Assembly (NCBI GenBank): GCA_047975765.1 | Contig: JBKEEF010000003.1 | Coordinates: forward strand, 3,923 to 67,922 | Origin: Alphaproteobacteria bacterium | GTDB taxonomy: Bacteria; Pseudomonadota; Alphaproteobacteria; RF32; CAG-239 | Length of the DNA: 64,000 nucleotides | Direction: 5' to 3' | In this document: piece after piece, positions 1-64,000 of the stretch | Layout of the letters: every line of letters begins with the position of its first letter | How positions within the stretch are numbered: the first letter of the stretch is position 1 | Notes under the pieces: model-generated | Databases searched by the model: none | Seen by the model: the letters and a program-made list of their open reading frames with translations, nothing else | Told to the model about the DNA's origin: nothing | Translations under genes and position numbers: made by a program

Positions 1-503
1 ACCAAATTTTCAGGCAAAGCATAAGTATATGCTTCATAAGGCATAGTTTGGTGGAAAGATGTATCAAACACAAGAACTTGAGAAATTTTTGGCAAAACTT
101 CTTGAACTGCACGAATAACTGTAACAGCTGCTGGGTTATGAAGTGGAGCTAAAGTTGAAAGTTCATCAACTTTCAAGATATTTTCTTCAGTTGCTTTTGC
201 AGAAGATTTGAAATATGCACCACCTTGAACCACTCTCTGACCAATTGCAGAAATTTCATCAAGACTTCCAATGATGCCGTCCAAAAGAATTTTCAAAATT
301 GCTTCCAAAGCATCTTTGTGAGATTTTAACTCAACTTGAACATCTTTGCTTGTGCCATTAAATTTTACGCTTACAAAAGAAGCATCACGATTAATACGCT
401 CAGCATTTCCCTTTGCCACAACATTATAGTTTTCACCATCAACTGTGAAAAGTTGATATTTAAGTGTTGATGAACCTGAGTTCAGAACAAGAATTTTTTT
501 CAT
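1..503 (-). CDS. ackA: Acetate kinase, N-terminal ~167 aa; ORF continues off the left edge
   Basis: Reverse-strand translation from ATG at 503-501 gives MKKILVLNSGSSTLKYQLF..., a typical AckA N-terminus. Immediately downstream of pta on the same strand. Truncated by the window edge, so absent from the ORF track. Confidence 0.8.
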   Translation of the reverse strand, partial: MKKILVLNSGSSTLKYQLFTVDGENYNVVAKGNAERINRDASFVSVKFNGTSKDVQVELKSHKDALEAILKILLDGIIGSLDEISAIGQRVVQGGAYFKSSAKATEENILKVDELSTLAPLHNPAAVTVIRAVQEVLPKISQVLVFDTSFHQTMPYEAYTYALPENL

Positions 504-657
504 TTTTTATTTTTTCCTATTTTTTAGTTTTTATTTTTAATTAAGGCAATTCCTTCATAAAGTTATTATATTCGACTAATGCGAAGAAATTTTTGAACGA
601 CGTTGGCACATAGCCCAACGAGAGAAAAAATTACCAGCAGAAGTCAATAGAATAACT

Positions 658-1665
658 TTACTTCACGGCTTGAAGAGCTGTGATAGCAATAACACCTACA
701 ATATCTTCTGCAAAAGCACCACGAGACAAATCATTAATTGGTGCATTTAACCCTTGAAGCATTGGACCATAGGCTTCACATCCACCTAGTCTTTGCAAAA
801 GTTTGTAGCCGATGTTTCCTGTGTTCAAATCAGGGAAGATGAGCGTATTTGCACGTCCGCCAACTTTACTGACTGGAGCTTTTTTAGTTGCAACAACAAC
901 ATCAAGTGCTGCATCTGCTTGCATTTCACCATCGAGCAAAATATTTTTGCTTTTATATTCATCTGCTTCCAACATTTCTTTAGCTAACTTTGTTGCTTCA
1001 CGAACTTTATCAACACCTTCACCTGTACCTGAACCAAATGTAGAATATGAAAGCATTGCAATTCTTGGATCCATGCCAAACTGCATCACACTTTCAGCTG
1101 TTGAAATTGCAATATCAGCAAGTTCTTGAGCTGTTGGATTAATGTTGATGGCACAATCTGAGAAGAAATATTGCTTACCATTAGAAATCATAATCAAAAG
1201 AGAGGAAACTGTTCTTCCTTTTTTTGCAGATTTAATAATTTGTAACGCAGGACGAACTGTATCAGCTGTTGAGTGATTCGCACCACTTACCATTCCATCA
1301 GCATGTCCAGATTTTACCATCAAAGTTCCGAAATAGTTATAGTTCAATGCTGTTTTTTGAGCTTGTTCAAGTGTCATGCCTTTATCTTTACGGAGTTCAT
1401 ACAAAAGATTCGTATATTCTTCCAACTTTTCTGATTCTTCAGGCTTGATGATTGTGATACCTTCTAAGTTCCAATTATTGTCATCATAGTAATGCTTGAT
1501 TTCTTTATAGTCACCTAAGATGATGATTTTAGCTGCTTTTTCTTTATTAATGATGTTCGCAGCGCGAAGAACTCGAGGATCTTCTCCCTCAGGCAAAACA
1601 ATTGTTTTATAATGAACTCTTGCCTTATCAACAAGGCTCTTCAAATATTGACTTTCTATCATCAT
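658..1665 (-). CDS. pta: Phosphate acetyltransferase (short ~330 aa form)
   Basis: 335 aa with Pta motifs (GANHSTADTVRPALQ, SDCAININP, DLSRGA); adjacent to ackA. Confidence 0.85.
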   Translation of the reverse strand: MMIESQYLKSLVDKARVHYKTIVLPEGEDPRVLRAANIINKEKAAKIIILGDYKEIKHYYDDNNWNLEGITIIKPEESEKLEEYTNLLYELRKDKGMTLEQAQKTALNYNYFGTLMVKSGHADGMVSGANHSTADTVRPALQIIKSAKKGRTVSSLLIMISNGKQYFFSDCAININPTAQELADIAISTAESVMQFGMDPRIAMLSYSTFGSGTGEGVDKVREATKLAKEMLEADEYKSKNILLDGEMQADAALDVVVATKKAPVSKVGGRANTLIFPDLNTGNIGYKLLQRLGGCEAYGPMLQGLNAPINDLSRGAFAEDIVGVIAITALQAVK

Positions 1666-1840
1666 GAATCCCTTTTTTAGTTGTGTTTAATTAATTTTAC
1701 TGTAAATAAACACTATATTGCTCAAAAGTCTAGATAAAATTGCAAATATATGCTGATTTTTACATAAAAAACTTTGATTTTTAGATTTAATTATAATATA
1801 TTCCAAATTGTCTATAGATATAAATTAGGATTTAAGAAAA

Positions 1841-2257
1841 ATGGAAAGAACCTTATCAATTATAAAACCTGATGCAACATCAAGAAATATAACAGGTAAA
1901 GTTGTTAGTATGATTGAAGAAAATGGCTTAAAAGTCGTTGCTCAAAAGAGAATTAAACTCTCTCCTGAACAAGCAGGAGCATTTTATGCTGAACACAAAG
2001 AAAAACCTTTTTACCAAAGTTTAGTTGATTTTATGACTTCAGCTCCTGTTGTTGTTCAAGTTTTGGAAGCACCAGATGCCATTCAAAAATATCACAAAGT
2101 TATGGGGGCAACAAACCCAGCAAATGCTGAAGCTGGCACAATCAGAAAAGAGCTTGCCATTTCAATTGATAAAAACTCAGTCCATGGCTCAGATTCTCAA
2201 GAAAGTGCAAAACGTGAAATTGCTTTTTTCTTTAATGAAAATGAAATTGTAGGTTAG
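1841..2257 (+). CDS. ndk: Nucleoside diphosphate kinase
   Basis: 138 aa, [12 protein letters not shown]... NDK signature and catalytic His context (NSVHGSDS). Confidence 0.9.
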
Positions 2258-2267
2258 GAGAGACATT

Positions 2268-3335
2268 TTGAAAAATTTCGGTAAACTCTGCATTATCCTC
2301 CTAAGCACCATAATTTTTTCCAAATTGGCATTTGCGCAAATGTCCATTTATGATGTTGATGTTTATGTTGATGTGACAGCAGAAAGTGCTGCTTCAGCAA
2401 AAGAAGAAGCGATGACACAAGCAAACAGAACTGCTTTCAATACAGTTGCTCGCAAAATCACGACAAACGAAACTTATGCTCTTCTTGCTGATATGAATGA
2501 TGATCAAATTTTGAACTTCATTAAAGAAGTGACGATTAAGTCTGAAAAATCATCAAACGTTCGCTACATGGCAAACCTTCGTGTGACAATTAATGATGAA
2601 CTTCTCAAACAATATATGGCTGAAAAAAGCATAACCCCTGCAATTGTTAGTGCGTCAAACATTCTCATCATCCCAACTTTCAGAGAATTCAAAACAGACA
2701 CTCCAATGCTTTGGGAAGCAGATAATATATGGAGAAAAGCTTGGGAAGAAGAAAATAACAAGGAAGATGATATTGTCAAATTTTCAAGCATTATCCCAAA
2801 TGGTTCAAACTATGCCAGTTTGGATGTAAAAAAAGCACTTAATTTGAATAAGTCAGCAATGGAACAAGTTTCTTTTAACAATGGAACATCAGATATCTAT
2901 GTTGCTGATGCTGTTTATAATGGAATTGAGGGAATCACTGTTAACATTTTGTCTTACCAAGATGGTAGTACGGAAGTTGTTGAAATTTATGGTGATCGTT
3001 CTCCACAGCTTTTAATCAACGCAATTGCTGAAGTTAAAAAAGCAATTATTAACAAGCTTAAAAATCAAAGTATCATTGAAAATACTCAAAGAAATAAAGT
3101 CACAGCAATTTATGATTATCGCAGTATGTCTGAATGGGTAAAGATTGAAAAATCACTTCGTGAAGTTGGCCGGGTTAATGACATTAAAATTGTGGCAATG
3201 ACAAGTGGTAAAGTTCAATTTGAAATTGATTTCACAGGCTCTTTAGAAAAACTTGAACAAAAACTAAATGCAAGAAATTTTTATCTCATTCCTCAGGGTG
3301 AGGCTTACATCCTAGAAAAAAGAGAACAACAATAG
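2268..3335 (+). CDS. Secreted hypothetical protein (signal peptide, TTG start)
   Basis: 355 aa; N-terminal hydrophobic signal LCIILLSTIIFSKLAFAQ; RBS AGGAGAG upstream of the TTG start; no recognisable domain. Confidence 0.5.
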   Translation: MKNFGKLCIILLSTIIFSKLAFAQMSIYDVDVYVDVTAESAASAKEEAMTQANRTAFNTVARKITTNETYALLADMNDDQILNFIKEVTIKSEKSSNVRYMANLRVTINDELLKQYMAEKSITPAIVSASNILIIPTFREFKTDTPMLWEADNIWRKAWEEENNKEDDIVKFSSIIPNGSNYASLDVKKALNLNKSAMEQVSFNNGTSDIYVADAVYNGIEGITVNILSYQDGSTEVVEIYGDRSPQLLINAIAEVKKAIINKLKNQSIIENTQRNKVTAIYDYRSMSEWVKIEKSLREVGRVNDIKIVAMTSGKVQFEIDFTGSLEKLEQKLNARNFYLIPQGEAYILEKREQQ

Positions 3336-3343
3336 GAAAAAAC

Positions 3344-4399
3344 ATGAAAAAATCCGGAAACAACTGGTTCTTTTGGCTCTCTATCTTTGCTCTCTTTTGC
3401 GTTTTTGTTTACGCAACAAGATCTGTCATCCTTCCTTTTGTTGCCGGAATTCTCATTGGCTACCTGTTTGACCCTTTTGTAGTGAAGCTTTCACGTTTCA
3501 AAATTAATAGAACATTAGCAACCTTTCTTGTTCTTCTCATTATCATTCTGATTTTGGTTCCTTCCTTCATCATTTTGATTAAAATTGCGAATGAACAAAT
3601 TGTGAGATTCATACATAGCCTTCCAAATTTGATTGCTTCTCTCAAAAATAAAATTGAACCTTTATTACAAGATGCCAACAAAAGCTTTCCATTTTTAACG
3701 ACTTCTGAAATTGTTGACTACATCAATAACAACGTCGCAAATTCAGTAAAATTTGCTGGTTCTATTTTGGGAAAAATTGTTAGTGGAAGCTTTGCTTTTG
3801 TAAACGTTGTTTCTCTCCTCATTATTACCCCTGTTGTGGCATTTTATATGCTTCGCGACTGGACACTCTTCACAAAGAAAATCGACGATTTACTCCCTGT
3901 CAAATCTAAAAAAGAGATTCGCTCCATTGCAAGCCAAGTGGACAAAGCTATTGCCGGTTTTATTAGAGGGCAACTCAGTGTATGTGTCATTTTAGGTTTA
4001 TTCTATTCTATGGGGCTTTATTTCATTGGGCTCCAACTTGGTGTTTTAGTTGGATTTATGGCAGGCTTAATCTCTTTCATTCCATACATTGGTTCAATCA
4101 GTGGTTTTGCAACATCAATCATCATTGCTTTGATTCAATTTGATACTTATTCTGAAGTCATTCAAGTTGTTTGCCTTTTCGGTTTAGGCCAAGTTTTAGA
4201 AGGAAGTTTCCTCACTCCAAAGCTCGTTGGAGATTCTGTTGGTCTTCACCCAGTTTGGATTATGTTTGCTTTGCTTGCTGGCGGTGTTTTACTTGGTTTC
4301 CTTGGTATTATGATTGCTGTTCCAATTGCTGCAATTATTGGCGTATTAACCAGACATTTCATCCAAAAATACAAAGAAAGCCAAATTTATAAGGGCTAA
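3344..4399 (+). CDS. AI-2E family (PerM/UPF0118) membrane transporter
   Basis: 351 aa polytopic membrane protein with architecture typical of the AI-2E family. Confidence 0.65.
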   Translation: MKKSGNNWFFWLSIFALFCVFVYATRSVILPFVAGILIGYLFDPFVVKLSRFKINRTLATFLVLLIIILILVPSFIILIKIANEQIVRFIHSLPNLIASLKNKIEPLLQDANKSFPFLTTSEIVDYINNNVANSVKFAGSILGKIVSGSFAFVNVVSLLIITPVVAFYMLRDWTLFTKKIDDLLPVKSKKEIRSIASQVDKAIAGFIRGQLSVCVILGLFYSMGLYFIGLQLGVLVGFMAGLISFIPYIGSISGFATSIIIALIQFDTYSEVIQVVCLFGLGQVLEGSFLTPKLVGDSVGLHPVWIMFALLAGGVLLGFLGIMIAVPIAAIIGVLTRHFIQKYKESQIYKG

Positions 4400-4481
4400 C
4401 CCCCTCGTCTGTTAATCATTATTTTATCATTTAAGCTTATCCTAGAACCAAAGTTTTTGATTTATTTTTGGGGAAATCTTT

Positions 4482-5531
4482 ATGATAAACTATATAATGA
4501 CCACAATGGACACTTATATCTTCAGTTCATTAATTATTCGAATTGTTCTGGCATTTTTGACAACTTTTTTGCTTTCAATTATATTTGGAAATAAAGCAAT
4601 TGCACTCCTTCGTGCAAAACAAGGAAAAGGTCAACCTATTCGTGAAGACGGACCTCAAAGCCATCTCCTCACAAAAAAAGGCACTCCAACAATGGGCGGG
4701 CTTTTGATTATTGCAACAACGCTTATCAGTTGTCTATTTTGGGCTAAATGGTCTAACATCTTTGTTCTCACATCTCTTGCTGTCTTAGTTATCTACGCTT
4801 TTGTGGGTTTCTTAGATGACTACGAAAAAGTGAAAAAACAAACATCAAATGCAATGAGTGCTAAAATGAAGCTCCTTCTTCAGTTTTCAGTTTCATTCAT
4901 TTGCGTACTCATCATCACTTATGCCACCCCAGATAATATAAAATATGACCTCAGATTCCCGTCAATCTACCCAATTTTTAGCACTTTCTCTATCAATCTT
5001 TTTTGGTTTTACATTCCATTTGCAATGGTGGTTATTGCAGGTGCTTCAAATGCTGTTAACCTTACAGACGGATTAGATGGTCTTGCCGCAGGACTTCTCA
5101 CCACAATATTCATTTTCTTCATTATGACTTGCCTTGAAACAAGCTTTATAATCAACGGCACACAAGAAGTGGCAGTTATTTGTTCAGCAGTTGCAGGAGC
5201 TTGCTTAGGTTTTCTATGGTTCAACTGCGCACCTGCGAAAATTTTTATGGGAGATACAGGTTCTCTAGCACTTGGTGCTTTACGTGGAACAATTTCTGTG
5301 CTCACCAAAAGTGAGATTGTTTTAGCAATTGTTGGGCTCATTTTTGTCATTGAAGCTGTTTCTGTGATGATTCAAATTTTCTGGTTCAAAAGAACAGGAA
5401 AAAGATTTTTCAAAATGGCACCAATCCATCATCATTTTGAACAAATGGGTATTCCTGAAACGACAATTGTTATAAGATTCTGGATTATCGGAATTCTACT
5501 TGCTGCATTTGGACTAATTGCTGTTTACTAA
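4482..5531 (+). CDS. mraY: Phospho-N-acetylmuramoyl-pentapeptide transferase
   Basis: 349 aa; MraY motifs (TKKGTPTMGG, NAVNLTDGLDGLA, MGDTGSLALG). Confidence 0.9.
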   Translation: MINYIMTTMDTYIFSSLIIRIVLAFLTTFLLSIIFGNKAIALLRAKQGKGQPIREDGPQSHLLTKKGTPTMGGLLIIATTLISCLFWAKWSNIFVLTSLAVLVIYAFVGFLDDYEKVKKQTSNAMSAKMKLLLQFSVSFICVLIITYATPDNIKYDLRFPSIYPIFSTFSINLFWFYIPFAMVVIAGASNAVNLTDGLDGLAAGLLTTIFIFFIMTCLETSFIINGTQEVAVICSAVAGACLGFLWFNCAPAKIFMGDTGSLALGALRGTISVLTKSEIVLAIVGLIFVIEAVSVMIQIFWFKRTGKRFFKMAPIHHHFEQMGIPETTIVIRFWIIGILLAAFGLIAVY

Positions 5532-5546
5532 AAGGAATAAACAAAG

Positions 5547-6677
5547 ATGTTTGCTTTTTCAAGAAATAGCAAAGGGATAATTGCCAACTGGTGGTGGACA
5601 GTGGACAAGGTGTTGCTCACTTGCCTCACCCTCATTATTATCATTGGAATTTTTCTCAACTTCACTGCTAGCCCTGCCGTTGCAAATCGCATTGGATTCG
5701 ACAGTTATCACTTTGTAAAAAGACAAATCTTTTTCTTACCAATAACCTATGGGCTTATGGTTTTGATTTCAATGCAAAGATTGAAAACAATTCGCCGTAT
5801 CGCTATCATTGGATATGTTATTACATTATTCCTCTTGTTGCTGACAATTTTTGGAGGTTATGAAACAAAAGGTGCTTCTCGTTGGATTAAAATTTTGGGT
5901 TTTTCACTTCAACCTTCAGAATTTGCAAAACCAACATTCATCGTAGTTTCTGCTTGGCTCTTTGATGGACAGATGAAAAATAAAAACTTCCCTGGAAACA
6001 TCATTTCATTTTTACTTTTTGGACTAACAGCAGGGCTTTTGATTTTACAGCCAGATTTTGGCATGACAATTGTTCTCACACTTATTTGGTTATTCCAATT
6101 TTTCCTTTCTGGACTTTCAATCACACTGGTAGCCATTCTTGTTTTTGGCTGTCTGATTATGGGTGTTCTGGCATATTTTACTCTAGACCATGTCCACACT
6201 CGAATTCAACAATTTCTGGACAATGAAAACAATCTGAGTTTTCAGATCAAAAAATCAATTGAAGCTTTTCAAAGTGGGAATATCTTTGGCAGAGGTCCTG
6301 GAGAAGGCATTGTTAAAGCACATATCCCCGATGCACACACAGACTTTATTTTCGCAGTTGCCGCAGAAGAATTTGGAATTTTTCTTTGCTTCATTATCAT
6401 TGGGCTGTTTTCCATTGTAGTCGTCCGTTCAATGATATTATCCATGAAAGATAATAACTTTTTTATCATTCTATCTGCTTCAGGACTTTCTGCTTCTTTC
6501 GGACTACAAGCAATTATCAATATGGCTTCAACAGTTCATCTCATCCCAACCAAAGGTATGACACTTCCATTTATCTCTTATGGTGGTTCTTCGCTTCTAG
6601 CCACAGCTCTTGGAATGGGAATTCTCTTGGCAGTGACCAGAAGGAACGTTCACGCTGAAGATAAAGATGATGAATAA
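5547..6677 (+). CDS. ftsW: SEDS-family peptidoglycan glycosyltransferase, FtsW-like
   Basis: 376 aa polytopic protein with FtsW/RodA conserved segments (QPSEFAKP, PDAHTDFIFA, LIPTKGMTLPFISYGGSS); sits in the dcw cluster. Confidence 0.8.
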   Translation: MFAFSRNSKGIIANWWWTVDKVLLTCLTLIIIIGIFLNFTASPAVANRIGFDSYHFVKRQIFFLPITYGLMVLISMQRLKTIRRIAIIGYVITLFLLLLTIFGGYETKGASRWIKILGFSLQPSEFAKPTFIVVSAWLFDGQMKNKNFPGNIISFLLFGLTAGLLILQPDFGMTIVLTLIWLFQFFLSGLSITLVAILVFGCLIMGVLAYFTLDHVHTRIQQFLDNENNLSFQIKKSIEAFQSGNIFGRGPGEGIVKAHIPDAHTDFIFAVAAEEFGIFLCFIIIGLFSIVVVRSMILSMKDNNFFIILSASGLSASFGLQAIINMASTVHLIPTKGMTLPFISYGGSSLLATALGMGILLAVTRRNVHAEDKDDE

Positions 6678-6693
6678 AAATTAAGGAAATGAT

Positions 6694-7629
6694 ATGCTAA
6701 AAAGATTTTTTAATAATATATTTAAAAAGAGCTTAATTAACATTCTTCCACAAGTTCGTGGAAAATATGTTGAAAATGCTCCAATGAGTAAACACACATG
6801 GTTTGCTGTTGGCGGTCCTGCTGAAGTTATGTTTTTTCCTGAAGATGAGGAAGACTTAAAATATTTTCTGAAAAACAAACCTTATAATGTTCCAGTCACT
6901 GTTGTTGGTGGAGGTTCAAACCTCTTGGTTCGTGACGGAGGTGTTCCAGGAGTGGTTATTAAACTAGATAGTCCATATTTCAGAAAACATTTTGTTAATC
7001 AAGATCGTTCCGTCACCTGTTTTGCAGGCAAAAAAAATGTTGAACTCAAAAAAACAATTTTAGAATGTGAGCTTAGTGGCATTGAATTTCTGTGTTCTAT
7101 TCCTGGAGCAATTGGTGGATGCGTAAAGACTAATGCTGGATGTTATGGAACTGAAGTCAAAGATGTTATTAAAGAAGCTAAAATTATTGATGGAATGGGA
7201 AATGAAAAAATTATTGGTGCTGATGATTTAAAACTTTCATATCGCAATAGCCTCTTTCCCGATGACTGGATTCTCATTTCTATAACCTTTAATACAAAAA
7301 AAGACACCCGAGAAAACATCCAAAAAACATTAGATGAACATCGCAAACACCGTATTGAAAAACAACCATATAACAAAAGAACTGCTGGTTCAACTTTCAA
7401 AAACCCTCAAGGTTTGAGAGCATGGGAACTCATCAAAAAGTCAGGTGCAGACAAATTTGAAGTTGGCGGTGCAAAAGTTTCTGAAAAACACTGTAACTTT
7501 CTCATCAATGAAGGAACAGCAACTGCAAGTGACATTGAAACTTTGGGTGAAAAAATTGTTCAAAGAGTGAAAGAAGAAACATCAATCACACTTGAATGGG
7601 AAGTTAAACGTTTAGGTATAAATAAGTAG
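6694..7629 (+). CDS. murB: UDP-N-acetylenolpyruvoylglucosamine reductase
   Basis: 311 aa; FAD-binding VGGGSNLLV and MurB C-terminal motifs. Confidence 0.85.
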   Translation: MLKRFFNNIFKKSLINILPQVRGKYVENAPMSKHTWFAVGGPAEVMFFPEDEEDLKYFLKNKPYNVPVTVVGGGSNLLVRDGGVPGVVIKLDSPYFRKHFVNQDRSVTCFAGKKNVELKKTILECELSGIEFLCSIPGAIGGCVKTNAGCYGTEVKDVIKEAKIIDGMGNEKIIGADDLKLSYRNSLFPDDWILISITFNTKKDTRENIQKTLDEHRKHRIEKQPYNKRTAGSTFKNPQGLRAWELIKKSGADKFEVGGAKVSEKHCNFLINEGTATASDIETLGEKIVQRVKEETSITLEWEVKRLGINK

Positions 7630-8493
7630 ATGTTATTCATAAAAACAAAAGAAAAAAGCGAAAACGACAAAAAGGTGATGCTTCCAAAGCATTGGCCCTT
7701 TCGTCTTATTGGAAATTTATTCCTCATTTCTTTTGTTTTTTGCCTTTCACTCATTACAATCACCATTCGTGAAGAACTTATCTCTAAAAAACTGACTGAT
7801 TTAGAACAAACTTTTTATGAAAAGACAACGAAGTTTGGTTTCACAATTGATGACATCATCATTGAAAACCGTCAAATCACCACGCTCAAAGAAATTGAAA
7901 AAGCTTTAGAGTTAACTCGTCAAAACAACATATTAAGCACACCTCCAAGAGTTATTAAGGAGAAATTAGAAAAACTGCCATGGATTAAAAATGCAATTGT
8001 CAAAAGAAACTATTTTCCAAACGTAATACAAGTCTCCTTGGTGGAAAAAGATGTCGAAGCTATTTGGCAACTAAATAACAAATTTTATCCAATTGATGAA
8101 GACGGAAAAGTCATTGATGCAGAATACATTCCAAATAAACCTGTTTTGTTAATTGTCGGAAAAGGAGCTCCAGACAACTTCAAAAACTTATTCCCAATCA
8201 TCAAAAACAACAATGAAATTTTCAAAAGAATCAAAGTTGCTAACTACATTTCAAATCGACGCTGGAACCTCATTCTAGACAATATTGAACATGGTATAAC
8301 CATAAAACTCCCTGAAGAAAACATTCCTCAAGCTTGGGAAAAGTTGATAAAAATAGACAAATCAGAAGGCATTATTAAGCGTAAATTAACTATCATAGAT
8401 TTAAGATTACCAAATAAAATTATCGTAAAAATCGGTAAAATGACCGATAAAGAAAAAGAAAATATAAAAAACACTAAAGAATCAAAAACTTAA
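7630..8493 (+). CDS. ftsQ: Cell division protein FtsQ (single TM + POTRA-like)
   Basis: 287 aa; N-terminal TM helix; lies between murB and ftsA. Confidence 0.7.
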   Translation: MLFIKTKEKSENDKKVMLPKHWPFRLIGNLFLISFVFCLSLITITIREELISKKLTDLEQTFYEKTTKFGFTIDDIIIENRQITTLKEIEKALELTRQNNILSTPPRVIKEKLEKLPWIKNAIVKRNYFPNVIQVSLVEKDVEAIWQLNNKFYPIDEDGKVIDAEYIPNKPVLLIVGKGAPDNFKNLFPIIKNNNEIFKRIKVANYISNRRWNLILDNIEHGITIKLPEENIPQAWEKLIKIDKSEGIIKRKLTIIDLRLPNKIIVKIGKMTDKEKENIKNTKESKT

Positions 8494-8507
8494 AAGAGGG
8501 AGCAACA

Positions 8508-9761
8508 GTGTCAAATTCTTTTAACCGACTAACTACCATTGCAGCATTAGATATTGGCTCATCAAAAGTGTGCTGTATTATTGCAAAAATCAGTCGTGAT
8601 AAAAAAGTTTCCGTTGTTGGCTATGGTTATAATGCATCAAAGGGAATCAAAAATGGTTGCATTACAGATATTAACCAAGCTACCCTTTCTGTCTGTAATG
8701 CTATTGAAAATGCTGAACAAATGGCAAATGAACGCATTGACCGCATCATTGTCAATATTGCAGGAGATAAAATCAAAAGTGCTATCAAAAGTGCTGTTAT
8801 TCCAATTGGAAAAAATAGACCTATCAATGAATCTGATATTGTTAAAGTTATTGAAAAAGGTAGCAGCAAAATCAATGTTGAAGACAATGAACTCATTCAC
8901 TGCATTCCAACCAGATACTGTGTCAACAATGGTGAAGAAACCAAAGACCCGAGAAACATTTTCAGTGAAACGCTTTCCGTAGATATTTTACTTGGTCTTG
9001 TTCCAGAAATCAATTTCAGAAATATGGCAACTGTCATTGAAAATTCTCATCTAGAAATTGCTGGAAAAGCTTTTTCATCTTATGCTTCATCTCTTTCTTG
9101 CTTAGTTGAAGATGAAAAAGAAATTGGAGCAACCATTATTGATATTGGTGGTGGAACAACAAGTATTGCCACATTCAGAAACGGCTACCCTATTTATTTC
9201 AACTCCATTGCAGTTGGTGGAAATAATATCACCAATGACATTGCTTGGGGTTTGACCACTTCTTTCACACACGCAGAAAGACTTAAAACACTTCACGGCT
9301 GTGCATTTCTAACTTCTCATGACGAAGAAGAAACACTCAATGTTTATCCTGTTGGAGAAGAAGATGACAGCTCTATTCGTCAAATTCCAAAATCTGACCT
9401 TATCAAGATAATCACACCGCGTGTTGAAGAAATCTTTGAATTAATCAATAAAAAGCTAGACGAATTGGGTCTAAAAGATGTATCAAGTCATCGTGTCGTT
9501 TTAACAGGAGGTTCAAGTCAGCTTCCTGGTATTAGAGAAATTGCTTCAATGGTTCTTGATAAACAAGTCAGACTAGGAAAACCAAGAAATAATTTCAGTC
9601 TTCCAGACAATCTTTATAATCCGGCTTTCTCAACTGCTGTCGGATTGATATTATTTGCACTGAATTATACAGAAAAAAAACCAAATAAAGTTATCAGCAA
9701 ATCAACATCAAACACTGGCTTTTTCAGCAGTATCTTTGGTTGGATGAAACAAAACTTTTAG
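8508..9761 (+). CDS. ftsA: Cell division protein FtsA (GTG start)
   Basis: 417 aa actin-like ATPase (ALDIGSSKV, DIGGGTT motifs); RBS AAGAGGG precedes the GTG. Confidence 0.9.
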   Translation: MSNSFNRLTTIAALDIGSSKVCCIIAKISRDKKVSVVGYGYNASKGIKNGCITDINQATLSVCNAIENAEQMANERIDRIIVNIAGDKIKSAIKSAVIPIGKNRPINESDIVKVIEKGSSKINVEDNELIHCIPTRYCVNNGEETKDPRNIFSETLSVDILLGLVPEINFRNMATVIENSHLEIAGKAFSSYASSLSCLVEDEKEIGATIIDIGGGTTSIATFRNGYPIYFNSIAVGGNNITNDIAWGLTTSFTHAERLKTLHGCAFLTSHDEEETLNVYPVGEEDDSSIRQIPKSDLIKIITPRVEEIFELINKKLDELGLKDVSSHRVVLTGGSSQLPGIREIASMVLDKQVRLGKPRNNFSLPDNLYNPAFSTAVGLILFALNYTEKKPNKVISKSTSNTGFFSSIFGWMKQNF

Positions 9762-9867
9762 GTTTTGACATAAAAATAACTAAAAAAACAATCTTAGTAA
9801 CTAAAACTTAAATTTTTAAGCTTATCCTATGGGTATGTATGAAGAATTCAATGGAGAAATAAACACA

Positions 9868-11562
9868 ATGTCTATCAAACTGACAGTACCAGAAAAGACA
9901 GTAATGCAGCTCAAACCGAGAATTTCCGTAATCGGTGTTGGTGGCGGCGGAGGAAATGCCGTTAATAATATGATTGTGCAAAATCTCGAAGGTGTAGATT
10001 TTATTGTCGCAAATACTGATGCGCAAGCTTTGGAAAATTCAAAAGCAGGACGCAAAATTCAGCTTGGACTAGAAACAACACGTGGTCTTGGTGCCGGTGC
10101 AAACCCTGATATTGGTAAAGTTTCTGCTGAAGAAGCTATGGAAGAAATTGAGAGAGAACTTGATGGTGTCAATATGGTGTTCATCACTGCTGGTATGGGT
10201 GGTGGAACAGGTTCTGGTGCCGCTCCTGTCATTGCAAGAATGGCAAGAGAAAAAGGTATTCTCACAGTTGGTGTCGTAACTAAACCTTTCCAATTTGAAG
10301 GACGCAAACGTTCAGAAATCGCTGACAGATCTATTGAAGAATTCTCAAAAAATGTAGATAGCATCATTATCATTCCAAACCAAAACCTTTTCAGAATTGC
10401 TGACAAAAACACAACTTTGGCAGATGCTTTTGTCATGGCTGATAATGTATTATATGCAGGCATACGTTCTATTACAGATTTAATGATTATGCCTGGCTTA
10501 ATCAATCTCGACTTTGCTGACGTAAAATCTATTATGGAAGGCAAAGGCAAAGCAATCATGGGAACTGGAGAAGCTGAAGGAGAAGAACGTGCGGTGAAAG
10601 CTGCTGAACAAGCTCTTTCTAATCCACTTTTAGATGATTGTTCTGTAATCGGCGCTCAAGGTGTTCTCATCAACATCACAGGTGGCGCTGATATCACTTT
10701 ATTTGAAATTGACGAAGCAGCAAATCGCATCAAAGAAGAAGTTGCAGAAGATGCAAACATCATCTTTGGTTCAAGCTATGATGATAATTTAATTGGAAAA
10801 ATTCGTGTTTCTATCGTTGCTACTGGAATTTCTTCTACACCGAAGGAAATCAGAAAACCAGTTATTCATGAACAAAAACCATTGGCTTCTAATATCATTA
10901 GTGAAGAAATCAATATTCCTAAAGAAACTTTGACAGCCAATCTTGAACAATTCTCTGCAACTAAAGTTGAAGAACATGACGACTACATTCCAAGTTCAAT
11001 CAAGGCTTTCGAAACATTTGAAACTTCTGTTATAGAAGATGAACTTGAAAGTATTCCAACTGAAACTGTTTTTGAAGAACCAACACAAAAGCCAATCAGA
11101 ATTGAAGATTTTGAAACTTATGAAGATCTAGAAAAATCAATTGTTATGGAAGAAATGCCAAAAGCATCTTCTCTCTTCAAAGCAATTGTTAATAAGCCAG
11201 AGAAACCAGTTTCTGAAAATCAATTTGAAATGGCTTTAGCTTCAACACAAAACACTTTTGCTCCAAAAACAACCATCAGAACTGTCGAGGAAGAATCAGA
11301 ACTTTTCCCTGAACATAATCAAGTCTCCTTCAATGCACGTCGCAATGATGCTCAGGAGGAACTCATTATGAATACAGCAGAAGACGAATATACACCAACA
11401 CTCATTGAAAGAGTGACTGGCTTTTCAATTGCAAAAAGAAATAAAAAGAAAAGAGAAGAAGAACAGTTCCAACAACCTGTTTCCTCTTCTTATGCAAGAG
11501 ATGACAATTATTCAGATAATAAGTTGAATCTTGAGATTCCATCTTTTTTACGTCGTAAATAA
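9868..11562 (+). CDS. ftsZ: Cell division GTPase FtsZ with long C-terminal linker; start taken at MSIKL
   Basis: [13 protein letters not shown] tubulin signature; C-terminal conserved peptide DIPSFLRRK. The track ORF starts at 9829, but the GGAG RBS favours 9868. The ~250 aa linker is typical of alphaproteobacteria. Confidence 0.9.
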
Positions 11563-11576
11563 TTGTTATAAACCAG

Positions 11577-11612
11577 AAAAAAGAGCAAGTTTCCTTGCTC
11601 TTTTTTTTGCAT
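11577..11612. terminator. Bidirectional rho-independent terminator between ftsZ (+) and the small membrane-protein gene (-)
   Basis: AAAAAAGAGCAAG-TTTCC-TTGCTCTTTTTTTT hairpin flanked by A and T runs. Confidence 0.6.
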
Positions 11613-11962
11613 CAATTGTTATTTTTTCGCCGCTCAATTTCAGCCTTAACCAAAGAGAAATACTTACTTGCCAATGTTCCTTGAAAAACTGGCAGTGGAG
11701 CTCGCCCAAATTCAATGTAAGATGCAGGAAGGACAATAACTTGAGAAGAGTAGTAATTTTTTAACTCTAGCAATTCTTCATCTGTCAAATTCTGAGCATC
11801 ATTTTCAAGTTTCTTTAGCATTTCTGTATTTTCAGCATCACTCCTTTCAAACCAAGAAAAAAACCTTTTTACGAAGCTATTTTCAGAAAAAGAAGCCAAT
11901 AAAACTGGCAAAAACAAAACACCAAAAGCAAGGCATATAACCAAAGCAAAAACAATTTTCAT
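11612..11962 (-). CDS. Small membrane-anchored hypothetical protein, paralog B
   Basis: 116 aa; N-terminal TM; shares LTDEELLELKNYY and LPASYIEF motifs with the neighbouring ORF (ITDEELSEMFEYY, LPINHLEF). Confidence 0.5.
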   Translation of the reverse strand: MKIVFALVICLAFGVLFLPVLLASFSENSFVKRFFSWFERSDAENTEMLKKLENDAQNLTDEELLELKNYYSSQVIVLPASYIEFGRAPLPVFQGTLASKYFSLVKAEIERRKNNN

Positions 11963-11995
11963 ACCAAATTTAATTAATTAAAAAATAATAAAGAA

Positions 11996-12355
11996 TTACG
12001 CTTGTACAAGTGTAGCGGATTTTCTTCTTCTGGATAACTCTGAAAATATTTCCCATGATTTTCCTGATAATCCATTCAAAAAAGAATGAGAAGGCATACA
12101 GTGAAATTCCAAATGATTAATGGGAAGAAGCGTTTCCATATGGAAGTAATATTCAAACATTTCAGATAATTCTTCGTCTGTAATAGAAGAAGGATTTTCT
12201 TTAAACTCAGAGTACAATTGAGCAATTTTTTGCTCTTCTTGCCTCATTTCTTCAAAAAAATTTGAAATTGCTAATTTGATTCTTTTCCCTGCAAATAAGA
12301 ACAGAGGAACTAAAACCAGAATCGCCAGCACTAAGATAACTGCTAATGTATTCAT
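11996..12355 (-). CDS. Small membrane-anchored hypothetical protein, paralog A (start taken at MNTLAV)
   Basis: 119 aa from the internal ATG. The longer track ORF (to 12463) would run through the rpoC terminator. N-terminal TM and shared motifs with paralog B. Confidence 0.45.
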   Translation of the reverse strand: MNTLAVILVLAILVLVPLFLFAGKRIKLAISNFFEEMRQEEQKIAQLYSEFKENPSSITDEELSEMFEYYFHMETLLPINHLEFHCMPSHSFLNGLSGKSWEIFSELSRRRKSATLVQA

Positions 12356-12429
12356 AACTTTAAATTTTAATGGTGAATAATAAGATAATAATTTTTTGAT
12401 GTATATATATTCACACAATTTAAAAATAA

Positions 12430-12470
12430 TAACAAGAAAAAAAGAGGCTGCAATTTCTTGCAACCTCTTT
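12430..12470 (-). terminator. Rho-independent terminator downstream of rpoC
   Basis: On the minus transcript: GAGGUUGCAA-GAAA-UUGCAGCCUC stem followed by a U-run. Confidence 0.55.
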
Positions 12471-12488
12471 TTTTTATCAATAAGTCAA

Positions 12489-15400
12489 TTATGACGCATT
12501 TTCAGCTGTTTCAATAACAGCATCTGCTGTTATATCTGCATTTTTCAAAGCGGCAATTTCTTTATCGTTTTGTGCAGCAACACGACGAAGTGCACGAAGA
12601 ACACTACCTGTTCCGGCAGGGATTAGACGTCCAACGATAACGTTTTCTTTCAATCCGATAAGCTTATCGCTCTTACCTGAAACAGCAGCCTCTGTGAGCA
12701 CTCTAGTTGTTTCCTGGAAGGAAGCAGCAGAGATGAATGACTTCGTTTGAAGTGATGCTTTAGTGATACCAAGCAAGATAGAATCTGCTTCAGCAGGGAT
12801 ACCATTTTCTGCCAAAACTTTTGCATTTTCAGCTTCAAAATCATCTCTATCAACTTGTTCACCAATCAAGAATGTTGTATCACCAGGAATTGTGACTTCA
12901 ACTTTTCTAAGCATTTGAGAAACGATTGTTTCAATGTGCTTATCGTTGATCTTCACACCTTGCAAACGGTAAACGTCTTGAACTTCTTTGACCAAGTATT
13001 CAGCCAATTTTTCAACACCAAGAACACGTAAGATATCGTGTGGTGCAGGAGTTCCGTCTACGAGCAAGTCTCCCTTCTTCACAATGTCACCATCATGAAC
13101 AACAAGGTGACGGCCTTTTGGTACGAGATATTCAAGAGGTTCACCCTTCTTCGGAATAACACGAATTCTTTGTTTTGTCTTATAGTCTTTACCATATTCA
13201 ACCATACCATCAATATCAGTGATGATAGCTTGGTCTTTAGGACGACGTGCTTCAAAGAGTTCGGCAACACGAGGCAAACCACCGGTAATATCTTTAGTTT
13301 TTGAGCTTTCACGAGGAATTCTCGCCAAAACATCACCAACTTTTACTTCCACACCATTGTCTACGTTCAAGATTGCATCTACAGCCAAATAGTAACGCAT
13401 TTCTTTACCATTATCGAATGTAATTGCATTTCCTTTTTCGTCTTTCAAGATGATGCTTGGTTTAAGTCCCAAAGTACCACTTTTACCGTTTCTCCAGTCT
13501 GTAACGACTTTAGAATTGATACCTGTTGTTTCATCAACTGTTTCTTTAACAGAAACATTGTTAATCAAGTCAACAAGTTCAACTTTACCTGCTTTTTCAG
13601 AGATGACAGGAATAGTGAACGGATCCCACTCAGCAACTTTTTGTCCTTTTTTAACTTTGCTTTCTTCTTTAACCAAGATTTTAGCACCATAAGGAACAAG
13701 GTGACGAGATTTTTCACGACCTTTTTCATCTTCAATAACGATTTCACAGTTACGAGCAAGAACAACAAGGTTGCCAGCTGAATCTGTAATTGTACGTTTG
13801 TTATCAAGTTTCAAGACACCAGCAAATGGAATTTCGACAGCAGATTGTTCAGCACCTTTTTGTGCCGCACCACCGATGTGGAACGTTCTCATTGTCAACT
13901 GTGTACCAGGTTCACCGATGGATTGTGCAGCAATAACACCAACTGCTTCACCGATAGAAACAGCAGTACCTCTTGCCAAGTCACGACCATAACAAGCTGC
14001 ACAAACACCATTTTTGCATTCGCAAGTGAGAACAGAACGAATTTTAACTTGTTCAACACCAGCTTTCTCAACGAGTTCAGCATCTGCTTCGTTAACAAGT
14101 CTACCCTTAGGAAGAACGAGTGCACCAGTTTCTGGATGAATAATATCTTCACCTAAAGTACGACCCAAGATTCTTTCACCGATAGACACGATAACGTTAC
14201 CACCGTCAACAACTGGACGAATAATGATCCCATTATCAGTTCCACAGTTCGTTTCAGTAATAACCACATCTTGTGCAACGTCAACCAAACGACGTGTCAA
14301 ATAACCAGAGTTCGCTGTTTTCAACGCAGTATCCGCAAGACCCTTACGAGCACCGTGAGTTGAGTTAAAGTATTCTGACACTTTCAAACCTTCTTTAAAG
14401 TTTGAAATAATTGGTTGTTCAATAATTTCACCGTTTGGTTTTGCCATCAAACCACGCATACCAGCAAGCTGACGCATTTGAGCAGCGGAACCACGGGCAC
14501 CAGAGTGAGCCATCATGTAAACAGAGTTGATATAACCGTCTTTAATTTGAGAAATGTTTTTCATCATTTCATCAGCAACTTTATCTGTACAAGCTGCCCA
14601 AATATCGACCACTTTGTTATATTTTTCACCTTTGGTAATCAAACCATTTTGATATTGTTCTTCGAATTCTTTAACTTGCTTTTCTGTTTCAGCAATCAAA
14701 GCTGTTTTAGAATCTGGAACAATCAAGTCTGCCTTACCGAAAGAGATACCTGCTTGACAAGCATGTTTAAAGCCGAGAGCCATAATCTTATCAGCAAAAA
14801 TAACTGTTTCTTTTTGGTCACAGTGACGATAGATAATGTCGATGATTTCCGCAATTTCTTTTTTCTTAACAAGTCTGTTAATCAAAGAGAAAGGAACATC
14901 TTTGTGTTTTGGAAGAACAGCAGAAAGTAAAATACGTCCTGGAGTTGTTTCAACCAAGCCACGTTTCAAAACACCTTCATCATCAATATATTCCATACGG
15001 CATTTGATTTTTGAGTGCAAGTCAACAGCTTTAGCATTAAGAGCAAGTTCAACTTCATCAATATCAGCAAAAACACTGCCTTCACCAATCATACCTTCAG
15101 CTTCATAAGATAGGTAGTAGATACCCAAAACCATATCTTGTGAAGGAACGATAACTGGCTTACCAGAAGCTGGGAGCAAGATGTTATTTGTAGACATCAT
15201 CAAAACACGAGCTTCAAGTTGAGCTTCAATAGAGAGTGGAACGTGAACCGCCATTTGGTCACCATCGAAGTCCGCATTAAACGCAGTACATACGAGTGGG
15301 TGAAGTTGAATAGCTTTACCTTCTACGAGCGTTGGTTCAAAAGCTTGAATACCAAGTCTATGGAGGGTTGGCGCACGGTTAAGAAGAACTGGGTGTTCAC

Positions 15401-16658
15401 GAATAACTTCTTCCAAAACATCCCAAACTTCTGGTCTTTCTTTTTCTACCATTCTCTTAGCAGCTTTAATTGTAGTCGCATGACCATAAAGCTCTAATTT
15501 TGCATATACGAAAGGTTTGAACAATTCCAAAGCCATTTTCTTAGGCAAACCACATTGGTGAAGTTTGAGTTCAGGACCAACCGTAATAACGGAACGACCA
15601 GAATAGTCAACACGTTTACCAAGCAAGTTTTGACGGAAACGACCTTGTTTACCTTTAAGCATATCTGACAAAGATTTGAGTGGACGTTTGTTTGTACCAG
15701 TAATCGCACGTGAGCGACGACCATTATCAAACAAAGCATCAACAGCTTCTTGCAACATTCTTTTTTCGTTACGAACGATAATGTCAGGAGCTTGAAGTTC
15801 CAACAATCTTTTCAAACGGTTGTTACGGTTAATCACACGACGATACAAATCGTTCAAGTCTGAAGTCGCAAAACGACCACCATCAAGTGGAACGAGTGGA
15901 CGAAGTTCAGGTGGAATAACCGGAAGAACATCAAGAACCATCCATTCTGGTTTTGAACCAGATTCAACGAATGCTTCAATGATTTTCAAACGTTTAATCA
16001 ATTTCTTACGTTTTGATTCAGAAGTACTTCCCTTCAATTCATCGCGAATTTCAGTTCTTTCACCTTCTAAGTCAATTTGAGACAAAATTTCTTTCAATGC
16101 TTCCGCACCAATAGCTGCACGGAAACTATCTTCACCATATTCATCTACTGCATTTTGATATTCTTCTTCAGTCAACAACTGATTTACTGCCAAAGGTGTT
16201 AAACCTGGCTCAATCACGATGTAGCTTTCAAAATAGAGAACTCTTTCCAAGTTTTTGATGGAAATATCTGTCAAAATTGCAATACGAGATGGCAAAGACT
16301 TCAAGAACCAAATGTGAGCAACCGGAGCTGCCAATTCGATATGTCCCATTCTTTCACGACGTACTTTGGAAAGTGTAACTTCAACGCCACACTTTTCGCA
16401 GACGATACCGCGATATTTCATTCTTTTATATTTACCGCACAAACATTCATAGTCTTTTACAGGACCAAAAATTCTTGCACAGAACAAACCGTCTCTTTCC
16501 GGTTTGAATGTTCTATAGTTAATTGTCTCAGGTTTTTTAACTTCACCATAAGACCAAGAACGAATTTGCTCAGGAGAAGCAATGGAGATTTTGATTTCAT
16601 CAAAAGATTCTCCACTTGTCACTTGCTGCTGACCAAATAATTTCATTACATCATTCAT
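12489..16658 (-). CDS. rpoC: DNA-directed RNA polymerase beta' subunit
   Basis: 1389 aa; [12 protein letters not shown] catalytic motif and zinc-binding cysteines. Confidence 0.97.
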
Positions 16659-16677
16659 TATTCAATTCTCCCTAGGC

Positions 16678-19600
16678 TTATACTTCTTCGCTCAACAATT
16701 CGATGTTCAAACACAATGACTTAATTTCCTTTGTCAATACATTGAATGACTCTGGAATGCCTGCTTCGAAACCATCTTCACCGCGAACAATTGCTTCATA
16801 AACCTTAGTACGACCACTCACATCATCTGACTTAACAGTTAACATTTCTTGCAATGTATATGCAGCACCATAAGCTTGAAGTGCCCACACTTCCATTTCA
16901 CCGAAACGCTGACCACCGAACTGAGCCTTACCACCCAAAGGTTGTTGTGTAACCAAAGAGTATGGACCAACAGAACGTGCGTGCATTTTTTCATCAACAA
17001 TGTGGTGAAGTTTAATCATATAAATTACACCGACAGTAACTTTTCTATCGAACTTCTCACCAGTTCTACCATCATACAAGTCAATTTGACCAGAAGTTGG
17101 AAGACCTGCTAAAGTGAGCATTTCATCGATATCAGCTTCATGTGCACCATCGAATACTGGAGTTGCCATTGGCACACCAGCTTTGAGGTGATCAACCATA
17201 TCAAGCAATTCATCTTTATCCAAAGCCTTAACGTCACGTTCATATTGTTTTTTACCATAAACGTCACGAAGTTTTGCATTAAGTTCGTCGATTGTTTTTT
17301 CACCGGCTTTATATTGTTCAACCATTTCGTTCAATTGACGGCCAAGTTCTTTTGCAGCCCAACCAAGGTGGGTTTCAAGAATCTGACCAACGTTCATACG
17401 AGAAGGCACACCAAGTGGGTTAAGCACGATGTCTACAGAAGTACCATCTTCCATGTATGGCATATCTTGAAGAGGCAATACGCGTGAAACCACACCTTTG
17501 TTTCCGTGACGTCCAGCGAGTTTATCACCAGGTTGTGTCTTTCTCTTAGTTGCAATAAAGACTTTAACCATTTTAAGAACACCAGGAAGCAAATCGTCAC
17601 CACGTTGAACTTTTTCAACTTTGTTTTCGAAATGTTTTTGAATTTTTTCAATTCTTGCATCAAATGCCGCAACGAAACCTTCAATGTTAGACATTACAGT
17701 TTCATCTTTAACAATGATTTTTCTCCATTGAGCAGAAGGAAGCGTTTCCAAAACATCTAAAGTAACTTTAGAGTTTTTAGCAACACCTTTTGGTCCATCA
17801 ACAACAGTTTGACCATTGAGCATTGTTTTCAATCTTTCTTCAAAGCTTCTACGAACGATGGCAATTTCATCTTCACGGTCTTTAGCAAGTTGAGAAATTT
17901 CTTCTTGTTCAATTGACAATGCACGTTCGTCTTTCTCAACACCACGGCGAGAGAATACGTGAACATCAACAACCACACCTTCAATACCAGGAGCAACACG
18001 AAGAGATGTATCTCTTACATCACTAGCCTTTTCACCGAAGATTGCGCGAAGCAATTTTTCTTCAGGCGTAACTGGGCTTTCGCCTTTAGGTGTAACTTTA
18101 CCAACAAGAATATCACCAGTCTTAACTTCTGCACCAATATAAACGATACCAGCTTCATCCAAGTTGCGAAGCGCTTCTTCACCAACGTTTGGAATATCAC
18201 GCGTAATTTCTTCTTGACCGAGTTTAGTGTCACGAGCCATAACTTCAAATTCTTCAATGTGAAGAGAAGTCAAAACGTCATCACGAGAAACTCTTTCAGA
18301 AAGCAAAATTGAGTCTTCATAGTTATAACCATTCCATGGCATAAATGCAACGAGGAGGTTTTTACCAAGAGCCAATTCACCCATATCAGTACAAGGACCA
18401 TCTGCAATAATGTCACCAGCTTTCACTTCATCGCCAACTTTCACTAATGGAACTTGGTTGATACAAGTGTTTTGGTTTGAACGACGGAACTTTTGAAGTT
18501 TGTAAATTTCAACACCAATGTCTCCAGCATTTCCTGCATGTGAACGAACAACAATACGGTTTGCATCAACTGCATCAACCACACCATCATATTTCACAAC
18601 AACAGTTGCACCAGAGTCACGAGCTACAACAGCTTCCATACCTGTTCCAACGAGTGGAGCAGAAGAACGGAGCAGAGGAACACCTTGACGTTGCATGTTT
18701 GAACCCATTAATGCACGGTTCGCATCGTCATTTTCCAAGAATGGAATCAAAGCAGTTGCCACAGAAACCAATTGTTGTGGAGAGACGTCAATCAAATCAA
18801 TTTCTTCCGCAGGAGCAAGTTCAAATTCGCCTGCTTTACGGCAAGTGATCAATTCTTCTTCAAAACGACCGTCTGCTTTAACCACAGCATTCGCTTCAGC
18901 AATTACATATTTTCCTTCATTATTAGCTGAAAGATAAATAACTTCGTCAGTTACAACACCATTCACAACTTTACGATATGGACATTCAATGAAGCCATAT
19001 TTGTTGATTCTAGCAAATGTAGAAAGAGAGTTAATTAAACCAATATTTGGACCTTCAGGAGTTTCAATCGGACAAATACGACCATAGTGAGTTGGGTGTA
19101 CGTCACGAACTTCAAAGCCTGCTCTTTCACGAGAAAGACCACCAGGTCCTAATGCTGAAAGACGACGTTTGTGAGTAATTTCTGAAAGTGGATTGTTTTG
19201 ATCCATAAATTGTGACAATTGTGAAGAGCCAAAGAATTCACGGATAACAGCAGCAATAGGTTTTGCATTTACCAAATCTTGAGGCTTAACATTAATCAAA
19301 GCTTCAGAACTCATTCTTTCACGAATAGCTCTTTCCATTCTGAGCAAGCCCATACGGTATTGGTTTTCCATCAATTCACCAACTGAACGAACACGACGGT
19401 TTCCAAGGTGGTCAATATCATCAACTTCACCTTTACCATCACGAAGTTCAACAAGGCGTTTCACGATAAGCAAAATATCTTCTCTACGAAGAATACGCTT
19501 TGTATCTGGAGCTTCTTCAAAAGAAACATCAAGTGATGCATTCATTTTCACACGACCTACAGCAGACAAGTCATAACGTTCCATATCAAAGAACAAGTTA

Positions 19601-20844
19601 TTGAACAATTGGTCAGCTGTGTCATAGGTCGGTGGTTCGCCAGGACGCATTACACGATAGATATCAAGCAAAGCTTCTTCACGGCAGCTATTTTTATCAA
19701 TTTCAAGCGTGTTTCTGATATATGGACCAACGTTCACATTATCAATGTAGCAAGTCTTGATTTCAGTAATTTTTGCTGCTTTAATTTTTTCCAAAACTTC
19801 TTTGTTAAGTTCAGCACCTGCATCAGCAAGAACTTCACCTGTTTTCTTGTCAACAATAGCTTTAGACAAGAACTTACCAAACAAATAATCATTTGGAATA
19901 ACAATTGTCTTAAGACCATCTTCAAACAATTTCAAAGCTGCTCTAGGAGTTAATTTTTTACCAGCAGGAACAGCAACTTCACCTGTTTCAGCATCAACTA
20001 AATCGATGTCAAATTTAACACCTTTCATACGTTGATAAGGGAATGCAGTTTTCCAGCCTTTTTTATCAGCAGTCCAAACATCAGTTTCATAGAAGTAAGA
20101 AAGAATTTCTTCTCTATCCATGCCTTTGATGTCTGCTGGATTAATTTTTTTGCCTTCTTTTTCAAGTTTTGCAATTTTTTTTGCAGTTTCTTCAGAATAC
20201 AAAGAATACAAAATTGAAGTCACAGGAATTTTACGGCGACGGTCGATACGAGCATATACCAAATCTTTGGCATCAAACTCGAAATCCAACCATGAACCAC
20301 GGTAAGGAATGATGCGGGCAGCAAACAAATATTTACCACTAGCCACTGTTTTTCCTTTATCGTGATCAAAGAAAACGCCTGGAGAACGGTGCATTTGGGA
20401 AACGACAACACGTTCTGTTCCATTAAACACGAAAGTACCTTTCTTTGTCATCAAAGGAAGGTCGCCCATGTATACATCTTGTTCTTTAATATCATGAATA
20501 GATTTTGCACCAGTTGCTTCATCAATGTCCCAAACAACCAAACGAAGTGTAGCTTTTACTGGAGCAGCATAAGTCATACCTCTTTTGATACATTCTTCAA
20601 CATCGTATTTTGGCTCTTCAAGTTCATAAGAAACGAACTCAAGTTCACCAGAACCGGAATAATCTTTAATAGGGAAGATTGATTTGAAAACTTGTTCAAG
20701 ACCAAATTCGCAGTCAGTATCCTTATTGATAAAGCTGTCGTACGAACCAGTTTGAACTTCGATTAAGCTTGGCATAGCTGACACGGCGTCAATTTTACCA
20801 AAACTTCTTCTTACACGTTTCTTGCTCGTATAAGATTTGTCCAT
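16678..20844 (-). CDS. rpoB: DNA-directed RNA polymerase beta subunit
   Basis: 1388 aa; conserved RpoB blocks throughout. Confidence 0.97.
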
Positions 20845-21169
20845 TGTGTTTCATCCTCTTAATTTGAATTCTGCGACTATACTGTTGGAAAACCAAACCC
20901 CGTCAACAGAAGGTTTATATTACATAACATGTTAAAATATAAAAGCTCAACCTCAACCACCGTGTCACGTTTAAGACCTATAAGTCAGATTGAATCAAAA
21001 TAATATCTTCTAGATTTTAGCAAATTAAACGGCCACGATAACTTGCTAAAACCCAAAAGGATTTTTTCTTAATAATTTAAAACTCTAAAAAGGTGCATCA
21101 AAAGACCACCTTCTAGAATAACTCACACTCTTATCTCATTGGCAGAAACAATCTGAACTTGAGCCAGAG

Positions 21170-21206
21170 TGCAATGGGGATTTTAAAAGTTTACAAAACC
21201 CCCAAG
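21170..21206 (-). promoter_or_regulatory. rplL-rpoB intergenic hairpin (partial attenuator)
   Basis: GGGGGUUUUG...AAAAUCCCC stem on the minus transcript just 3' of rplL, at the position of the known L7/L12-rpoB attenuator; followed by a long leader to rpoB. Confidence 0.35.
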
Positions 21207-21225
21207 CAAAACACTCTAGAGTAGA

Positions 21226-21594
21226 TTATTTCAATTCTACTTTAGCGCCAGCAGCTTCTAACTTAGCTTTAATTTCTTCAGCTTCAGCTTTAGGAGCAGC
21301 TTCTTTAACAGTTTTAGGTGCGCCATCAACGAGGTCTTTAGCTTCTTTCAAGCCCAAACCAGTAATTGTTCTGATTTCTTTAATTACGTTGATTTTGTTT
21401 GCGCCTGCTTCTGCCAAGATTACATCGAATTCATCTTTTTCTTCTTCAGCAGCAACAGCAGCACCACCAGCGGCAACAGCTACAGCAGCAGCTGCAGAAA
21501 CGCCCCATTTTTCTTCTAACATTTTTGAAAGGTCAGCAGCTTCCATAACTGTAAGTGCTGATAATTCGTCTACCAATTTGGCTAAATCTGCCAT
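21226..21594 (-). CDS. rplL: 50S ribosomal protein L7/L12
   Basis: 122 aa; [12 protein letters not shown]...[10 protein letters not shown] alpha-type N-terminus and conserved C-terminal domain. Confidence 0.95.
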
Positions 21595-21804
21595 TTTTTT
21601 TCTCCAATAAAATTAAATTTCACTAAAAATCTAAAAGTCTATAACTCTTAAAAACACAAACTCATCTAAAAAATATTCACAATTTTACTTTTTAGGTTGA
21701 TGAATAGAGTGATTTTGAAGGGAAGAAAAATTTTAGTGTAGATATAACTACATGAATTTTTCGCCACCGAGCAAAATTGCTCTAGATACAACATAAAAAT
21801 AAAA

Positions 21805-22287
21805 TTAAGCAGCTTCTTTTTCAGAATAAGCTTTTGTAACTCTTGCAAGTTGAGATGCAGGAGCTTGTAACAAACCAATAAGTTTCGCTCTGAGTTCGTC
21901 CATAGATGGGATAGAAGCCAAGTACTTAACTTCATCAGCAGAAAGAACTGCTGCGCCCATTGAACCACCAACAACGATTAGCTTTTCATTTGTTTTTGAA
22001 AATTCAACGCAAGCTTTTGCTGCAGATACTGGATCATTAGCAAATGCAATAGCCGTAGGACCAACAAACAAGTCAGCCATATTTTCAAATTTTGTGCCTT
22101 TTAGAGCAAGACGTGTAATACGATTTTTGGTAACCTTAAACCCAGCACCAACTTTTCTGATTTCGTTTCTCAATGCAGAAACTTGAGCCACTGTAAGGCC
22201 CTTGTAGTGTGATACTACAAGCATTTCTGAACTGTTAAACAATTCATTCAGTTCGCTGAGCAACTGTGCTTTTTCTTCACGGTTCAC
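21805..22287 (-). CDS. rplJ: 50S ribosomal protein L10 (probable GTG start at VNREEKAQL)
   Basis: Track ORF 21805-22341 has an 18-aa N-terminal extension; L10 proteins normally begin MNREEK-like. Confidence 0.85.
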   Translation of the reverse strand: MNREEKAQLLSELNELFNSSEMLVVSHYKGLTVAQVSALRNEIRKVGAGFKVTKNRITRLALKGTKFENMADLFVGPTAIAFANDPVSAAKACVEFSKTNEKLIVVGGSMGAAVLSADEVKYLASIPSMDELRAKLIGLLQAPASQLARVTKAYSEKEAA

Positions 22288-22593
22288 TTGAGTTATCTCC
22301 AAAAAAACATTTGCATTACCTGCAATGTTCAGTTTACACAACCACCAAAAAATTTCAGTGGTACTCTAAAATCTGTCCAGGAGAAAAAAGAAAATCTTTT
22401 ATACCTACTCCCGTCTATGTAGGAAATTAAGAGCTTTAATTACTTAAAGACCACCTACAGTCTTGGACAGTGTCCCCAAGTAGATTTCAAAGAAACCCCT
22501 TGAGGGCGGAGATGAAATATAAAACCTCATCTCCGAATTTTTTTGCCATATGAAAAGAATTATCAAAATTCCAATCATAAGCGAAGCAATCTA
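22288..22593 (-). promoter_or_regulatory. Long structured rplJ leader (candidate L10 autoregulatory leader)
   Basis: ~300 nt untranslated gap between rplA and rplJ containing GC-rich stem segments in AT-rich DNA. Confidence 0.3.
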
Positions 22594-23277
22594 CTAAAGA
22601 CTAGTTAAGTCTACTCTAATACCAACACCCATTGTAGAGCTCAAAGAAATCTTTTTCAAATAGTTTCCTTTAAGACCTTGAGGTTTTGCTTTCAAGATAG
22701 CATCGATGAAAGTTTTTGCATTTTCTGTAAGTTGTTCAGAAGAAAAACTTGCTTTACCGATACCAGCGTGAATAATACCATTTTTTTCAACACGGTATTG
22801 AACTTCACCAGCTTTTGCTTTCTTAACAGCATTAGCAACATCAACAGTAACTGTTCCGAGTTTAGGGTTTGGCATCAAGCCTTTTGGTCCCAAAATTCTA
22901 GCTACTTTACCAGCAATACCCATCATGTCAGGCGTTGCAATACATCTATCAAAATCAACTTTTCCAGAAAGGATAGAGTCGATCAAGCTTTCAGCACCAA
23001 CAACATCTGCACCAGCAGCCTTTGCTTCATCAGCTTTTTCACCTTGAGCAATTACGGCTACGCGAAGAGTTTTACCTGTACCATGAGGAAGAGAGCATAC
23101 ACCTCTAACCATTTGGTCAGCATATTTAGGGTCAACACCCAAGTTCAATGCAATATCAATTGTTTCATCGAATTTTGCAGTCGCATTAGACTTAACAACT
23201 TCAACAGCTTCAGTCAAAGCCAAAGCAGCATCTTTGTTAATGTTTTTATATGCGTTTACGATTCTTTTTCCACTCAT
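22594..23277 (-). CDS. rplA: 50S ribosomal protein L1
   Basis: 227 aa with conserved L1 sequence. Confidence 0.95.
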
Positions 23278-23281
23278 GTTC

Positions 23282-23719
23282 TTAGCCCTCTACCTTGATG
23301 CCCATAGATCTAGCTTGACCAGCAACCATTTGCATAGCTGATTCAACTGTTGAACAGTTAAGGTCTGGCATTTTAGATTCGGCAATTTCTTTAACTTGAG
23401 CAGTAGTAATTTTTCCTGCAACAACTTTACCAGGTTCTTTAGAAGCAGATTTAAGACCTGCAGCTTTCTTAATGTAATAAGATACTGGTGGAAGTTTTGT
23501 GATGAAAGTAAAGCTTTTATCTTCAAATGCAGTAATAATTACTGGAACAGGAATACCTGATTCCATTTTTTGAGTTTCTGCATTGAATGCTTTACAAAAT
23601 TCCATAATATTCAAACCTTTTTGACCCAAAGCTGGACCAACTGGAGGAGAAGGATTAGCCTTTCCTGCAGGGATTTGAAGCTTAATGAAACCTAAAATCT
23701 TTTTCTTAGATTTAGCCAT
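23282..23719 (-). CDS. rplK: 50S ribosomal protein L11
   Basis: 145 aa; PPVGPALGQ motif. Confidence 0.95.
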
Positions 23720-23922
23720 TTTTTACCTCTATTTCCTAGGTTTCGTGGTCAACAAGACTATGGCAAATCTCCCACGAAATTATATTAAAAACATACGATT
23801 CGCTTAAAAGAAACGGATTCATCCCTTTCAAGAGTCGCGTATGTATAACATAACCGATTCAAAAAGCAAGGATTTTTTGAAAAAAAATTTCACAAAGTTT
23901 TCAATATCCAGAGATTTATTAT

Positions 23923-23951
23923 TGACAAAAAAACCACCAAGAACTAAAATT
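23923..23951 (+). promoter_or_regulatory. Consensus sigma70-like promoter facing the 24125 ORF
   Basis: TTGACA - 17 nt - TAAAAT on the + strand, ~175 bp upstream of the ORF at 24125. Confidence 0.45.
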
Positions 23952-24124
23952 TGAATACGAACTAATTATTTTGGATTTATTCTCTCTACTTCATTGAATT
24001 TTATTCAGAGATATCCATAACCCTTAAAAAAGTATAATCAAAAAAATATATAATATTATATGCCTATGAAATTAAGTTTCTCTATTTCATCTAAGTAGTT
24101 ATTAATATTAAAAAATATAAGACA

Positions 24125-24733
24125 ATGAAAACAAAAAATACTGTAATTCCTATCATTGATCAGGATTACATTAAAAACATAAGTTACGGCAAAAAAGATG
24201 AAGCACTTGTGGTCTCAAATGAAGATAACATTCTTGTCTTTCGCCTAAAAGACGCCGGAGCTCTAATTGAAATTGATTATTCAAAAGAAAGTTTCTTCGA
24301 AGAAAAATTTCAAAACTTGCTTAAAAGTTTGGTTGAGGAAGACCGAGTGTATGTTCGAATAAGAAAGAGTCATGGTAAAATTATAGAAGCCTTACCATCT
24401 CAAATCTTTTTGACATACGAATTTGAAGCCTCAGCTGCTGCTTTTGAAAAAATTCAAAAAACTGTTGAAGGACTCGAAGAGGTTTTACGAAGCAAAAACT
24501 TAACTCCAGAAGCTAAAAAAGAAGCAAATGAAGAGTTAAAACACGCTAACAACAACCTTAAGAAGTTCAATCGCAGAATGACAAAAGCTGAGAAGCTTCT
24601 CGAGCGCTATGGGCAAACAAAGCCGACAAAGGTAAAAAGAAGCTATAGAAAAAAGTGCAATGCTTTGCTCTATCAGCAGAAAGCTCCTTTGAATATGACA
24701 GAACTAGCCAATATCCCGCTTATACCTGCGTGA
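24125..24733 (+). CDS. Hypothetical protein inserted between nusG and rplK, opposite strand to both
   Basis: 202 aa with a basic C-terminus and no recognisable domain; own promoter upstream and terminator hairpin downstream. Confidence 0.5.
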   Translation: MKTKNTVIPIIDQDYIKNISYGKKDEALVVSNEDNILVFRLKDAGALIEIDYSKESFFEEKFQNLLKSLVEEDRVYVRIRKSHGKIIEALPSQIFLTYEFEASAAAFEKIQKTVEGLEEVLRSKNLTPEAKKEANEELKHANNNLKKFNRRMTKAEKLLERYGQTKPTKVKRSYRKKCNALLYQQKAPLNMTELANIPLIPA

Positions 24734-24857
24734 TATTAAAGATTTAAAAGAGGAGCCTTCAAAAGCCCCTCTTTTTTTATTTTCATTATATAAACTCAAA
24801 CCAAAATCCAAAAAAAAGCGCCCTAGATAAGAGCGCTTTTACAACTTCTAAAAGAAA

Positions 24858-25403
24858 TTAAATTTTTTCAACTTGGCTATATTCTAATTCAACTGGAGTT
24901 GAACGTCCAAAGATAGAAACAGAAACTTTCAAACGGGATTTCTCACTATCAATTTCTTCAACCAAACCAATGAACGAAGCAAATGGACCATCTGCCACTC
25001 TCACTTCATCACCAATTTCATAAGCCACAACAGTCTTAGGTCTTTCAACTCCTTCTTGCATCTGCATAATGATTTTTTCTGCTTCTTTGTCAGAAATAGG
25101 CAATGGTTTATTACGACCACCTAAGAAACCAGAAACTTTTGGAGTGTTTTTGATAACATGCCAAACATCATCATCCATAACCATTTTCACTAAAATATAT
25201 CCAGGAAAGAATTTTCTTTCAGTGTTAACTTTTGTACCTTTTTTAACTTCAACAACTTCTTCAGTTGGAACAAGAATTTCAATAATTCTTTCTTCCAATT
25301 TTTTCAAAACAACTTGTTCTTTGATAGATTCAGCAACTTTCTTTTCTGAACCGGAATAAACTTGTACGACATACCAACGTGCTGACATCTGATTAATCTC
25401 CAA
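24858..25403 (-). CDS. nusG: Transcription termination/antitermination factor NusG
   Basis: 181 aa; ARWYVVQVYSGSEKKV NGN domain and KOW domain; Rhizobiales-like sequence. Confidence 0.95.
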   Translation of the reverse strand: MEINQMSARWYVVQVYSGSEKKVAESIKEQVVLKKLEERIIEILVPTEEVVEVKKGTKVNTERKFFPGYILVKMVMDDDVWHVIKNTPKVSGFLGGRNKPLPISDKEAEKIIMQMQEGVERPKTVVAYEIGDEVRVADGPFASFIGLVEEIDSEKSRLKVSVSIFGRSTPVELEYSQVEKI

Positions 25404-25587
25404 AACCTAATATCAAACTAACAACCCAACTAAGAATTTGGTCAACAAAAAAGAAGAATGTTGAAGCAACGGCAACAATGATTGCTACCATAATGAAAGT
25501 TTGAACGACTTCTTTTCTAGCCGGCCAAGAAACTTTTTTAACTTCTTGCTTAACTTGTCTCAAAAATTGTATTGGACTAATTTTCAT
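25393..25587 (-). CDS. secE: Preprotein translocase subunit SecE
   Basis: 64 aa, single TM; overlaps the nusG start as usual. Confidence 0.85.
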   Translation of the reverse strand: MKISPIQFLRQVKQEVKKVSWPARKEVVQTFIMVAIIVAVASTFFFFVDQILSWVVSLILGFGD

Positions 25588-25732
25588 TTAACAAAATCCA
25601 CTATAAACTGATTAAAAAACAACGGCATTGCAAATAAATTGCAACAAACAATTTGCCCAAAACATAAACCATAATTTCAGACAATGCAACACTATTTTTA
25701 TCTGATATATTATTTTTATAGATATATCAATA

Positions 25733-25768
25733 AAAAAGAGAGTGAAACCACTCTCTTTTTTACGCTTT
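25733..25768 (-). terminator. Rho-independent terminator after the porin gene
   Basis: AGAGAGUGGUUUCACUCUCU hairpin followed by a U-run on the minus transcript. Confidence 0.55.
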
Positions 25769-25779
25769 TCAACGAAGGG

Positions 25780-26892
25780 TTAGAATTTAACCATTGCAGA
25801 AATACCTGCTGAGAACTGGTCTTTTTTACCATTTGTTCCATGTTCAAAAATTCTTTCTCCGCCATTACGGTCATAACGAACTTCTGGCTTAATCAACACA
25901 TATTCCATTGGTTCATAATTAAGAGCCGCTGTCAAAGAATATGCATCCATATTGTCCTTATCCATATTATCATATGAGTGAGTATATTCTGCACGACCAC
26001 CAACAGCCAGCTTATCATTTAGTTTGTAAATAGCTTCACCACTATAAACATATGCTCTGTTTTCACCTTCATGTTTGAATTTTTGATTTAAGAAAGCAAA
26101 AGCACCTTTAACTTCAAGACTTGAATTAACTTTGTAACCAGCACTAAATTTCGTGATAACATTTTCTTCCTCTGGTTTATATTTACGGTCTTTAACTCCC
26201 ATAACGTCCAAACCTAAATCTGTTTGACTGTTTAATGCATATTTAGCACCTGCAAAAATTGCATTATTCTTAGAGCTGTCAAATGTACTATTTTCACCAT
26301 TAGACCAACCACCATAAACGCTCATTTTGTCATTCAAGTTATAAGTTCCCATAACACCTGTTTGTGTTGCAGGAGTAATTCCATAGATATTAGAAAGAGA
26401 ATAGAAAAATCTTTCTGATGCGATGAGGCTTTCCCCACCCATTACGCCAAAGAATTTACCGGCTTTAATCGTGTAATCTTTATTTCCTAGTTCAAGATAA
26501 GCTTGAGGAATTGCTGAGAAGTATTCACTACTACCCCATTTACTTTCATCATCTCTAGCTTCAAATCCATTAGATTGAGCCCAGTGAGCATCAGTACCAA
26601 ACATATAGTCTACACGACCACCAACATCAAAAGATTTTGTTGTATCAATTTTTTTACCAACACCAATGTATGCTTGATTTAATTGACCGTCAGATTTATG
26701 ATTGTTTAATAAACTTGCATTATCTTTGTTCCAGTATTGATTTTTATAAATACCAGCTTCAACGTTTCCAGTAACATAAAATAATTTATTATCTTTAATT
26801 GGATTAATTTCTGCTTTAGCTTCTGGAGCAAATGACATCATAGCTGTCAAAGCAACTGCTGCACAAGAATATTTCAACATAGTCTTTTTCAT
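25780..26892 (-). CDS. Outer-membrane porin-like beta-barrel protein
   Basis: 370 aa; signal peptide ending AKA; alternating amphipathic strands; C-terminal Phe (AMVKF). Confidence 0.65.
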   Translation of the reverse strand: MKKTMLKYSCAAVALTAMMSFAPEAKAEINPIKDNKLFYVTGNVEAGIYKNQYWNKDNASLLNNHKSDGQLNQAYIGVGKKIDTTKSFDVGGRVDYMFGTDAHWAQSNGFEARDDESKWGSSEYFSAIPQAYLELGNKDYTIKAGKFFGVMGGESLIASERFFYSLSNIYGITPATQTGVMGTYNLNDKMSVYGGWSNGENSTFDSSKNNAIFAGAKYALNSQTDLGLDVMGVKDRKYKPEEENVITKFSAGYKVNSSLEVKGAFAFLNQKFKHEGENRAYVYSGEAIYKLNDKLAVGGRAEYTHSYDNMDKDNMDAYSLTAALNYEPMEYVLIKPEVRYDRNGGERIFEHGTNGKKDQFSAGISAMVKF

Positions 26893-27069
26893 TATTTTAT
26901 TCCTTTCTAATGTTTAAGAACAAATTTAGGCTATAAAATAGGAAAAAGAATAACAACCTAACTTTAGTTAGTATTAAGATAACATAATATTTCCATATAT
27001 TCAGATACTTAGCAATCCCAAAGTTTTTAAGGTCTCTAAAAGAAAATAAAAACGATTCCTCTTAAAAAA

Positions 27070-28230
27070 CTAATCCACAATCTTTCGACTAAAAACAAGA
27101 AGATATAGAACAGCTCCTATTAAAACAACAATGGCACCAACTTGAGTCATGAAATAATCAGAAACGACTCCCATAATTACAGGAAAAACTGAACCACCGA
27201 AAATCCCCATAACCATCAACCCTGAAAGCTCATTTTCTTTTGATGGCAACCTTTTCATTGCTTGTGCTAAAGAAATAGGGAAAATGTTTGCATTTCCAAA
27301 TCCAATTAACGCAAAACAAATATAAAGGGCAATTTCATTTTTAATAAAACAAGCTAAAATCATACCCAAGGCCACAATCATCATACTTAAAGTGAAAAAC
27401 TTTTTCACAGACCATTTGGCAATAATGAAAGCTCCAGAAAAAGATGCAAAAGTTCTAAACAAAAAATATACCATTGTTGCCTTCATTGCTTCATCAACCG
27501 TTATACCTGTTTTTTCCTGAAGAAGTTTAGCTGCTGTAATATTTGTACCAACATCTATTCCCACATGACAAATTACTGCCATAAAACACAAAAATACCAT
27601 TCCATTCTTTAGCAAAGCAAAACAAGCTTTGAAATCAGAATTTTTACTTACTTCTTTTTCTCTCACAATATCTTGTCTCAACAAGGTAAGAAAAGCAATT
27701 ATGCCTTGAACAAAAAACACAAGATATAAAATTCTCCAGTTTCCAAAATGAACAGCAGAAAAAGATGCAATGAGCGGAGCTGCAAGAGAACAGCAGGCCT
27801 TCACAAATTGCCCAAAAGTCATGTAACTTGAAATTTTTTCATTCCCAACAATGTTTGACAGTAATGGATTGATTGAAACTTGCATCAAAACATTACCAAT
27901 ACCTAGCAATGAAAATGAAAAGACCATCAAATATAAATTATAATCAACCAAAGGAATTATCACAGAAACTAATGTCAAAAACAAACTGATTAAAACCGTT
28001 TTCTTTCGCCCAATTTTGTTCATCAAAACACCCGTTGGAACAGCAAAAATTAAAAACCAGAAAAACACCATAAACGGAAAAATATTGGCAACCGTATCTG
28101 TAAGTTCAAAATCTTTCTTCATATAGTTTGAGGCAACACCAACCAAATCAACAAAACCCATCGCAAAATAAGTCAACATAATTGGCAAAAGTAAGAAGAA
28201 GAAATTTTGTTTTTTAATTGTTTTGTCCAT
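27070..28230 (-). CDS. MFS transporter
   Basis: 386 aa, ~12 TM helices; co-oriented with a PfkB kinase. Confidence 0.7.
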   Translation of the reverse strand: MDKTIKKQNFFFLLLPIMLTYFAMGFVDLVGVASNYMKKDFELTDTVANIFPFMVFFWFLIFAVPTGVLMNKIGRKKTVLISLFLTLVSVIIPLVDYNLYLMVFSFSLLGIGNVLMQVSINPLLSNIVGNEKISSYMTFGQFVKACCSLAAPLIASFSAVHFGNWRILYLVFFVQGIIAFLTLLRQDIVREKEVSKNSDFKACFALLKNGMVFLCFMAVICHVGIDVGTNITAAKLLQEKTGITVDEAMKATMVYFLFRTFASFSGAFIIAKWSVKKFFTLSMMIVALGMILACFIKNEIALYICFALIGFGNANIFPISLAQAMKRLPSKENELSGLMVMGIFGGSVFPVIMGVVSDYFMTQVGAIVVLIGAVLYLLVFSRKIVD

Positions 28231-28241
28231 AGCCTTTCTCC

Positions 28242-29120
28242 TTATAATAGGATAACGTCTCTATCATACGTTGGCCAAGCTCCCTGCTTTGTACAGACAA
28301 AAGCAGAAACCTTAACTGCATATTCATGAGCTTTCTCAATTGACATCCCTTTAATTATTGCACACAAAAAAGCGCCAGAAAAAGCATCTCCAGCCCCAAC
28401 CGTATCCACAACCTTGACCTTTGGTGTCTCAAGATAAGACTTTTCTTTTCCAGAATAAACAATGCTATATTTTTCACCTGCTGTGAAAAGAAGAAATTTG
28501 AGTTTATATTTCTCTATAAAATATTTACAAATTTCTTCATCTGTTCCTTCAAGCCCAAAGAGTTTCTTTACAACAACCATTTCCTCATCATTAATTTTAA
28601 AAACATTTGAATAGCTAAGCAATTCATGAATGAGTTCCTTTGAATAATAGTTAAGTCGTAAGTTTATATCAAAATACTTATAAGCTTTTTCTGACGCAAA
28701 GCTCAATAAGGTTAAAATTGTTTTTCTTGAAAAGTCATTTCGAAGTGCAAGTGTTCCATAACAAATCGCATCGGCTCTTTGAACAATCTCAATAGCTTTA
28801 TCTGTAAGTGGAATATAATCCCAAGCAACATCTTCAACAATTTCATAAGTTGGCATCCCTTTACTATCCAACTTGACATTGACCGTTCCTGTCGGAAAAT
28901 CAACTTTTTCAAGAAAAGCCAAAATTTTGTTCTTGTGAAGTTCTGAAACTATTTCTTCTCCTAAAGCATCTGAACCTATAGCGCTAATTGCATATCCTTT
29001 TGCCCCAAGTTGTGATGCATGATAAACAAAATTTATTGGAGCACCTCCTGCCTTTTTTCCAGTAAGGAAAATATCCCACAGCAATTCTCCCATACCAACG
29101 ACAACAATTTTCTTAGTCAT
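28242..29120 (-). CDS. PfkB-family carbohydrate kinase (fructokinase/ribokinase-like)
   Basis: 292 aa; DTVGAGDAFSGAF anion-hole motif. Confidence 0.75.
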   Translation of the reverse strand: MTKKIVVVGMGELLWDIFLTGKKAGGAPINFVYHASQLGAKGYAISAIGSDALGEEIVSELHKNKILAFLEKVDFPTGTVNVKLDSKGMPTYEIVEDVAWDYIPLTDKAIEIVQRADAICYGTLALRNDFSRKTILTLLSFASEKAYKYFDINLRLNYYSKELIHELLSYSNVFKINDEEMVVVKKLFGLEGTDEEICKYFIEKYKLKFLLFTAGEKYSIVYSGKEKSYLETPKVKVVDTVGAGDAFSGAFLCAIIKGMSIEKAHEYAVKVSAFVCTKQGAWPTYDRDVILL

Positions 29121-29271
29121 TTTAGCCTCGCAAATATTTTCTATCTAAATATTATAATCTCAATTACTGATTAAAACCATATTTTCTTGCTAAATTTTAT
29201 TGACAACAAACATTTATCTTCCATATTATGAACTTTATATATTTCAAAACATTAAGGTCTCAAATTACACC

Positions 29272-30576
29272 ATGGATATAACACAGATAACGCTAAACTT
29301 GATTCTTGTTTTTGTTCTTGTTTTAGCAAACGCATTTTTTGTCGTCTCAGAATTTTCAATTGTCAAAATCAGAAGAACAAAACTGACTGAACTTTCCAAT
29401 TTAGGAAACAAAAAAGCGCAAGTCGCACTAAAAATCACAGGAAAACTTGATACTTATCTTAGTGCCATCCAACTTGGAATTACACTAGCTTCATTGGGGC
29501 TTGGTTGGGTTGGCGAACCTGCTGTTTCTAAACTTTTAGAATATTGGTTTGCAAATCTCTTTGCAAATAATCCAGTTTTGCTCCACTCTTTGAGTTTTGG
29601 TATTGCCTTTTCTTTCATTACGCTTCTTCACGTTGTTTTGGGAGAACTCATTCCGAAATCACTTGCTATTCACAAAACTGAAACTTTTGTTTTGTTGGTT
29701 GCTTATCCACTTTTCTGGTTCAACAAAATTTTCTTCCCTCTCATTGTTATCTTTGACAAACTAGCTGTCTTTTCTCTTAAGCTTATGGGAGTCAAACCAA
29801 CGAGCGAAAGTGAACTTGCGCACTCAGAAGAAGAAATCAAACTCATTGCCAGTGCTTCCCAACTTGGGGGAGTAATTGATGAAACAGAAAGCGAAATCAT
29901 CAAAAATGCGGTTGATTTTTCAGATACAGTCGTTAAGGAAATTATGATTCCAAGACAAGATATCCAATTTTTCAACACAACAGATACTTACGAAACTGTT
30001 TTGAAGAAGATTAAGAACACCCGTTTGAACAGATATCTTCTCTGTGAAAAAGATAAAAAAAATAATATTGTCGGAATGATTCACGTTCGAGATTTGCTTG
30101 GACTCGAAATGGAAGAAAAGTTCAACCTCAAAAATATTGCTCGAGAAATTTTATATGTTCCTGAAAACCAACCAATCTCTCAAACACTCCAAGTTATGAT
30201 GAGAAAACACATTCACCTTGCTATCATTGTAGATGAATATGGTGAAACTGTTGGTCTAATTACAATGGAAGATATTTTAGAAGAACTTGTTGGTGACATT
30301 GCAGATGAACATGATCCCGAGTTTGAAGAAGAAGACATCAAATTTCTCAAAGACGGAAGCTATGAATTTGATGGCATGGTTCTGCTTGAAGATGTTATCG
30401 AAATTATGGGCTTACCAGATTTTGACTATGAAGAAAACACAGTTGGAGGACACGTCTTCACACTTTTAGGTCACAAGCCAAAAATTGGAGATAAAACTGA
30501 AAATGATCTATGCCAATTTGAAGTTTTAGCAACGAAAAAAATGCGTATCACAAGAGTTAAGGCAATAAAAAAATAG
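29272..30576 (+). CDS. HlyC/CorC (CNNM) family transporter: DUF21 + CBS pair + CorC_HlyC
   Basis: Start taken at MDITQITLNL; 4 TM DUF21 N-terminus, CBS region and C-terminal transporter-associated domain. Confidence 0.75.
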   Translation: MDITQITLNLILVFVLVLANAFFVVSEFSIVKIRRTKLTELSNLGNKKAQVALKITGKLDTYLSAIQLGITLASLGLGWVGEPAVSKLLEYWFANLFANNPVLLHSLSFGIAFSFITLLHVVLGELIPKSLAIHKTETFVLLVAYPLFWFNKIFFPLIVIFDKLAVFSLKLMGVKPTSESELAHSEEEIKLIASASQLGGVIDETESEIIKNAVDFSDTVVKEIMIPRQDIQFFNTTDTYETVLKKIKNTRLNRYLLCEKDKKNNIVGMIHVRDLLGLEMEEKFNLKNIAREILYVPENQPISQTLQVMMRKHIHLAIIVDEYGETVGLITMEDILEELVGDIADEHDPEFEEEDIKFLKDGSYEFDGMVLLEDVIEIMGLPDFDYEENTVGGHVFTLLGHKPKIGDKTENDLCQFEVLATKKMRITRVKAIKK

Positions 30577-30581
30577 CCCTA

Positions 30582-30616
30582 AAAAAACCGTTTCATTTAG
30601 AAACGGTTTTTTTATT
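30582..30616. terminator. Bidirectional terminator between the CorC-family gene and the desulfoferrodoxin gene
   Basis: AAAAAAACCGTTTC-ATTTA-GAAACGGTTTTTTT. Confidence 0.65.
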
Positions 30617-30632
30617 ACAAGATATTCAGATT

Positions 30633-31019
30633 TTATTTCTCAAAATCAACAGCCCACAAACCATGTAAGTTACAATATTCATAAACAGTCACACCACCTT
30701 CAGGAATCTCAAATTCTGCTTCAGGTTTTGAATTAATATCTAAATCAATTCTTGTCGTTTTGTTTTTTTCTGCAACAACAATAAATGCAATATGATGCTC
30801 AGCTGTCATTGGGTGCTCAACAGAACCCACTTGAACCTTCAATTTTCCATTTTCAATCTTAACTGCTGGCACATGCTTTTCTTGAGAAGCATCAACAGTG
30901 TTAACTTTTAAGAGTTCCATTGGATGATTACAACAAGCCAAAGGACCACCTGCACGAACAGTTTCTTCAGTCACATGACCACAAATGTTACACTTATAAA
31001 ATTTTCTTTCATACTTCAT
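30633..31019 (-). CDS. dfx: Desulfoferrodoxin (2Fe superoxide reductase)
   Basis: 128 aa; N-terminal desulforedoxin cysteines (CNICGH...CC) and C-terminal SOR centre (HVP, HHIAF, CNLHGLW). Confidence 0.8.
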   Translation of the reverse strand: MKYERKFYKCNICGHVTEETVRAGGPLACCNHPMELLKVNTVDASQEKHVPAVKIENGKLKVQVGSVEHPMTAEHHIAFIVVAEKNKTTRIDLDINSKPEAEFEIPEGGVTVYEYCNLHGLWAVDFEK

Positions 31020-31040
31020 TTTAATTCTCCATATTTATGT

Positions 31041-31583
31041 TTATTTATTAACTTTTTTCAAAAAAGCATCCATATAAGATGAATAGAATTTCTTACTTCC
31101 TTCATCAGAAAATTCTGAGTTTTCTGTTATATCACCTTCTTTATATTTTGCATAAAGCTCTGGTTGCCCCATAACATCCATATTAAAAAATGCTAAAACA
31201 TTTCTCAAATGAGCTTGAGCAAGAGCTGTTCCAATAGCCCCTAAAGAAACCCCTAAAATTCCTGCAATTTTGTTTGCAAGAGAGATTTGACCGTAAGGAC
31301 GAGATGACCAATCCAAAGCATTTTTTAACACCCCTGAAACAGAACGGTTATATTCTGGAGTCACAAACAAGATAGCATCTTGTGCTTCAATTTCTTTTTT
31401 AAATTTTATAACAGAAGCAGGAAGATCACCTTCGATATCCACAGAAAAGAAAGGTAAATCCTTAATTTCAATAAAAGTAAAATCAGCTTCTTTTTCTTTC
31501 AACTTCACGAGCGCTTTTGCAAATTTACGGTTAATCGAACCTTTTGCAATACTTCCCACAATCACACCAATTTTTTTCATCAT
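31041..31583 (-). CDS. NADPH-dependent FMN reductase family flavoprotein
   Basis: 180 aa; flavodoxin-like fold signature (KIGVIVGS..., FVTPEYNRSVSGVLKNALDW). Confidence 0.7.
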   Translation of the reverse strand: MMKKIGVIVGSIAKGSINRKFAKALVKLKEKEADFTFIEIKDLPFFSVDIEGDLPASVIKFKKEIEAQDAILFVTPEYNRSVSGVLKNALDWSSRPYGQISLANKIAGILGVSLGAIGTALAQAHLRNVLAFFNMDVMGQPELYAKYKEGDITENSEFSDEGSKKFYSSYMDAFLKKVNK

Positions 31584-31746
31584 TTTCTCCTTAATTTATA
31601 TTAGTTATCTATAATCTATGTTTTTATATCAGCAAATACAAGATGTTCTTTTCATTTAGTTGCCACTTTTGGATAGAAACTTGTTTTTTCTAGACTATTT
31701 TAAAATATAGGATATTCTTCTTTTTTTTAACAATTGGAGTGAAATT

Positions 31747-32025
31747 TTGACAATTAGAAAAAAGCTAAAAAACCTACTTGTAAAACTGCTAGGTTACGAA
31801 CTTTATTATATCGCCAAACCAATCACAGAACATGACATCAACCGTGCTCAACGTCTTTGGGCGTCTGGCATTTTGAGAATTGGAAGACTTTACAGAAATG
31901 GTGAAGATTATGTTAGCAGTGCAGAAAAAATGATTGATAAACTCTATAGCTATGAAGATGGACAAGTCCTTTTCAAACCAACAAATGCTAAAGAAGACCA
32001 ATTTAGAATAGAATATGAAAATTAA
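31747..32025 (+). CDS. Hypothetical 92-aa protein, translationally coupled to the macro-domain gene
   Basis: Overlaps the downstream ORF start by 11 nt; no recognisable domain. Confidence 0.4.
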   Translation: MTIRKKLKNLLVKLLGYELYYIAKPITEHDINRAQRLWASGILRIGRLYRNGEDYVSSAEKMIDKLYSYEDGQVLFKPTNAKEDQFRIEYEN

Positions 32026-32647
32026 CAACATTGAAGTAAATTTTATTTCTGGCGATATTACTAAATTAGTTGTAGATGCCTATATTATTCCTCAGTTTTT
32101 TTGTCAAGCATCAACGGCTGGTGTTGGAGGTGCAGTAATGCGTTCTGGAGCACTTGAAGGAATTGAAGCATATCAGAAATATATTGATAAAAATGGCAAT
32201 CTAAACTTCGGCGAAGGGATTATAACAAAATCTGGAGGAGGAAATTCAAATTTTCTCTTGCATGTTGCCTCCGTTGATTCCGGCAAAGAAAATGAGTTTC
32301 AAACAATTCAAAAAGCTATTTATACGGCGCTTTATTTAGCAAACCAACAAAAGCTTTCAACAATTGCAACCCCTGCTCTCGGAACACTTTCCGCTGAACA
32401 ATCAGCCAAAGCAATATTTTCAGCGATTGACCAGTTTTCAAAAACAGCAAATGGCATAGAAAATATCTCTCTTGTCTTTTTCAATGATCCAACAGCCATT
32501 GAAACGTCAAAAAACATCTTACTCAATGACCTGTATCATGTCCAAGCTGAAGAAGGGGCTAAAACCGTAGATTACAACAAAGTCCATGAAGAACTTCTGG
32601 AAAATGGTGTCAAAAACGTAGCATTCTTCAATCTAATGGAGTCTTAA
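32015..32647 (+). CDS. Macro-domain (ADP-ribose-binding/processing) protein
   Basis: 210 aa; SGDITKLVVDAYI...GVGGAVMRSG...IATPALGT macro-fold motifs. Confidence 0.65.
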   Translation: MKINNIEVNFISGDITKLVVDAYIIPQFFCQASTAGVGGAVMRSGALEGIEAYQKYIDKNGNLNFGEGIITKSGGGNSNFLLHVASVDSGKENEFQTIQKAIYTALYLANQQKLSTIATPALGTLSAEQSAKAIFSAIDQFSKTANGIENISLVFFNDPTAIETSKNILLNDLYHVQAEEGAKTVDYNKVHEELLENGVKNVAFFNLMES

Positions 32648-32702
32648 AAAACACCCCTAATTCTGGAAACAGATTTAGGGGTGTTCATATTTCTTAATGC
32701 TC

Positions 32703-33206
32703 TCACTCAACAGCAATCCAATATCTTCGACTAGCTTCTTCTATATTTTCTAAAACTCCACCGCATTTTTCAATCGTTTTATAACTTGCACAATTATTAT
32801 CATTACAGGTGACTAAGACTTTCTCTATTTTCATTTCTTTTGCTTTCTTGAGTGTTTCCAAAAGCAATATTTTTGCATAACCTTTTCCTCTATATTTAGG
32901 AGAAAGCCCATAGCCAATGTGCCCACCATGTTTTAATAAGCTAGGGGTTAGAAAGTGACGTAACTTAGAAAATCCAACAGGAACGTCGTCAACAAAAAGA
33001 ATGTAATATGTTTGAGGAACCTTTCCACTTTGTTCCGTCTTTGACACAGATTCCTCAATAAAACTTGCTATCATCAAGTCAAAACACTCTCTTGAAATAC
33101 CATTTAACTTATTCATAAAACCATTTTCTTCTTTAGGAATATCATTAAACATTTCAAAAACAGAATCTTCTTCATTATTTTGTATGGATATCAAGATAAC
33201 TTTCAT
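32703..33206 (-). CDS. GNAT family N-acetyltransferase (start taken at MKVILIS)
   Basis: GYGLSPKYRGKGYAKILL acetyl-CoA-binding motif; GGAGGTG RBS before the internal ATG. Confidence 0.65.
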   Translation of the reverse strand: MKVILISIQNNEEDSVFEMFNDIPKEENGFMNKLNGISRECFDLMIASFIEESVSKTEQSGKVPQTYYILFVDDVPVGFSKLRHFLTPSLLKHGGHIGYGLSPKYRGKGYAKILLLETLKKAKEMKIEKVLVTCNDNNCASYKTIEKCGGVLENIEEASRRYWIAVE

Positions 33207-33660
33207 AAAAAACACCTCCAATAGTACTTTTGTCATCAAATCTAAAATCTTTAAACTTAGCAGAATTTTCAATCTTAACATTTCTAATATATTGATAATA
33301 CAACAACCAATTTATGAAATCTATTCTTAAATCCACCCATAACCTTATCTATATTTTTAAAACCAGTTTTTAAAATCATTACTTTATCCTTAATATTTAT
33401 ATTTTATTATATGCCAACAACAGTGCTTACTACACCAACAAAGTCAACCTAATTATGCCATCATAAATTCATTTGACAGAGCAATATATAGGAATAAAAT
33501 CCTTGATATTTTGTTTGGTTTATTGTATATAAGAAAAGTCACTAGGGAGAAGTGTATCTAAAAGATGCACTTCTTTTTTGTTATAACAATAAAATTAGAG
33601 TCATTGGTTTTGCCAGTGGCTCTTTTTTAGTTTTAAATATTTAAATATGGAGAAAATAAA

Positions 33661-34560
33661 ATGTTAACGTTGAAAAAAGAGATTTCAAGAACGACAGAGG
33701 ACATTGACGGAGATGACGTTCTTAATACAAAAAATGAATTAAGTAATATGGGATATTATAAAGCGGATGAAAAAGTTGGAATGAACAAATTTACTGATGA
33801 AGGTTTATTCAAAGGAATTAGTAGCTTTCAAAAAGACAACAAGCTTAAAGTTGATGAAGTTATGAAACCAGATGGAGAAACAGAAAGAAAAATTAACGAA
33901 CTTACTGCAAAATCAAGTTTTAGAAATGATTTTGAAAACAAAAAAGATAATTCTCACAAAAATCACCTTGAAAAAACATATAAAGCACAAAAAGAAGATG
34001 AGATGATAAAAAATTTAATTCCGGTAATTCATTCAAAAACACATGAAGATGTAAAATTATTTCCATATCTTGATACAAGAAATAATATTACAGTAGGTGG
34101 TGGTAAAAATGTTCAAAGCAGAAAAGAATTTGATAAAATAAAATGGGTAAATAAAGAAGGTGTAGGACATAGCCAAGAAGCTGCATTTAAAGAAAAAGAA
34201 AAACTTGAGAAGCTTATTGTAAAAGATAAAATGAATAATTTGCGTGCTGATCATTTTGAAAAAACTACAAATCTAAGAATGAAAAAAGAAGATTTAGAAA
34301 AAACAACGTACGAACATATAAAAGCTACTGTGCCCATCATAAAGAAAAAATTTCCAGAATTTGATACCTATCCAAAATCTACTCAAGAAGTGCTTATTGA
34401 TATGGAATATAACATGGGAGGTAGATTTAATAAGAGTTGGAAAAAATTCTTCAAAGCAATAGAAGCTAGAGATTTTGAACAAGCAGCAAAAGAATCTGAA
34501 AGAGGAGCTCTTTCTGCGGAAAGAAATAAATGGACTAGAGAAAAACTGTTAAACCATTAA
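33661..34560 (+). CDS. Lys-rich protein with PG_binding_1-like N-terminal domain and phage-lysozyme(GH24)-like C-terminal region
   Basis: LSNMGYYKADEKVG...FQKDNKLKVDEVMKPDGETE resembles a PG-binding domain; later EDEMIKNLIP...LDTRNNITVGGG and LIDMEYNMGGRF...AIEARDFEQAA resemble T4/lambda-type lysozyme blocks. Very AT-rich. Confidence 0.4.
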   Translation: MLTLKKEISRTTEDIDGDDVLNTKNELSNMGYYKADEKVGMNKFTDEGLFKGISSFQKDNKLKVDEVMKPDGETERKINELTAKSSFRNDFENKKDNSHKNHLEKTYKAQKEDEMIKNLIPVIHSKTHEDVKLFPYLDTRNNITVGGGKNVQSRKEFDKIKWVNKEGVGHSQEAAFKEKEKLEKLIVKDKMNNLRADHFEKTTNLRMKKEDLEKTTYEHIKATVPIIKKKFPEFDTYPKSTQEVLIDMEYNMGGRFNKSWKKFFKAIEARDFEQAAKESERGALSAERNKWTREKLLNH

Positions 34561-34567
34561 TTTTTTT

Positions 34568-34594
34568 AGGGGGAATCAAGCCATAACTCCCCCT
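34568..34594. terminator. Bidirectional terminator hairpin (T7-AGGGGGA...TCCCCCT-A6)
   Basis: Perfect 7-bp GC-rich stem flanked by T and A runs, between the lysozyme-like gene and the prophage left end. Confidence 0.6.
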
Positions 34595-34699
34595 AAAAAA
34601 TCTATTTTCCACTTAACAAGCCTTTCAGCTCATCAAATTGTTTCTTAGAAAAATCTGGATTACTGATGCTCTTGTTATTTCTCACTGGATATTCATCTC

Positions 34700-34890
34700 C
34701 CATAATATCTGTTGTGTTTTTAGGTGTGGGGAGGTGATCATTTTTAGACTTTAGAAGTTTTGATTATTTCTTTTAAGAGTGTTTATATTGTTAGGGTTGT
34801 GGAATTTTGGTGGCGATTTTTAAAATCGTCTTTTTTAGACTTTTTTGTATTTAAATGATAGTTTTGTGCGATTATTTTTAGACTCTTTTG
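34700..34890. mobile_element. Putative left end (attL-like) of the Mu-like prophage with three direct transposase-binding-like repeats
   Basis: Core TTTTTAGACT in direct orientation at 34741, 34832 and 34876, immediately 3' of the repressor gene; TGTTGTG at ~34710 is a candidate terminal TG. Confidence 0.45.
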
Positions 34891-34895
34891 AGTAT

Positions 34896-35594
34896 TTATT
34901 GTTTGCTTATGATCATTTTGAGTTTTCCAACAATGTTAAAATCCTCATCAAGAGAGAAACTCCAGCTTTCATATTCTGGGTTTATGGATTTTACCTTCAT
35001 TTCTTTGCCAATTCTTTGAAGTTGCTTAATATAACAATGCTTATCATAGTTAAAAGCATATATCCCATCATCTTCAAACTGGTCAACACTTCTGTCTATG
35101 ATGGCAATGTCGCCATTACTTAGCTTTGGCATCATAGAATCGCCTTTTATATATGCGCCAACGCAATGTGACGATAATTCAAAGGCTTCAACGAGTTCTT
35201 TTGATATGGTTATTGTGAATTGAATGTTTTCTTCATCTGCTAGCCAACCATTTCCGGCCGACAATGAAACGTCGTATATACTTATTTTTTGAGAACCTTT
35301 TCCAACTTTAACATTGTTTTTTATATATTTTTCACCTTTACCATAAACAAGCCAATCAAGATTGATGCCTTTATAATTAAGTAATTTTATTATTACATCT
35401 AATGTAGGGATATATTTTCCATTAAGATAATTTAAAAGAGTATCTTCAGACTTACCAGACACAATGGAAGCCTCTTTCCTATTTGAAAAATCATTATCCA
35501 ACACATCTCTTAGACGAGTTGAAACTTTTTCGTCGTAAGATTCAACTTTTTCTTTTTTTTCCATATCAAAAAACTTCCCTTGTTTTTCAAACAC
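34896..35594 (-). CDS. Phage repressor, HTH + S24 (LexA/cI-like) peptidase domain
   Basis: 232 aa; N-terminal HTH; C-terminal GDSMMP and KQL motifs of the S24 autopeptidase; divergent from ner. Confidence 0.75.
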   Translation of the reverse strand: MFEKQGKFFDMEKKEKVESYDEKVSTRLRDVLDNDFSNRKEASIVSGKSEDTLLNYLNGKYIPTLDVIIKLLNYKGINLDWLVYGKGEKYIKNNVKVGKGSQKISIYDVSLSAGNGWLADEENIQFTITISKELVEAFELSSHCVGAYIKGDSMMPKLSNGDIAIIDRSVDQFEDDGIYAFNYDKHCYIKQLQRIGKEMKVKSINPEYESWSFSLDEDFNIVGKLKMIISKQ

Positions 35595-35640
35595 TTAAAA
35601 CAAAATACGAGAAAAATAAAGATTCAACTAGAATTCTCTG

Positions 35641-35695
35641 TTGACACCCGACATTTCTCGGTGTAATGTTAGTTATAACGAAAGAGAAAACTAAC
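35641..35695 (+). promoter_or_regulatory. Early promoter (TTGACA-17-TAATGT) with inverted repeats (candidate operators)
   Basis: Promoter at 35641-35669 with imperfect IR CACCCGAcatttCTCGGTG in the spacer; second IR GTTAGTT-N14-AACTAAC at 35668-35695. Confidence 0.45.
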
Positions 35696-35755
35696 ACTTA
35701 ATAGTAATAAAAAACCAGCTGTAACTGGCGATTTATTTATAACAGAGGTTTTAAT

Positions 35756-36058
35756 ATGAATAAAAAGGATTTACATCCAGAATATATTAAGTATCTAGTA
35801 AGAAGCCAAGGAATGACCCTTGCGGCTCTTGCTAAAAAATACGGCTTCTCATCCTCTACAATTAAAACAGCTCTTAAAAAGCCAATGTTTTTTGGCGAAC
35901 AAATTATTGCGACGTTCTTGAATATTCATCCCATGAATTTGTGGCCTAGTAGATATGATGAAAAAGGAAACCCTTTACACCCACATGCCTCTGCTAATAA
36001 CCTTAAACCATTTTGCCCAAAAAATCAAGATGTTAAAAAAGGAGGTCAGAATGATTAA
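35756..36058 (+). CDS. ner: Ner-like DNA-binding protein (Mu Ner/Nlp family)
   Basis: DLHPEYIKYLVRSQGMTLAALAKKYGFSSSTIKTALKK...GEQIIATFLNIHPMNLWPSRY matches the Ner family signature. Confidence 0.75.
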   Translation: MNKKDLHPEYIKYLVRSQGMTLAALAKKYGFSSSTIKTALKKPMFFGEQIIATFLNIHPMNLWPSRYDEKGNPLHPHASANNLKPFCPKNQDVKKGGQND

Positions 36059-38141
36059 AAGATTTTATTCAATTCAAGAACTTCTAGAGCTTGGAATACC
36101 TAAGTTTCCAAAAACTCATTTTGGTATAATAAAAAAAGCAGAAAGAGAAAAATGGGTATTTCAAGAACGCAATAAATTGGGTGGCGGCCGAGAATATTCG
36201 TTAGATTCGCTTCCCGTTGAAGCTAAAGAATTTATTTTGAAAACTGAAATGGGAAACTCTCAAGAAGTTATAGAATATCAAAAGCAAGAATTGGCTAATC
36301 ACAGCAACGTTATTGATGTTAATGAACTCAAGCCTTATCAAAGAGAAGTTATTGATGCTAGAGCTATTATTTTAGCTGAAATTGATAGGTTGGCTCTTAT
36401 TTATGGTACGAACAAAGCTATTCAAAAATTTGTTGAACTTGTTTTTCAAGGTGATGTTCCTGAAGAAATAAAAAAAGCACTGGTCAAGGCTAATGCTAAA
36501 TCTGGCGGAAAACCTGTTAAAATTTCACGAGCAACAATTTTTAATTGGAAAAAAGCAATTAAAGAATCAGGAAGCATTGCGGGTCTTGCTCAAAAAGAAA
36601 TTAGAGAAGCAGACTGGCCAGCATGGGGTGATGCTTTGCTTAAATTGTGGCAAGTACCGGGCAAACCAAGCTTATCAACTGTCTTGGAAAATCTCGTTAA
36701 AATACTTCCTGTTTATATTGCTATTCCTAGTTACTCTGCAGCTCAAAGGTTTTTGAAAAAATTGCCGGCACAAGTCTTTAATAAAGGTCGTGTGGGTACT
36801 CGTGAGATGAAAAAATACAAGGCCTATGTTGCAAGAAGCACTGCAAATCTTTGGCCGACGGCAGTTTATACTGCGGATGGTCACACCTTTGATGCTGAGA
36901 TAGAAAACCCATTAACTGGAAAGCTTTTTAGACCAGAAATTACAACGGTTGTTGACGTATATACACGCAAGGTTGTTGGTTGGTCTCTTGATTTGAGTGA
37001 AAGAACAAATTCTGTATATATGGCTCTTACAAAATCAATCATTACTCATGGTATTCCTTGTATTTGGTATGTTGATAACGGAAAGGGTTTTAATAACCGT
37101 TATTTTGATGATGAGATGGTTGGCTTGTTGGCTCGTCTTAAAATTGAGAAAAAGAATTCAATCGCATATAACTCTCAAGCTCGTGGTATTGCTGAACGTA
37201 TCCACCAAACAATTTGGGTCAAAGCAGCAAAAAATTTAGCAACCTATATGGGGGCTGATATGGACACTCAAGCTAAGCAGGCTGTTTATAAAAAAACCAG
37301 AAAAGATATTAGCGAAAAAGGTCGTTCAGACTTGGTTATGAGTTGGGATAATTTTAAGGAATATTGTACAAAATGTGTTGAGATTTATAATAACACACCT
37401 CATAGATCACTGCCAGTGATTGTTGATCAGACTACCTATAAAAAACGTAATATGACACCTTCAGAGTTTTGGAACAAATCTGTTATGGATGGTTTTGAAG
37501 CTGAAAAATTGTCTCCTGCAGAAATCAAAGATCTGTATAGATACTATGAAGTTCGCAGAACAAATCGTGGGTTGGTTCAACTCTTTACAAATAGCTATTT
37601 TTCACTTGCTTTAGAACCTTATCATGGACGTGATGTTGCTGTTGCTTATGATATTCATGATGCTTCTAAAGTTTGGGTTCGTGAGCTTATGGAACTTGAT
37701 GGAGAGATGAAAGCAGGTAGACTTATTTGTGAAGCCATCTTTGAAGGCAACTCAAGAGAATATTTCCCAATTAGTAAGATTGAGTTTGAAAATCAAAAAC
37801 GTGCTGAGGGTCGTGTCAGAAGGCTTAAAGGTCACATGGAAGACGCACTAGATGAAACAAGAGCTAGATTCCTTGATCATCAAATTGATATTGAAGAAAT
37901 TACGACACCTAAAGAAGTTGAAAAACAAGAAAAACCACTTCTTGCAGAAAGCGACGAAAGACCGTTTTTTGCTGATGATGTGTCATGGGCTAAATGGCTT
38001 TTATCACATCCCGATAAAATTACAGATGGAGATGTTGAAAGCTTGATAGCTGCTTTGAAAAGCCCAGAAATGACAATGCTTTTTGAGGCAGAAGACATAA
38101 GCCTTTCTAATTTGAAAGAGCTTATAAAAAAAGCGGTCTAG
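36051..38141 (+). CDS. Mu A-like DDE transposase (start taken at MIKRFYSIQ, overlapping the ner stop)
   Basis: 696 aa; N-terminal winged-helix end-binding region (FYSIQELLELGIPKFPKTHFGIIKKAEREKW) and rve-like core (TADGHTFD...VGW); position after ner. Confidence 0.8.
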   Translation: MIKRFYSIQELLELGIPKFPKTHFGIIKKAEREKWVFQERNKLGGGREYSLDSLPVEAKEFILKTEMGNSQEVIEYQKQELANHSNVIDVNELKPYQREVIDARAIILAEIDRLALIYGTNKAIQKFVELVFQGDVPEEIKKALVKANAKSGGKPVKISRATIFNWKKAIKESGSIAGLAQKEIREADWPAWGDALLKLWQVPGKPSLSTVLENLVKILPVYIAIPSYSAAQRFLKKLPAQVFNKGRVGTREMKKYKAYVARSTANLWPTAVYTADGHTFDAEIENPLTGKLFRPEITTVVDVYTRKVVGWSLDLSERTNSVYMALTKSIITHGIPCIWYVDNGKGFNNRYFDDEMVGLLARLKIEKKNSIAYNSQARGIAERIHQTIWVKAAKNLATYMGADMDTQAKQAVYKKTRKDISEKGRSDLVMSWDNFKEYCTKCVEIYNNTPHRSLPVIVDQTTYKKRNMTPSEFWNKSVMDGFEAEKLSPAEIKDLYRYYEVRRTNRGLVQLFTNSYFSLALEPYHGRDVAVAYDIHDASKVWVRELMELDGEMKAGRLICEAIFEGNSREYFPISKIEFENQKRAEGRVRRLKGHMEDALDETRARFLDHQIDIEEITTPKEVEKQEKPLLAESDERPFFADDVSWAKWLLSHPDKITDGDVESLIAALKSPEMTMLFEAEDISLSNLKELIKKAV

Positions 38142-38160
38142 TTACTGCAATAACTAGACC
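38135..38160 (+). promoter_or_regulatory. Perfect 10-bp inverted repeat spanning the transposase stop codon
   Basis: GGTCTAGTTA-ctgcaa-TAACTAGACC between the A and B genes. Confidence 0.4.
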
Positions 38161-38200
38161 AGAGTATTAAAAAACAACTCATATAACTAGGAGTATATAT

Positions 38201-38959
38201 ATGAAAAACGAATTTGTAAAGACAGAAAATGTCAAAACCTTTTTAGAAGCTCTTACAAAGCTCTCTCTGAGAGGTGCTGGTGAAGCTTGTTTGATGGTTG
38301 TTGATGGACAACCAGGGTTAGGAAAAACTTGTGCCTTGAACTGGTGGGCAATCAGAAACGAATGTATTTATGTTAGAGCTAAAAAGGAATGGACACCAAA
38401 TTGGTTGATGAGAGATTTGTTAAATGCTCTTGGTGCAATTCCTGCGAACTCTTTTGAAAAAATGTTTCAGCAAACTCTACAACTTTTGGCTCAAAGATCC
38501 AGTGATGCTACGAGGGATGGAAAAGTTTTTGCTGTTATTATTGATGAGGTTGATTATATCTCTCGATCTTCAAAGATTTTGGAATCTTTAAGAGATCTGT
38601 CAGATTTCTTAGAAATTCCGTTTGTTTTTGTGGGTATGGGGGTTATTCGTCATAACCTTTCAAAATTTCCTCAGATTGCTAGTCGTATTGGTCAATATGT
38701 TGAATTTAAGCCATTGAGCTTAGAGGATACAAAAAACTTGATGAACACACTTTGCGATAAAAAGGTTGAAGAAAAGCTCATTGCCTTCACTCATAAAGTT
38801 ACTGCTGGTTATGTTAGAGAAATTAAAGAGGCTATTGCTTCAATTGATAGATTTTCAGCTCGTAATAGAAATATTGACACCGTTACTTTTGCTCAAATGG
38901 AAGGTCAAGTTTTGATGAACGACCGTAAGAATTCTAAACCTATCTTAGTTAGAGGGTAA
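38201..38959 (+). CDS. Mu B-like transposition ATPase (AAA+)
   Basis: 252 aa; Walker A GQPGLGKT, Walker B IIDEVD; directly after the transposase. Confidence 0.75.
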   Translation: MKNEFVKTENVKTFLEALTKLSLRGAGEACLMVVDGQPGLGKTCALNWWAIRNECIYVRAKKEWTPNWLMRDLLNALGAIPANSFEKMFQQTLQLLAQRSSDATRDGKVFAVIIDEVDYISRSSKILESLRDLSDFLEIPFVFVGMGVIRHNLSKFPQIASRIGQYVEFKPLSLEDTKNLMNTLCDKKVEEKLIAFTHKVTAGYVREIKEAIASIDRFSARNRNIDTVTFAQMEGQVLMNDRKNSKPILVRG

Positions 38960-38963
38960 ATAG

Positions 38964-39560
38964 ATGAATAATACGGCAAAGAATATTAATAAAGTTTTTG
39001 CTTTGGTTAGCGAACACCCTATCACACTTGATGAGTTGGATAGCAAAACTACTTTATCTCGTCATTGCATAATTATTGCGATGTCAAAACTTTGTAGCTC
39101 TGGATTTGCTGTGAGACTTGAAAACGGCATTTATAAACTATCAAAAAAAGGGAAAAGTCTAAAAACTAGCGAAGAAAAGAATAAAGCACTCTACTTCAAA
39201 ACGGGTTGCCCAGCAGGAACAAAAATCATTAATCGCGCTCGTGATAAAAATGGATTTAGGGATAGAATTTGGAAAATTGTTCGGTTGCAAAGAAAATTCA
39301 CAGTTAATGATGTCGTTGCAATGGTTTCTGAAGGAAATGAAAAAGACCCAAGAAGTAATGTTTATAAATATTTACAAGCTTTAATAAAAATTGGTTATGT
39401 TTTTGAATTGCCATGCAAGGCTAAAAATGACAGCAAGCTTACTTCAAATGGATTTAAAGTATTTTCCCTTGTTAAAGATACAGGACATATTGCCCCTATT
39501 CTAAAGCTTCGCCGAAAAGAAATGTATGATCCTAACACAGGGGAGACTCTGTCATGGTAA
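38964..39560 (+). CDS. Hypothetical early protein with two winged-helix-like segments
   Basis: 198 aa; position in the Mu semi-essential early region. Confidence 0.35.
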   Translation: MNNTAKNINKVFALVSEHPITLDELDSKTTLSRHCIIIAMSKLCSSGFAVRLENGIYKLSKKGKSLKTSEEKNKALYFKTGCPAGTKIINRARDKNGFRDRIWKIVRLQRKFTVNDVVAMVSEGNEKDPRSNVYKYLQALIKIGYVFELPCKAKNDSKLTSNGFKVFSLVKDTGHIAPILKLRRKEMYDPNTGETLSW

Positions 39561-39901
39561 GTCGTGCTTATAAGATTGCAAAAGATTTTGCAGATAAAAA
39601 CACTATCGGTGTATTAGCCAAAAAACTCGGATATGCAAGAAGCTCCACAAACTTATACCTCTTAGGGCAATATAACGGCAATATTAAATACATTGAAAAC
39701 AAAATATTGACTGTTTTCATCAATAGAATTCATTGCCCATACAGAGATAAGGTTATTTCAAAAGAAGATTGCGAAGATACTTGTAAAAGCACAAACACGA
39801 GTAGCCCTGCTCTATTTAAGATGCAGCAATTTTGCAAAACTTGTCCTTTTCAAAACACCACAAAAGAAGAATTTAAAAAACAATTTACAGGAGAAAACTA
39901 A
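39554..39901 (+). CDS. Hypothetical early protein, HTH-like N-terminus + Cys-rich zinc-ribbon-like C-terminus
   Basis: 115 aa; GVLAKKLGYARSSTNLYL HTH-like segment; C...CEDTC...CKTC cysteine cluster. Confidence 0.35.
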   Translation: MVSRAYKIAKDFADKNTIGVLAKKLGYARSSTNLYLLGQYNGNIKYIENKILTVFINRIHCPYRDKVISKEDCEDTCKSTNTSSPALFKMQQFCKTCPFQNTTKEEFKKQFTGEN

Positions 39902-40110
39902 TGCTTAGTCCAGAATTAGATAGCATTCTTTATGCTATTTCAAAAACCAAAGATATTAACGAACCAAAATTCAGAGAAAGCCTCGTTGCGAGCTTGAGAA
40001 GTGCTAGAGACACCGCAAGAGTGTTGGAGGAAAAAATCATTATTCAAACATCACAGGAGAGTGAAAATGTTCAAGTTTTTAATACTACTTCTGCGAATGC
40101 AGCAGCCTAA
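39901..40110 (+). CDS. Hypothetical small early protein
   Basis: 69 aa, start overlaps the previous stop (TAATG). Confidence 0.3.
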   Translation: MLSPELDSILYAISKTKDINEPKFRESLVASLRSARDTARVLEEKIIIQTSQESENVQVFNTTSANAAA

Positions 40111-40173
40111 ACCCGGAGTGATAATTTTATATCACTCTATGAAAAACGTAACCCCAAAGAAAAGGAAAAGAAG

Positions 40174-40794
40174 ATGGAAAAAGAAATTGATGGAAAAATT
40201 TATTTAGAAGATGGTAAGGGAAATTTGACCCCTAAGTCTCAAGTTAAACCAATTGATTTGTTGAGAGATGATGTTGTCTCAGGATTGATTGAAAAAGCAA
40301 AAGAAACTTCTGCTCGTATTAAGGAATTTAAAAAACATGCTTTTGAAGAAATTTCAAAATTTATAGAAATTTCGGCAGAACAATACCAAGTTAAGCTTGG
40401 CGGAAAGAAAGGCAATGTAACTCTCTTTTCTTATGATGGACGTTTCAAAATTGAAAGAAGATGTGCTGAAAAAATAAATTTCGGAGAGCAACTTCATGCT
40501 GCAAAAGCTTTGATTGATGAATGTTTGAGAGAGTGGTCAGCTGGGGCAAATGATAAGCTTATCACTATTGTTAATCAAGCTTTTCAAGTTGATGAAAAAG
40601 GCAATATTTCAACTGCAGAAATTTTAGGGCTTAGAAAACATAATTTTACAGAACCAAAATGGCAAGAAGCAATGAAGGCAATTAGTGATGCAATCACAAT
40701 CGTTTCAAGCAAGGACTATGTCAGACTTTACGAAAGAGTTGGGGAAACTGATTTTTATAGCCCGATTTCATTGGATGTTGCTGCAGATTTTTAG
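40174..40794 (+). CDS. Mu-like prophage early protein (DUF3164-like)
   Basis: 206 aa; size and position match the conserved DUF3164 family of Mu-like prophages; assignment by resemblance only. Confidence 0.35.
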   Translation: MEKEIDGKIYLEDGKGNLTPKSQVKPIDLLRDDVVSGLIEKAKETSARIKEFKKHAFEEISKFIEISAEQYQVKLGGKKGNVTLFSYDGRFKIERRCAEKINFGEQLHAAKALIDECLREWSAGANDKLITIVNQAFQVDEKGNISTAEILGLRKHNFTEPKWQEAMKAISDAITIVSSKDYVRLYERVGETDFYSPISLDVAADF

Positions 40795-40805
40795 GGAGAA
40801 AGAAA

Positions 40806-41015
40806 GTGCTTAGACTGAAACTTGAAATTAATAAAATTTATGCAGGAGATGCTCAACTCAGAGTTACTGTTGAAGGTAAAGAGGTTAAGCTTTGTGAACT
40901 TCAGCAATATGAAAATCATCTCTCTGAAGAGGTTTATAATCATCTCTTCAACTTTGTAACTTGTCATCCAGATATGCATTCGCTTGAATTGAAGCAAGCA
41001 ATTGCTAGGCACTAA
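40806..41015 (+). CDS. Hypothetical small protein (GTG start, RBS AGGGAGAAAG)
   Basis: 69 aa ORF with a good RBS. Confidence 0.3.
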   Translation: MLRLKLEINKIYAGDAQLRVTVEGKEVKLCELQQYENHLSEEVYNHLFNFVTCHPDMHSLELKQAIARH

Positions 41016-41173
41016 TTTTGAAAAGTTAAACTATGGTTCAACAAAGGAAAGGTAGGACACAATGAAGAAATATTAAAAAGAAAGGCTAGCAAGACGAAAC
41101 AACGGTGGATTTATCCGTTGTCCGGGAGAGATTAACCACTTCCCGCTGATGAGTTAGGTTAAAGGAATTAGAA

Positions 41174-41569
41174 ATGGTAAACAGCTTAATCGCAAAAATT
41201 CATATCGCAAAAAATGAACTTGGTCTTGACGATGAAACTTATCGTTCATTGATTTTTCAGGCTACTGGAAAAAAGAGCTGCACTGAGTGTAATCAAAAAC
41301 AACTTGGTAAAATTTTGGAGCTTATGAAAAGTAAGGGCTGGAAACCATCTAAGCCTAAAAAAGCCTTTAGAAACTCCTCATCAGCATTAATTAGAAAAAT
41401 CTATGGTTTATGGTCAGAACTTCATTCTGTTGGCAAGATTTCATCGGCTGATAAAACTTCTCTTGATAAGTTTGTTAGTAAACACACCGAAGTTGATAGT
41501 GCTCAATGGTTAGATAATTCTCAAGCTGTAAAAATCATAGAAATGCTTAAACAGTGGCTTGCGAGGTAA
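41174..41569 (+). CDS. GemA-like protein (Mu gp16, DUF1018)
   Basis: LIAKIHIAKNELGLDDETYRSLIFQATGKKS...ELMKSKGWK resembles the GemA N-terminus; lies directly before mor. Confidence 0.6.
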   Translation: MVNSLIAKIHIAKNELGLDDETYRSLIFQATGKKSCTECNQKQLGKILELMKSKGWKPSKPKKAFRNSSSALIRKIYGLWSELHSVGKISSADKTSLDKFVSKHTEVDSAQWLDNSQAVKIIEMLKQWLAR

Positions 41570-41964
41570 TGATGAATAGTGAAATTAAAAGATATTTTAT
41601 AGATGAAGTTTCTGACTTAACATCAGTTAATTTCGCTCAAAAATTAGTTGATAATTTCAAAGGGCAAAGAATTTATATACCAACCAAAACCCCTCATGAA
41701 AAACATTTTTTATCTAAAGTTTTTAATGAGCAAGAAATTGATGTTTTGATTGAGAATTTCGGGGGTAACCATATTGATGTTCCGATGAGATTGGTTAATG
41801 AAGCTCCTTTTCGCAAAGCTAAGATTTTAGAACTTAAGTCAAAAAACTATGGTGTTCAAGAAATCGCTGGTGAAGTTAATTGCACATGGAGATGGGTTCA
41901 AAAGATTTTGAGCAACCATAAAAAAAAGCAAGAAATTAATAAAGATCAAGGGTCTTTGTTTTAA
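41569..41964 (+). CDS. mor: Mor/C-family middle-operon transcriptional activator
   Basis: ~131 aa; C-terminal HTH (NYGVQEIAGEVNCTWRWVQKIL); TAATGATG overlap with gemA. Confidence 0.6.
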   Translation: MMNSEIKRYFIDEVSDLTSVNFAQKLVDNFKGQRIYIPTKTPHEKHFLSKVFNEQEIDVLIENFGGNHIDVPMRLVNEAPFRKAKILELKSKNYGVQEIAGEVNCTWRWVQKILSNHKKKQEINKDQGSLF

Positions 41965-42167
41965 CAACTGGAGGCTGAAGATGAATAGTCAATGGGATTT
42001 TTTTAAGCAACTTCGAAGAGAAAAGGTTTTGAGCATGGCTGAGCAAATTAATGCTGAGCTTGCTTCTAAAGCACAAGAAAAGCTTCAAATTGAAATTCTT
42101 GCTCAAAAAGAAGCAAATGAGGGTCGTGTTGCCGCTCATTTTCGCAGCCAAGATTAAGGAAAAAAGA

Positions 42168-42689
42168 ATGAAAAATAAACTAGAAATAGGCGATAAAGTC
42201 ACTTTCACGGCATTTGATGATGAAAGAGAGTTTAAAACGGAAGGTGTTGTTAGTTCTATTCACCAAGACGGAAGTATAGAAGTTCAAACAATTGATGGTT
42301 TGGAAGTCTATCTTTTAGAAAACGATGTTGATGTGATTAAGGTTGATACACACCAACATATAAAAAATGATGGAGCTTGTTTGCCTGAAGGATATGACTG
42401 GTCTCAAAGAATGAGAATTGACCAAGCTTTGACTGAAAATTCACAAGTTGAAGCTCTTCTTGAAATAAACAAAGATTTAGAAAATAGGCTTGCTAAGCTT
42501 AGGAATGCTTTTGTTGAAGAGATGAAAAAGAATAAAGAGCTTGAAGGTGTTATTTCTTCAGCTCTGACTGAACTTGATAAGGTTGATAATAATCACAAAA
42601 TCACAGCAGGACAAGATTATTACTTCCCTCGTCAAGCTCTTAATAGAGCAAGAGAAACACTAAGAGTTTATCCGGAGATTGTAAAATGA
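42168..42689 (+). CDS. Hypothetical phage protein (start taken at MKNKLEIGDK)
   Basis: Coiled-coil-rich ORF with no recognisable domain. Confidence 0.3.
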   Translation: MKNKLEIGDKVTFTAFDDEREFKTEGVVSSIHQDGSIEVQTIDGLEVYLLENDVDVIKVDTHQHIKNDGACLPEGYDWSQRMRIDQALTENSQVEALLEINKDLENRLAKLRNAFVEEMKKNKELEGVISSALTELDKVDNNHKITAGQDYYFPRQALNRARETLRVYPEIVK

Positions 42690-43258
42690 TAGAATGGAAA
42701 AAGCCATCTCAACATCCAGAAAGTAATGATAATTGGGGACTTGTTGAAATTGTTTATGTTAATACTAAAGGAAGCTATAGATTGTCCACATATTCAACTA
42801 AATCAAAGGATTTTATATATGGTGGATATGACTGGGATTGTGTTGATAAATGGTGTTATTTTAATGAGTTTCTTAACTTAGATTCTCAAATTATAGCCTT
42901 AATGAAGGATACAGAAGAGCAAAAAAAGAGAATTAAATATCTCAAAGCTGAAATTGAATTTAATAAGAAACAAATAACCAGACAAGCTGGTAATATGGAG
43001 CATTGTTTGGGGTTTTTTAATGGAAAGAAGCCGAAAACATTCTTCAGGAATTATTGGGTAGGAGCGAATGACGATAATGATGAATTATCTGAGCTTGGTT
43101 TTATGGAAAAATATGAAACTCTAGGAAAAACAGCTTATAGAGTATTGCCTAAGGGAATTGATTTTCTTTTGGGATATGAATTTTCAAAGAAAAATAAAAA
43201 GGTTTTGTTGAAAACTGAAACACTTTATGAAAAAGATTTCGAGGTGCAAAATGGCTAA
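42686..43258 (+). CDS. Hypothetical phage protein
   Basis: 190 aa; overlapping start/stop with neighbours. Confidence 0.3.
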   Translation: MIEWKKPSQHPESNDNWGLVEIVYVNTKGSYRLSTYSTKSKDFIYGGYDWDCVDKWCYFNEFLNLDSQIIALMKDTEEQKKRIKYLKAEIEFNKKQITRQAGNMEHCLGFFNGKKPKTFFRNYWVGANDDNDELSELGFMEKYETLGKTAYRVLPKGIDFLLGYEFSKKNKKVLLKTETLYEKDFEVQNG

Positions 43259-43532
43259 ATATCAAATTCAGCAAGAAGAAACTGCAGGCAGATTGCCATA
43301 TCCTTTCTTCGTAGATGAAAATGGCGAGGTTGTGGGTAATTTTTTGAAGGCAAAATATAAAAAGGTTGTAGGCTTTTCAAAAACACCTACACCGAGAAAT
43401 CTTCAAGAATTTTCTTCTCAGATGAAACATCCAGAGAAAAACAAAGGAAAGTATCTTGTCGTTGCTGATCATAATGATGATTGGTTCACATTAATAAATC
43501 CAATTTACGAAGTTACAAAGGTAGGTGAATGA
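43251..43532 (+). CDS. Hypothetical phage protein (start taken at MAKYQ)
   Basis: ATGGCTAA overlap with the preceding stop. Confidence 0.3.
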   Translation: MAKYQIQQEETAGRLPYPFFVDENGEVVGNFLKAKYKKVVGFSKTPTPRNLQEFSSQMKHPEKNKGKYLVVADHNDDWFTLINPIYEVTKVGE

Positions 43533-43762
43533 TGTGTTTTATTGAAGTTACATCTTTTAGTGATGAGGGAAGACACCTTATAAAAATTAAAGATATTGTT
43601 TGTGTCTCAGAGAAAGAAATTCATTGTTTACGTAAGGAGGATAGTAAGAATCAAAAAATTTATATTTGTTATATAACTTTATCTTCTGGTGAATTAATAA
43701 AGGTTAATGAAAATTATGGGGTTATAACTCAAAAAATATATGGGGCATTAAAAAATGTCTGA
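43529..43762 (+). CDS. Hypothetical phage protein
   Basis: 77 aa; ATGA overlap. Confidence 0.25.
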   Translation: MMCFIEVTSFSDEGRHLIKIKDIVCVSEKEIHCLRKEDSKNQKIYICYITLSSGELIKVNENYGVITQKIYGALKNV

Positions 43763-43943
43763 AAAACTAAAAATCAAAGATGGTAAAGTTGGAAAAAATG
43801 TCGGCTTTGAAAGGATTAGACGGATTACGGGTTATTTGGTTGGCCGTTTAGACCGTTTTAATAACGCAAAAAGGGCTGAGGTTGAGGACAGAGTTAAACA
43901 TTCTATAAATGAGGAGAAAAGAAGTGAAAAAAGTTTTAAGTGA
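43755..43943 (+). CDS. Hypothetical phage protein
   Basis: 62 aa. Confidence 0.25.
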   Translation: MSEKLKIKDGKVGKNVGFERIRRITGYLVGRLDRFNNAKRAEVEDRVKHSINEEKRSEKSFK

Positions 43944-44109
43944 TTTAATAAGTGTTATTTTGAGTTTGTTATTGTTTTTCATTTCCTTGCTTGGATTTGT
44001 TTTTCTATCTGATACATCTCACTATATGCTAGGCTTTTCTTTCATATTCTTGTTAGGTTGGTTCGGTGGCTGGATTGATAAAACAAGGGATATGAAGCAA
44101 AAGATTTGA
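43909..44109 (+). CDS. Holin-like small membrane protein (two TM helices)
   Basis: 66 aa; two hydrophobic helices and a charged C-terminus; last + strand gene before the endolysin module. Confidence 0.4.
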   Translation: MRRKEVKKVLSDLISVILSLLLFFISLLGFVFLSDTSHYMLGFSFIFLLGWFGGWIDKTRDMKQKI

Positions 44110-44140
44110 TAAAAAAGCCGGTTAATTACCGGCTTTTTCT
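44108..44140. terminator. Bidirectional terminator (AAAAAAGCCGGT-TAAT-ACCGGCTTTTT)
   Basis: Perfect hairpin between convergent genes. Confidence 0.6.
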
Positions 44141-44799
44141 TTATTTAATGCGTCTTGAAAATCTACTAAATTGATAATTTTATCAAAAACAGGACTTAGT
44201 TGATAAATGCCAACATGCTGCTTTTGATTTGGAATTATAAATCCTGTTCTTTGTAGCCCGTAAATTAGAGCATTAAATTCATTTATATCACTATATGTTT
44301 CTCTTGCTTTTACATAATAAGGACTTGGATCTCGCATCTCTTGTTTAGCAAAAGTTTGAAAGCCCCCTATTTTTTCTTTTTCAGAATCTTTTTTTAGCTT
44401 ATAAAGAAGTGCTAAAGTTTGAATTTCTTCATAAGAGAGTGTTTCTAAAATTTGAGCATAACGAGAAAATTGACTTGAATATAATCCTTTTTCAAGCTTC
44501 CCTCCATTTAATAAAGAGTTTATAAGTTTAGCTAGAAGCCTTAAATTTATTTTTGCATTTCCATTAATGGAAGAGAGCATAAACCTATGAATTATTGATA
44601 GTCGTTCATCTGCACCTATACTTGAAAAATCACCTTCTTTTACCTCATCCAACAAGATATCTCTCGCTTTTTCAATTTTTTCTTGTTGGTATGCTTTATA
44701 TATCTCTGACATAGCTCCTGTCGGAATACCAACAAGGGAAAGCGCATCAGCTATTCCTTCTGTTATTGTTTTAGTTAGTGTATTTTCATTATTTGGCAT
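44122..44799 (-). CDS. Opposite-strand cargo ('moron') gene inside the prophage; soluble hypothetical protein
   Basis: 225 aa; only reverse-strand gene in the phage body apart from the repressor; own terminator and AT-rich promoter region; no recognisable domain. Confidence 0.5.
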   Translation of the reverse strand: MPNNENTLTKTITEGIADALSLVGIPTGAMSEIYKAYQQEKIEKARDILLDEVKEGDFSSIGADERLSIIHRFMLSSINGNAKINLRLLAKLINSLLNGGKLEKGLYSSQFSRYAQILETLSYEEIQTLALLYKLKKDSEKEKIGGFQTFAKQEMRDPSPYYVKARETYSDINEFNALIYGLQRTGFIIPNQKQHVGIYQLSPVFDKIINLVDFQDALNKEKAGN

Positions 44800-45011
44800 G
44801 ACTTACTCCTTTTTATGTTTTTTTTATAAATTTACAGTTTTTAACTGAATATGTAAAATAAAAAAATAAGTTGATTTAAAATTATAAATGAAATAATAAT
44901 CAATTATTGTTTATTAATATCAACTCTTTGACTGAACAGGTCATCTTAAAATTTTTGAATAATCTATTTACCCTTATAAACTAATAAAGTCGTTTATAAG
45001 GGTTTTTTGTT

Positions 45012-45539
45012 ATGACAGATAATTTTTTTGAAAAAGCATTTTCGCAAACATTTAAGACTGAGGGTGGTTATGTTAACAACCCGAATGATAGTGGTGGGCC
45101 AACTAAGTATGGGATAACTCTTAAGACTTATCGCCAATATTATCCTTCAGCAACAATCAATACAATAAAAAATTTAACTCCAGAACAAGCCAAAGTCTTT
45201 TATCGTGAATATTTCTGGCTCAAAAATGGCTATGATAAAATAAAAATTGAATGTTTTGCTCTTAAAGTTTTTGATGCTTGCGTCAATATGGGGGAGTTTC
45301 AAGCTCATCTTTGTCTTCAAAGAGCATTGAATTGTGTGGGTTCAAAATTAAAAGAAGATGGTGTTTTGGGAGAAAACACTCTTAAAGTTCTTAATTTTAC
45401 AGGTGATCCAACTTGGAACTTTGCAGTCTTATGTTCATACAAATCTGAACTTGCAGGATTTTATAGAGTTTTAATTGCAAAAAAGCCTAAAAATAAAGAG
45501 TTTGAAACGGGATGGTTGAAAAGGGCTTATCATGGTTGA
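45012..45539 (+). CDS. Endolysin, glycoside hydrolase family 108 N-acetylmuramidase-like
   Basis: EGGYVNNPNDSGGPTKYGIT GH108 signature with a PG-binding-like C-terminal part. Confidence 0.75.
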   Translation: MTDNFFEKAFSQTFKTEGGYVNNPNDSGGPTKYGITLKTYRQYYPSATINTIKNLTPEQAKVFYREYFWLKNGYDKIKIECFALKVFDACVNMGEFQAHLCLQRALNCVGSKLKEDGVLGENTLKVLNFTGDPTWNFAVLCSYKSELAGFYRVLIAKKPKNKEFETGWLKRAYHG

Positions 45540-45738
45540 TGTAGCTGATATTGCGACTGAGCAAATTGAACTCAATAAAGAATTTTCTATAAGAAATTTT
45601 AGAAAAAATCTTATGCATCACAAAAAATCACAAAAATTTTGTTTGGAATGTGGAGAAGAAATTCCCTTAGCTCGTCGTAATGCTGTGGCGGGCTGTGAAT
45701 ATTGTATTGATTGTCAGCTTGAAATTGAAAAGGAGTGA
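45532..45738 (+). CDS. TraR/DksA-family C4 zinc-finger protein
   Basis: CLECGEEIPLARR...CEYCIDCQ C4 arrangement. Confidence 0.6.
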   Translation: MVDVADIATEQIELNKEFSIRNFRKNLMHHKKSQKFCLECGEEIPLARRNAVAGCEYCIDCQLEIEKE

Positions 45739-45950
45739 AAATGACAAAGGCTAATAGAATGTTAGAAGAAAAAATGGGCTATCTAGTAGGTACGATTGAA
45801 GCTATGGATAAGCGATTGCAACGAATGGAAGAAAAACAGGACAAACAGTTGAAAGTTACTGCTGTTAATTCATTTATTTGCTCTTCGGTTGTGGGTGTCG
45901 CAACAACTATAGTTATTGCAAAGCTTAAAAATTCTTTAGGAATGATGTAA
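45735..45950 (+). CDS. Small membrane protein in the lysis module (spanin or lysis-regulator candidate)
   Basis: 71 aa with a C-terminal TM helix. Confidence 0.3.
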   Translation: MKMTKANRMLEEKMGYLVGTIEAMDKRLQRMEEKQDKQLKVTAVNSFICSSVVGVATTIVIAKLKNSLGMM

Positions 45951-45961
45951 AGAAAGGTAAG

Positions 45962-46468
45962 ATGATGGCTTATGGTGTTAAACAAAAAAATGAGGTACGG
46001 AAGAATTATATTCATAAACTTCTACCGTTAACTCAAGCAGCAAAAATTGCTGGAGTACCAATTGCCACAGCCAGAAGGTGGAAAACACTTTCTTATGAGC
46101 AAGGGGATGACTGGGATAAACAAAAAGCAGCATCTTCATTAAGTTCAGGCAGCCGGGATGACTTAGTCAAGGTCTTGGTTAATGATTATGTCATTTTTCA
46201 TCAATCTGTTATGGAAAGTCTAAAAACTGCAGAAGCAATGACAGCTAAAGAAAAAGTTGATGCTTTAGCATCTCTTGCTGATGCTTTTTCAAAGACGATG
46301 AAATCTGCAGGACAAGCAAGCCCAGAGTTATCAAAACTTGCTGTTGCTAATGATATTATTCAGTTGCTTGGTGATTTTATCAAAAATAAATATCCTCAAC
46401 ATATTGTGGCTTTTTTAGAAATTATAGAACCTTTCGGTGAGGAGGTTGCTATTAACTATGGCAAATAA
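45962..46468 (+). CDS. Mu gp27-like terminase small subunit (DUF1804-like, HTH)
   Basis: LTQAAKIAGVPIATARRWK...GDDWDK N-terminal HTH typical of Mu-like small terminases; sits before the large terminase. Confidence 0.55.
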   Translation: MMAYGVKQKNEVRKNYIHKLLPLTQAAKIAGVPIATARRWKTLSYEQGDDWDKQKAASSLSSGSRDDLVKVLVNDYVIFHQSVMESLKTAEAMTAKEKVDALASLADAFSKTMKSAGQASPELSKLAVANDIIQLLGDFIKNKYPQHIVAFLEIIEPFGEEVAINYGK

Positions 46469-48152
46469 AGTCTCAAAATCAGATTTCAAAAAGACACTTT
46501 CAGATTATGCTCTGAATTTTAGAAAGCAAATTGAAAACGCAAATAGCGGTTTTGATGATTCAAAGCAAGCAGCGAATAAGAGAATTGCTGAAGCTTTTGT
46601 TGATTTTGAGTTTTTTTCAAGAACTTATTTTCCCCATTATATTAGAGATAAAAAAAATCCTCTCACGCAAATGCTTGAAAGAGTTAAGCCATCTTTGTTG
46701 CACAAATGGCTCTATCTTACTTTCCCTAAAATCTTTAAGTCTCCTTTTGGTGTTTCTCAGGCATTAGCCGCACCTCGTGGAGAAGCAAAAACAACTTATG
46801 TTATGATCGCAATTATGTATTGTATTGTTTATGATCTAAAACATTATATTTTGTTTATCCAAGATGTTTTTGATAATGCTGCCGTTTTGATTGAGGCAAT
46901 CAAAGCTGAATTAGAGTATAATCAAAGGCTCAAAAATGACTTCCCTCACGCCTGTGGAAAGAGTAGTATTTGGAAAGAAGGTGTTATTGTTACAAAAAAC
47001 AATATCAAGATTCATGCACGTGGTGCTGGTCAAAAACTTCGTGGTCTTAAGCATGGGGCTTTTCGTCCTGATCTCGTTATTCTAGATGATATTGAAAATG
47101 ATGAACTTGTGGTTCGTGTTGAAAATCGTAATAAACTCAATGAATGGCTCAATAAGGCTGTTGAAAACTTGGGTGAAGCCGGTGCAAAATTAGATATTAT
47201 TTATATTGGAACAATTCTTCACTATGACTCCGTTTTGAACCGCACACTTAATAACCCAATGTGGCAGTCAGTTATTTTTAAGGCAATTGTTGAATGGCCT
47301 CATAATATGGCTTTATGGGATAGATGGGAAGAAATTTTAAGAAATACTGATAAGGCAACTGCTCAAGCTGCAGCAGATGAGTTTTATTTTCAAAACAAAG
47401 CTCAAATGGATGAGGGAGCTGTCGTTTCGTGGCCTGATAAAAGAGATTTATATTCTTTGATGAAGTTAAGGGTGAAAGTTGGGACTGCATCCTTTGAAGC
47501 AGAATATCAAAATGACCCTCTTAGTTCTGAAGACGCAATTTTCACTGACTTTACTTATTGGAATGTTTTGTCTGAAAAATTGATATTCTTTGGTGCCGTT
47601 GATCCTTCACTTGGTAAAAAAGGGCAAAATCGTGACCCTTCAGCTATTGTGATTGGTGGAATTAATCGAACAACTATGAAAATGAAGTTGTTTGTTGCCG
47701 ATATCAAAAAACGTGTTCCTGATAAAATTATTTCAGATATGATTTATTATCAGAAAAAATACAATTGTGTTTTGTGGTTTGTTGAGACTGTCCAGTTCCA
47801 AGAATTTCTCAGAACAGAAATCCAAAGAAGAGCTAAGCTGGATAATGTTATTATGCCATGTATTGGTATTAATCAAAATGTTGACAAGGATTTGAGAATC
47901 CAAAGTTTGCAGCCTTATGTTAACGGTGGGGATATAGAGTTTGATCCAAGCCATTCAGCTCTTATCAATCAAATGAAACATTGGCCGAAAACTGCACATG
48001 ATGACGGTGTTGATGCACTGCATATTCTTTGGACTAATGCAGTCAAATATGCCAACAGAACTCAAACCGGTGGTCTTAAAACATTGAGCTCTATTGGGAG
48101 TTCATTGTTTAGAAGAAAAGAATGTAGGGTTGGCTTAAATGCGTATAAATAA
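46458..48152 (+). CDS. Terminase large subunit (Mu gp28-like); start taken at MANKV with GGAGG RBS
   Basis: ~565 aa; Walker-A-like AAPRGEAKTT; acidic nuclease residues in the C-terminal half; position after the small subunit. Confidence 0.7.
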   Translation: MANKVSKSDFKKTLSDYALNFRKQIENANSGFDDSKQAANKRIAEAFVDFEFFSRTYFPHYIRDKKNPLTQMLERVKPSLLHKWLYLTFPKIFKSPFGVSQALAAPRGEAKTTYVMIAIMYCIVYDLKHYILFIQDVFDNAAVLIEAIKAELEYNQRLKNDFPHACGKSSIWKEGVIVTKNNIKIHARGAGQKLRGLKHGAFRPDLVILDDIENDELVVRVENRNKLNEWLNKAVENLGEAGAKLDIIYIGTILHYDSVLNRTLNNPMWQSVIFKAIVEWPHNMALWDRWEEILRNTDKATAQAAADEFYFQNKAQMDEGAVVSWPDKRDLYSLMKLRVKVGTASFEAEYQNDPLSSEDAIFTDFTYWNVLSEKLIFFGAVDPSLGKKGQNRDPSAIVIGGINRTTMKMKLFVADIKKRVPDKIISDMIYYQKKYNCVLWFVETVQFQEFLRTEIQRRAKLDNVIMPCIGINQNVDKDLRIQSLQPYVNGGDIEFDPSHSALINQMKHWPKTAHDDGVDALHILWTNAVKYANRTQTGGLKTLSSIGSSLFRRKECRVGLNAYK

Positions 48153-48163
48153 GGTATATAAAA

Positions 48164-49591
48164 ATGACAAAGTCTAAAAACAATCGCAAAGAAATGAATA
48201 TTCAGCAAATAGTCAAAAAAGAGCTATCGCCATCCGCCGAATGGTATAAATCTCGGAGTTTTGGTGATGTTATTTATCCAGAAGATGATATTCTAAGGAA
48301 AAATGGATATCAAATGAAGATTTATAGAAGCCTTCTTTCTGATGAACAAATTAAAGCTTGCTTTAGTGGTCAGAGGGTTGCTGCTGTGGTTGCTGCCGAC
48401 TGGGAAATTATTCCAGCAAGTGATAGTTCTCTAGACAAAGAAATAGCTGAATTTGTTTCAAAAAACATTGAGCAATTGATGTTTGATGATAAAAGCAGAA
48501 AAATGCTCCATGCTAATTGGTTTGGGTATTCGGTCGCTGAGGTAATCTGGGGTTTAGATGATGATAAGATTATTATTAAAGACTTGAAAATTAGAAGACA
48601 GGAAAGATTTTGCTTTGGGGTGAATGGTGATTTATTTCTGAAGAAAAACCTCTTTGAAAAAGAAAGAATGCCAGACAAAAAGTTTTGGGTTCTTAAAGCC
48701 AGTGGCGATAATGATGATGATGTCTATGGGCTTGGTTTGGCAAATTCATGTTATTGGCCAGTATATCTAAAAAGAAATGGTTTGAAGTTTTGGTCTGTCT
48801 TGGTTGAAAAATTTGCTATTCCGACTGCAGTTGGAAAATATGTCCAAGGGGCTTCTGAAGAAGAAATTAAAGATTTGCTTCAAATGTTAGATGCGATTTC
48901 TTCAGAAACTTCAATTGCTGTTCCTGAAGGAACTGATGTTGACTTATTAGAGTCTATAAAGGCTTCTGGTGGTGATCACGAAAAATTCTGCAAATATCTT
49001 GACCAAATTATCGCAAAAGCAATTCTTGGACAAGATGGAACTTCAGAAAATGGAAGATATGCTGGAACTGCCGAAGTTCAGGAAAATGTTAAAGATTTGA
49101 TTGTCAAGTCAGATGCGGACTTGCTTTGTGAAAGTTTTGATGAAGTGATTAAATGGTTGGTTGCTTATAACTGGCCAGATGCAATCGCTCCAAAAATTGT
49201 GAGAAAATTTGAGCAAGTTGAAAATCTTAACACAAGTGTTGACCGGGATGTAAAAATTTCTAGTATGGGCTTTATGCCGACTGAAGAATATATCCAAGAG
49301 AAATATGGTGGTTCTTGGAAAAAATCTGAAGCAGGTTCTCCTTTATCCAATTTTTCGGAATCAGAAGATGAAGAGGAAAATAATGAAGATGTTTCTGATT
49401 GGGAAGAAATTGTTGATCCTATGCTTAAGCCTTTTGAAAAGCTTTTAGAAAATTGTAGTTCTTTTGAAGAACTGAGTTCCCGTCTTTTGGAAACGGTTAA
49501 TAGTATTGATACTACAAAGCTTGTTGATGAGTTGGCAAAGCAAAATTTTCTCGCTAGAGTTAAGGGGGTTTTAGGGGTTAAAGATGAATAA
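48164..49591 (+). CDS. Portal protein (Mu gp29-like, DUF935)
   Basis: 475 aa with an acidic C-terminus; between terminase and the Mu-F homolog. Confidence 0.65.
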   Translation: MTKSKNNRKEMNIQQIVKKELSPSAEWYKSRSFGDVIYPEDDILRKNGYQMKIYRSLLSDEQIKACFSGQRVAAVVAADWEIIPASDSSLDKEIAEFVSKNIEQLMFDDKSRKMLHANWFGYSVAEVIWGLDDDKIIIKDLKIRRQERFCFGVNGDLFLKKNLFEKERMPDKKFWVLKASGDNDDDVYGLGLANSCYWPVYLKRNGLKFWSVLVEKFAIPTAVGKYVQGASEEEIKDLLQMLDAISSETSIAVPEGTDVDLLESIKASGGDHEKFCKYLDQIIAKAILGQDGTSENGRYAGTAEVQENVKDLIVKSDADLLCESFDEVIKWLVAYNWPDAIAPKIVRKFEQVENLNTSVDRDVKISSMGFMPTEEYIQEKYGGSWKKSEAGSPLSNFSESEDEEENNEDVSDWEEIVDPMLKPFEKLLENCSSFEELSSRLLETVNSIDTTKLVDELAKQNFLARVKGVLGVKDE

Positions 49592-50858
49592 ACCAACTTA
49601 TACAACAAATTTTACGCCTAAAGAAGTTGTGGATTTCTTCCGTGAGAAGGGGTATAAAATCGGTTTTGATTATAGAGATGTTTGGAAAGAAGAACATGCA
49701 ATAGCTTTTACAGTTGCTAAAGCAACTAGCATTGATTTACTTCAAGATATTAGAAATTCCATAGATAAAGCAATTTCTGAAGGTTGGTCTTATCAAAAAT
49801 TTGAAAAAGATTTTAGAAGTGTCTGTCAGAAGAATGGATGGTGGGGCGAAAAGAAAATGGTAGACCCCGTAACCGGTGAAGAAAAAATTATAACTGCTGG
49901 TACACCACGTCGTGCAAAAACTATTCTTCGAACGAATAGAAATGCTGCTTATCAAGCAGGGGCTTGGCAAAGAATTGAAGATGCTGCAAAAGCATTTCCA
50001 GCACTTCAATATAAAGTTGGCCCATCCAAAGAGCATAGAGAAGATCATCTTCAGTGGAAAGATAGAATATTTGCTTGGGATGACCCTTTTTGGGATTCTT
50101 GGTATCCTAAAAATGGTCATGGTTGCGAATGTTGGGTTCGACAAATTTCAAAAAGGGAAATTGATTCGGGAAGTGTTGTTGTGAGTCCTTCACCAAAATT
50201 TGAATATGTAAACTATAAAAATAAAAGAACTGGAGAAGTCTCCCGTGTTCCTAAGGGAATCACTCCTGGCTTTGATTTTAATGTTGGAAAAGCTAGAATG
50301 AAAGCCTTTACACCGCCACCTTTGGGAAATATTCCTTCTACATTTCAAGATAGAAAGACGGAGCTTCCAGCAATACCATATCCTTCACCGTTGCCTAACA
50401 AGTATCTTTTGAAGGAAAATCTTTCAAATGAAGAATATTCAGCTGCTTTTTTAGGTGAGTTTGGTGTGAAAAAAGGGAAAAATCTTTATTTTAAGGATGT
50501 AATCGGTGATATCATGCCAATTAATGAAGGTCTTTTTACTGGTTCAGTTACGGGTTATAATAAAATTAATAAAAATGGACGTGGAAAATATGTCAAACTT
50601 TTGGCTATGAGTATTAAAGACCCTGATGAAATTTGGTTAAGATGGGAAAAAGACCACTTAGACAAATGGACGCTGAAGAAAAGATATATTAAAATTTGGG
50701 AAGAAAAAGATGGTTCTCATTGTTTGAGTGTTTTTGACAAATCTTCCGATGGTTGGAATGGTGTGACAACTTTCCCAGCAAAACAAGCAAAAAGTATGAA
50801 GGCAAGAGATGAATATATAAATCAATATAGAGATGGATTTCTTTTGTATAAAAAATAA
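49584..50858 (+). CDS. Mu F-like head morphogenesis protein (gp30)
   Basis: 424 aa; position and resemblance to the Phage_Mu_F family. Confidence 0.6.
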   Translation: MNKPTYTTNFTPKEVVDFFREKGYKIGFDYRDVWKEEHAIAFTVAKATSIDLLQDIRNSIDKAISEGWSYQKFEKDFRSVCQKNGWWGEKKMVDPVTGEEKIITAGTPRRAKTILRTNRNAAYQAGAWQRIEDAAKAFPALQYKVGPSKEHREDHLQWKDRIFAWDDPFWDSWYPKNGHGCECWVRQISKREIDSGSVVVSPSPKFEYVNYKNKRTGEVSRVPKGITPGFDFNVGKARMKAFTPPPLGNIPSTFQDRKTELPAIPYPSPLPNKYLLKENLSNEEYSAAFLGEFGVKKGKNLYFKDVIGDIMPINEGLFTGSVTGYNKINKNGRGKYVKLLAMSIKDPDEIWLRWEKDHLDKWTLKKRYIKIWEEKDGSHCLSVFDKSSDGWNGVTTFPAKQAKSMKARDEYINQYRDGFLLYKK

Positions 50859-51282
50859 GCCTCGGTTCAAGTGGCTGCCGAGGCAAGTTTAATAAACAAC
50901 CGATTCCGCCACCGGATGAGTTTATTGAACTTATGCTCCATATTATAGCTTCTTTTGAAAATAAAATCAATATTTTTATATTTCGTCAAAAAAAGCCCAA
51001 GAAACGACAATATATAAAAATATAATAGTCTGACGGTGAAAGCTTAAATACCCCTGTTAGATGTATGTTAGAAGTTGAACAATAGATATGTATATAATAA
51101 AAATAAACTTGTTTTTTGAAACTTCTTGACTTTAAAAATATAAAATTTATTAATTGCAATTATATCAAATTCATTTTTTATATGTAATATTAGTATTTTA
51201 ACTGAATACTTCATCTTAATTTCAATCAAAGTTTTAAGTAAATTACCTCCATGAGCAACGTATTTATCATGGAGGTGTTAAC

Positions 51283-52344
51283 GTGCCAAAATTTTTTGAA
51301 ATATTTAAACCCGGAAAACATATCGCTTCTGACGGAAGCGAGGTTGAGTTCTCCGCTGCTGATCTTGAAGCAATTGCAAAAAGCTACAATACAGAAAAAC
51401 ATGAAGCCCCAATGGTTGTTGGTCATCCAAAAACCAATAATCCTGCTTATGGTTGGATTAAGAAAGTTATTTTTGATCCAATTTCTCAAAGATTAAAAGT
51501 TCTTGGTGATCAAATCAATCCAAGTTTTGCAGAAGCAGTCAAAACCGGTTCTTATAAAAAAGTATCGGCATCCCTTTACTCTCCAACTTCACCTAACAAC
51601 CCAACACCGGGGCAATATTATCTTCGCCACGTTGGCTTTTTAGGTGCTCAACCACCAGCCATCAAAGGATTGGAAGAAGTTTCTTTTTCCGAAGATGAAG
51701 AAACTCTCGATCTTGAAATGGATTTTAATGAAAGCTCATCTCGTGAACTGGCATATAACGACAAAACGGTTGGAAGAGTTTTTCGTAAACTTAAAAATTG
51801 GCTAATTGAAAAGTTTTCTAAAGAAGAAGCTGATCAAATCATTGATGAATGGGAATTAGATGCCTTAGGTTTAACTGCTCAAGAAATTCTTGCAAAAGAA
51901 AACAATAAGTCATTTTCAGAAAATGATTTTGAAGCGGAAAAACAAAAAAGATTAGCGGCTGAAGAAAAACTTCAAGAATACGAAAAAGCAAAAAAAAGCA
52001 AAGAAGATAAGGAATTTTGCGAAGCTCTAATTAAAGAAGGCAAACTTTTGCCAGGCCAAAAAGATAAAGCTCTTTTGCTTATGTCTTGCTTGTCTGAAGA
52101 TTCCTTAAATTTTGGGGAAAATGAGACTTCTTCACAAATCCAAGTTTTGAAGGACATTCTTTCTTCAAATCCGAAAACTGTGGAATTTGGTGAAGTATCA
52201 AAAGAAAAAGATGGAAAAATTTTTGATTTTTCAGACCCTAATATTCTTTCTGCAGAAGCTGTCAAATATCAGGCTAGTGAAGCAGAAAAAGGCAATAACA
52301 TTTCTATTTCTGAAGCTGTTCGTATTGTTAAGGGGAATAGTTAA
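51283..52344 (+). CDS. Mu I-like head protease/scaffold protein
   Basis: 353 aa; N-terminal FEIFKPGKHIASDGSEVEF...GHPKTNNPAYGWI resembles the Mu gpI family; coiled-coil scaffold-like C-terminus. Confidence 0.6.
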   Translation: MPKFFEIFKPGKHIASDGSEVEFSAADLEAIAKSYNTEKHEAPMVVGHPKTNNPAYGWIKKVIFDPISQRLKVLGDQINPSFAEAVKTGSYKKVSASLYSPTSPNNPTPGQYYLRHVGFLGAQPPAIKGLEEVSFSEDEETLDLEMDFNESSSRELAYNDKTVGRVFRKLKNWLIEKFSKEEADQIIDEWELDALGLTAQEILAKENNKSFSENDFEAEKQKRLAAEEKLQEYEKAKKSKEDKEFCEALIKEGKLLPGQKDKALLLMSCLSEDSLNFGENETSSQIQVLKDILSSNPKTVEFGEVSKEKDGKIFDFSDPNILSAEAVKYQASEAEKGNNISISEAVRIVKGNS

Positions 52345-52544
52345 TGTCTAAAAAAAGTGATGCAGCTCTAAAAATATCAAAAGGGTCAATCTAACTCATC
52401 AGGTTTTAGAAGAAATGGTTAGAACGCTTGTTGAGCAAGGAGCTGATCCAAAAGAATTACTTGTAGCGAGTTCAAAGCTCAATGAAGGTATGCTTGCTGT
52501 GAGTAATGCAGTGATAAAAATGCAAACAAAAAAAGGAAAAGAAG

Positions 52545-52877
52545 ATGAATAATATCAAAGCATATACTGCTGGAAGCGACATTGAAGGAAATAGATTTAT
52601 TACCTTTGATACTGCAGAAGGTGTTGTGAAGATGGCAACTGCTTCAAGTGTTGTGATTGGTACAACTGGCTATATTGGGTCAGTGGCAGAAAAGATTGTC
52701 GATGTTGATCACAATAGATTAGTTGAAGTTCAAGTTGGCGGCACTGTCGCCGTTGGTGACGGTTTGATTTCAGATGCAAATGGAAAAGCTGTTAAGGCAG
52801 GTGAAGGTGTTTCTCCTATCGCTATTGCCTTGGCTTCTGGCACTGCAGATGCAATCATTTTTGTTTTAATGAAATAA
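52545..52877 (+). CDS. Small Gly/Val-rich head protein (DUF2190/decoration-like)
   Basis: 110 aa immediately upstream of the major head gene. Confidence 0.35.
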   Translation: MNNIKAYTAGSDIEGNRFITFDTAEGVVKMATASSVVIGTTGYIGSVAEKIVDVDHNRLVEVQVGGTVAVGDGLISDANGKAVKAGEGVSPIAIALASGTADAIIFVLMK

Positions 52878-52889
52878 CAGGAGAGAAAA

Positions 52890-53813
52890 ATGCCTAAATC
52901 TGTATTTACACCAGATAATGAGCTGACCGCAATTGCGATTGGTTACAAAAACCCAAAAGAAAATTTTATCGCAGATAAAGTTTTTCCATACGTCCCAGTG
53001 GGAACACCTGATTTTGGATATAACACATATCCTTTAGCCGAAGGTTTTACAGTTCCGGATACAAAAGTTGGTCGCACCTCTAAACCAAATTCAGTTGAAT
53101 TTTCAGCTAAAAGAAAGAATGCGAGTGTTCAAGATTATGGTCTTGAAGTTCCTGTTCCTAACTATGATGTTGCCTATGCCCCTAAAAACTATAATCCAAA
53201 AGGCAGAGCAACGGAAGGCGGAACAAATCTAATCTTATTGGATAGAGAGCTTCGCGCTGCTAACTTTTTCAAAAACCCTTTAAACTTTGGATATAAGAAG
53301 ACACTCGCCGGAAATGATAAAATTTCAAGTGATGATGGAGATCCTATTGAGCTTCTTTTGAAGGCTAAAGATGAAATGATTATGGGTGCAAATACGCTGG
53401 TTTTGGGGATGGATGTCTGGACAAAGCTTCGTCTTCATCCAAAAGTTGTTGCGGCAGTTAATAAAAACTCAGGAACATCAGGGGTGGCTTCTCGTCAAGC
53501 TGTTGCTGAACTTCTTGAAGTAAATGAAGTTATTGTGGGTAATTCTAAACACAATGTTAGCAAAAAAGGACAAACTGCACAGGTTGCTTCAACTTGGGCT
53601 GGAGTTATGTCTTTGCTTCATCTTGATGATACAGCAGATACTGAAAACGGTGTGACTTTTGGCCTGACCGCTCGCTTTGGCGAAAGAATTGCGGGAGAAC
53701 TTGAAGATCAAGATATGGGTCTTCGTGGTGGAAAGAAAGTTCGTGTTGGAGAGTCTGTAAGAGAACTCGTTGTTGGAGAGCTTTGCGGATATTTGTTTGA
53801 AAGTGTTCTTTAA
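52890..53813 (+). CDS. Major head subunit (Mu T-like)
   Basis: 307 aa; size, position and conserved N-terminal region typical of the Mu gpT family. Confidence 0.65.
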   Translation: MPKSVFTPDNELTAIAIGYKNPKENFIADKVFPYVPVGTPDFGYNTYPLAEGFTVPDTKVGRTSKPNSVEFSAKRKNASVQDYGLEVPVPNYDVAYAPKNYNPKGRATEGGTNLILLDRELRAANFFKNPLNFGYKKTLAGNDKISSDDGDPIELLLKAKDEMIMGANTLVLGMDVWTKLRLHPKVVAAVNKNSGTSGVASRQAVAELLEVNEVIVGNSKHNVSKKGQTAQVASTWAGVMSLLHLDDTADTENGVTFGLTARFGERIAGELEDQDMGLRGGKKVRVGESVRELVVGELCGYLFESVL

Positions 53814-53824
53814 GGAGGTTTTAG

Positions 53825-54193
53825 ATGGTCAGTGTAAAAAACATTCAATCTTATCCTATCCGATATAATGGACAAGATTATCAAACAGAAGAAATCTTTG
53901 ATGTAGATGAGAAAACAGCTGAAGAACTTCTTTCAAAAAAGAAAGTAGAAAATGTTTCACCTATTGAAACGCTTACTACTGAAGAAAGAAAAGCAAAAAT
54001 TCTTAAGGCTGTAAAAGAGTTGCTTATTTCAAATCCAGCGAAGCCATCTCCGACAGTCGCAGAAGTTAAGGCAAAAGCAGAACTAAATAGTAATGTTTCT
54101 GGAGCTGAAAGAGATGAAGCTTTGGCACACATAAAAGCTGAAGAAGGATTGAAAAACTCTTCTGATAATGGAAAACAAAAAGAAGGTGAGTAG
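53825..54193 (+). CDS. Hypothetical phage protein
   Basis: 122 aa, acidic/lysine-rich. Confidence 0.3.
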   Translation: MVSVKNIQSYPIRYNGQDYQTEEIFDVDEKTAEELLSKKKVENVSPIETLTTEERKAKILKAVKELLISNPAKPSPTVAEVKAKAELNSNVSGAERDEALAHIKAEEGLKNSSDNGKQKEGE

Positions 54194-54196
54194 TAA

Positions 54197-54592
54197 ATGG
54201 GGCAATATATTCAAATTAACAATCTTTATGAACAGTTTTCAGAGGCTGACATTGAAGGTCTTGCTTACGGAAATGAAGATAAGATAAATGCTGCAATCAA
54301 CTCTGCTGAAGCGCTGATTAATGGATATATTGCCCCTCGCTACACACTACCTTTGAAAAACAGCCATGAGATTATCAACGATATTGCTTGTGATATAGCT
54401 AGATATAAATTGGCTGATATTGAACCGACAGAGGCAATGCAAAAAAGATATGATGATGCTGTGTCAACTTTGGGAAAAATTTCAAAAGGAACGATTGTTC
54501 TTTCAGAGCCAAAGACAGGAAAAGAGCCTTCAGCTAATAAAAAAAATTATGTGAAAGCTAAAAGACGCCGTTTCTTAATGGATATGTACTGA
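54197..54592 (+). CDS. Mu gp36-like head-tail joining protein (DUF1320-like)
   Basis: 131 aa; position and family resemblance. Confidence 0.4.
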   Translation: MGQYIQINNLYEQFSEADIEGLAYGNEDKINAAINSAEALINGYIAPRYTLPLKNSHEIINDIACDIARYKLADIEPTEAMQKRYDDAVSTLGKISKGTIVLSEPKTGKEPSANKKNYVKAKRRRFLMDMY

Positions 54593-54593
54593 G

Positions 54594-55019
54594 ATGGCTG
54601 GAGTGTTTCTTAAATATGAAGTTCAAGGCTTAAAGAGACTTCAGGAGTATGCAAAAAAACTTTCTCAATTCGGTCCAGAAAAGAAAAAAGAGCTAAATGC
54701 GGAAATATCAAGTTTTTTGGTTCGCCAAACGCAGGATAGGTTTGAAAGTAAGTTAACCCCAACGGGTCGTGCTTGGACAAGTTCTTTATATCGAAGTGGT
54801 GATCTCTTTGGATCTATTGCAGACAGTTATAATGAGCATGAAGCAATCGCCGGGACAAATATTGAATATGCAGCAATTCACCAATTTGGAGGAGAAGCTG
54901 GAAGAAACAAATCAGTAAAAATTGCAGCAAATCCATTCTTTGGACTTAGCACGGAAGATGAAGAAGAAATTGTTAATGTGGTTCATGATTTTTTGGAGAG
55001 AGAGGTTTTAGATGCTTAG
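54594..55019 (+). CDS. Virion morphogenesis protein (Mu G-like)
   Basis: 141 aa; resembles the Mu G / tail-completion family. Confidence 0.5.
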   Translation: MAGVFLKYEVQGLKRLQEYAKKLSQFGPEKKKELNAEISSFLVRQTQDRFESKLTPTGRAWTSSLYRSGDLFGSIADSYNEHEAIAGTNIEYAAIHQFGGEAGRNKSVKIAANPFFGLSTEDEEEIVNVVHDFLEREVLDA

Positions 55020-55605
55020 TCAAATTGAGCAGTCAATTTTAGACTTATTGAAAAGCTATAATACCGAAGAAAAGCTCGGATATAAGATTGATAAGATTGA
55101 CTCTTACAAAGGTGAATTGAAGAACTTCAAAGAATTAATAAGCAATTCATCAAGTGCAGTTTTACTTTCTTTCTATAAAAAAAAGCCAGTTGATAGATGG
55201 AATGTTGAAGCAACATATATTGCTCTTGTTTATTTCAGGGGGTTTACAAGAAACCAGAGAGATACACGGTTTGGTAAAGATGGCGGGGTTGGTGCTTATC
55301 AGATTTTATCGGACATAGAAATAATTTTAGAAGATGAAAGCTTAGGTTTTCTTGTTGAGCCAATTGAAATTGTTGAAACTAAAACCTTGCTACATGACAG
55401 TGTTTCAAACTTTCATACGGCACTTTATGAAATTGAGTTCACGTTAACCTACAAAAAGAATTTCTTCATTTCTTCAGAACAGAAAAAAGAATTGAAAAAA
55501 TTCAAAGAACTGTCGACGACTTGGGAGATTGGAGAAAATACCCAGTTTGAGACATTAGTTAAATTACCGCAAACAGAGAAGGAGAATTCAGATGGCGGAG
55601 AATAA
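55012..55605 (+). CDS. Hypothetical phage protein (Mu gp37-like position)
   Basis: 197 aa. Confidence 0.3.
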   Translation: MLSQIEQSILDLLKSYNTEEKLGYKIDKIDSYKGELKNFKELISNSSSAVLLSFYKKKPVDRWNVEATYIALVYFRGFTRNQRDTRFGKDGGVGAYQILSDIEIILEDESLGFLVEPIEIVETKTLLHDSVSNFHTALYEIEFTLTYKKNFFISSEQKKELKKFKELSTTWEIGENTQFETLVKLPQTEKENSDGGE

Positions 55606-55840
55606 ATTTTTTGTTAAGCCTGCTCGCGAAAATGGGTATGTCTTAAAGCCGAATGGTTTGAGACTAAAACCTTCTGGCGAGTGGATATATGGCGATGTTG
55701 AGTTTTGGCATCGCAGACTTAAAGATGGTGATGTTGTGGGTGATACAAAAGCAAAAGCGCCTGCAGAAACAAAAGCAGAGGCAACAACTCCTGCGCCAGC
55801 ATCTTCTGTTTCAACTTCTAAAAAAGAAGGAATTAAATAA
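55592..55840 (+). CDS. Hypothetical small phage protein
   Basis: 82 aa. Confidence 0.3.
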   Translation: MAENKFFVKPARENGYVLKPNGLRLKPSGEWIYGDVEFWHRRLKDGDVVGDTKAKAPAETKAEATTPAPASSVSTSKKEGIK

Positions 55841-55842
55841 AA

Positions 55843-57297
55843 ATGGTTGATTTTAAGGAAATTCCAAACGGATATAAAGTTCCGGGTGTTTATCAAGAAG
55901 TTGATAACTCTCTCGCAAATATCGGTTTGACAGGAAAAGAAAGTGTTGGCTTGATTATTGGTCAAAAACTTTCAACAGGAACAGGCGAATTTAACACTTG
56001 CTATCTAGCTGAAAATATTAATAGAGTTGCTGAGCTTGCTGGGGTTGGTTCTGACGTTCATAGAATGGCAGAAAAGTTTGAAAAAAATAATAAATACAAT
56101 GCGTTCAAAGTGATTTTTGTTGAACAAACTGAAGGTGTTGCAGCAACCTACACAATTGAAGCAACGGCGACAGATGTTCAAAATGGTAGTGCTGACCTTT
56201 TGTTGGCTGGCACACTTATTCAGTCTGTTGTTTACAAGGGTCAAACTGCTTCAGAAATTTTGGAAGCGCTTGTTGATGCTATTAATGAAGAAACAATGAT
56301 TCCTGTGACTGCCGCACTTGTTGAAGGAAAGATTGTATTAACGGCAAAACATAAAGGTTTAGCTGGGAACAATGTCGACATACAATTCAACTACTACAAC
56401 AATCAGAAAACACCTAAAGGGTTGACTTTTACAGTTGCTCAAACTGTAGAAGGTGTCGGAAATGCTTCTATTGCAGATGTTTTGGCGGCACTTACTCCGG
56501 AATATTTCACAGATGGTGTAACATCATACACAGATGAACCAAATTTACTAAAATTGAGAAGTTTTCTAAATGACCGATTTGGCGCTATGGTTCAAAATGA
56601 AGGTAATTTTCATATTTGTATCAATGGTACTCATTCTGAGCTTTTGACTTTAGCGGCGACCTTGAATTGCCCTCATATTAACTTGATTGAGAACTATAAA
56701 ACACCAAATATGCCTGAAGAAAGAGCGGCTCGTGTTGCTGGTATTGTTGCTTTCAAATCACAACAAGATCCTGCGCGTCAATATCGTACGGCTGTGTTGG
56801 TTGGAGATTTGCCTTCTAAGACACCATTTGACGACAAGGAAAGAAATTTGCTTCTTAAAGGTGGTGTTTCTACGGTTGTGACAAATGCTTCTGGTAATGT
56901 AGCTATTGAAAGAGTTGTTACGACTTATCGTAAAAATACGCTTGGGGTTTATGATGAAAGTTATTTTGATTTAACAATCATTAAAACAATCATCTATCTT
57001 CGCTGGTCTTATGTGAACTGGTTCTTGACGAAATATCCAGATTATAAGTTGGCTAAAAATGGTCACCCTATCGGTGTTGGTCAAGCAATCGTTACGCCTG
57101 ATGTGATTGAGTCAGAAGCTATCTCATGGGCAAATATGATGCTTAAAGCAGGTCTTATTGAAGATATTGAGGGCTTTGTTGAAGCAATTCATACAGAAAT
57201 CAATGCTTCTGACCCTGACCGTGTTGACCAAATCATCAGACCAGACATCATAAACAACTTTATGATTTTGGCTTCTAAAATGCAATTTAAGAGATAA
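55843..57297 (+). CDS. Contractile tail sheath protein (Mu L-like)
   Basis: 484 aa; sheath-family N-terminus and size; followed by the tube gene. Confidence 0.7.
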   Translation: MVDFKEIPNGYKVPGVYQEVDNSLANIGLTGKESVGLIIGQKLSTGTGEFNTCYLAENINRVAELAGVGSDVHRMAEKFEKNNKYNAFKVIFVEQTEGVAATYTIEATATDVQNGSADLLLAGTLIQSVVYKGQTASEILEALVDAINEETMIPVTAALVEGKIVLTAKHKGLAGNNVDIQFNYYNNQKTPKGLTFTVAQTVEGVGNASIADVLAALTPEYFTDGVTSYTDEPNLLKLRSFLNDRFGAMVQNEGNFHICINGTHSELLTLAATLNCPHINLIENYKTPNMPEERAARVAGIVAFKSQQDPARQYRTAVLVGDLPSKTPFDDKERNLLLKGGVSTVVTNASGNVAIERVVTTYRKNTLGVYDESYFDLTIIKTIIYLRWSYVNWFLTKYPDYKLAKNGHPIGVGQAIVTPDVIESEAISWANMMLKAGLIEDIEGFVEAIHTEINASDPDRVDQIIRPDIINNFMILASKMQFKR

Positions 57298-57308
57298 GGA
57301 AAAAGAAA

Positions 57309-57674
57309 ATGTCAAAAAGTCCAAATGAAAGATTGGGTTATTGCGATGTCAAAATCAATGGTACAGATTATGAACTTCGTGAAGTAGTTCGTAAACTTCC
57401 TGGTATTCGTCGTGATGATATTGATGAGGGCAATGCTTTTGCTCCTGTCAAAGAAGGTGGCTTTATCAAAGGTAAAGCTTATTTGAAACGTGGACAAAGT
57501 ATTCAAAAAATTAATGAGTTGGACAATGCTACGGTTTCAACCACAGATAATCTTGGTAATGCAATCACTTTTGCAAATGGTTGGGTTAAAAACAATCCAG
57601 AAGTTTCTAAAGATGGTTTCGACCTTGAAATTGGTGTCGCTTATGGCGATTGTACGGAGGTGACAGGTGGCTAA
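57309..57674 (+). CDS. Tail tube protein (Mu M-like)
   Basis: 121 aa directly after the sheath gene. Confidence 0.6.
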   Translation: MSKSPNERLGYCDVKINGTDYELREVVRKLPGIRRDDIDEGNAFAPVKEGGFIKGKAYLKRGQSIQKINELDNATVSTTDNLGNAITFANGWVKNNPEVSKDGFDLEIGVAYGDCTEVTGG

Positions 57675-58017
57675 TATTATCCTATTGAACAAAGGTTTGA
57701 AAGCAAATGGAGAGCCTCAGTTAGATGTTGAATTTAAAGATTTGACAGCAGGTGACGTAATGGCCGCTCGTGAACAAGCAGAGAAAGCATATTTTATGCC
57801 AGATGGATCTGTTCAGGTAGCAACCTCACCAAATCTTGCCGGAAAATATATTCTTTTGAAAAGAATTGTCAGAATTGGCACAATCTCGCCAGTTACTGAA
57901 CAGCATATTTCTATGTTGTCATATGAAGACTATGACCACTTGGTTGATGCAATCAATATCTTTGATAAGGCTTCTAAAGAGGTAGAACAGCAGGGGCGAG
58001 ATTATACGTCACTATGA
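57667..58017 (+). CDS. Tail assembly chaperone-like protein (possible frameshift extension to 58159)
   Basis: 116 aa between the tube and tape measure genes; an open alternative frame continues to 58159. Confidence 0.4.
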   Translation: MANIILLNKGLKANGEPQLDVEFKDLTAGDVMAAREQAEKAYFMPDGSVQVATSPNLAGKYILLKRIVRIGTISPVTEQHISMLSYEDYDHLVDAINIFDKASKEVEQQGRDYTSL

Positions 58018-58151
58018 TGAGGTCTTAGAGATCATAGTGGCGTTAAGCCAATATGCTCACTTTAGTGAGCATGAAATCAAACAAATGCCTCTCAGTCGAA
58101 TAAAGAAATACTGCGAGGCATATACAAAAATCAATAAAAGAGAAAGTAGCA

Positions 58152-60008
58152 ATGGTTAAAAAACTGGAAACATCAGTCATTTTGAATTTAGGCGGCAATC
58201 TTGCACAGATGGCAGCCAAATATGGTAATTCAATGGCTAAAATGTCAAATGTTGGTGTTTCCAGTTTTGCCAAGCTTTCTAAAGGCATCCAGTGGTCTGG
58301 GAATCAAATTGACAGATTGGCCAATCGATATACTGGAGCTATTTCTGCCGTTGCTGGCACGGTAGCTGTTCGTAATGTTGCTAATCTTCAAGAACGATTG
58401 GAAAGATTAGGCATTATCGCTGATAAGTCTTCAGATGAAATGAAGAAAATTAATGACAGAATTTATCAAGTTTCTCAAATGCGAAACATCAATGTTGCGC
58501 CAGACCAACTGACTGCAGCAATTGAAAAAATGGCGGCAATGACTGGTGATGTTGATTTTGCTGTTGCTAATATGGAAAATTTAGGCATGGCAATTTCTGC
58601 AACTGGTGCAGCTGGTGAAGACATCGGTGCCATGGTTGGAAATATGTTCCAGAAATTTAATATTAAATCTGCAGATGAAATCCTTCAGGTCTTAGATATT
58701 TTTGCAAACCAGGCGAATGAAGGTTCGTTTGAGCTAAAAGACCTTGCAACGCAAGGCGAAAGAATTATGGCCGCATACGCCACACTTGGCCGTAGTGGTG
58801 CGATTGCTAACCGAGAAATGGGTGCTTTAATGCAAATTTCTCGTATGGGAACAGGATCGGCAGAGCAAGCCGCAACTGCTTTTGAAGCTATGGTTATGAC
58901 TTTTTCAGATCCAGCTAAAATAAAGCTCTTAAAATCTGCAGGGATTGCAGTTAAGGATAATGCTGGTCAGATGCGAGCAATTCCAGATATTTTGAAAGAT
59001 ATTATCGTTAAAACTAAAGGTGATGCAACACAGCTCAATCAAGTTTTTGATAGATTTGCTTTCCGTGGCATCTCCACCCTTGCAATTGAGTTTCAAAATG
59101 CCATGAAACAAGGAAAATCGGTTGATGAGGCTTTTTCCAGCTTTCAAAAATTTTATAATGTTCAAGCTTCAGGCCAAACAATTATGAGAGATAGCAAAAG
59201 GATGGCAGATACATTCAACGCGTCTGTTGTTAGTTTAAAAACTGCCGTGATGCAATTTTCACAAACTCATTTGACAGCTCCAATTGAAAAGATGGCAAAA
59301 GCTCTAAATTCGTTAGATCCTGTCCGAGTTCAAAAATATTTTGATTATGCTGTTAAAGGCGCTGCTGGTCTGGCAACAATATGGGCGGCAGGTAAAGCTT
59401 TAGATTATGGTGGCCGTGCAGTTAGTTTCTTCAGAAATAGAAAAAAAGGTGGGGCGCTTGGGGGTGTTGGTGATGGGCTAATGGCTGGAGCAACACCTGT
59501 TTATGTTGTCAATATGGGTGCCGCTGGTCTTGGTGGTGGTCTTGCAGATGTTGCTGGACTTGGTGGTGGAAAATATGGTGCTTTGCTCAAAAAGGCGGGC
59601 ATTGTTGGTGCAGTTGCTTATGGTGCTTATGAAGTTGGTGGCGGAATTGCAGCGCTTTCTTCTGGCCAATATGAAGATGCCGGCGAAAAACTTGGTGGTG
59701 CGATTGGTATGGCACTTGGGGCTTTTGGTGGCCCATTTGGCATGATTATTGGCAACCAAGTCGGCAAATTTGCAGGCGGTTGGCTTGGTCGTTGGGTTCA
59801 AGACACGAAAAAAGAAACTGAAGCGGCCGACAAAGCGAGAGAGCAAAGAATTAAAAATTTTGAAAAAAACAAGAACCAAACAGTGATTTTGAAAAATGAA
59901 AACAATTTCAAGGTGATTTCTGATGAAAAAGGGGTGCGTGTGATTGATGCGAACCCAGTTCAACAAACTAAAATCCCTCTTGATACTGGCTATACAAGGA
60001 TTTACTAA
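58152..60008 (+). CDS. Tail tape measure protein
   Basis: 618 aa; helical N-terminal region, Gly-rich C-terminal repeats, position after tube/chaperone. Confidence 0.7.
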   Translation: MVKKLETSVILNLGGNLAQMAAKYGNSMAKMSNVGVSSFAKLSKGIQWSGNQIDRLANRYTGAISAVAGTVAVRNVANLQERLERLGIIADKSSDEMKKINDRIYQVSQMRNINVAPDQLTAAIEKMAAMTGDVDFAVANMENLGMAISATGAAGEDIGAMVGNMFQKFNIKSADEILQVLDIFANQANEGSFELKDLATQGERIMAAYATLGRSGAIANREMGALMQISRMGTGSAEQAATAFEAMVMTFSDPAKIKLLKSAGIAVKDNAGQMRAIPDILKDIIVKTKGDATQLNQVFDRFAFRGISTLAIEFQNAMKQGKSVDEAFSSFQKFYNVQASGQTIMRDSKRMADTFNASVVSLKTAVMQFSQTHLTAPIEKMAKALNSLDPVRVQKYFDYAVKGAAGLATIWAAGKALDYGGRAVSFFRNRKKGGALGGVGDGLMAGATPVYVVNMGAAGLGGGLADVAGLGGGKYGALLKKAGIVGAVAYGAYEVGGGIAALSSGQYEDAGEKLGGAIGMALGAFGGPFGMIIGNQVGKFAGGWLGRWVQDTKKETEAADKAREQRIKNFEKNKNQTVILKNENNFKVISDEKGVRVIDANPVQQTKIPLDTGYTRIY

Positions 60009-60011
60009 AAA

Positions 60012-61157
60012 ATGTTTGTAAATGAAGTAAAATATAATGGCATCTTATTTTGGACTGAAGACCACGATTGGGGACGTTCTGTTCATGAAGCTGAGTCTGA
60101 ACCTGTCTTAGGACAAGTTGAAGCTGAAGGAAGTAAGGAATATAAACTAAATCCTTATGATATTGTCATTAATGGCTATGTTTATGGTGCTGATGCTGAA
60201 GAAAAAATTGCACAACTTAATGAATATTTAGGCTCTGAACAACCAGGATGGTTGGAGCTTCCTCGTTTGGGCAAAATCAAGGTCAAGTTCAAAGGGCAAG
60301 GTTTTCGCTTTAAGTTCGAAGGCAGAAAAGAATGCTACGGCAAAATCACTCTTGAGCTAGAAAAATATACTGACAGTGGTTTGAAGATTGTTCAGGTTCA
60401 AGAAGATACGGCTAGTCAAATTGATGATATTTTAACTGAAGCTGAAGCGAGCTTTTTAGAAAAGTTTGATGAAAACTTTTCTTTAGATGGTTTTCCGGAA
60501 TTTGTCAAAATGGGAAGTTTTGATACTTTCACCTCAATTTCAAGCAAGATTTCAAAACTATCTTCAGCGAACCTTGTTTCATCAGTGCTTGACCCAATCA
60601 CTGGTTCTGTTTCCATTTTAACCTCTGGGTCTGATGGAATTTTAGGAACATTTAAGTCCTATTTGAACTTTGATGGCTCAAGCTATAAGAATCAAATTAA
60701 AGCTTTGTTGGGAATTGCCAAGTCAAAATCAAGCTATAAGGCAGCAACGAGTTCGAAGAACGATTTGCAAATTCTTTCAAATTCTGTGGCTCTGGATGAT
60801 TTGAGCAAAGAAGTTGCCATCAGCAACATTGCTGACATTGTGGCAAAGAATGATGTCTTTGAAACAACAACTGAAGCAAATGATTTTATTGATGAAATCA
60901 CAGAGGTTGCGAACGATTTTACGGCTGATGTTGACGATTATGCAGTTCAAACAAACATCTTCAAAATGGTTAATGTGATTGTGAATAAGGTTAAATTTGA
61001 TAAAAATTTAGCTATTTCTAAGAGAATTAAGATTAATCAAGTCATGCCTGCTTCTGTCGTTGCTTATCAAAATGCGGTTGATAGCGATAAGCTTGTTCGA
61101 TTGAACAAGGTTAAACATCCTTTATTCGTTCCGGCTGGAACGGAATTGGAGGCCTAA
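60012..61157 (+). CDS. DNA circulation protein (Mu N-like)
   Basis: 381 aa; position after the tape measure gene and N-terminal resemblance. Confidence 0.5.
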   Translation: MFVNEVKYNGILFWTEDHDWGRSVHEAESEPVLGQVEAEGSKEYKLNPYDIVINGYVYGADAEEKIAQLNEYLGSEQPGWLELPRLGKIKVKFKGQGFRFKFEGRKECYGKITLELEKYTDSGLKIVQVQEDTASQIDDILTEAEASFLEKFDENFSLDGFPEFVKMGSFDTFTSISSKISKLSSANLVSSVLDPITGSVSILTSGSDGILGTFKSYLNFDGSSYKNQIKALLGIAKSKSSYKAATSSKNDLQILSNSVALDDLSKEVAISNIADIVAKNDVFETTTEANDFIDEITEVANDFTADVDDYAVQTNIFKMVNVIVNKVKFDKNLAISKRIKINQVMPASVVAYQNAVDSDKLVRLNKVKHPLFVPAGTELEA

Positions 61158-62084
61158 ATGGAACTTAGTCTAAAAACGAACGGTTTTGAAATTTCGCTTG
61201 ATAACTTGATGTATTTTTCTTCAGTTGAGCATTTGGCCAGATTTTGCCAAATTCAATTTTTGAATAAAAATGCTGAAGATTTAAGCTTTCTTAAATCAAC
61301 ATTAAAAGACGATTTAACGGCAAGCTTGTTTTTAGATAGAAACAAGGTTTTTTCGGGCTTGGTAAAAGTTTCTTCTGATTTTGTCGGTCAAAAACCTTTA
61401 ATTTATCTTCAGGTTATCTCGCCGATTTATAAATATTGTGGCAAACAAATTGGTCAAGGCAAGCACTATATTGACCAAAAAGCGAGCGAGATTATCAAAG
61501 CACTTTGCCCAGACATTGAGCTTGAAATTGAAAAAGATGTTCAACTGAAGGATTTTATTTCGTTCTCTTCGGAATCTGTTGACCAGATAATTGCAAGACT
61601 GGCAGTTCAATCAAACCTTTTGATTTATTCTTCTGCTGAAGGAAGTCTAAAATTGACCGAGTACAAATATTCTTCAAGAGCTGTTGGGGTTTTGGAAGAA
61701 AACATTCTCACAATTGGCGCCATTGAAAAAGACGAAGAAGGCTTGGAGATTATAGGCCAGAACTGTCTGGATGATAGTTTGAGCTTAGATGAAATTATCA
61801 AACCTCGTTTGACCATTGCTGGCAAAAATAAGAGATGCCTCGTTGTTGATGATGTTTCTCCATCAACTTTGAATAAGCTTTATCGCAACAAAAAAGAAAT
61901 CCCTCTCAAAATCAAAGATTGGTTTGACCATGAAGGTGATTTGCTCGAAATAAATGAGATTGTTAGAGTCGTTCGTCCGTGGATTGGGGTTGATGAAAAC
62001 TGCTTAATTCAAAGTTTGAGCTTAAATCTTTCTGGCAGAGGTTCTTTTTCTGCAGATCTAGTCGTGGAGGCAAAAAATGTTTAA
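61158..62084 (+). CDS. Tail/baseplate protein (Mu P-like)
   Basis: 308 aa. Confidence 0.5.
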   Translation: MELSLKTNGFEISLDNLMYFSSVEHLARFCQIQFLNKNAEDLSFLKSTLKDDLTASLFLDRNKVFSGLVKVSSDFVGQKPLIYLQVISPIYKYCGKQIGQGKHYIDQKASEIIKALCPDIELEIEKDVQLKDFISFSSESVDQIIARLAVQSNLLIYSSAEGSLKLTEYKYSSRAVGVLEENILTIGAIEKDEEGLEIIGQNCLDDSLSLDEIIKPRLTIAGKNKRCLVVDDVSPSTLNKLYRNKKEIPLKIKDWFDHEGDLLEINEIVRVVRPWIGVDENCLIQSLSLNLSGRGSFSADLVVEAKNV

Positions 62085-62697
62085 CGAAGAACAAATTAGG
62101 CAAATTGCTGAAATCTGCAAGAAGGCAACTAAGCCTTTAGACGACAGACTTAAAAATCTTGTTCGTTTGGGTGCTGTGAAACTCGTAAAAGGTGGCAAGA
62201 CACAAAGCCTTCAGTTGGAAACAATGGGTGCTGAAGTTTTGGATAATGCTAAATTTTTAGAACCTTATGGGCTCACGGTTAGTCCACTCCCTGGTTCTGA
62301 GAGCTTGGTCGTGAATGTCACTGGCAATCCTTTTAACAATGTGGTTTTGGTGGTTGGTAATCGTGAAGTTCGCCTGAAAGATTTAGGAGCTGGACAAGTC
62401 GCTTTATATGATGCGAGCGGAACAAATATTCTTCTAGGAAATGATAACTCAATAACTGTTACGGCTTCAAAGAAAGTTAAAATCATAACCAAAGCAGCTG
62501 AAATTGAGGCTGAAACGGCAAAAATAACAGCTCAAACGTTCACGGCTGAAGCGACAACTGCGAACATAAAAGCAACTGCAATCAATCTCGCTGAAGGCGG
62601 GTTGCCTGTTGCGAGGTTGGGTGATGAGGTGGAAGTTGATCCTGTAAGTCATAAAGGAAAAATCACTACGGCTTCAACGATTGTAAAGGCGGGGTAA
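62077..62697 (+). CDS. Baseplate assembly/spike protein (Mu gp45, GpV-like)
   Basis: 206 aa; beta-rich N-terminus. Confidence 0.5.
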   Translation: MFNEEQIRQIAEICKKATKPLDDRLKNLVRLGAVKLVKGGKTQSLQLETMGAEVLDNAKFLEPYGLTVSPLPGSESLVVNVTGNPFNNVVLVVGNREVRLKDLGAGQVALYDASGTNILLGNDNSITVTASKKVKIITKAAEIEAETAKITAQTFTAEATTANIKATAINLAEGGLPVARLGDEVEVDPVSHKGKITTASTIVKAG

Positions 62698-62698
62698 G

Positions 62699-63103
62699 AT
62701 GAAAAAGATTGTTGATATAAGAGACATAGACTTAACGGCTATCAAAGACGACAAACTGAAGGCGATTTTAATTTGCATTTACACCAATGCCAAAGTTGAT
62801 GAAGTTGAGCTTCCTTTTGCAGGTAGCCCTAACGGGGGTTGGTGGGGTGATGCTTTTGAAATCAAGGTTGCGGGTAGAAAGATAAAATACACCTTAGGGT
62901 CTAAGCTCTGGACATTAATGACTGGCAAGTTGAATGATGAAATTGCTGAAGAAGTTAGGGGTTATGTCAAAACATCTTTAAGTGTCCTGGTCTCTGCCAA
63001 AGTCATCTCTGCGCCAACTGTGGTGGTTGAAAGAATTGATAATCGTGTCAATCTTTTGCTTATTTTTGAAAATGAAACAATATCTTTAGAAGGTTGGGAA
63101 TAA
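62699..63103 (+). CDS. Baseplate wedge protein (gp46, GpW/gp25-like)
   Basis: 134 aa. Confidence 0.5.
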   Translation: MKKIVDIRDIDLTAIKDDKLKAILICIYTNAKVDEVELPFAGSPNGGWWGDAFEIKVAGRKIKYTLGSKLWTLMTGKLNDEIAEEVRGYVKTSLSVLVSAKVISAPTVVVERIDNRVNLLLIFENETISLEGWE

Positions 63104-64000
63104 TGGCTTTTGTAGTAGATGACTTAAAAACTTTAATCACAAATATTGAGCTTGCTTATGAAAACAAGATGAAAGATAAGATGCCGATTGCTGAACAAAA
63201 AGTCAATGCGCGTATCTTGGCGAATGCTTGTAATGCACTCAATCATTTCATTGCTTATAATGCTCAGCAGATCTTGCCAACAACGGCCGACTATGAACAT
63301 TTAGTTGAGCATTGTGCTGCTAAAGGCATTTATCCAAAGCGAAAAACAAAAGCGAGCGGTCGTTATAAGGTAAAAGGCACAGTTGGTGCGACGGTGCTTG
63401 TTGGCCAAGTTCTGAATCGTAAAAAAGACAATTTAGAATATATCGTTGATAGTTCAGTGATTTTGTCAGCTGAAGAGCAAGAAATTCAAATAACTTGTAA
63501 AACTGCGGGTGTGATTGGAAATTGCACGGCTGGTGAAAAAATGAGCTTTGCTCAAGCCATTGCGGGTGTCGAAACTGAAGGTGAAGTTGTGTCATTTGGT
63601 GCTGGCGCTGATGATGAAAGTCCAGAGGAATTATTAGCTAGATATCTTCAGGTTGTGCAAAATCCTGACAATGGGGGAAATCCACAAGACTATGTTCGTT
63701 GGGCTTTGCAGGTTGAAGGTGTTTCTAAAGCTTGGGCATATCCCCACGAAGCTGGCACAGGTAGTATAGTAATTAGAATTTGGACACCATCTGGACCAGC
63801 TGATGCCGAACTAAGGGAAAAAGTAAAAGAATATATTAAAACCGTTTGTCCAGCAGATGTTAAAAGAATTGTTGTCTTAACTCTAATTCAAGAATCTGTT
63901 GATGTTGTCGCAACGATTGTTCCTAACACACCAGAAGTTCATGAAGCTGCCGAAGGCGAATTAAAATCATTGTTCTTGCGTAAAATTGAACCAGGAATGA
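63103..64000 (+). CDS. Baseplate J-like protein (gp47), N-terminal ~299 aa; runs off the window
   Basis: TAATG overlap start; translation MAFVVDDLKTL... stays open to the window edge; resembles the Baseplate_J family. Not in the ORF track because it is truncated. Confidence 0.55.
   Translation, partial: MAFVVDDLKTLITNIELAYENKMKDKMPIAEQKVNARILANACNALNHFIAYNAQQILPTTADYEHLVEHCAAKGIYPKRKTKASGRYKVKGTVGATVLVGQVLNRKKDNLEYIVDSSVILSAEEQEIQITCKTAGVIGNCTAGEKMSFAQAIAGVETEGEVVSFGAGADDESPEELLARYLQVVQNPDNGGNPQDYVRWALQVEGVSKAWAYPHEAGTGSIVIRIWTPSGPADAELREKVKEYIKTVCPADVKRIVVLTLIQESVDVVATIVPNTPEVHEAAEGELKSLFLRKIEPGM

Follow-up and report, generated by a model that had tools for sequence, protein, structure and literature searches.

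A 64-kb stretch of alphaproteobacterial DNA (hereafter the window; GC 35%) carries a shortened dcw cluster made up of mraY, ftsW, murB, ftsQ, ftsA and ftsZ. We find that this arrangement is very probably a lineage-specific, inherited contraction within a gut clade of uncultured Alphaproteobacteria, with the absent genes most likely residing elsewhere in the chromosome. Few gene orders in Bacteria are as well conserved as that of the dcw cluster, and an intact cluster has been associated with cell shape and with coordinated synthesis of the wall. No description of dcw organization in this gut clade was found in the literature.

Gene content and architecture of the cluster

NCBIfam and Pfam scans place all six genes head to tail on the forward strand between positions 4482 and 11562 (Table 1), in agreement with a sequence-only reading of this DNA that had named the same contracted cluster. 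MraY, MurB, FtsA and FtsZ exceed their NCBIfam equivalog cut-offs, which supports the orthology of the retained genes to the dcw genes of relatives. FtsW scores 1.7 bits below the TIGR02614 cut-off, and the RodA model gives just 232 bits. Precursor and divisome genes are co-oriented and collinear, keep their canonical relative order, and end in ftsQ-ftsA-ftsZ, as expected of a dcw cluster.

Table 1. Features of the window, with positions counted from its first nucleotide
Feature	Position	Strand	Evidence and remarks
Secreted 355-aa hypothetical protein	2268-3335	+	Signal-peptide-like N-terminal segment; no family
AI-2E family transporter	3344-4399	+	Pfam PF01594
mraY (phospho-MurNAc-pentapeptide transferase)	4482-5531	+	TIGR00445, 337.5 bits (cut-off 192), full length; opens the cluster
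ftsW (SEDS peptidoglycan polymerase, divisome)	5547-6677	+	TIGR02614, 335.8 bits (cut-off 337.5); directly 3' of mraY, without murD
ftsW/murB junction, proposed murG-deletion scar	6664-6693	+	ftsW 3' end GATAAAGATGATGAATAA; 16-nt spacer with AGGA, then murB ATG
murB (UDP-N-acetylenolpyruvoylglucosamine reductase)	6694-7629	+	NF010480, 351 bits (cut-off 259)
ftsQ	7630-8493	+	Pfam POTRA_1 and FtsQ_DivIB_C; ddl absent before ftsQ
ftsA	8508-9761	+	TIGR01174, 338 bits (cut-off 176)
ftsZ (577 aa, long C-terminal linker)	9829-11562	+	TIGR00065, 402 bits (cut-off 295)
Candidate terminator (A-run/hairpin/T-run)	11577-11606		13 pairs, just past ftsZ; consensus match only
Prophage endolysin, outside the cluster	45012-45539	+	GH108 muramidase PF05838 (5e-25); peptidoglycan-binding domain PF09374 (2e-8); NF040573 holin-associated N-acetylmuramidase

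The junctions are tight, in-register and operon-like, with ribosome-binding sites, and intergenic gaps across the six genes range from 0 to 67 nt. Read directly from the sequence, the TAA of mraY (ending at 5531) lies 15 nt before the ATG of ftsW (5547), the TAA of ftsW (ending at 6677) lies 16 nt before the ATG of murB (6694), and the TAG of murB (ending at 7629) is followed after 0 nt by the ATG of ftsQ (7630). These are the spacings that had been claimed. The hairpin beyond ftsZ is likely an intrinsic terminator acting in both directions, at which the operon would end. A promoter scan gave about as many matches as chance predicts (37, with 36.3 expected) and is uninformative on internal promoters.

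Upstream of mraY lie, in order, pta (reverse strand), ndk, the 355-aa protein and the AI-2E family transporter. The AI-2E transporter and secreted hypothetical described earlier from the letters alone are thus both borne out, by Pfam family and by a signal-peptide-like segment, respectively. The 355-aa protein has no match in Pfam, NCBIfam or PDB sequences. The pair at 2268-4399 occupies the place expected for mraZ-rsmH-ftsL-ftsI-murE-murF.

None of murC, murD, murE, murF, murG, ddl or ftsI was found in the 64-kb window by tblastn with Nisaea proteins (E<=0.01), and family scans of the remaining window ORFs revealed no Mur ligase, murG, ddl or ftsI. The clean local absence of murD, murG, murC and ddl therefore stands. 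The locus does not have the canonical proteobacterial form, in which murC, murD, murE, murF, murG, ddl and ftsI lie in the cluster. With the canonical alphaproteobacterial dcw (mraZ-rsmH-ftsL-ftsI-murE-murF-mraY-murD-ftsW-murG-murC-murB-ddl-ftsQ-ftsA-ftsZ) it shares orientation, relative order, the ftsQ-ftsA-ftsZ end and tight junctions, and 45-50% identity of its genes to those of Nisaea, Dongia and Caedibacter supports orthology. However, 10 of the 16 genes (mraZ, rsmH, ftsL, ftsI, murE, murF, murD, murG, murC and ddl) are absent, and the unrelated ndk, secreted hypothetical and AI-2E transporter genes lie upstream instead.

Distribution across the gut clade and departure of murG

The contracted cluster is not a one-off. 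Synteny with related genomes, the comparison that the sequence-only reading had recommended, places it in 23/23 of the nearest species-level genomes, all MAGs of uncultured gut Alphaproteobacteria from human, mouse, ruminant or rabbit (MurB 59-85% identical; GC 33-50%). In every one of these, as in the window, mraY is followed directly by ftsW and murB directly by ftsQ, and ftsI, murE and murF are missing upstream. Our survey covered 64 kb of the window genome and roughly 20 kb of each relative. In both directions, up to 10 kb from the cluster, murD, murC, ddl, murE, murF and ftsI are absent from all 23 relatives, with the exception of ddl in one (L009). There, an intact ddl (305 aa, 47% identical to Nisaea Ddl) lies 2.7 kb 3' of ftsZ and is followed by miaA and mreB. 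By contrast, some 50 loci from other Alphaproteobacteria show the canonical order ftsI-murE-murF-mraY-murD-ftsW-murG-murC-murB-ddl-ftsQ-ftsA-ftsZ, in line with the order that had been quoted for comparison.

The clade contigs, which reach 488 kb, encode pta-ackA, porin, ExbBD and flagellar export, as is typical of free-living bacteria. The contraction is an old trait shared by at least 23 gut species of free-living type, and not a recent decay. The context pta-ndk-hypothetical-AI-2E-mraY is common to nine of the loci examined (L002, L006, L011, L013, L023, L082, L087, L089 and L177).

Two forms of the cluster occur within the clade. Sixteen of the 23 relatives have mraY-ftsW-murG-murB-ftsQ-ftsA-ftsZ, while 7/23 (L002, L003-5, L012, L019 and L024, from different studies) lack murG and have the gene order of the window. 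The murG-containing form (e.g., “Proteobacteria bacterium CAG:495”, L013) shares the contraction at 57-77% protein identity and often the upstream pta-ndk-hypothetical-AI-2E context; the window and six other species differ from it in having no murG between ftsW and murB. Four absences that had been treated as a single event are therefore separable. The genes murD, murC and ddl, together with ftsI, murE and murF, are gone clade-wide, whereas the loss of murG is a later, lineage-specific deletion.

We compared the ftsW/murB junction with murG-positive L087, L089, L082, L006 and L013 and with murG-negative L003. In murG-containing relatives, the AAAGATGA context at the ftsW 3' end holds an overlapping murG start codon. 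Retention of AAAGATGA at the ftsW 3' end in both the window and L003 indicates descent from an ancestor that had murG, followed by ORF-level deletions. Furthermore, the window and L002, a MAG of the same genus (JAQWBS01), nest among murG-containing genomes in a neighbor-joining tree of six proteins, share the upstream synteny of those genomes, and have their highest identities with them. This suggests that murG probably departed from the cluster on more than one occasion; the genomes without it fall into three lineages.

Relocation and its alternatives

The sequence-only reading had left the choice between relocation and reduction of the peptidoglycan genes. Relocation is favored by purifying selection, by the ddl of L009, by the prophage endolysin and by the persistence of the trait in at least 23 species; reduction is not. 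Between the window and L002, its closest relative, both without murG in the cluster, dN/dS is 0.064 for mraY, 0.061 for ftsW and 0.055 for murB, equal to the reference values for rpoC (0.066) and pta (0.062), although all are approximate because dS is saturated (1.4-2.1). Purifying selection on mraY, ftsW and murB is thus strong. The remaining peptidoglycan genes show neither decay nor relaxed selection, and their ORFs and profile matches are full length.

MraY uses UDP-MurNAc-pentapeptide, the product of MurC, MurD, MurE, MurF and Ddl, and FtsW requires lipid II, which is made by MurG. The retained genes thus depend on the absent ones as essential partners, and the latter most likely lie elsewhere in the chromosome; a loss of peptidoglycan synthesis is unlikely. 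Circumstantially, the peptidoglycan-binding domain of the prophage endolysin also suggests that the host wall contains peptidoglycan.

The operon of the clade retains the lipid-linked steps (mraY, ftsW and mostly murG), together with murB and the divisome genes (ftsQ, ftsA, ftsZ), while the cytoplasmic ligase genes (murC, murD, murE, murF and ddl), ftsI and mraZ-rsmH-ftsL have departed from it. Under relocation, such moves may have passed through a transient second copy, and murC, murD, murE, murF, murG, ddl and ftsI would all be present elsewhere in the window genome. In the window's genus, an additional clean deletion of about 1.1 kb removed murG but spared the murB ribosome-binding spacer, so that the six genes still form one tightly packed unit up to the likely terminator.

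Targeted searches were made for two of the absent genes. One query was MurC from L060, a lineage of low GC whose cluster is partly contracted. The best 120 matches to this query were generic Alphaproteobacteria and were rejected as clade MurC, each being matched at 55% or more in non-clade loci; one candidate among them, P0020, sits in a canonical cluster. Among 150 representatives (50%-identity clusters, same query), from which candidates were chosen by alphaproteobacterial similarity and composition, no alphaproteobacterial-type clade MurC was identified. P0271 is Hepatincola, P0246 is Holosporales-like, and P0245, the best 50%-identity candidate, comes from a lake/marine lineage with a murC-murB-ddl-ftsQ sub-cluster. 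For murG located out of the cluster, an HMM built from 14 clade MurG proteins retrieved more than 120 clade members at 603-649 bits. Eight further metagenome proteins from the clade, picked for reference divergence, AT-rich composition or NCBI origin, were examined, and none (0/8) lay out of the cluster: all were in the mraY-ftsW-murG-murB-ftsQ-ftsA-ftsZ context.

These results bear on genuine reduction, in which the Mur ligases and Ddl, as well as MurG in the window's genus, have been lost and peptidoglycan is missing or a remnant, as in some obligate intracellular bacteria. The searches yielded neither a MurC of the clade nor a MurG located outside the cluster, the genes are absent from the window and, in 22/23 relatives, from the 10 kb on each side of the cluster, and the window is low in GC; all of this would fit such a loss. 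We nevertheless consider it very improbable, because mraY, ftsW and murB are intact with a dN/dS of about 0.06, as for rpoC, and to our knowledge have no role without their substrates. L009 has both ddl and mreB, the arrangement persists in 23 or more species whose gene content is that of free-living bacteria, and the prophage endolysin bears a peptidoglycan-binding domain. A related reading would hold that the window's genus and the six other murG-less species lack a canonical MurG, or that canonical Mur ligases are missing throughout the clade, and that lipid II is made by non-orthologous enzymes. If so, selection would continue to act on mraY, ftsW and murB with their classical partners gone. 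MurG2 is described as able to replace MurG in some Actinobacteria (PMC8092295), but for this clade we regard such a substitution as highly unlikely.

Xenologous replacement, in which some native cluster genes were deleted after horizontally acquired equivalents had been inserted elsewhere, is improbable, if somewhat less so; the enzymes would then be present but not of alphaproteobacterial type. The dense gut community is a suitable habitat for it, and an alphaproteobacterial-type clade MurC was identified neither among the best 120 matches nor among the 150 representatives, with P0249, P0252 and P0244 as further candidates. Nevertheless, the unsuccessful MurC searches have simpler technical explanations, and the identity of L009 Ddl to its Nisaea counterpart is on par with that of vertically inherited clade proteins. 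A collapsed or chimeric contig could also shorten a cluster. The source appears to be metagenome-derived, and the exact FtsZ is recorded only in the Logan assembly of run SRR30067233. That independent assembly (L001), however, reproduces the arrangement of the window, which recurs at about 83% protein identity in the separate MAG L002; this argues against misassembly. With the same order also in L003-5, L012, L019 and L024, and with in-register junctions that keep their ribosome-binding sites, the chance of an assembly or binning artefact is negligible.

Comparison with other dispersed clusters

With the absent genes most likely elsewhere in the genome, the shortened cluster would be an ordinary gene-order variant; dispersal of dcw genes is already known. 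For annotation, this means that a short dcw locus is no ground for inferring peptidoglycan loss. In the abundant, uncultured gut clade, contraction can be followed through successive natural stages, from the canonical 13 genes through a seven-gene to a six-gene core. This series could help to show which steps need co-transcription: the lipid-linked steps and the divisome would, and the soluble ligases would not.

Partial contraction is seen in other Alphaproteobacteria. L173 and L175 have a collinear cluster without murD and ddl; murF, murD and ddl are absent from that of L060, murF and ddl from that of L062, and ddl from those of Kordiimonas (L073 and L076). A neighbor-joining tree placed L060, L173 and L175 as the sister lineage, a placement given no weight, their identity to the window being no higher than that of Nisaea. 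A low-GC lineage from lake and marine habitats (L095-L112) keeps only a murC-murB-ddl-ftsQ sub-cluster, and Rickettsia presumably has a similar murC-murB-ddl-ftsQ-ftsA sub-cluster. In these partly contracted lineages, the ligases stay beside murB, or ftsI and murE remain in place. In the window, by contrast, all ATP-dependent ligases and ftsI are gone from the locus, and murB remains with the membrane-step and divisome genes.

Surveys describe the history of dcw as one in which genes were lost or delocalized, murC, murB and ddlB often lying outside the cluster (PMC8871954). Cyanobacteria and other phyla produce peptidoglycan with dcw genes that are present yet delocalized (PMC8871954). In Cyanobacteria, nearly all dcw genes are scattered, whereas the gut clade strictly conserves a compact core of six or seven genes.

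The six-gene cluster

Six open reading frames lie head to tail on the plus strand at 4482-11562. Profile searches give their identities and, with the junction sequences, confirm that the cluster of genes for division and the cell wall (dcw) is short and cleanly contracted, as the sequence-only reading had observed. The spacers it gave are exact: mraY and ftsW are separated by 15 nt and ftsW and murB by 16 nt, with an AGGA in both gaps, while the ftsQ ATG occupies the very next base after the murB stop. The local absence of murD, murG, murC and ddl also holds, as canonical-cluster queries for MurC, MurD, MurE, MurF, MurG, Ddl and FtsI gave no tblastn match (E ≤ 0.01) in the whole 64 kb.

Features of the window and of related loci (window unless a locus is named)
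Feature	Position	Strand	Detail
355-aa protein and AI-2E transporter	2268-4399		
mraY	4482-5531	+	TIGR00445, 337.5 bits, cut-off 192
ftsW	5547-6677	+	TIGR02614, 335.8 bits, just under cut-off 337.5; RodA model only 232
murB	6694-7629	+	NF010480, 351 bits, cut-off 259
ftsQ	7630-8493	+	POTRA_1 and FtsQ_DivIB_C
ftsA	8508-9761	+	TIGR01174, 338 bits, cut-off 176
ftsZ	9829-11562	+	TIGR00065, 402 bits, cut-off 295
First palindrome	11577-11606		
Second palindrome	12437-12474		
Mu-like prophage	34896-64000		transposable type
S24/CI-type repressor	34896-35594	-	prophage
DDE transposase	35955-38141		prophage
MuB-like AAA ATPase	38201-38959		prophage
DUF3164	40174-40794		prophage
GH108 endolysin (muramidase)	45012-45539		prophage; peptidoglycan-binding domain
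Large terminase	46437-48152		prophage
Virion morphogenesis protein	54594-55019		prophage
Tape measure	58152-60008		prophage
Baseplate V	62077-62697		prophage
ddl-miaA-mreB	L009 17489-20494		
MurE-MurF fusion	L173 3348-6431		1027 aa; low-GC alphaproteobacterial lineage
MurE-MurF fusion	L175 3558-6482		974 aa; low-GC alphaproteobacterial lineage

Distribution and history of the contraction

The short cluster is neither an artefact nor peculiar to this genome. The only recorded identical FtsZ comes from a Logan assembly of run SRR30067233, and its gene order matches that of the window. We scanned one genome per species with the window MurB, which gave 80 loci, and located dcw genes on all of them in tblastn searches with the proteins of the window and of the Nisaea denitrificans cluster as queries. 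The 23 best loci (MurB identity 59-85%, GC 33-50%) come from MAGs of uncultured Alphaproteobacteria from gut samples (human, mouse, ruminant, rabbit and others), including "Proteobacteria bacterium CAG:495"; we take these to be GTDB order RF32. Beyond them, MurB identity is at most 49% (Rhodospirillales, Hyphomicrobiales, Kordiimonas, Caedibacter and others), and about 50 distant loci have the canonical ftsI-murE-murF-mraY-murD-ftsW-murG-murC-murB-ddl-ftsQ-ftsA-ftsZ. The synteny comparison proposed by the sequence-only reading found the contraction in all 23 closest species. Sixteen carry mraY-ftsW-murG-murB-ftsQ-ftsA-ftsZ, and seven (L002, L003, L004, L005, L012, L019 and L024) lack murG as the window does. 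Within 10 kb of the cluster, tblastn placed murD, murC, murE, murF and ftsI in none of the 23 and ddl in L009 only. Eight of eight further metagenomic MurG proteins from the clade sit in the seven-gene form, and the pta-ndk-hypothetical-AI2E upstream context is common to the window and many murG-containing members. Thus, the trait is old, inherited and strictly conserved in a large clade.

Where murG is present, its ATG overlaps the final ftsW codons (…GATAAAGATGAAAC…TAA). The ftsW genes of the window (…GATAAAGATGATGAATAA) and L003 (…GATAAAGATGAAACATTTTAA) retain this start context; behind it come a short spacer carrying a ribosome-binding site and murB itself. The arrangement is consistent with an ancestor that had murG and with deletions at the ORF level. 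In a six-protein neighbor-joining tree, the window and its closest relative, L002, nest among murG-containing genomes, which also match them in upstream synteny and show the highest identities to them (FtsW 71% and FtsA 77% to L006, versus 63% and 67% to the murG-less L003). The remaining murG-less lineages branch elsewhere. These scattered positions make two or more departures of murG from the operon probable, although the tree is rough.

Other sampled Alphaproteobacteria depart less from the canonical order. In L173 and L175, murD and ddl are missing and MurE is fused to MurF, in a fusion of a known class (PMC10214165). L060 lacks murF, murD and ddl in its cluster, L062 murF and ddl, and Kordiimonas ddl; in L052, L056 and L071, the cluster appears split. 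In the window, all soluble ATP-dependent ligases and ftsI are gone from the locus, whereas the lipid-linked steps, murB and ftsQ-ftsA-ftsZ remain together. By this comparison, the arrangement adds a rather extreme case to a phenomenon already known; we found no description of it for this gut clade in the literature. A lake and marine lineage (L093-L118; metagenome contigs, GC 29-40%) shows a complementary split: a murC-murB-ddl-ftsQ sub-cluster with murG missing upstream and ftsA and ftsZ missing downstream.

Whereabouts of the missing genes

The sequence-only reading offered relocation or reduction; the contraction stands, relocation is much more likely than reduction, and the missing genes have very probably moved elsewhere within the genome. 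Between the window and L002, both without in-cluster murG, dN/dS is 0.064 for mraY, 0.061 for ftsW and 0.055 for murB, indistinguishable from rpoC (0.066) and pta (0.062), although saturated dS makes these ratios approximate. In the established pathway, MraY uses UDP-MurNAc-pentapeptide, the product of MurC, MurD, MurE, MurF and Ddl, and the lipid II that FtsW polymerises comes from MurG. Purifying selection on mraY, ftsW and murB, together with this dependence, therefore implies that the partner enzymes exist. In L009, an intact ddl with 47% identity to Nisaea Ddl lies 2.7 kb beyond ftsZ, with miaA and mreB after it; ddl, at least, is demonstrably delocalised in the clade rather than lost. 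No other dcw gene was seen relocated within the clade. ORF translations place a U32-type peptidase-like gene and another minus-strand gene between ftsZ and ddl.

Real loss of the missing cell-wall genes is very unlikely given this selection and the L009 ddl, and also because the window prophage encodes a muramidase and the clade loci are flanked by genes typical of free-living Gram-negatives (porin, ExbBD, flagellar export and acetate metabolism), on contigs of up to 488 kb. Xenologous replacement by equivalent genes elsewhere in the genome is unlikely, if somewhat less so than loss. An assembly artefact has next to no probability, as the Logan assembly and every close relative repeat the contraction. 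The one striking reading would be that MurG or the Mur ligases are truly absent or replaced by non-orthologous enzymes, yet it is improbable.

Direct searches were null, mostly for technical reasons. With the L060 MurC as a protein-database query, only other Alphaproteobacteria were among the matches listed. Those listed for a clade MurG profile were dominated by in-cluster members (eight of eight examined). One candidate clade MurC among 50%-identity representatives, P0245, was rejected, as it comes from the lake and marine low-GC lineage, with murC inside murC-murB-ddl-ftsQ. A concatenated MurC query matched natural multi-enzyme fusions (P0398-P0414): by Pfam content, putative FtsW-MurG-MurC (1206 aa), MurC-MurB-Ddl (about 1060 aa) and MurG-MurC-MurB (about 1190 aa) proteins, and MurC domains joined to NRPS-like adenylation, carrier and thioesterase domains (about 1300 aa).

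Surroundings of the cluster

Upstream of mraY, the order is pta (on the minus strand), ndk, a gene for a 355-aa protein and one for an AI-2E family transporter, so both the transporter and the secreted hypothetical noted earlier are present. The 355-aa protein has a signal-peptide-like N-terminus and matched no family or PDB entry. Many clade members keep this pair directly upstream of mraY (seen in L002, L006, L011, L013, L023, L082, L087, L089 and L177), and a functional tie to the division operon is possible; in L020, the whole block is inverted. Two long A-run/hairpin/T-run palindromes, one 3′ of ftsZ before a convergent hypothetical gene and the other between the second hypothetical gene and rpoC, look like putative bidirectional terminators. 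The remaining window holds these two hypothetical genes, rpoC-rpoB, ribosomal protein genes, nusG, a porin and transporters, and a prophage from about 35 kb to its end. The GC skew stays below zero between ~12 and 34 kb and becomes positive at ~36 kb, the point of the cumulative minimum, where minus-strand genes (rpoBC, ribosomal proteins) give way to plus-strand prophage genes; gene orientation or the boundary of the prophage may account for the turn, which does not require a replication landmark.

Follow-up and report, generated by a model that had tools for sequence, protein, structure and literature searches.

Phage Mu inserts near-randomly, a weak 5-bp consensus being almost its only target preference. 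Tn7-like elements use conserved essential genes as safe sites, inserting in one orientation on the downstream side, and the yeast Ty3 and Ty1 and Dictyostelium TRE5 and TRE3 elements are eukaryotic RNA-mediated elements that recognize RNA polymerase III factors. Type V-K and I-B CRISPR-associated transposons and Tn7-like elements home downstream of tRNA genes (PMC10293859), and Ty3/Ty1 and TRE5/TRE3 use an insertion window beside many tRNA genes, which is read as a way of finding a safe haven where the genome is compact (PMC5006619). Among Mu-like phages, integrative transposition of Citromicrobium phiA occurs within a 40-bp zone (n = 24) and its replicative transposition is chromosome-wide; phiA and phiB both generate a 5-bp duplication and are limited to a narrow integration zone or a few hotspots (PMC12486242). 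RcapMu, from Rhodobacter, is a siphovirus (PMC8601537).

Here we analysed a 64,000-nucleotide stretch of alphaproteobacterial DNA (the window), the right part of which is occupied by a Mu-type prophage. Its clade departs from the random integration of Mu, in that its lysogenic copies are concentrated behind tRNA genes. The order repressor, ner, A and B, then gemA, mor, lysis genes, portal, F, I, T, sheath, tube, tape measure, N, P and gp45–48 is that of Mu, as are the TG...CA termini and the L1--L2L3/R1R2R3 layout; the 5-bp duplication of Mu is matched in relatives, and in both phages a gene for DNA modification lies at the right end. The phage differs from Mu in having an S24/LexA-like repressor rather than Mu c, a B protein of 252 aa that is of the TniB/AAA_22 type and falls outside the Mu B Pfam family, C5 and Dam methylases in place of mom, and putative spanins at the right end; it has neither an invertible G segment nor gin, and no Gam match.

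The best matches among deposited phages were RcapMu and RR1-B (Rhizobium), with identities of 34–35% in A, 42–48% in B and 27–40% in a winged-helix protein. The early modules of all three are built alike, at these low identities, whereas RcapMu is a siphovirus and the phage described here has Mu-type contractile tail genes. The Citromicrobium phages are likewise alphaproteobacterial and Mu-like, with restricted integration and a 5-bp duplication, but that zone falls within a single gene for a hypothetical protein, in contrast to the many tRNA genes, many hosts and fixed orientation seen here. With Tn7-like elements the phage shares a DDE transposase paired with a TnsC/TniB-like AAA+ ATPase. 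Unlike them, it is a 34.5-kb phage, we found in it no gene for TniQ/TnsD, TnsA or Cas, and its distance from the tRNA gene varies (31–364 bp) where theirs is fixed. Ty3/Ty1 and TRE5/TRE3 resemble it in inserting near many different tRNA genes; to our knowledge, bacteria have no dedicated RNA polymerase III-type machinery, and the targeting cue must therefore differ from that of the Ty and TRE elements.

Extent, ends and host of the prophage

The prophage is 34,510 bp long, and its left 29.3 kb (~85%) corresponds to 34725–64000 of the window. The missing 5.2 kb was taken from L003, a near-identical Logan contig from the same sample, which past the window carries gp47, gp48, tail fibres, a 77-aa spanin-like gene, a C5-MTase-like gene, a Dam gene and the right end. 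We read the 77-aa gene, which has no Pfam match, as a candidate spanin. The right end lies at window-equivalent position 69234 on Logan contig SRR30067233_2159. Across 14,473 nt this contig and the window are the same, and a second stretch of 10,898 nt has 2 differences. Contig L002 matches the window with no differences, and L003 does so at all but 2 of 10,898 nt; both single-base differences between the metagenome-assembled genome (MAG) and Logan fall in gp47 (63591 and 63595).

The left terminus, TGTGGGGAGGTGATCATTTTTAGAC (34725–34749, plus strand), includes the candidate transposase site L1. The initial annotation had started the prophage at 34700, which needs a small correction to 34725: in five distinct relatives (seven loci) similarity begins exactly at TGTGGGG/TGTAGGG, while all upstream flanks differ, and we placed the end accordingly. 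A repeat search identified candidate sites L1, L2 and L3 as direct repeats of the form T(C/T)(A/T)TTTTTAGACT(T/C)T (34738–34886, plus strand), starting at 34738, 34829 and 34872 (intervals of 91 and 43 nt), and relatives show the same three-site layout. The right end, ...GAGCAACA, lies 43 bp from a tRNA-Trp gene. Its reverse complement has the same TGT + 13 nt + TTTTTAGAC spacing as the left terminus, and it mirrors the left end with GTCTAAAAA sites spaced 22, 20 and 69 nt. In 23 complete right ends, ...ACA falls at a constant 17 nt past the last GTCTAAAA site. The element thus has TG...CA termini with multiple repeats at each end, three on the left and three or four on the right, in a Mu-like arrangement (L1--L2L3, R1R2R3).

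Most of the initial annotation held at this level. Pfam matches across the window, with PHROGs filling the gaps, bear out a Mu-like prophage with canonical gene order. The right end, which had been placed beyond the window with a ...CA terminus and within about 40 kb, was found 34.5 kb from the left end and has that terminus. Core genes described as full length are uninterrupted; every open reading frame (ORF) is contiguous, and MuA has 696 aa compared with 698–724 aa in its closest homologues. The proposed alphaproteobacterial host agrees with the NCBI name of a 100%-identical transposase, ‘Alphaproteobacteria bacterium’, and with the closest prophages in reference genomes, which are in uncultured alphaproteobacterial gut MAGs. 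The element is a complete-looking temperate Mu-type transposable myovirus, integrated into the chromosome of a low-GC alphaproteobacterium that has not been cultured.

Target duplication and the left junction

A 5-bp target duplication had also been anticipated, and here the window copy deviates, with flanks TTAGG and TTTAT. Relatives do carry such duplications: CAGAA is present at both ends of one IMG/VR contig and GATTG in a contig pair from one sample, and a reconstructed empty site is present uninterrupted in two other metagenomes. Because the duplication is missing, the window copy, as assembled, is not a simple single insertion, and its left junction is therefore rearranged or mis-assembled. 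The junction was probably altered after insertion, either by a deletion next to it or by two copies recombining; the other possibility is that flanks of two copies were joined during assembly. No host gene is visibly split at the insertion point, where the initial annotation had allowed for disruption of any gene.

That the prophage is a rearranged and possibly immobilized copy, its original left flank lost by one of these two routes, has in our estimate not quite an even chance; it might then no longer be a simple inducible single-site prophage. The same end register that lacks a duplication here gives perfect duplications in relatives, a short minus-strand ORF (34605–34703) continues without a stop over the left junction, as though cut short, and neither a tRNA nor a T-arm-like sequence lies to the left of the phage. 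Yet the phage has kept both ends and every core gene intact, and loss of the duplication alone would not abolish transposition; Mu-type elements can do without their flanks.

We lean against, but take seriously, the possibility that each junction derives from a different copy or strain of the phage, the two having been collapsed into one contig by short-read assembly. The gp47 differences at 63591 and 63595 show that the sample holds more than one variant, and the Logan contig breaks ~1 kb to the left and ~0.4 kb to the right of the phage. However, two assemblies agree over the left junction for >1 kb, and neither breaks at the phage ends, contrary to expectation for a 34.5-kb repeat that has two sets of flanks.

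Insertion downstream of tRNA genes

Across the clade, 28 of 35 independent insertions (~80%) lie downstream of a tRNA gene, at 31–364 bp; these statistics come from relatives ~65% identical to the window phage in MuA and Dam, and the behaviour of the window phage itself is read from one junction. The proportion is 19 of 21 in the GTCTAAAA subfamily and 9 of 14 in the second subfamily. In all 28, the right end of the phage faces the 3′ end of the tRNA and the tRNA is on the complementary strand. Insertions lie past the tRNA terminator and none is inside a tRNA or hairpin. The targets comprise at least nine tRNA species, the position of insertion varies, and one tRNA-Phe gene has three independent insertions behind it within 55 bp. 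No tRNA was found within 400 bp of the left ends examined. As a control, contigs with more distant Dam homologues had a tRNA downstream in 4 of 54 cases, one of the four being a clade member; the rate in the more distant phages is ~6%. The right junction of the window copy fits the clade pattern. The preference is not absolute, as 7 of the 35 insertions are not near a tRNA gene, several of them in apparent coding DNA.

Target specificity is thus not low as in Mu, and the random integration assumed in the initial annotation is contradicted for this clade. From these observations we infer that a targeting step that recognizes tRNA genes exists. We found no published report of such targeting, and no TniQ/TnsD-like selector of the kind that marks Tn7-like and Tn5053-like transposons, or other recognizable targeting protein among the ORFs scanned (Pfam and PHROGs, with PDB for the winged-helix protein).

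Random, Mu-like insertion could in principle leave the same pattern if lysogens with harmless insertions were the ones to persist, but we regard such selection for safe sites as improbable. It would also place insertions beyond the terminator and outside the tRNA and hairpin, it is compatible with the seven insertions elsewhere, including those in apparent coding DNA, and it may favour the orientation that keeps tRNA read-through out of the early operon. However, sites downstream of tRNA genes make up only a small part of the neutral intergenic DNA and yet received 80% of insertions, against only ~6% in the more distant Dam-bearing phages; nor does selection readily account for three independent insertions within 55 bp of each other or for a single orientation common to all 28. 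Many temperate phages and islands are located at tRNA genes, but the idea that the tRNA is phage cargo, or that the phage recombines site-specifically at tRNA genes as ordinary temperate phages do, is scarcely credible given junctions at variable positions 31–364 bp past differing tRNAs and spacers, with no tyrosine or serine integrase matched in the ORFs scanned or listed among the called genes past the window, and no att core overlapping a tRNA 3′ end at the junctions. The reconstructed empty site, with its 5-bp duplication and no att core, refutes att-type integration.

We are fairly confident in the combined explanation of a Mu-type phage, targeting downstream of tRNA genes and an altered left junction.

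Gene content and proposed life cycle

Genes are on the plus strand unless stated otherwise. The repressor, with helix-turn-helix and S24 (LexA/CI-type) peptidase domains, is encoded at 34896–35594 on the minus strand (Peptidase_S24, 3e-20; HTH_3/HTH_19); the Logan annotation gives it 222 aa (34896–35564). Its translation contains an Ala-Gly site, a GDSM serine and an IKQL lysine. This protein would maintain lysogeny, transcribed leftward from the left end, and induction may proceed by RecA-stimulated self-cleavage. The putative divergent regulatory region between repressor and early operon (35595–35755), as read from its sequence, contains TTGACA-17-TAATGT in the rightward direction and an inverted repeat, TGTTAGTT...AACTAACA.

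The rightward early operon would express the Ner-like protein (35756–36058; HTH_35, 1.4e-22), the transposase and B. The MuA-type DDE transposase (696 aa, 36051–38141; HTH_Tnp_Mu_1, rve, DDE_2, Mu-transpos_C; the ORF range with the Mu transposase domain is given as 35955/36051–38141) is 100% identical to P0001 and at most 38% identical to that of any deposited phage; D276, D342 and E382 are invariant among 16 homologues. It would bind the three left and three or four right repeats, cut at TG...CA and join the ends to the target with a 5-bp stagger, in keeping with the duplications in two relatives. The B-like AAA+ ATPase (38201–38959; AAA_22, 2e-13; TniB, 6e-8) is 48% identical to that of RR1-B and 42% to RcapMu ‘transposition protein B’.

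Beside B lies a tandem winged-helix protein (198 aa, 38964–39560; phrog_2030), with homologues in RR1-B and RcapMu. Its AF2 model shows two winged-helix domains (pLDDT 81), for which PDB matches were generic winged-helix folds only, and we consider it a candidate regulator or target selector. A phage factor most likely acts with the B ATPase in targeting, and this protein would be the sole positional candidate for a selector. The lysogenic copy would be placed tens to a few hundred base pairs downstream of a tRNA gene, just past the terminator, whereas lytic replicative transposition is probably genome-wide, by analogy with the Citromicrobium phages. The A-B-winged-helix module is common to RcapMu and RR1-B, an observation that counts against this explanation.

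Further early genes encode a Cys-rich protein (115 aa, 39554–39901) of a family without an assigned function (phrog_2119, 1.6e-14), a DUF3164 protein (40174–40794; 2e-78) and GemA (41174–41569; 1.5e-32). The Mor-family activator of middle/late transcription (130 aa, 41572–41964; Mor, 2.4e-9) would then switch on later genes. Further downstream lie genes for an endolysin (45012–45539; GH108, 5e-25, and PG_binding_3, 1.7e-8), a 68-aa DksA/TraR-type zinc-finger protein (45532–45738; zf-dskA_traR, 3e-10), a small terminase-like protein (45962–46468; DUF1804, 7e-52) and a 564-aa large terminase (46458–48152; phrog_38, 5e-117).

A Mu-type morphogenesis module is present, comprising portal, F, protease/scaffold and T, gp36/37, and sheath to gp48. 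The portal (48164–49591; Portal_Mu, 3e-90) precedes an F-like head protein that carries a fused PBECR2 nuclease-like domain at its C-terminus (49584–50858; Phage_Mu_F, 1e-15; PBECR2, 6e-27), the head protease (51283–52344; phrog_976, 4.5e-96), scaffold (52545–52877; phrog_673, 8e-19) and major head protein (52890–53813; phrog_1005, 3e-81). Pfam assigned the head–tail joining genes (DUF7210, Mu gp36, G-like Phage_tail_S, Mu gp37 and DUF2635; 53825–55840), sheath (55843–57297; Phage_sheath_1), tube (57309–57674; Tail_tube), gp41 chaperone (57667–58017; Gp41_Mu), tape measure (58152–60008; PhageMin_Tail), an N-like baseplate protein (60012–61157; a weak DNA_circ_N match, 0.0057), P (61158–62084; GpP_4th), gp45 (62077–62697; Phage_Mu_Gp45), gp46 (62699–63103; GP46) and gp47 (Baseplate_J, 1.9e-47), which starts at 63103, runs past the window end at 64000 and has a full length of 344 aa in L003. 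On the Mu model, the genome would replicate by transposition and fill a Mu-type head by headful packaging, the tail being contractile. The two right-end methylases would protect phage DNA. Inducibility, replicative transposition and headful packaging are all predictions from homology.

Two further genes lie between mor and the endolysin gene. A 62-aa stand-alone peptide (43755–43943) matches the anaerobic ribonucleotide reductase family NRDD at 30.6 bits (cut-off 26.2), but the match is confined to the glycyl-radical C-terminus (profile positions 533–562 of 562). The other, encoding 225 aa on the minus strand (44122–44799), has no match in Pfam, PHROGs or PADLOC; as the sole reverse-oriented gene apart from the repressor, it is likely a moron, an accessory gene with its own transcription.

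A Mu-like prophage and its ends

By gene content and ends, the prophage is a Mu-like transposable phage and in itself an ordinary one. The gene order proposed in the initial annotation proved real, with Pfam and PHROGs placing repressor, Ner, A and B through gp45-46 and Baseplate_J. The core genes, described there as intact, appear so: no gene seems broken, and the ORF array is uninterrupted from 34896 to the window end, running rightward as a single unit apart from the leftward repressor. Using Pfam, we identified an HTH and S24 peptidase repressor (34896-35594, - strand), a Ner-like HTH_35 protein (35756-36058, + strand), a transposase with HTH_Tnp_Mu_1, rve/DDE_2 and Mu-transpos_C domains (36051-38141, + strand) and an AAA_22/TniB ATPase (38201-38959, + strand), together with DUF3164, GemA, Mor, GH108 endolysin, DUF1804, Portal_Mu, Phage_Mu_F, Mu gp36, Phage_tail_S, Mu gp37, sheath, tube, gp41, tape measure, GpP, gp45, gp46 and Baseplate_J. 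PHROGs identified the large terminase, head protease, scaffold and major head protein. GC content is 30-41% in the element vs 28-40% in the flanking chromosome.

In five distinct relatives (seven loci), similarity to the window starts exactly at TGTGGGG/TGTAGGG and the upstream DNA is unrelated; the left end is therefore at 34725, and the same comparison ruled out 34710 (TGTTG). The left repeats (34738, 34829 and 34872) and the right repeats (spacings of 22, 20 and 69 nt) match the L1--L2L3 / R1R2R3 pattern of Mu. In each of 23 complete right ends from relatives, 17 nt terminating in ACA follow the last repeat.

As predicted, the right end lies outside the window, at window-equivalent 69234. 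It was found on Logan contig SRR30067233_2159 (35,959 bp), which was reached via proteins from a homology search and carries the same phage: one of its stretches, L002, matches the window without a single difference over 14,473 nt, and another, L003, has 2 differences in 10,898 nt. The element thus measures 34,510 bp. Beyond the window, this contig encodes the remainder of gp47 (344 aa in full), gp48 and tail-fibre genes (three or four), followed at the right end of the phage by a C5-methylase-like protein (215 aa), a Dam-type methylase (274 aa) and four GTCTAAAAA repeats, before the phage ends in ...GCCGAGCAACA at L003 16132.

Two relatives prove the 5-bp-duplication transposition chemistry. 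CAGAA flanks one on both sides within a single IMG/VR contig, and GATTG flanks the other on both sides in a contig pair from a single sample. The CAGAA empty site, obtained by removing one copy, occurs uninterrupted in two other metagenomes. Scanning IMG/VR with the generic end-repeat pattern GTCTAAAAA-N10-14-GTCTAAAAA returned mainly chance matches and a single useful locus, L306.

Insertions behind tRNA genes

We analysed right junctions of the clade of related phages, gathered from metagenome contigs by Dam alignment. Random Mu-type integration, assumed at the outset, was not borne out, as 28 of 35 clade insertions are near a tRNA gene and in one orientation. In subfamily 1, which has end repeats GTCTAAAA and includes the window phage, this holds for 19 of 21 distinct insertions, located 31-118 bp (in one case 364) from the 3' end of tRNA-Phe, Arg-ACG, Lys-TTT, Lys-CTT or Trp. 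In subfamily 2 (end repeats AAAACCATTTTGC), 9 of 14 distinct insertions are 67-322 bp from the 3' end of Glu-TTC, Glu-CTC, Gly-CCC or Pro-GGG. The tRNA is on the complementary strand in all cases (28/28), and in every tRNA case of subfamily 1 the phage lies 0-85 nt past the intrinsic terminator of the tRNA. In the window phage, the right flank holds a terminator and then, at 43 bp, tRNA-Trp on the opposite strand; one relative has tRNA-Phe in the matching position.

As a background, we took 54 IMG/VR contigs whose Dam homologues are more distant; only 4 have any downstream tRNA, and 1 of these 4 is itself a clade member. Given this background, the probability of 28/35 insertions near tRNAs is ~5e-29. 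For the uniform tRNA orientation, the probability is ~4e-9. No tRNA was found within 400 bp of the left ends examined. Insertion positions vary by case, with three falling within 55 bp behind one tRNA-Phe gene, and they therefore represent independent events as opposed to a single inherited insertion. Generic terminators were rejected as the target: they are far commoner behind protein genes, yet 28/28 targeted sites are behind tRNAs.

The tRNA sets of the two subfamilies do not overlap (Phe, Arg-ACG, Lys and Trp vs Glu, Gly-CCC and Pro-GGG; L364-L431, loci from relatives). These disjoint sets suggest some sequence specificity of subfamily targeting, although they could reflect differing hosts or host ranges.

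Proposed target choice and known systems

Members of the clade combine a DDE transposase, a B-type ATPase, Mu-like ends and a 5-bp duplication with oriented, non-random placement behind tRNA genes. On balance, we lean towards the view that the clade, whose hosts are uncultured, mostly gut-associated Alphaproteobacteria, evolved directed, fixed-orientation integrative transposition just downstream of subfamily-specific sets of tRNA genes, without TniQ/TnsD, Cas or an integrase. No match to these families was found among the ORFs scanned. The placement bias would then arise from target choice during lysogenisation rather than from survival. SOS-type induction would presumably act via the S24 repressor, whose translation shows an Ala-Gly site, a GDSM serine and an IKQL lysine, with replicative transposition and headful packaging as the probable lytic steps.

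The gene after B encodes a 198-aa tandem winged-helix protein (AF2 pLDDT 81), common to RcapMu and RR1-B, for which a fold search returned generic winged-helix matches only. It is a candidate selector only, and naming it as the selector would be speculative. The right end resembles a tRNA 3' half, sharing TCGGCGGGG with tRNA-Arg and GGGATT with tRNA-Lys. A right end acting as tRNA mimic, with the transposase taking the tRNA T-arm for a pseudo-end, was nevertheless rejected because the ends of subfamily 2 are unrelated yet tRNA-associated; no T-arm-like sequence is present in the window.

Mu is the textbook case of near-random transposition, and Mu B is regarded as a non-specific target-capture factor. 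Two behavioural hallmarks of Mu are missing here, namely the duplication (in the window copy) and random insertion (in the clade). Work on canonical Mu describes avoidance of mature-tRNA DNA but sampling of pre-tRNA leader and trailer sequences (PMC7350765). Work on Citromicrobium Mu-like phages describes narrow integration zones with genome-wide replication (PMC12486242). In full-text literature of incomplete coverage, we found no description of a Mu-like phage that directs its integration to tRNA genes. We are slightly inclined to regard targeting in the clade as a bacterial DDE-transposon counterpart of Ty3/TRE targeting, with tRNA genes recognized by another cue.

Targeting, rather than the prophage, is the feature that deserves attention. 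If true, a Mu relative steering its 34.5-kb genome behind tRNAs would provide a compact new system for MuA/B target specificity, a convergence of safe-window targeting with Tn7/CAST homing and eukaryotic tRNA-targeting retrotransposons, and possibly a protein-only way to direct insertion of large DNA. Annotation would also be affected, as prophages adjoining tRNA genes are commonly presumed to use an integrase.

The window copy, its source and accessory loci

The 5-bp duplication expected at the window copy is absent: in the relatives' register the left junction reads TTAGG and the right TTTAT. The right junction is canonical and the left is not its partner. The left junction was possibly altered by an adjacent deletion or by recombination between two copies. 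It is also possibly an assembly collapse of two copies; two SNPs inside gp47 (63591 and 63595), which distinguish the MAG from the same-run Logan contig, show that the sample holds a second phage variant or copy, but both assemblies continue through the junction. The lack of a duplication thus marks either a phage-mediated rearrangement or a mis-join at 34725 of the MAG. Left of the junction, GC content is very low (28%). A short ORF (34605-34703, - strand; in 34601-34724) is open through the phage junction, as though its 5' part were missing, and the 299-aa product of the adjoining host gene (33661-34560, + strand) has a weak PG_binding_1 match and a lysozyme-like motif (YLDTRNNITVGGG).

The left flank contains rplK-rplA-rplJ-rplL-rpoB-rpoC, on the basis of ORF sizes and Logan annotation, as well as desulfoferrodoxin and FMN reductase, which fit an anaerobic host. 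The 696-aa transposase is 100% identical to the NCBI protein 'MAG: ... [Alphaproteobacteria bacterium]', encoded on a 73,760-bp contig. Relatives at 64-66% come from IMG/VR metagenome contigs and human-gut metagenome assemblies; the nearest in one-genome-per-species references (53%, then 44-47%) belong to MAGs of uncultured Alphaproteobacteria from the gut of mice and humans, and among deposited phages none is above 38%. Looking up exact sequences gave no match for gp46, gp45, P, N, the long MuA ORF, the GNAT gene or the 299-aa protein of the flank, nor did the gp47 fragment against the genome collection or a single MuA against viral sequences, where alignments were required as queries.

PADLOC found no match among genes of unknown function, and Rfam none over the whole window and only tRNA beyond it. 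A 225-aa gene (44122-44799, - strand), reverse-oriented in a low-GC pocket separating middle from lysis genes, is likely a moron; Pfam, PHROGs and PADLOC all gave no match for it. The AT-rich 424-nt gap from Mu F to the head protease (50859-51282) is without a plausible ORF or Rfam match. A 62-aa ORF (43755-43943, + strand) matches Pfam NRDD above the curated cut-off over the final 30 model positions only (...RIRRITGYLVG...), which in anaerobic ribonucleotide reductase form the glycyl-radical C-terminus. By analogy with GrcA, which serves pyruvate formate-lyase, this peptide could be a 'spare part' for oxygen-damaged NrdD; our literature search found no phage peptide of this type described.

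A ~135-nt conserved leader precedes the right-end methylase genes (L003 14340-14480, ~window-equivalent 67440-67580) and recurs in relatives (L084, L356, L358, L364-L420; 19 unique versions). It has no Rfam match. The leader contains a GC hairpin, in which two pairs are compensatory, and a helix of CTTCCT with the Shine-Dalgarno AGGAAG. A long-range GATTCT/AGAGTC helix surrounds the start codon and accounts for the conservation of the first codons, MRTES. The arrangement looks like translational control resembling that of Mu com/mom. Between leader and dam, the window phage has acquired its C5-methylase gene by insertion. A putative spanin pair (L003 13940-14325), read from sequence, comprises a 77-aa inner-membrane protein (transmembrane segment and coiled coil) overlapped by a lipoprotein ORF with a ...LASC lipobox; it lies at the far right, 3' of the tail-fibre genes and distant from the endolysin (45012). 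Finally, the Mu F-like head protein (49584-50858, + strand) carries a C-terminal PBECR2 domain (Barnase/EndoU/colicin-like nuclease; Pfam 6e-27) and may be an effector delivered by the virion.

Follow-up and report, generated by a model that had tools for sequence, protein, structure and literature searches.

Gene content at the prophage left end

The 64,000-nt stretch analyzed here (the window) contains the left ~29 kb of a Mu-like prophage, the right end of which lies beyond base 64000. The last host gene before the prophage (33661-34560, + strand) encodes a 299-aa protein with a weak Pfam match to a peptidoglycan-binding domain and is followed by a perfect 13-bp hairpin terminator at 34562-34600. 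Nearest the left end inside the prophage is a gene for a CI/LexA-type repressor with helix-turn-helix and peptidase S24 domains (34896-35594, - strand; Pfam PF00717, 3e-20, and HTH_3/HTH_19), which was called as 222 aa on a matching Logan contig and is transcribed towards the left end. On the + strand follow a Ner-like early regulator with an HTH_35 domain (35756-36058; PF13693, 1.4e-22), a 696-aa MuA-type DDE transposase (36051-38141; Pfam Mu-transpos_C, HTH_Tnp_Mu_1, rve and DDE_2) and a MuB-like AAA+ target-DNA activator (38201-38959; Pfam AAA_22 and TniB). DUF3164, GemA and Mor proteins were also found with Pfam. Farther rightward, genes for a Mu-type portal, Mu F, sheath, tube, tape-measure and baseplate continue up to the window edge.

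The Mu portal, Mu F and Mu tail assignments came from gene calls of the matching contig, SRR30067233_2159, which starts inside the last host gene and spans window-equivalent positions 33669-69627. The prophage is apparently an intact Mu-like transposable element. Over their region of overlap, the window and the Logan assembly of run SRR30067233 differ at just two bases, 63591 and 63595, both in a baseplate J-like gene.

Although the repressor is CI/LexA-like, the N-terminal domain of the transposase is still of the Mu I-alpha type (PF02316, matching 1tns). In Mu, a domain of the I-alpha type is common to MuA and the c repressor and binds the operator/enhancer. The intergenic region between the repressor gene and ner (35595-35755) contains a sigma-70-like promoter and GTTATAAC-type repeats.

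Three direct repeats between the prophage end and the repressor gene

Three + strand copies of the 10-mer TTTTTAGACT take up the DNA that separates the prophage end from the stop codon of the repressor gene, which is read leftward. We designate them L1 (34741-34750, at nt 17-26 from the prophage end; extended site ~34734-34754), L2 (34832-34841; extended site ~34825-34845) and L3 (34875-34884; extended site ~34868-34888). Their start-to-start spacing is 91 and then 43 nt. An initial annotation of this DNA had already noted three copies in the same orientation and gave the first two correctly, at 34741 and 34832; the third begins at 34875 and not at 34876. It also placed the repeats immediately 3' of the repressor gene, and they are indeed found there, with the third repeat ending at 34884 and the stop codon at 34896-34898. 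The flanks that it described as shared are so only in part: the upstream sequences are GATCA, ATCGTCT and GCGATTA and fit a weak half-site, C(G/A)nT(T/C)n, and the downstream sequences are T-rich (TTAG, TTTTTT and CTTTT).

Exact TTTTTAGACT occurs seven times in the window, counting both strands, against 0.73 copies expected from dinucleotide shuffles; none of 100 dinucleotide-preserving shuffles of the window gave seven. All seven copies are inside the prophage, to the right of 34725. With one mismatch allowed, enrichment was weak (27 copies vs 16.7 expected), so it is the exact word that carries the signal. A rough estimate from the shuffle rate puts the chance of three same-strand copies within 144 nt at ~5e-7. 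Scored with a weight matrix built from the terminal sites of relatives only, L1, L2 and L3 reached 20.6, 20.5 and 24.1 bits, respectively, L3 being the best fit to the extended consensus CGnTTnTTTTTAGACTyTTT. A matrix that included the window's own sites found no match of at least 16 bits in the 34.7 kb of host DNA in the window.

We considered the repeats as operators and rejected this assignment, as the motif is absent from the repressor-ner intergenic region (35595-35755). No Rfam family reached its gathering score around the repeats. A terminator-like hairpin on the + strand, GGCGATTTTTAAAATCGTC (34812-34830), abuts the T-run of L2; it may block host read-through into the prophage, and was not conserved in the relatives examined.

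Left ends of related phages

A transposase alignment scanned against IMG/VR yielded eight related loci, representing six distinct insertions, with MuA 53-66% identical. Seven of the eight had + strand TTTTTAGACT-type sites ~1305 and ~1220 nt upstream of the MuA start; L007 starts too near MuA to show left-end sites. A third site was present ~1180 nt upstream of MuA in five of these seven loci; in L005 and L006 the variant TTTTTGGACT takes its place. No match was returned by a single-protein scan of GTDB genomes with MuA. The comparison set comprised ten left ends, namely the six IMG/VR insertions and four from GTDB genomes with four further flanks, the latter all from uncultured gut Alphaproteobacteria or Rickettsiales metagenome-assembled genomes (MAGs).

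The L1 core was at nt 17-26 from the terminal T in 10/10 related left ends, as in the window. L2 starts at nt 108 in the window and at nt 98-111 in the relatives (an L1-to-L2 distance of ~81-94 nt in the latter), and L3 at nt 151 and nt 140-154, respectively, with an L2-to-L3 step of 43 nt in the window and 42-43 nt in the relatives. The L2 core of L008 and L009 is a one-base variant. Our pattern flagged an L2-type site in three of the four GTDB left ends; the core in the other, L267, has a further mismatch. One additional locus (L019) fits the left-end pattern without L2 or L3 and looks like a chance match.

The number of repeats, their orientation and their distance from the end are therefore conserved in ten relatives, and the sequence between the repeats diverges. 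This comparison bears on the simplest alternative, that an AT-rich word recurred by chance in a low-GC intergenic stretch. The region is T-rich with ~30% GC and the one-mismatch enrichment is modest, both of which would suit such an origin, but neither the excess of exact copies over the shuffles nor, decisively, the conserved number, spacing and orientation amid diverged intervening sequence agrees with it. We regard chance recurrence as refuted, its remaining probability being negligible.

The same ten insertions locate the prophage terminus. Their sequence is common from TGT(G/A)GGG inward and the flanks outside are unrelated; the ten different left flanks, like the 22 right flanks described below, indicate insertion at many unrelated target sites, by transposition rather than site-specific integration. 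The start of this common homology puts the window junction at 34724|34725, which fixes the prophage boundary to the base. The left terminus reads 5'-TGTGGGGAGGTGATCA (34725-34740, + strand), with the terminal TG at 34725-34726. The five host bases that precede the start of homology, TTAGG (34720-34724), are the predicted left copy of a 5-bp target-site duplication and the only copy visible in the window. A junction at about 34.70-34.72 kb had been proposed earlier, with the terminal TG tentatively placed in a degenerate repeat copy, TGTTGTGTTTTTAGG, at 34710. The actual junction is just to the right of that range, and TGTTGTGTTTTTAGG (34710-34724) is host flank and does not hold the terminus. 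The misplacement arose because part of this flank, TGTGTTTTTAGG (34713-34724), looks like the site core (TTTTTAG), a resemblance that is probably coincidental.

Right ends and target duplication

The right end of a related phage was found on L140, the right part of a 39-kb IMG/VR contig that also carries L010. It ends ...AGTCTAGAAA-N10-AGTCTAAAAA-N12-AGTCCAAAAT-N14-CA, with cores at nt 17-26 (R1), 39-48 (R2) and 59-68 (R3) from the terminal CA and a fourth copy at nt 128-137. In the relatives, R1 mirrors the position of L1, the R sites are inverted relative to the L sites, and the steps are 22 nt from R1 to R2 and ~20 nt from R2 to R3. A second phage, whose ends lie on separate contigs from a single metagenome (L008/L153), has the same right-end architecture as L140. 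A pattern of R2, 12 nt, R1, 14 nt and CA recovered 28 loci in a metagenome scan, all of them genuine ends of this phage family. Together with L140 and L153 this gave 30 right-end loci with six terminal variants and 22 distinct flanks, which diverge immediately after the CA. The initial annotation had proposed to look for an inverted version of the motif at the other prophage end and would have taken its absence as a refutation; none of the 30 related right-end loci (22 flanks) lacked it.

Several other searches were less productive. Beyond TGT the terminal 16-mers of the two ends are not alike, and for this reason the left terminus, when mirrored, recovers left ends only. A single-protein scan of IMG/VR with gp47 gave one weak (38%) partial match, a loose scan of IMG/VR for two motif copies was overwhelmed by unrelated matches, and five right-end proteins concatenated as one protein query gave no match. 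Exact-protein look-ups for all complete genes from 58152 onward, and for gp48 and a 77-aa protein, gave no record either. The L009 contig stops 3 bp after the methylase gene and L143 260 bp after gp48, so that neither reaches the right end. In L144 and L145, with a gp48 49% identical, the motif was absent downstream of the Dam methylase gene, the place expected for a right end; the phage carrying these loci was treated as another lineage.

The recovered pairs of ends are bordered by a 5-bp target duplication, CAGAA in L010/L140 and GATTG in L008/L153. In L254 the same phage occupies a position 10 nt from the L010/L140 insertion point in that host locus, and its flank reads through this point. 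Joining the L010 left flank to the L140 right flank and removing one CAGAA reproduces the L254 sequence at 200/200 nt. For L010/L140, alignment to the uninterrupted locus therefore confirmed the exact ends and the 5-bp duplication, by the route that had been proposed at the outset for defining the junction. We infer that the window prophage's own right end resembles those of its relatives and would carry inverted AGTCTAAAA-type sites 16 nt before a terminal CA.

L140 and L254, and likewise L153, L257 and L267, come from different samples and are independent insertions that share a host locus and lie a few tens of nt apart. Such clustering suggests that transposition continues in gut alphaproteobacterial populations, or that targets are preferred locally.

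Site structure and the transposase

Alignment of 25 terminal sites defined an invariant core, TTTT(A/G)GAC(T), and the weaker half-site C(G/A)nT(T/C)n, which lies six or seven nt from the core towards the terminus. As in Mu, therefore, each site has two parts and spans ~20 bp. The transposase is collinear with MuA of Mu and 24% identical to it over residues 16-352, and its family profile matches both 1tns (I-alpha) and 4fcy (the Mu transpososome, covering I-gamma and the catalytic part). For I-beta of the end-binding domain, neither the alignment nor the family profile detected sequence likeness to that of Mu. An unrecognizable I-beta fits the differing sequence of the DNA site.

The reading of the repeats as transposase-binding att sites, put forward in the initial annotation, is supported by the Mu-like genes, by the conserved triplet and by the inverted copies at the right ends of relatives. 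On this comparative sequence evidence, the repeats are most probably (roughly 0.88) the L1-L3 transposase-binding sites of attL of a Mu-like transposable prophage. That MuA is the protein that binds them, and the role of each site, are inferred by analogy with Mu (PMC3145075). One MuA monomer would occupy each site through its I-beta/I-gamma domain. With the L1 core 16 nt inside the terminus, the catalytic domain would be placed on the terminal TG/CA, and cleavage at the terminal CA-3' would fall to the L1 and R1 monomers. L2 and L3, 91 and 43 nt further in, and the three inverted right-end sites would help transpososome assembly, and strand transfer into staggered target positions would then give the 5-bp duplication.

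Recovery of the ends provides an end-recognition sequence for a Mu-like phage family of uncultured gut Alphaproteobacteria. This sequence aids prophage annotation and could serve in mini-transposons for hosts without genetic tools.

Comparison with Mu and other transposable phages

We re-derived the sites of Mu from the Mu genome, in which L1, L2 and L3 lie at 5-27, 110-132 and 150-172 from the left end and R1, R2 and R3 (inverted) at 5-27, 27-49 and 56-78 from the right end. The window phage family resembles Mu in its TG...CA termini, three sites per end and end-specific spacing and, in two relatives, a 5-bp target duplication (PMC3145075). L1 adjoins the terminus in both. The L1-L2 gap is long (105 nt in Mu, 81-94 nt here) and the L2-L3 gap short (40 nt in Mu, 42-43 nt here), and the R1-R2 step measures 22 nt both in Mu and in the relatives of the window phage. 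The gene order is also alike, in that the repressor gene points to the left end and ner, A and B come next (PMC3145075), and the location of the repeats between the end and the repressor stop codon is where L1-L3 lie in Mu. The differences are in the parts themselves. The Mu site, ...CGAAA(A), is unrelated to TTTTTAGACT, and the sites described here do not match the Mu 22-bp consensus (...TTTCAnnnnAAnnCGAAA). R3 is direct in the relatives of the window phage whereas it is inverted in Mu, and the repressor is of the CI/LexA type with an S24 peptidase in place of the c type of Mu.

We found no DNA similarity to any phage record. By transposase, the nearest isolated phages, at 34-38% identity, were the D3112/B3-like Pseudomonas phages, RcapMu and the Rhizobium phage RR1-B. 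In D3112-like phages the termini are 5'-TGT, and three putative 22-bp sites (L1-L3) have been described 10, 93 and 124 bp from the left end (PMC4378225). The extended sites in the window, at ~10, 101 and 144, are close to these positions, but unlike D3112/B3-like phages the window phage has Mu-type contractile-tail genes. Left-end direct repeats that are inverted at the right end have also been put forward, from sequence, as putative sites in FluMu, Pnm1, Sp18, BcepMu and KS10, with six putative sites reported for FluMu, Pnm1 and Sp18 (PMC2628397). The FluMu-type prophages belong to another host clade and have another site sequence than the phages from uncultured gut Alphaproteobacteria and Rickettsiales MAGs, and their ends were derived from one prophage, whereas the ends described here were fixed by many independent insertions and an uninterrupted site. 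Left-end sites of this kind are textbook Mu biology in a new lineage and are expected for such phages.

Internal copies of the site

What is unexpected is that equally strong copies of the site occur inside the prophage at conserved positions, mostly in the right-end orientation. The window prophage has five internal matches of 17.8-24.2 bits, as strong as the terminal sites, ~4.4, 13.4, 20.3, 26.4 and 26.9 kb from the left end. The leftmost (39152-39172, - strand; 18.3 bits) is in a 198-aa gene after MuB, ~4.43 kb from the left end. The strongest (48167-48187, -; 24.2 bits) covers codons 3-6 of the portal gene, and a third (55029-55049, +; 22.6 bits), with the core ATTTTAGACT, is in the left-end orientation. 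Codons 4-7 of a gp44-like baseplate gene contain the fourth (61163-61183, -; 21.1 bits), and a weaker copy (61640-61660, -; 17.8 bits) is in that gene as well. There is also an exact 10-mer with poor flanks at 46217-46226 (-). Mu differs in this respect: it has no internal match above 14 bits, and its real sites score 16.7-29 bits.

Internal copies were found in the window phage and in the relatives L003, L005, L008, L009, L010 and L140. A site 4.43-4.46 kb from the left end was present in 6/6 phages, the copy at the start of the portal gene in four (window, L008, L009 and L010), and a copy just before a terminator at ~9.0-9.65 kb in three. At the ~4.4-kb site, all ten columns of the 10-mer were invariant among six phages vs 16 of 90 flank columns, and neighboring codons change synonymously. 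A protein-coding cause was rejected for the internal copies, which are in different reading frames and in intergenic DNA; these positions imply selection on DNA or RNA and not on protein. The right-end orientation was seen in ~21 of 23 internal matches, which occupy homologous positions and so are not independent counts, and we estimate that base composition alone would give about a twofold orientation bias. Inspected by eye, the sites at 39156, 48171 and 61167 have no CA at cleavage distance and so are not pseudo-ends.

The orientation of the internal copies raises the question of whether the repeats act in RNA, as a processing, stability or termination signal that reads AGUCUAAAAA in the sense transcript. 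Nearly all copies do have the same orientation relative to local transcription and would fall in the repressor 3'UTR, internal mRNAs and the late-operon 3'UTR, and the terminator-like hairpin at 34812-34830 abuts L2. The strong copy at 55029, however, is oppositely oriented, and a fixed 16-nt distance from DNA termini has no RNA rationale. Given in addition that the hairpin is not conserved in the relatives and that there was no Rfam match, a role in RNA is very improbable.

Since the internal copies match the terminal sites in strength, the motif may be recognized by, or also serve, another factor. Taken to its full extent, this would make the repeats the target of some other phage protein, such as a regulator, a nucleoid-organizing protein or a packaging protein, with the true transposase sites elsewhere in the termini. 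The strength and positional conservation of the internal copies, in a phage type for which Mu sets no precedent of such sites, is what speaks for it. It is at odds with the architecture of the ends, where the L1 and R1 cores are equidistant (nt 17-26) from the cleaved TG/CA in inverted orientation and R1, R2 and R3 follow a period of 20-22 nt as do R1 and R2 of Mu, and no further motif common to both termini stood out in the terminal sequences inspected. The individual versions fare no better: a pac site that recurs internally and faces the other way at the right end would be self-defeating, and for a regulator the operators are in the repressor-ner intergenic region and have a different sequence. 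We therefore consider a different binding protein unlikely, somewhat less so than a role in RNA, and retain the transposase as the predicted ligand of the terminal sites.

Whether the transposase would also bind the internal copies is a more doubtful matter. Some of them are conserved in nucleotide sequence, and we consider it less likely than not that they are functional transposase-binding sites kept by selection. Mu shields its interior by a separate 'genome immunity' mechanism (PMC2837660). Our favored reading of the internal copies is that they would spread classical MuA-dependent target immunity along the ~34-kb genome; they could instead tune transpososome assembly or organize the prophage into a domain. 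If the favored reading is true, the copies may give a sequence-encoded route to self-immunity, by which the replicating phage would avoid transposing into itself.

A conserved leader upstream of the last gene

The last gene of these phages encodes a DNA methylase, which is of the C5 type in the window phage, where the gene starts at window-equivalent 67562, and of the Dam type in relatives; all start with MRTES. Upstream of it we observed a conserved leader of ~125 nt, located at 20124-20270 of L138 (window-equivalent ~67432-67578) and at 14191-14337 of L140, and present in L153, L144, L154, L155 and L157 as well. The leader matched no Rfam family. In its predicted structure, CUUCCUACUC pairs with the ribosome-binding region, and the 5' hairpin shows compensatory changes. 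As modeled, the arrangement is reminiscent of com/mom-style translational control, with one methylase module exchanged for another downstream of it.

Follow-up and report, generated by a model that had tools for sequence, protein, structure and literature searches.

Introduction

Prophage 6 of E. faecalis V583 encodes Abi-alpha (EF2833), which makes infections with the podophage Idefix abortive and causes premature lysis (PMC6356687). Its homologues reside mostly in prophages and phage-resistance islands, and it has no sequence similarity to AbiZ (PMC6356687). In lysogens of phiNM1, a DUF4393 protein is reported to be more abundant than any other prophage protein (bioRxiv 10.1101/2025.10.23.684294). 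The Abi_alpha (PF14337/DUF4393) gene of S. aureus phage phiNM1, gp17, lies on the minus strand with plus-strand genes on both sides.

Prophages carry accessory genes at preferred places. Examples are the morons of HK97 and lambda, the old/tin/fun loci of P2 and the prophage-mediated defence of mycobacteriophages.

Here we analysed a 64,000-nucleotide stretch of DNA from an Alphaproteobacteria bacterium (hereafter the window). A sequence-only reading of the window had drawn attention to a gene for a 225-aa protein on the opposite strand of a phage, next to the endolysin gene, and had taken it for a moron. We examined the gene, its flanks, its protein family and the corresponding site in related prophages.

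Results

A minus-strand gene at the operon junction of a Mu-like prophage

From ~34.9 kb onward, the window contains a Mu-like prophage. Its features relevant to this analysis are listed below.

34896–35594, minus strand: S24/HTH repressor
35955–38141: MuA, a prophage gene recognised together with genes for a MuB-like AAA protein, DUF3164, GemA and Mor
43755..43943, plus strand: gene for a 62-aa NrdD C-terminal-like protein (glycyl-radical segment; PF13597, E = 1.9e-7), the conserved left flank of the slot
43909..44109, plus strand: 66-aa hydrophobic ORF (hydropathy up to 2.85), window-specific and of uncertain reality
44112..44138, both strands: bidirectional intrinsic-terminator hairpin of 11 pairs
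44122..44799, minus strand: cargo gene, an ORF call with an ATG start, for a 225-aa soluble, mostly helical protein of an unnamed, Abi_alpha-like family
44806..44811, minus strand: Shine-Dalgarno sequence AAGGAG, read from the sequence, 6 nt upstream of the cargo-gene ATG
44812..44925, minus strand: cargo-specific AT-rich 5' region, the presumed promoter site, without counterpart in related phages
44934..44948, plus strand: conserved box GAACAnnTCnnnTTA upstream of the endolysin gene, with invariant columns in an alignment of four related phage lineages
44970..45003, plus strand: perfect 12-bp hairpin and trailing T-run, 8 nt upstream of the endolysin ATG; a backbone element, not cargo
45012..45539, plus strand: endolysin gene with GH108 and PG_binding_3 domains (Pfam E = 5e-25 and 1.7e-8; phrog_315), first gene of the late operon and right flank of the slot

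Besides the GH108 endolysin, the late prophage genes recognised were those for a DksA/TraR zinc-finger protein, DUF1804 and TerL, with Portal_Mu, Mu_F and Gp36 downstream. The closest cultured relatives of TerL were found in Haemophilus phage SuMu and in Pseudomonas D3112/DMS3-like phages (47–48% identity).

The 225-aa minus-strand ORF proposed in the sequence-only reading is real, with its ATG preceded by the Shine-Dalgarno sequence. The public record of the same phage bore out the further claim that it is the only minus-strand gene besides the repressor: across the equivalent of ~34.4–54.8 kb, only the cargo gene and the S24 repressor gene are called on this strand. Minus-strand ORFs further downstream overlap longer plus-strand ORFs. 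The cargo gene differs from its surroundings in composition. Its GC content is 30.7%, versus 36.1% for the prophage genes, and its GC3 of 15.0% is the lowest of all when compared with 30 prophage genes (26.6 ± 4.1%, minimum 17.9%). The encoded protein has no transmembrane segment, the highest 19-residue hydropathy being 1.08.

The intergenic sequence from the cargo gene to the endolysin gene (44800–45011, 212 bp) has a GC content of 18.9%, versus 35.8% for the prophage, confirming that the 5' region is AT-rich. Candidate promoter-like hexamers are present on the minus strand at 44923..44896 (TTGATA-16-GATTAT) and 44857..44829 (TTTACA-17-TAAATT). The number of sigma-70-like hexamers in the region was not above chance (33, with 29.2 ± 4.8 expected from shuffled sequence). 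The cargo gene presumably has its own promoter in this AT-rich DNA. The ~210 bp earlier described as its promoter region are AT-rich, but the last ~80 bp, containing the box and the pre-endolysin hairpin, belong to the phage backbone. This hairpin is kept in relatives, with 5 of its 12 pairs changed on both sides. Judged from the alignment, the box GAACAnnTCnnnTTA is probably a late-promoter or activator site of the backbone and not of the cargo.

At the 3' end, the previously noted bidirectional hairpin was confirmed. It has the form AAAAAGCCGGT-taat-TACCGGCTTTTT, bordered by an A-run and, at the opposite end, by a T-run, and the stop codon and last codons of the cargo gene are located within it. 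Its folding energy is −16.9 kcal/mol on either strand (z = −4.9 and −5.6), a stability reached by none of 200 shuffles, and it is the strongest terminator-like site within the 8-kb region scanned. Rfam gave sub-threshold matches only, all of them due to this hairpin. The hairpin is kept in position, with altered stem sequence, in the related prophages L037, L039 and L040. Because of this conserved position, the terminator is a feature of the phage backbone; it closes the early/middle operon, and the cargo gene makes use of it too. Of the proposed own promoter and terminator of the gene, the terminator is a strong hairpin but shared backbone, and the promoter hexamers do not exceed chance.

The slot is a variable hot spot in related prophages

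Five related prophage lineages were located through endolysin homologues of ~60% identity; an IMG/VR search with the endolysin returned no relatives. All five have the order GemA – Mor – (variable small genes) – NrdD-C-terminal-like – terminator – [slot] – GH108 endolysin – DksA/TraR – ~72 aa – DUF1804 – TerL – portal, with homologues of the NrdD-like gene at the same position. The slot contents are as follows.

Window prophage: 225-aa gene, minus strand
L039/L040 and L045/L046: only a 48–49-aa membrane peptide, minus strand
L037/L038: 44-aa and 206-aa genes, minus strand
L042/L043: 304-aa protein with a MuF-like region, minus strand
L035/L036: pRha-type genes, plus strand; a 236-aa MuF-like gene further upstream, minus strand

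This slot, where the early/middle operon meets the late operon, is a variable hot spot. The 225-aa gene is missing from all five lineages, which retain the endolysin-DksA-72 aa module, and the other occupants of the slot region (206, 236 and 304 aa) showed no relation to the 225-aa family or to Abi_alpha. Since the slot content differs across the five lineages and the composition of the gene is atypical, the 225-aa gene is a horizontally acquired moron in this hot spot; that it is a moron had been proposed from its architecture. The presence/absence comparison with related Mu-like prophages that was suggested along with that proposal showed a variable slot, and in none of the five lineages was the gene conserved as a late-operon component. 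Because the terminator, the box and the pre-endolysin hairpin are all conserved backbone, the alignment places the cargo at about 44139–44925, that is, the gene with ~125 bp of its own upstream DNA.

The same comparison did not support the view that the gene splits a lysis cassette. Synteny shows an early/late operon junction with a conserved terminator, and the 66-aa 'holin-like' ORF on its left is not part of the conserved order. The hydrophobic stretch of this ORF is strong, but the public record of this phage has no call for the ORF, and it is missing from related phages.

We considered whether the 225-aa protein might be the phage's own lysis-timing or lysis-regulatory protein, for example an antiholin-like or holin-modulating protein encoded beside the lysis genes. 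The gene adjoins the endolysin gene, and the characterised relative Abi-alpha alters lysis timing. However, it runs on the other strand and is no part of the late operon, from which a terminator sets it apart; relatives that keep the endolysin module do without it; its product has no membrane-spanning segment; and its homologues are mostly found in non-phage defence islands. We regard this explanation as very improbable, and the gene is treated below as a moron.

The cargo protein belongs to a large unnamed family with a hypervariable cassette

The window protein had no significant match in Pfam, PHROGs (E < 0.01), PADLOC or NCBIfam. Searches of PDB sequences with the single sequence and two profiles found nothing significant, nor did tblastn against INPHARED. 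Close homologues (n = 37, 218–249 aa) were all unnamed. A profile search collected 882 cluster representatives (50% identity clusters) at E ≤ 1e-3, 612 of them at E ≤ 1e-10, a family for which Pfam, NCBIfam and PADLOC hold no model. Among species-representative genomes, matches fell solely in Alphaproteobacteria MAGs, at loci with a GC content of 34 to 69%. The family is almost absent from the viral collections IMG/VR and INPHARED.

This conservation bears on whether the ORF could be spurious or decaying and without function. Nothing specific points that way, apart from the exact sequence being on record solely in the same phage. Full-length homologues with strongly conserved motifs occur across the whole range of locus GC, the Shine-Dalgarno sequence is strong and the AF2 model is confident. 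A non-functional ORF is scarcely credible and, because of the family-wide conservation, effectively refuted.

The AF2 model of the window protein (pLDDT 81.6, pTM 0.78) consists of ten helices and one beta-hairpin. Foldseek searches of the PDB with this model gave non-specific helical matches only (E ≥ 0.57), and a BFVD search gave one unnamed match, A0A516M1T5, with a probability of 0.99. Conserved motifs of the family are NG.AR.NLRLLAK.I, F.RYA.IL..LS.EEI.LL, L.RTG(L/F)I and LVDFQDAL.KE. Between the last two conserved blocks is a hypervariable cassette (residues ~135–180). In 48 homologue pairs, residues 30–134 were at least 80% identical while the cassette was at most 35% identical (11–17% in the pairs listed), a pattern suggesting that cassettes have been exchanged or have diversified strongly. 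At the N-terminus, ~40 residues make up a helix-GxP-helix that is hydrophobic and rich in small residues. In this region, transmembrane-like hydropathy was found in 31 of 129 members and a fourfold small-xxx-small pattern in 45 of 129; the N-terminus of the window protein is weakly hydrophobic (1.08).

An assignment to the HEPN-type Abi RNases was examined and rejected. The Rx4-6H motif is not conserved: RLSIIH occurs in the window protein, but most family members have K in place of the R, and the H varies among them.

The C-terminal half of the model is winged-helix-like, with an LSxEEIxLL helix, a helix ending in RTGLI and then the beta-hairpin. Scattered weak matches were obtained to winged-helix proteins, namely DUF4194 (2 of 129 members), ORC1, UlaR and SigX. 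The protein might therefore be a winged-helix DNA-binding regulator on mobile elements, controlling neighbouring cargo, superinfecting phages or element maintenance, with no abortive infection involved. However, no HTH family reached significance, and neither a recurrent operator-like palindrome nor a conserved partner gene was found. In addition, the recognition-helix region is hypervariable among near-identical alleles, which is unusual for a housekeeping regulator. We consider a regulator unlikely, and the surroundings of the homologues, described below, bear on it as well.

The family is probably a distant branch of Abi_alpha

The sole PHROG match of the window protein was phrog_2232 (E = 0.049). 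This PHROG was matched by 29 of 36 bona fide Abi_alpha proteins, down to E = 5e-11. Of the Pfam families, PF14337 was the only one matched by more than two members of the 225-aa family (4 of 129). When the four matches were re-scanned individually, all aligned from profile position 71. The best members scored 18.2, 14.7, 13.0 and 12.8 bits, all under the gathering cut-off of 29 bits, and the window protein itself gave no match to PF14337 at E ≤ 1 and thus stays below this cut-off. The positive controls passed (phiNM1 gp17, 153.6 bits, E = 8.7e-45; P0184, 60.9 bits). The window protein is not classed as a Pfam Abi_alpha member.

We compared the family alignment with an Abi_alpha alignment by hhalign. 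The score was 32.0 (E = 8e-4), yet the probability was only 17–24%. Control scores were 12.8 ± 2.1 for column shuffles, 20.3 ± 4.3 for block shuffles (maximum 31.4) and 15.3 for the reversed alignment; none of 300 shuffles reached the real score. A relaxed alignment (mact 0.1) was collinear from end to end over 196 columns, with a weak overall probability. It paired the following motifs of the family and of Abi_alpha: IADALSLVGIP with IADAIAMFFP, LLAK with LWAK, YAxILxxLSxEEIxLL with YAEILSxISxEEAxLL, and RTGLI with KLGII.

An Abi_alpha protein was modelled by AF2 as well (pLDDT 77.7). In both models the helices follow one another in the same order, with a beta-hairpin and, at the C-terminus, two helices, and the Abi_alpha model has an extra beta-rich insertion at the site of the variable cassette of the 225-aa family. 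A structural bridge through BFVD was not found: the Abi_alpha model matched a different entry, A0A291AUV8, and shared no neighbour with the 225-aa family. On the profile and motif comparisons, the 225-aa family is probably homologous to Abi_alpha, as a distant branch. The protein was earlier said to lack a recognisable domain. At standard thresholds this is correct; below them, it resembles Abi_alpha weakly but reproducibly.

Homologues are found among defence genes

The closest homologue (50% identity) lies just past the tail and lysis genes of another prophage. The other homologues examined are in integrative elements and islands, with variable neighbours. The following contexts were recorded.

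Type II restriction-modification system, Mrr and an IS element alongside
Gabija GajB/GajA directly adjoining; DpnII or type IIG restriction-modification, a KAP NTPase and integrases nearby
Type IIG restriction-modification system and an AAA_15 protein alongside
Methyltransferase/ResIII-helicase pair (type III R-M-like) and a genuine Abi_alpha gene; a PDC-S18 candidate immediately upstream (PADLOC E = 6e-128)
GmrSD and Hypoth_Ymh nearby

Defence genes (restriction-modification, Gabija, Abi_alpha, GmrSD, KAP NTPase, PDC-S18) were present within a few genes in 5 of 6 homologue clusters; this association comes from inspection of the six clusters. At nine species-representative loci, the neighbours included DNA methylases, ResIII, AAA_13, AAA_21 and Fic, plus housekeeping genes. 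Given the defence-island context of the homologues and the remote link to Abi_alpha, a defence role of the 225-aa protein is likely.

A conserved partner gene was ruled out. Upstream and downstream neighbours vary, and the 233-aa protein encoded next to the closest homologue shows no relation. With no partner gene conserved, the 225-aa gene appears to act alone. An accessory role in Gabija was also ruled out, the adjacency to GajB/GajA being confined to one sub-clade.

In several integrative elements, the family gene sits at the border between variable cargo and conserved backbone. This position favours the regulator and, for the same reason, the gene could be an element-maintenance gene. Against a regulator, the neighbours are wholly different from context to context. 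A defence moron remains our preferred explanation.

The company of defence genes is also compatible with an anti-defence or other phage-benefiting accessory gene, such as an inhibitor of host immunity, carried along in defence islands. Mobile elements can bring anti-defence and defence genes together, and the protein is small, non-enzymatic and helical. However, the opposite strand and separate upstream region of the gene, inside a temperate phage, accord with expression in the lysogen and not early in the lytic cycle, the family is nearly absent from viral collections, and the remote relative is a defence protein. We judge such a role quite improbable.

Discussion

The 225-aa gene is a prophage hot-spot moron with a divergent Abi_alpha-like protein, and a plausible candidate phage-defence gene. 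We lean, with somewhat better than even confidence, towards the full explanation that this cargo moron at the operon junction, a distant branch of Abi_alpha, most likely protects the lysogen against other phages, either through abortive infection or through exclusion. That the gene is expressed from the prophage, that it gives a defence phenotype and how the protein works are what we infer from the locus and its relatives. The gene would be transcribed in the lysogen from its own AT-rich upstream region, and transcription would end at the shared hairpin. The protein would consist of a conserved scaffold with a winged-helix-like C-terminal half, in which the central hypervariable cassette (~135–180) may recognise a phage-specific trigger. 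Recognition could release an effector activity of the N-terminal part (the hydrophobic helix-GxP-helix and the helices after it), which would perturb the membrane or the lysis clock so that the infection is aborted. This proposed effector step would match Abi-alpha, which causes premature lysis. For the window protein, a membrane-active N-terminal effector is speculative, given the weak hydrophobicity of its N-terminus.

A broader proposal is possible, though rather doubtful in our view. The proteins may make up an immunity family that works through a single gene, occurs mainly in Alphaproteobacteria and has not been described before. In it, a swappable hypervariable cassette within a winged-helix-like scaffold would set the phage specificity, and a conserved, hydrophobic, glycine-zipper-like hairpin at the N-terminus would be the membrane-active effector. 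This design might be common to Abi-alpha and might explain its premature lysis.

If the defence reading is true, a sizeable unannotated family joins the catalogue of anti-phage genes, and Abi-alpha-type immunity reaches beyond Firmicutes prophages to Alphaproteobacteria and Mu-like phages. The early/late junction in a group of gut-associated Mu-like prophages would be a cargo hot spot that can be mined for more defence genes. Moreover, the series of alleles that keep the scaffold but differ by a swapped central cassette would offer a direct handle for mapping what Abi-alpha-like proteins sense. If it is not confirmed, the gene is one further hypothetical moron.

Among the described systems, Abi-alpha resembles the 225-aa gene in being a single small gene of prophages and defence islands, without an enzymatic motif. 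The two differ in length (270–300 aa for Abi-alpha, ~225 aa for the cargo protein) and in that Abi_alpha has a beta-rich insertion, which the cargo protein lacks, and the 225-aa family a hypervariable cassette. Abi-alpha has been characterised in Firmicutes siphophages, whereas the 225-aa protein occurs in Alphaproteobacteria and in a Mu-like phage. Like the cargo gene, phiNM1 gp17 is an opposite-strand gene among plus-strand genes; since a DUF4393 protein is reported to be abundant in lysogens, the architecture of the cargo gene is that of a documented lysogen-expressed Abi_alpha gene.

The cargo gene also shares the main properties of morons. Both are extra genes at an operon boundary that are replaced or absent in close relatives, have an atypical base composition, have a terminator on one side and AT-rich upstream DNA on the other, and are oriented oppositely, which would permit expression in the lysogen. 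Morons bring their own terminator, whereas the cargo gene uses one in common with the early operon of the phage, and its promoter is putative. Finally, AbiZ of Lactococcus is a premature-lysis Abi protein by which the lysis clock is sped up, and it may be a functional analogue of the cargo gene product, at the level of phenotype only.

Alternative cargo in the variable slot

Related Mu-like prophage lineages carried other minus-strand genes in or near the slot, the variable site between the early-operon terminator and the GH108 endolysin gene:

L039 4630-4776, minus: small peptide gene
L045 ~3225-3375, minus: small peptide gene
L037 4024-4158, minus: small peptide gene
L042 2344-3258, minus: alternative cargo protein, 304 aa
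L035 2808-3518, minus: alternative cargo protein, 236 aa

The small peptides of L039, L045 and L037 were 44-49 aa long and carried a transmembrane helix at the C-terminus; their genes had strong Shine-Dalgarno sequences. The slot of two related lineages contained nothing but a small membrane peptide. This peptide is a candidate that could act as a toxin-like or exclusion peptide. The two larger proteins had a MuF-like region (FPSLVGFGWxKVWHGDMVAYAM...) in common, and their genes were not the MuF gene that each phage uses for head morphogenesis, which is a separate one. At its N-terminus, the 304-aa protein also carried a hydrophobic segment.

Conserved and window-specific flanks of the slot

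The flanks of the slot contained the following features:

Window 43755-43943, plus: NrdD C-terminal-like gene, 62 aa (PF13597, E = 1.9e-7; phrog_487); in relatives, L037 3806-4012, L039 4210-4587 and L042 1527-1736
Window 43909-44109, plus: hydrophobic ORF, 66 aa
Window 44934-45003, plus: box GAACAnnTCnnnTTA and 12-bp hairpin with T-run, conserved in related phages
Window 45735-45950, plus: 71-aa protein; coiled-coil-like region at the N-terminus, transmembrane helix at the C-terminus

Across this Mu-like prophage group, the NrdD-like gene was kept as the final gene ahead of the early-operon terminator. Its stand-alone product matched class III ribonucleotide reductase (NrdD) only at the very C-terminal end, a stretch that includes the RxxGY glycyl-radical motif; the protein might be a candidate 'spare-part' glycyl-radical protein. 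The 3' end of this gene was overlapped by the start of the 66-aa ORF, for which a GTG at 43924, preceded by AGGAG, is a second possible start. This ORF, which had no gene call in the public record of the same phage and was missing in related phages, may be spurious or may represent a further insertion specific to the window.

Just 5' of the endolysin start, both the box and the hairpin were kept in all related phages. The hairpin stem differed among them by compensatory changes, a T-run followed it, and the sole Shine-Dalgarno-like sequence (AAGGG) fell inside it. Together, the two elements may control expression of the lysis genes, as a putative late-promoter or activator site plus a hairpin that acts as an attenuator or sequesters the RBS. 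The 71-aa protein, whose gene followed the DksA/TraR gene in all relatives, is a better candidate than the upstream 66-aa ORF for a protein that would partner the endolysin in lysis, as a holin or of the spanin type.

Central cassette of the window-protein family and Gabija adjacency in one sub-clade

In the alignment of the window-protein family, a central cassette (residues ~135-180 of the window protein) was hypervariable: it was just 11-17% identical between alleles whose identity was 83-90% across residues 30-134 and 63-81% in the C-terminus. Because the central sequences sort into few discrete types, the alignment suggests that they are swapped between alleles by cassette exchange.

In one sub-clade (L008-L011 and L020-L023), a homologue of the window protein lay beside Gabija gajB:

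8001-8666: homologue, convergent with gajB
8670-9752: GajB, convergent with the homologue

The two genes were 3 nt apart, and the left flanks of these loci were not alike within the sub-clade. The homologue and Gabija could constitute a fixed three-gene module, or could reflect simple co-inheritance.
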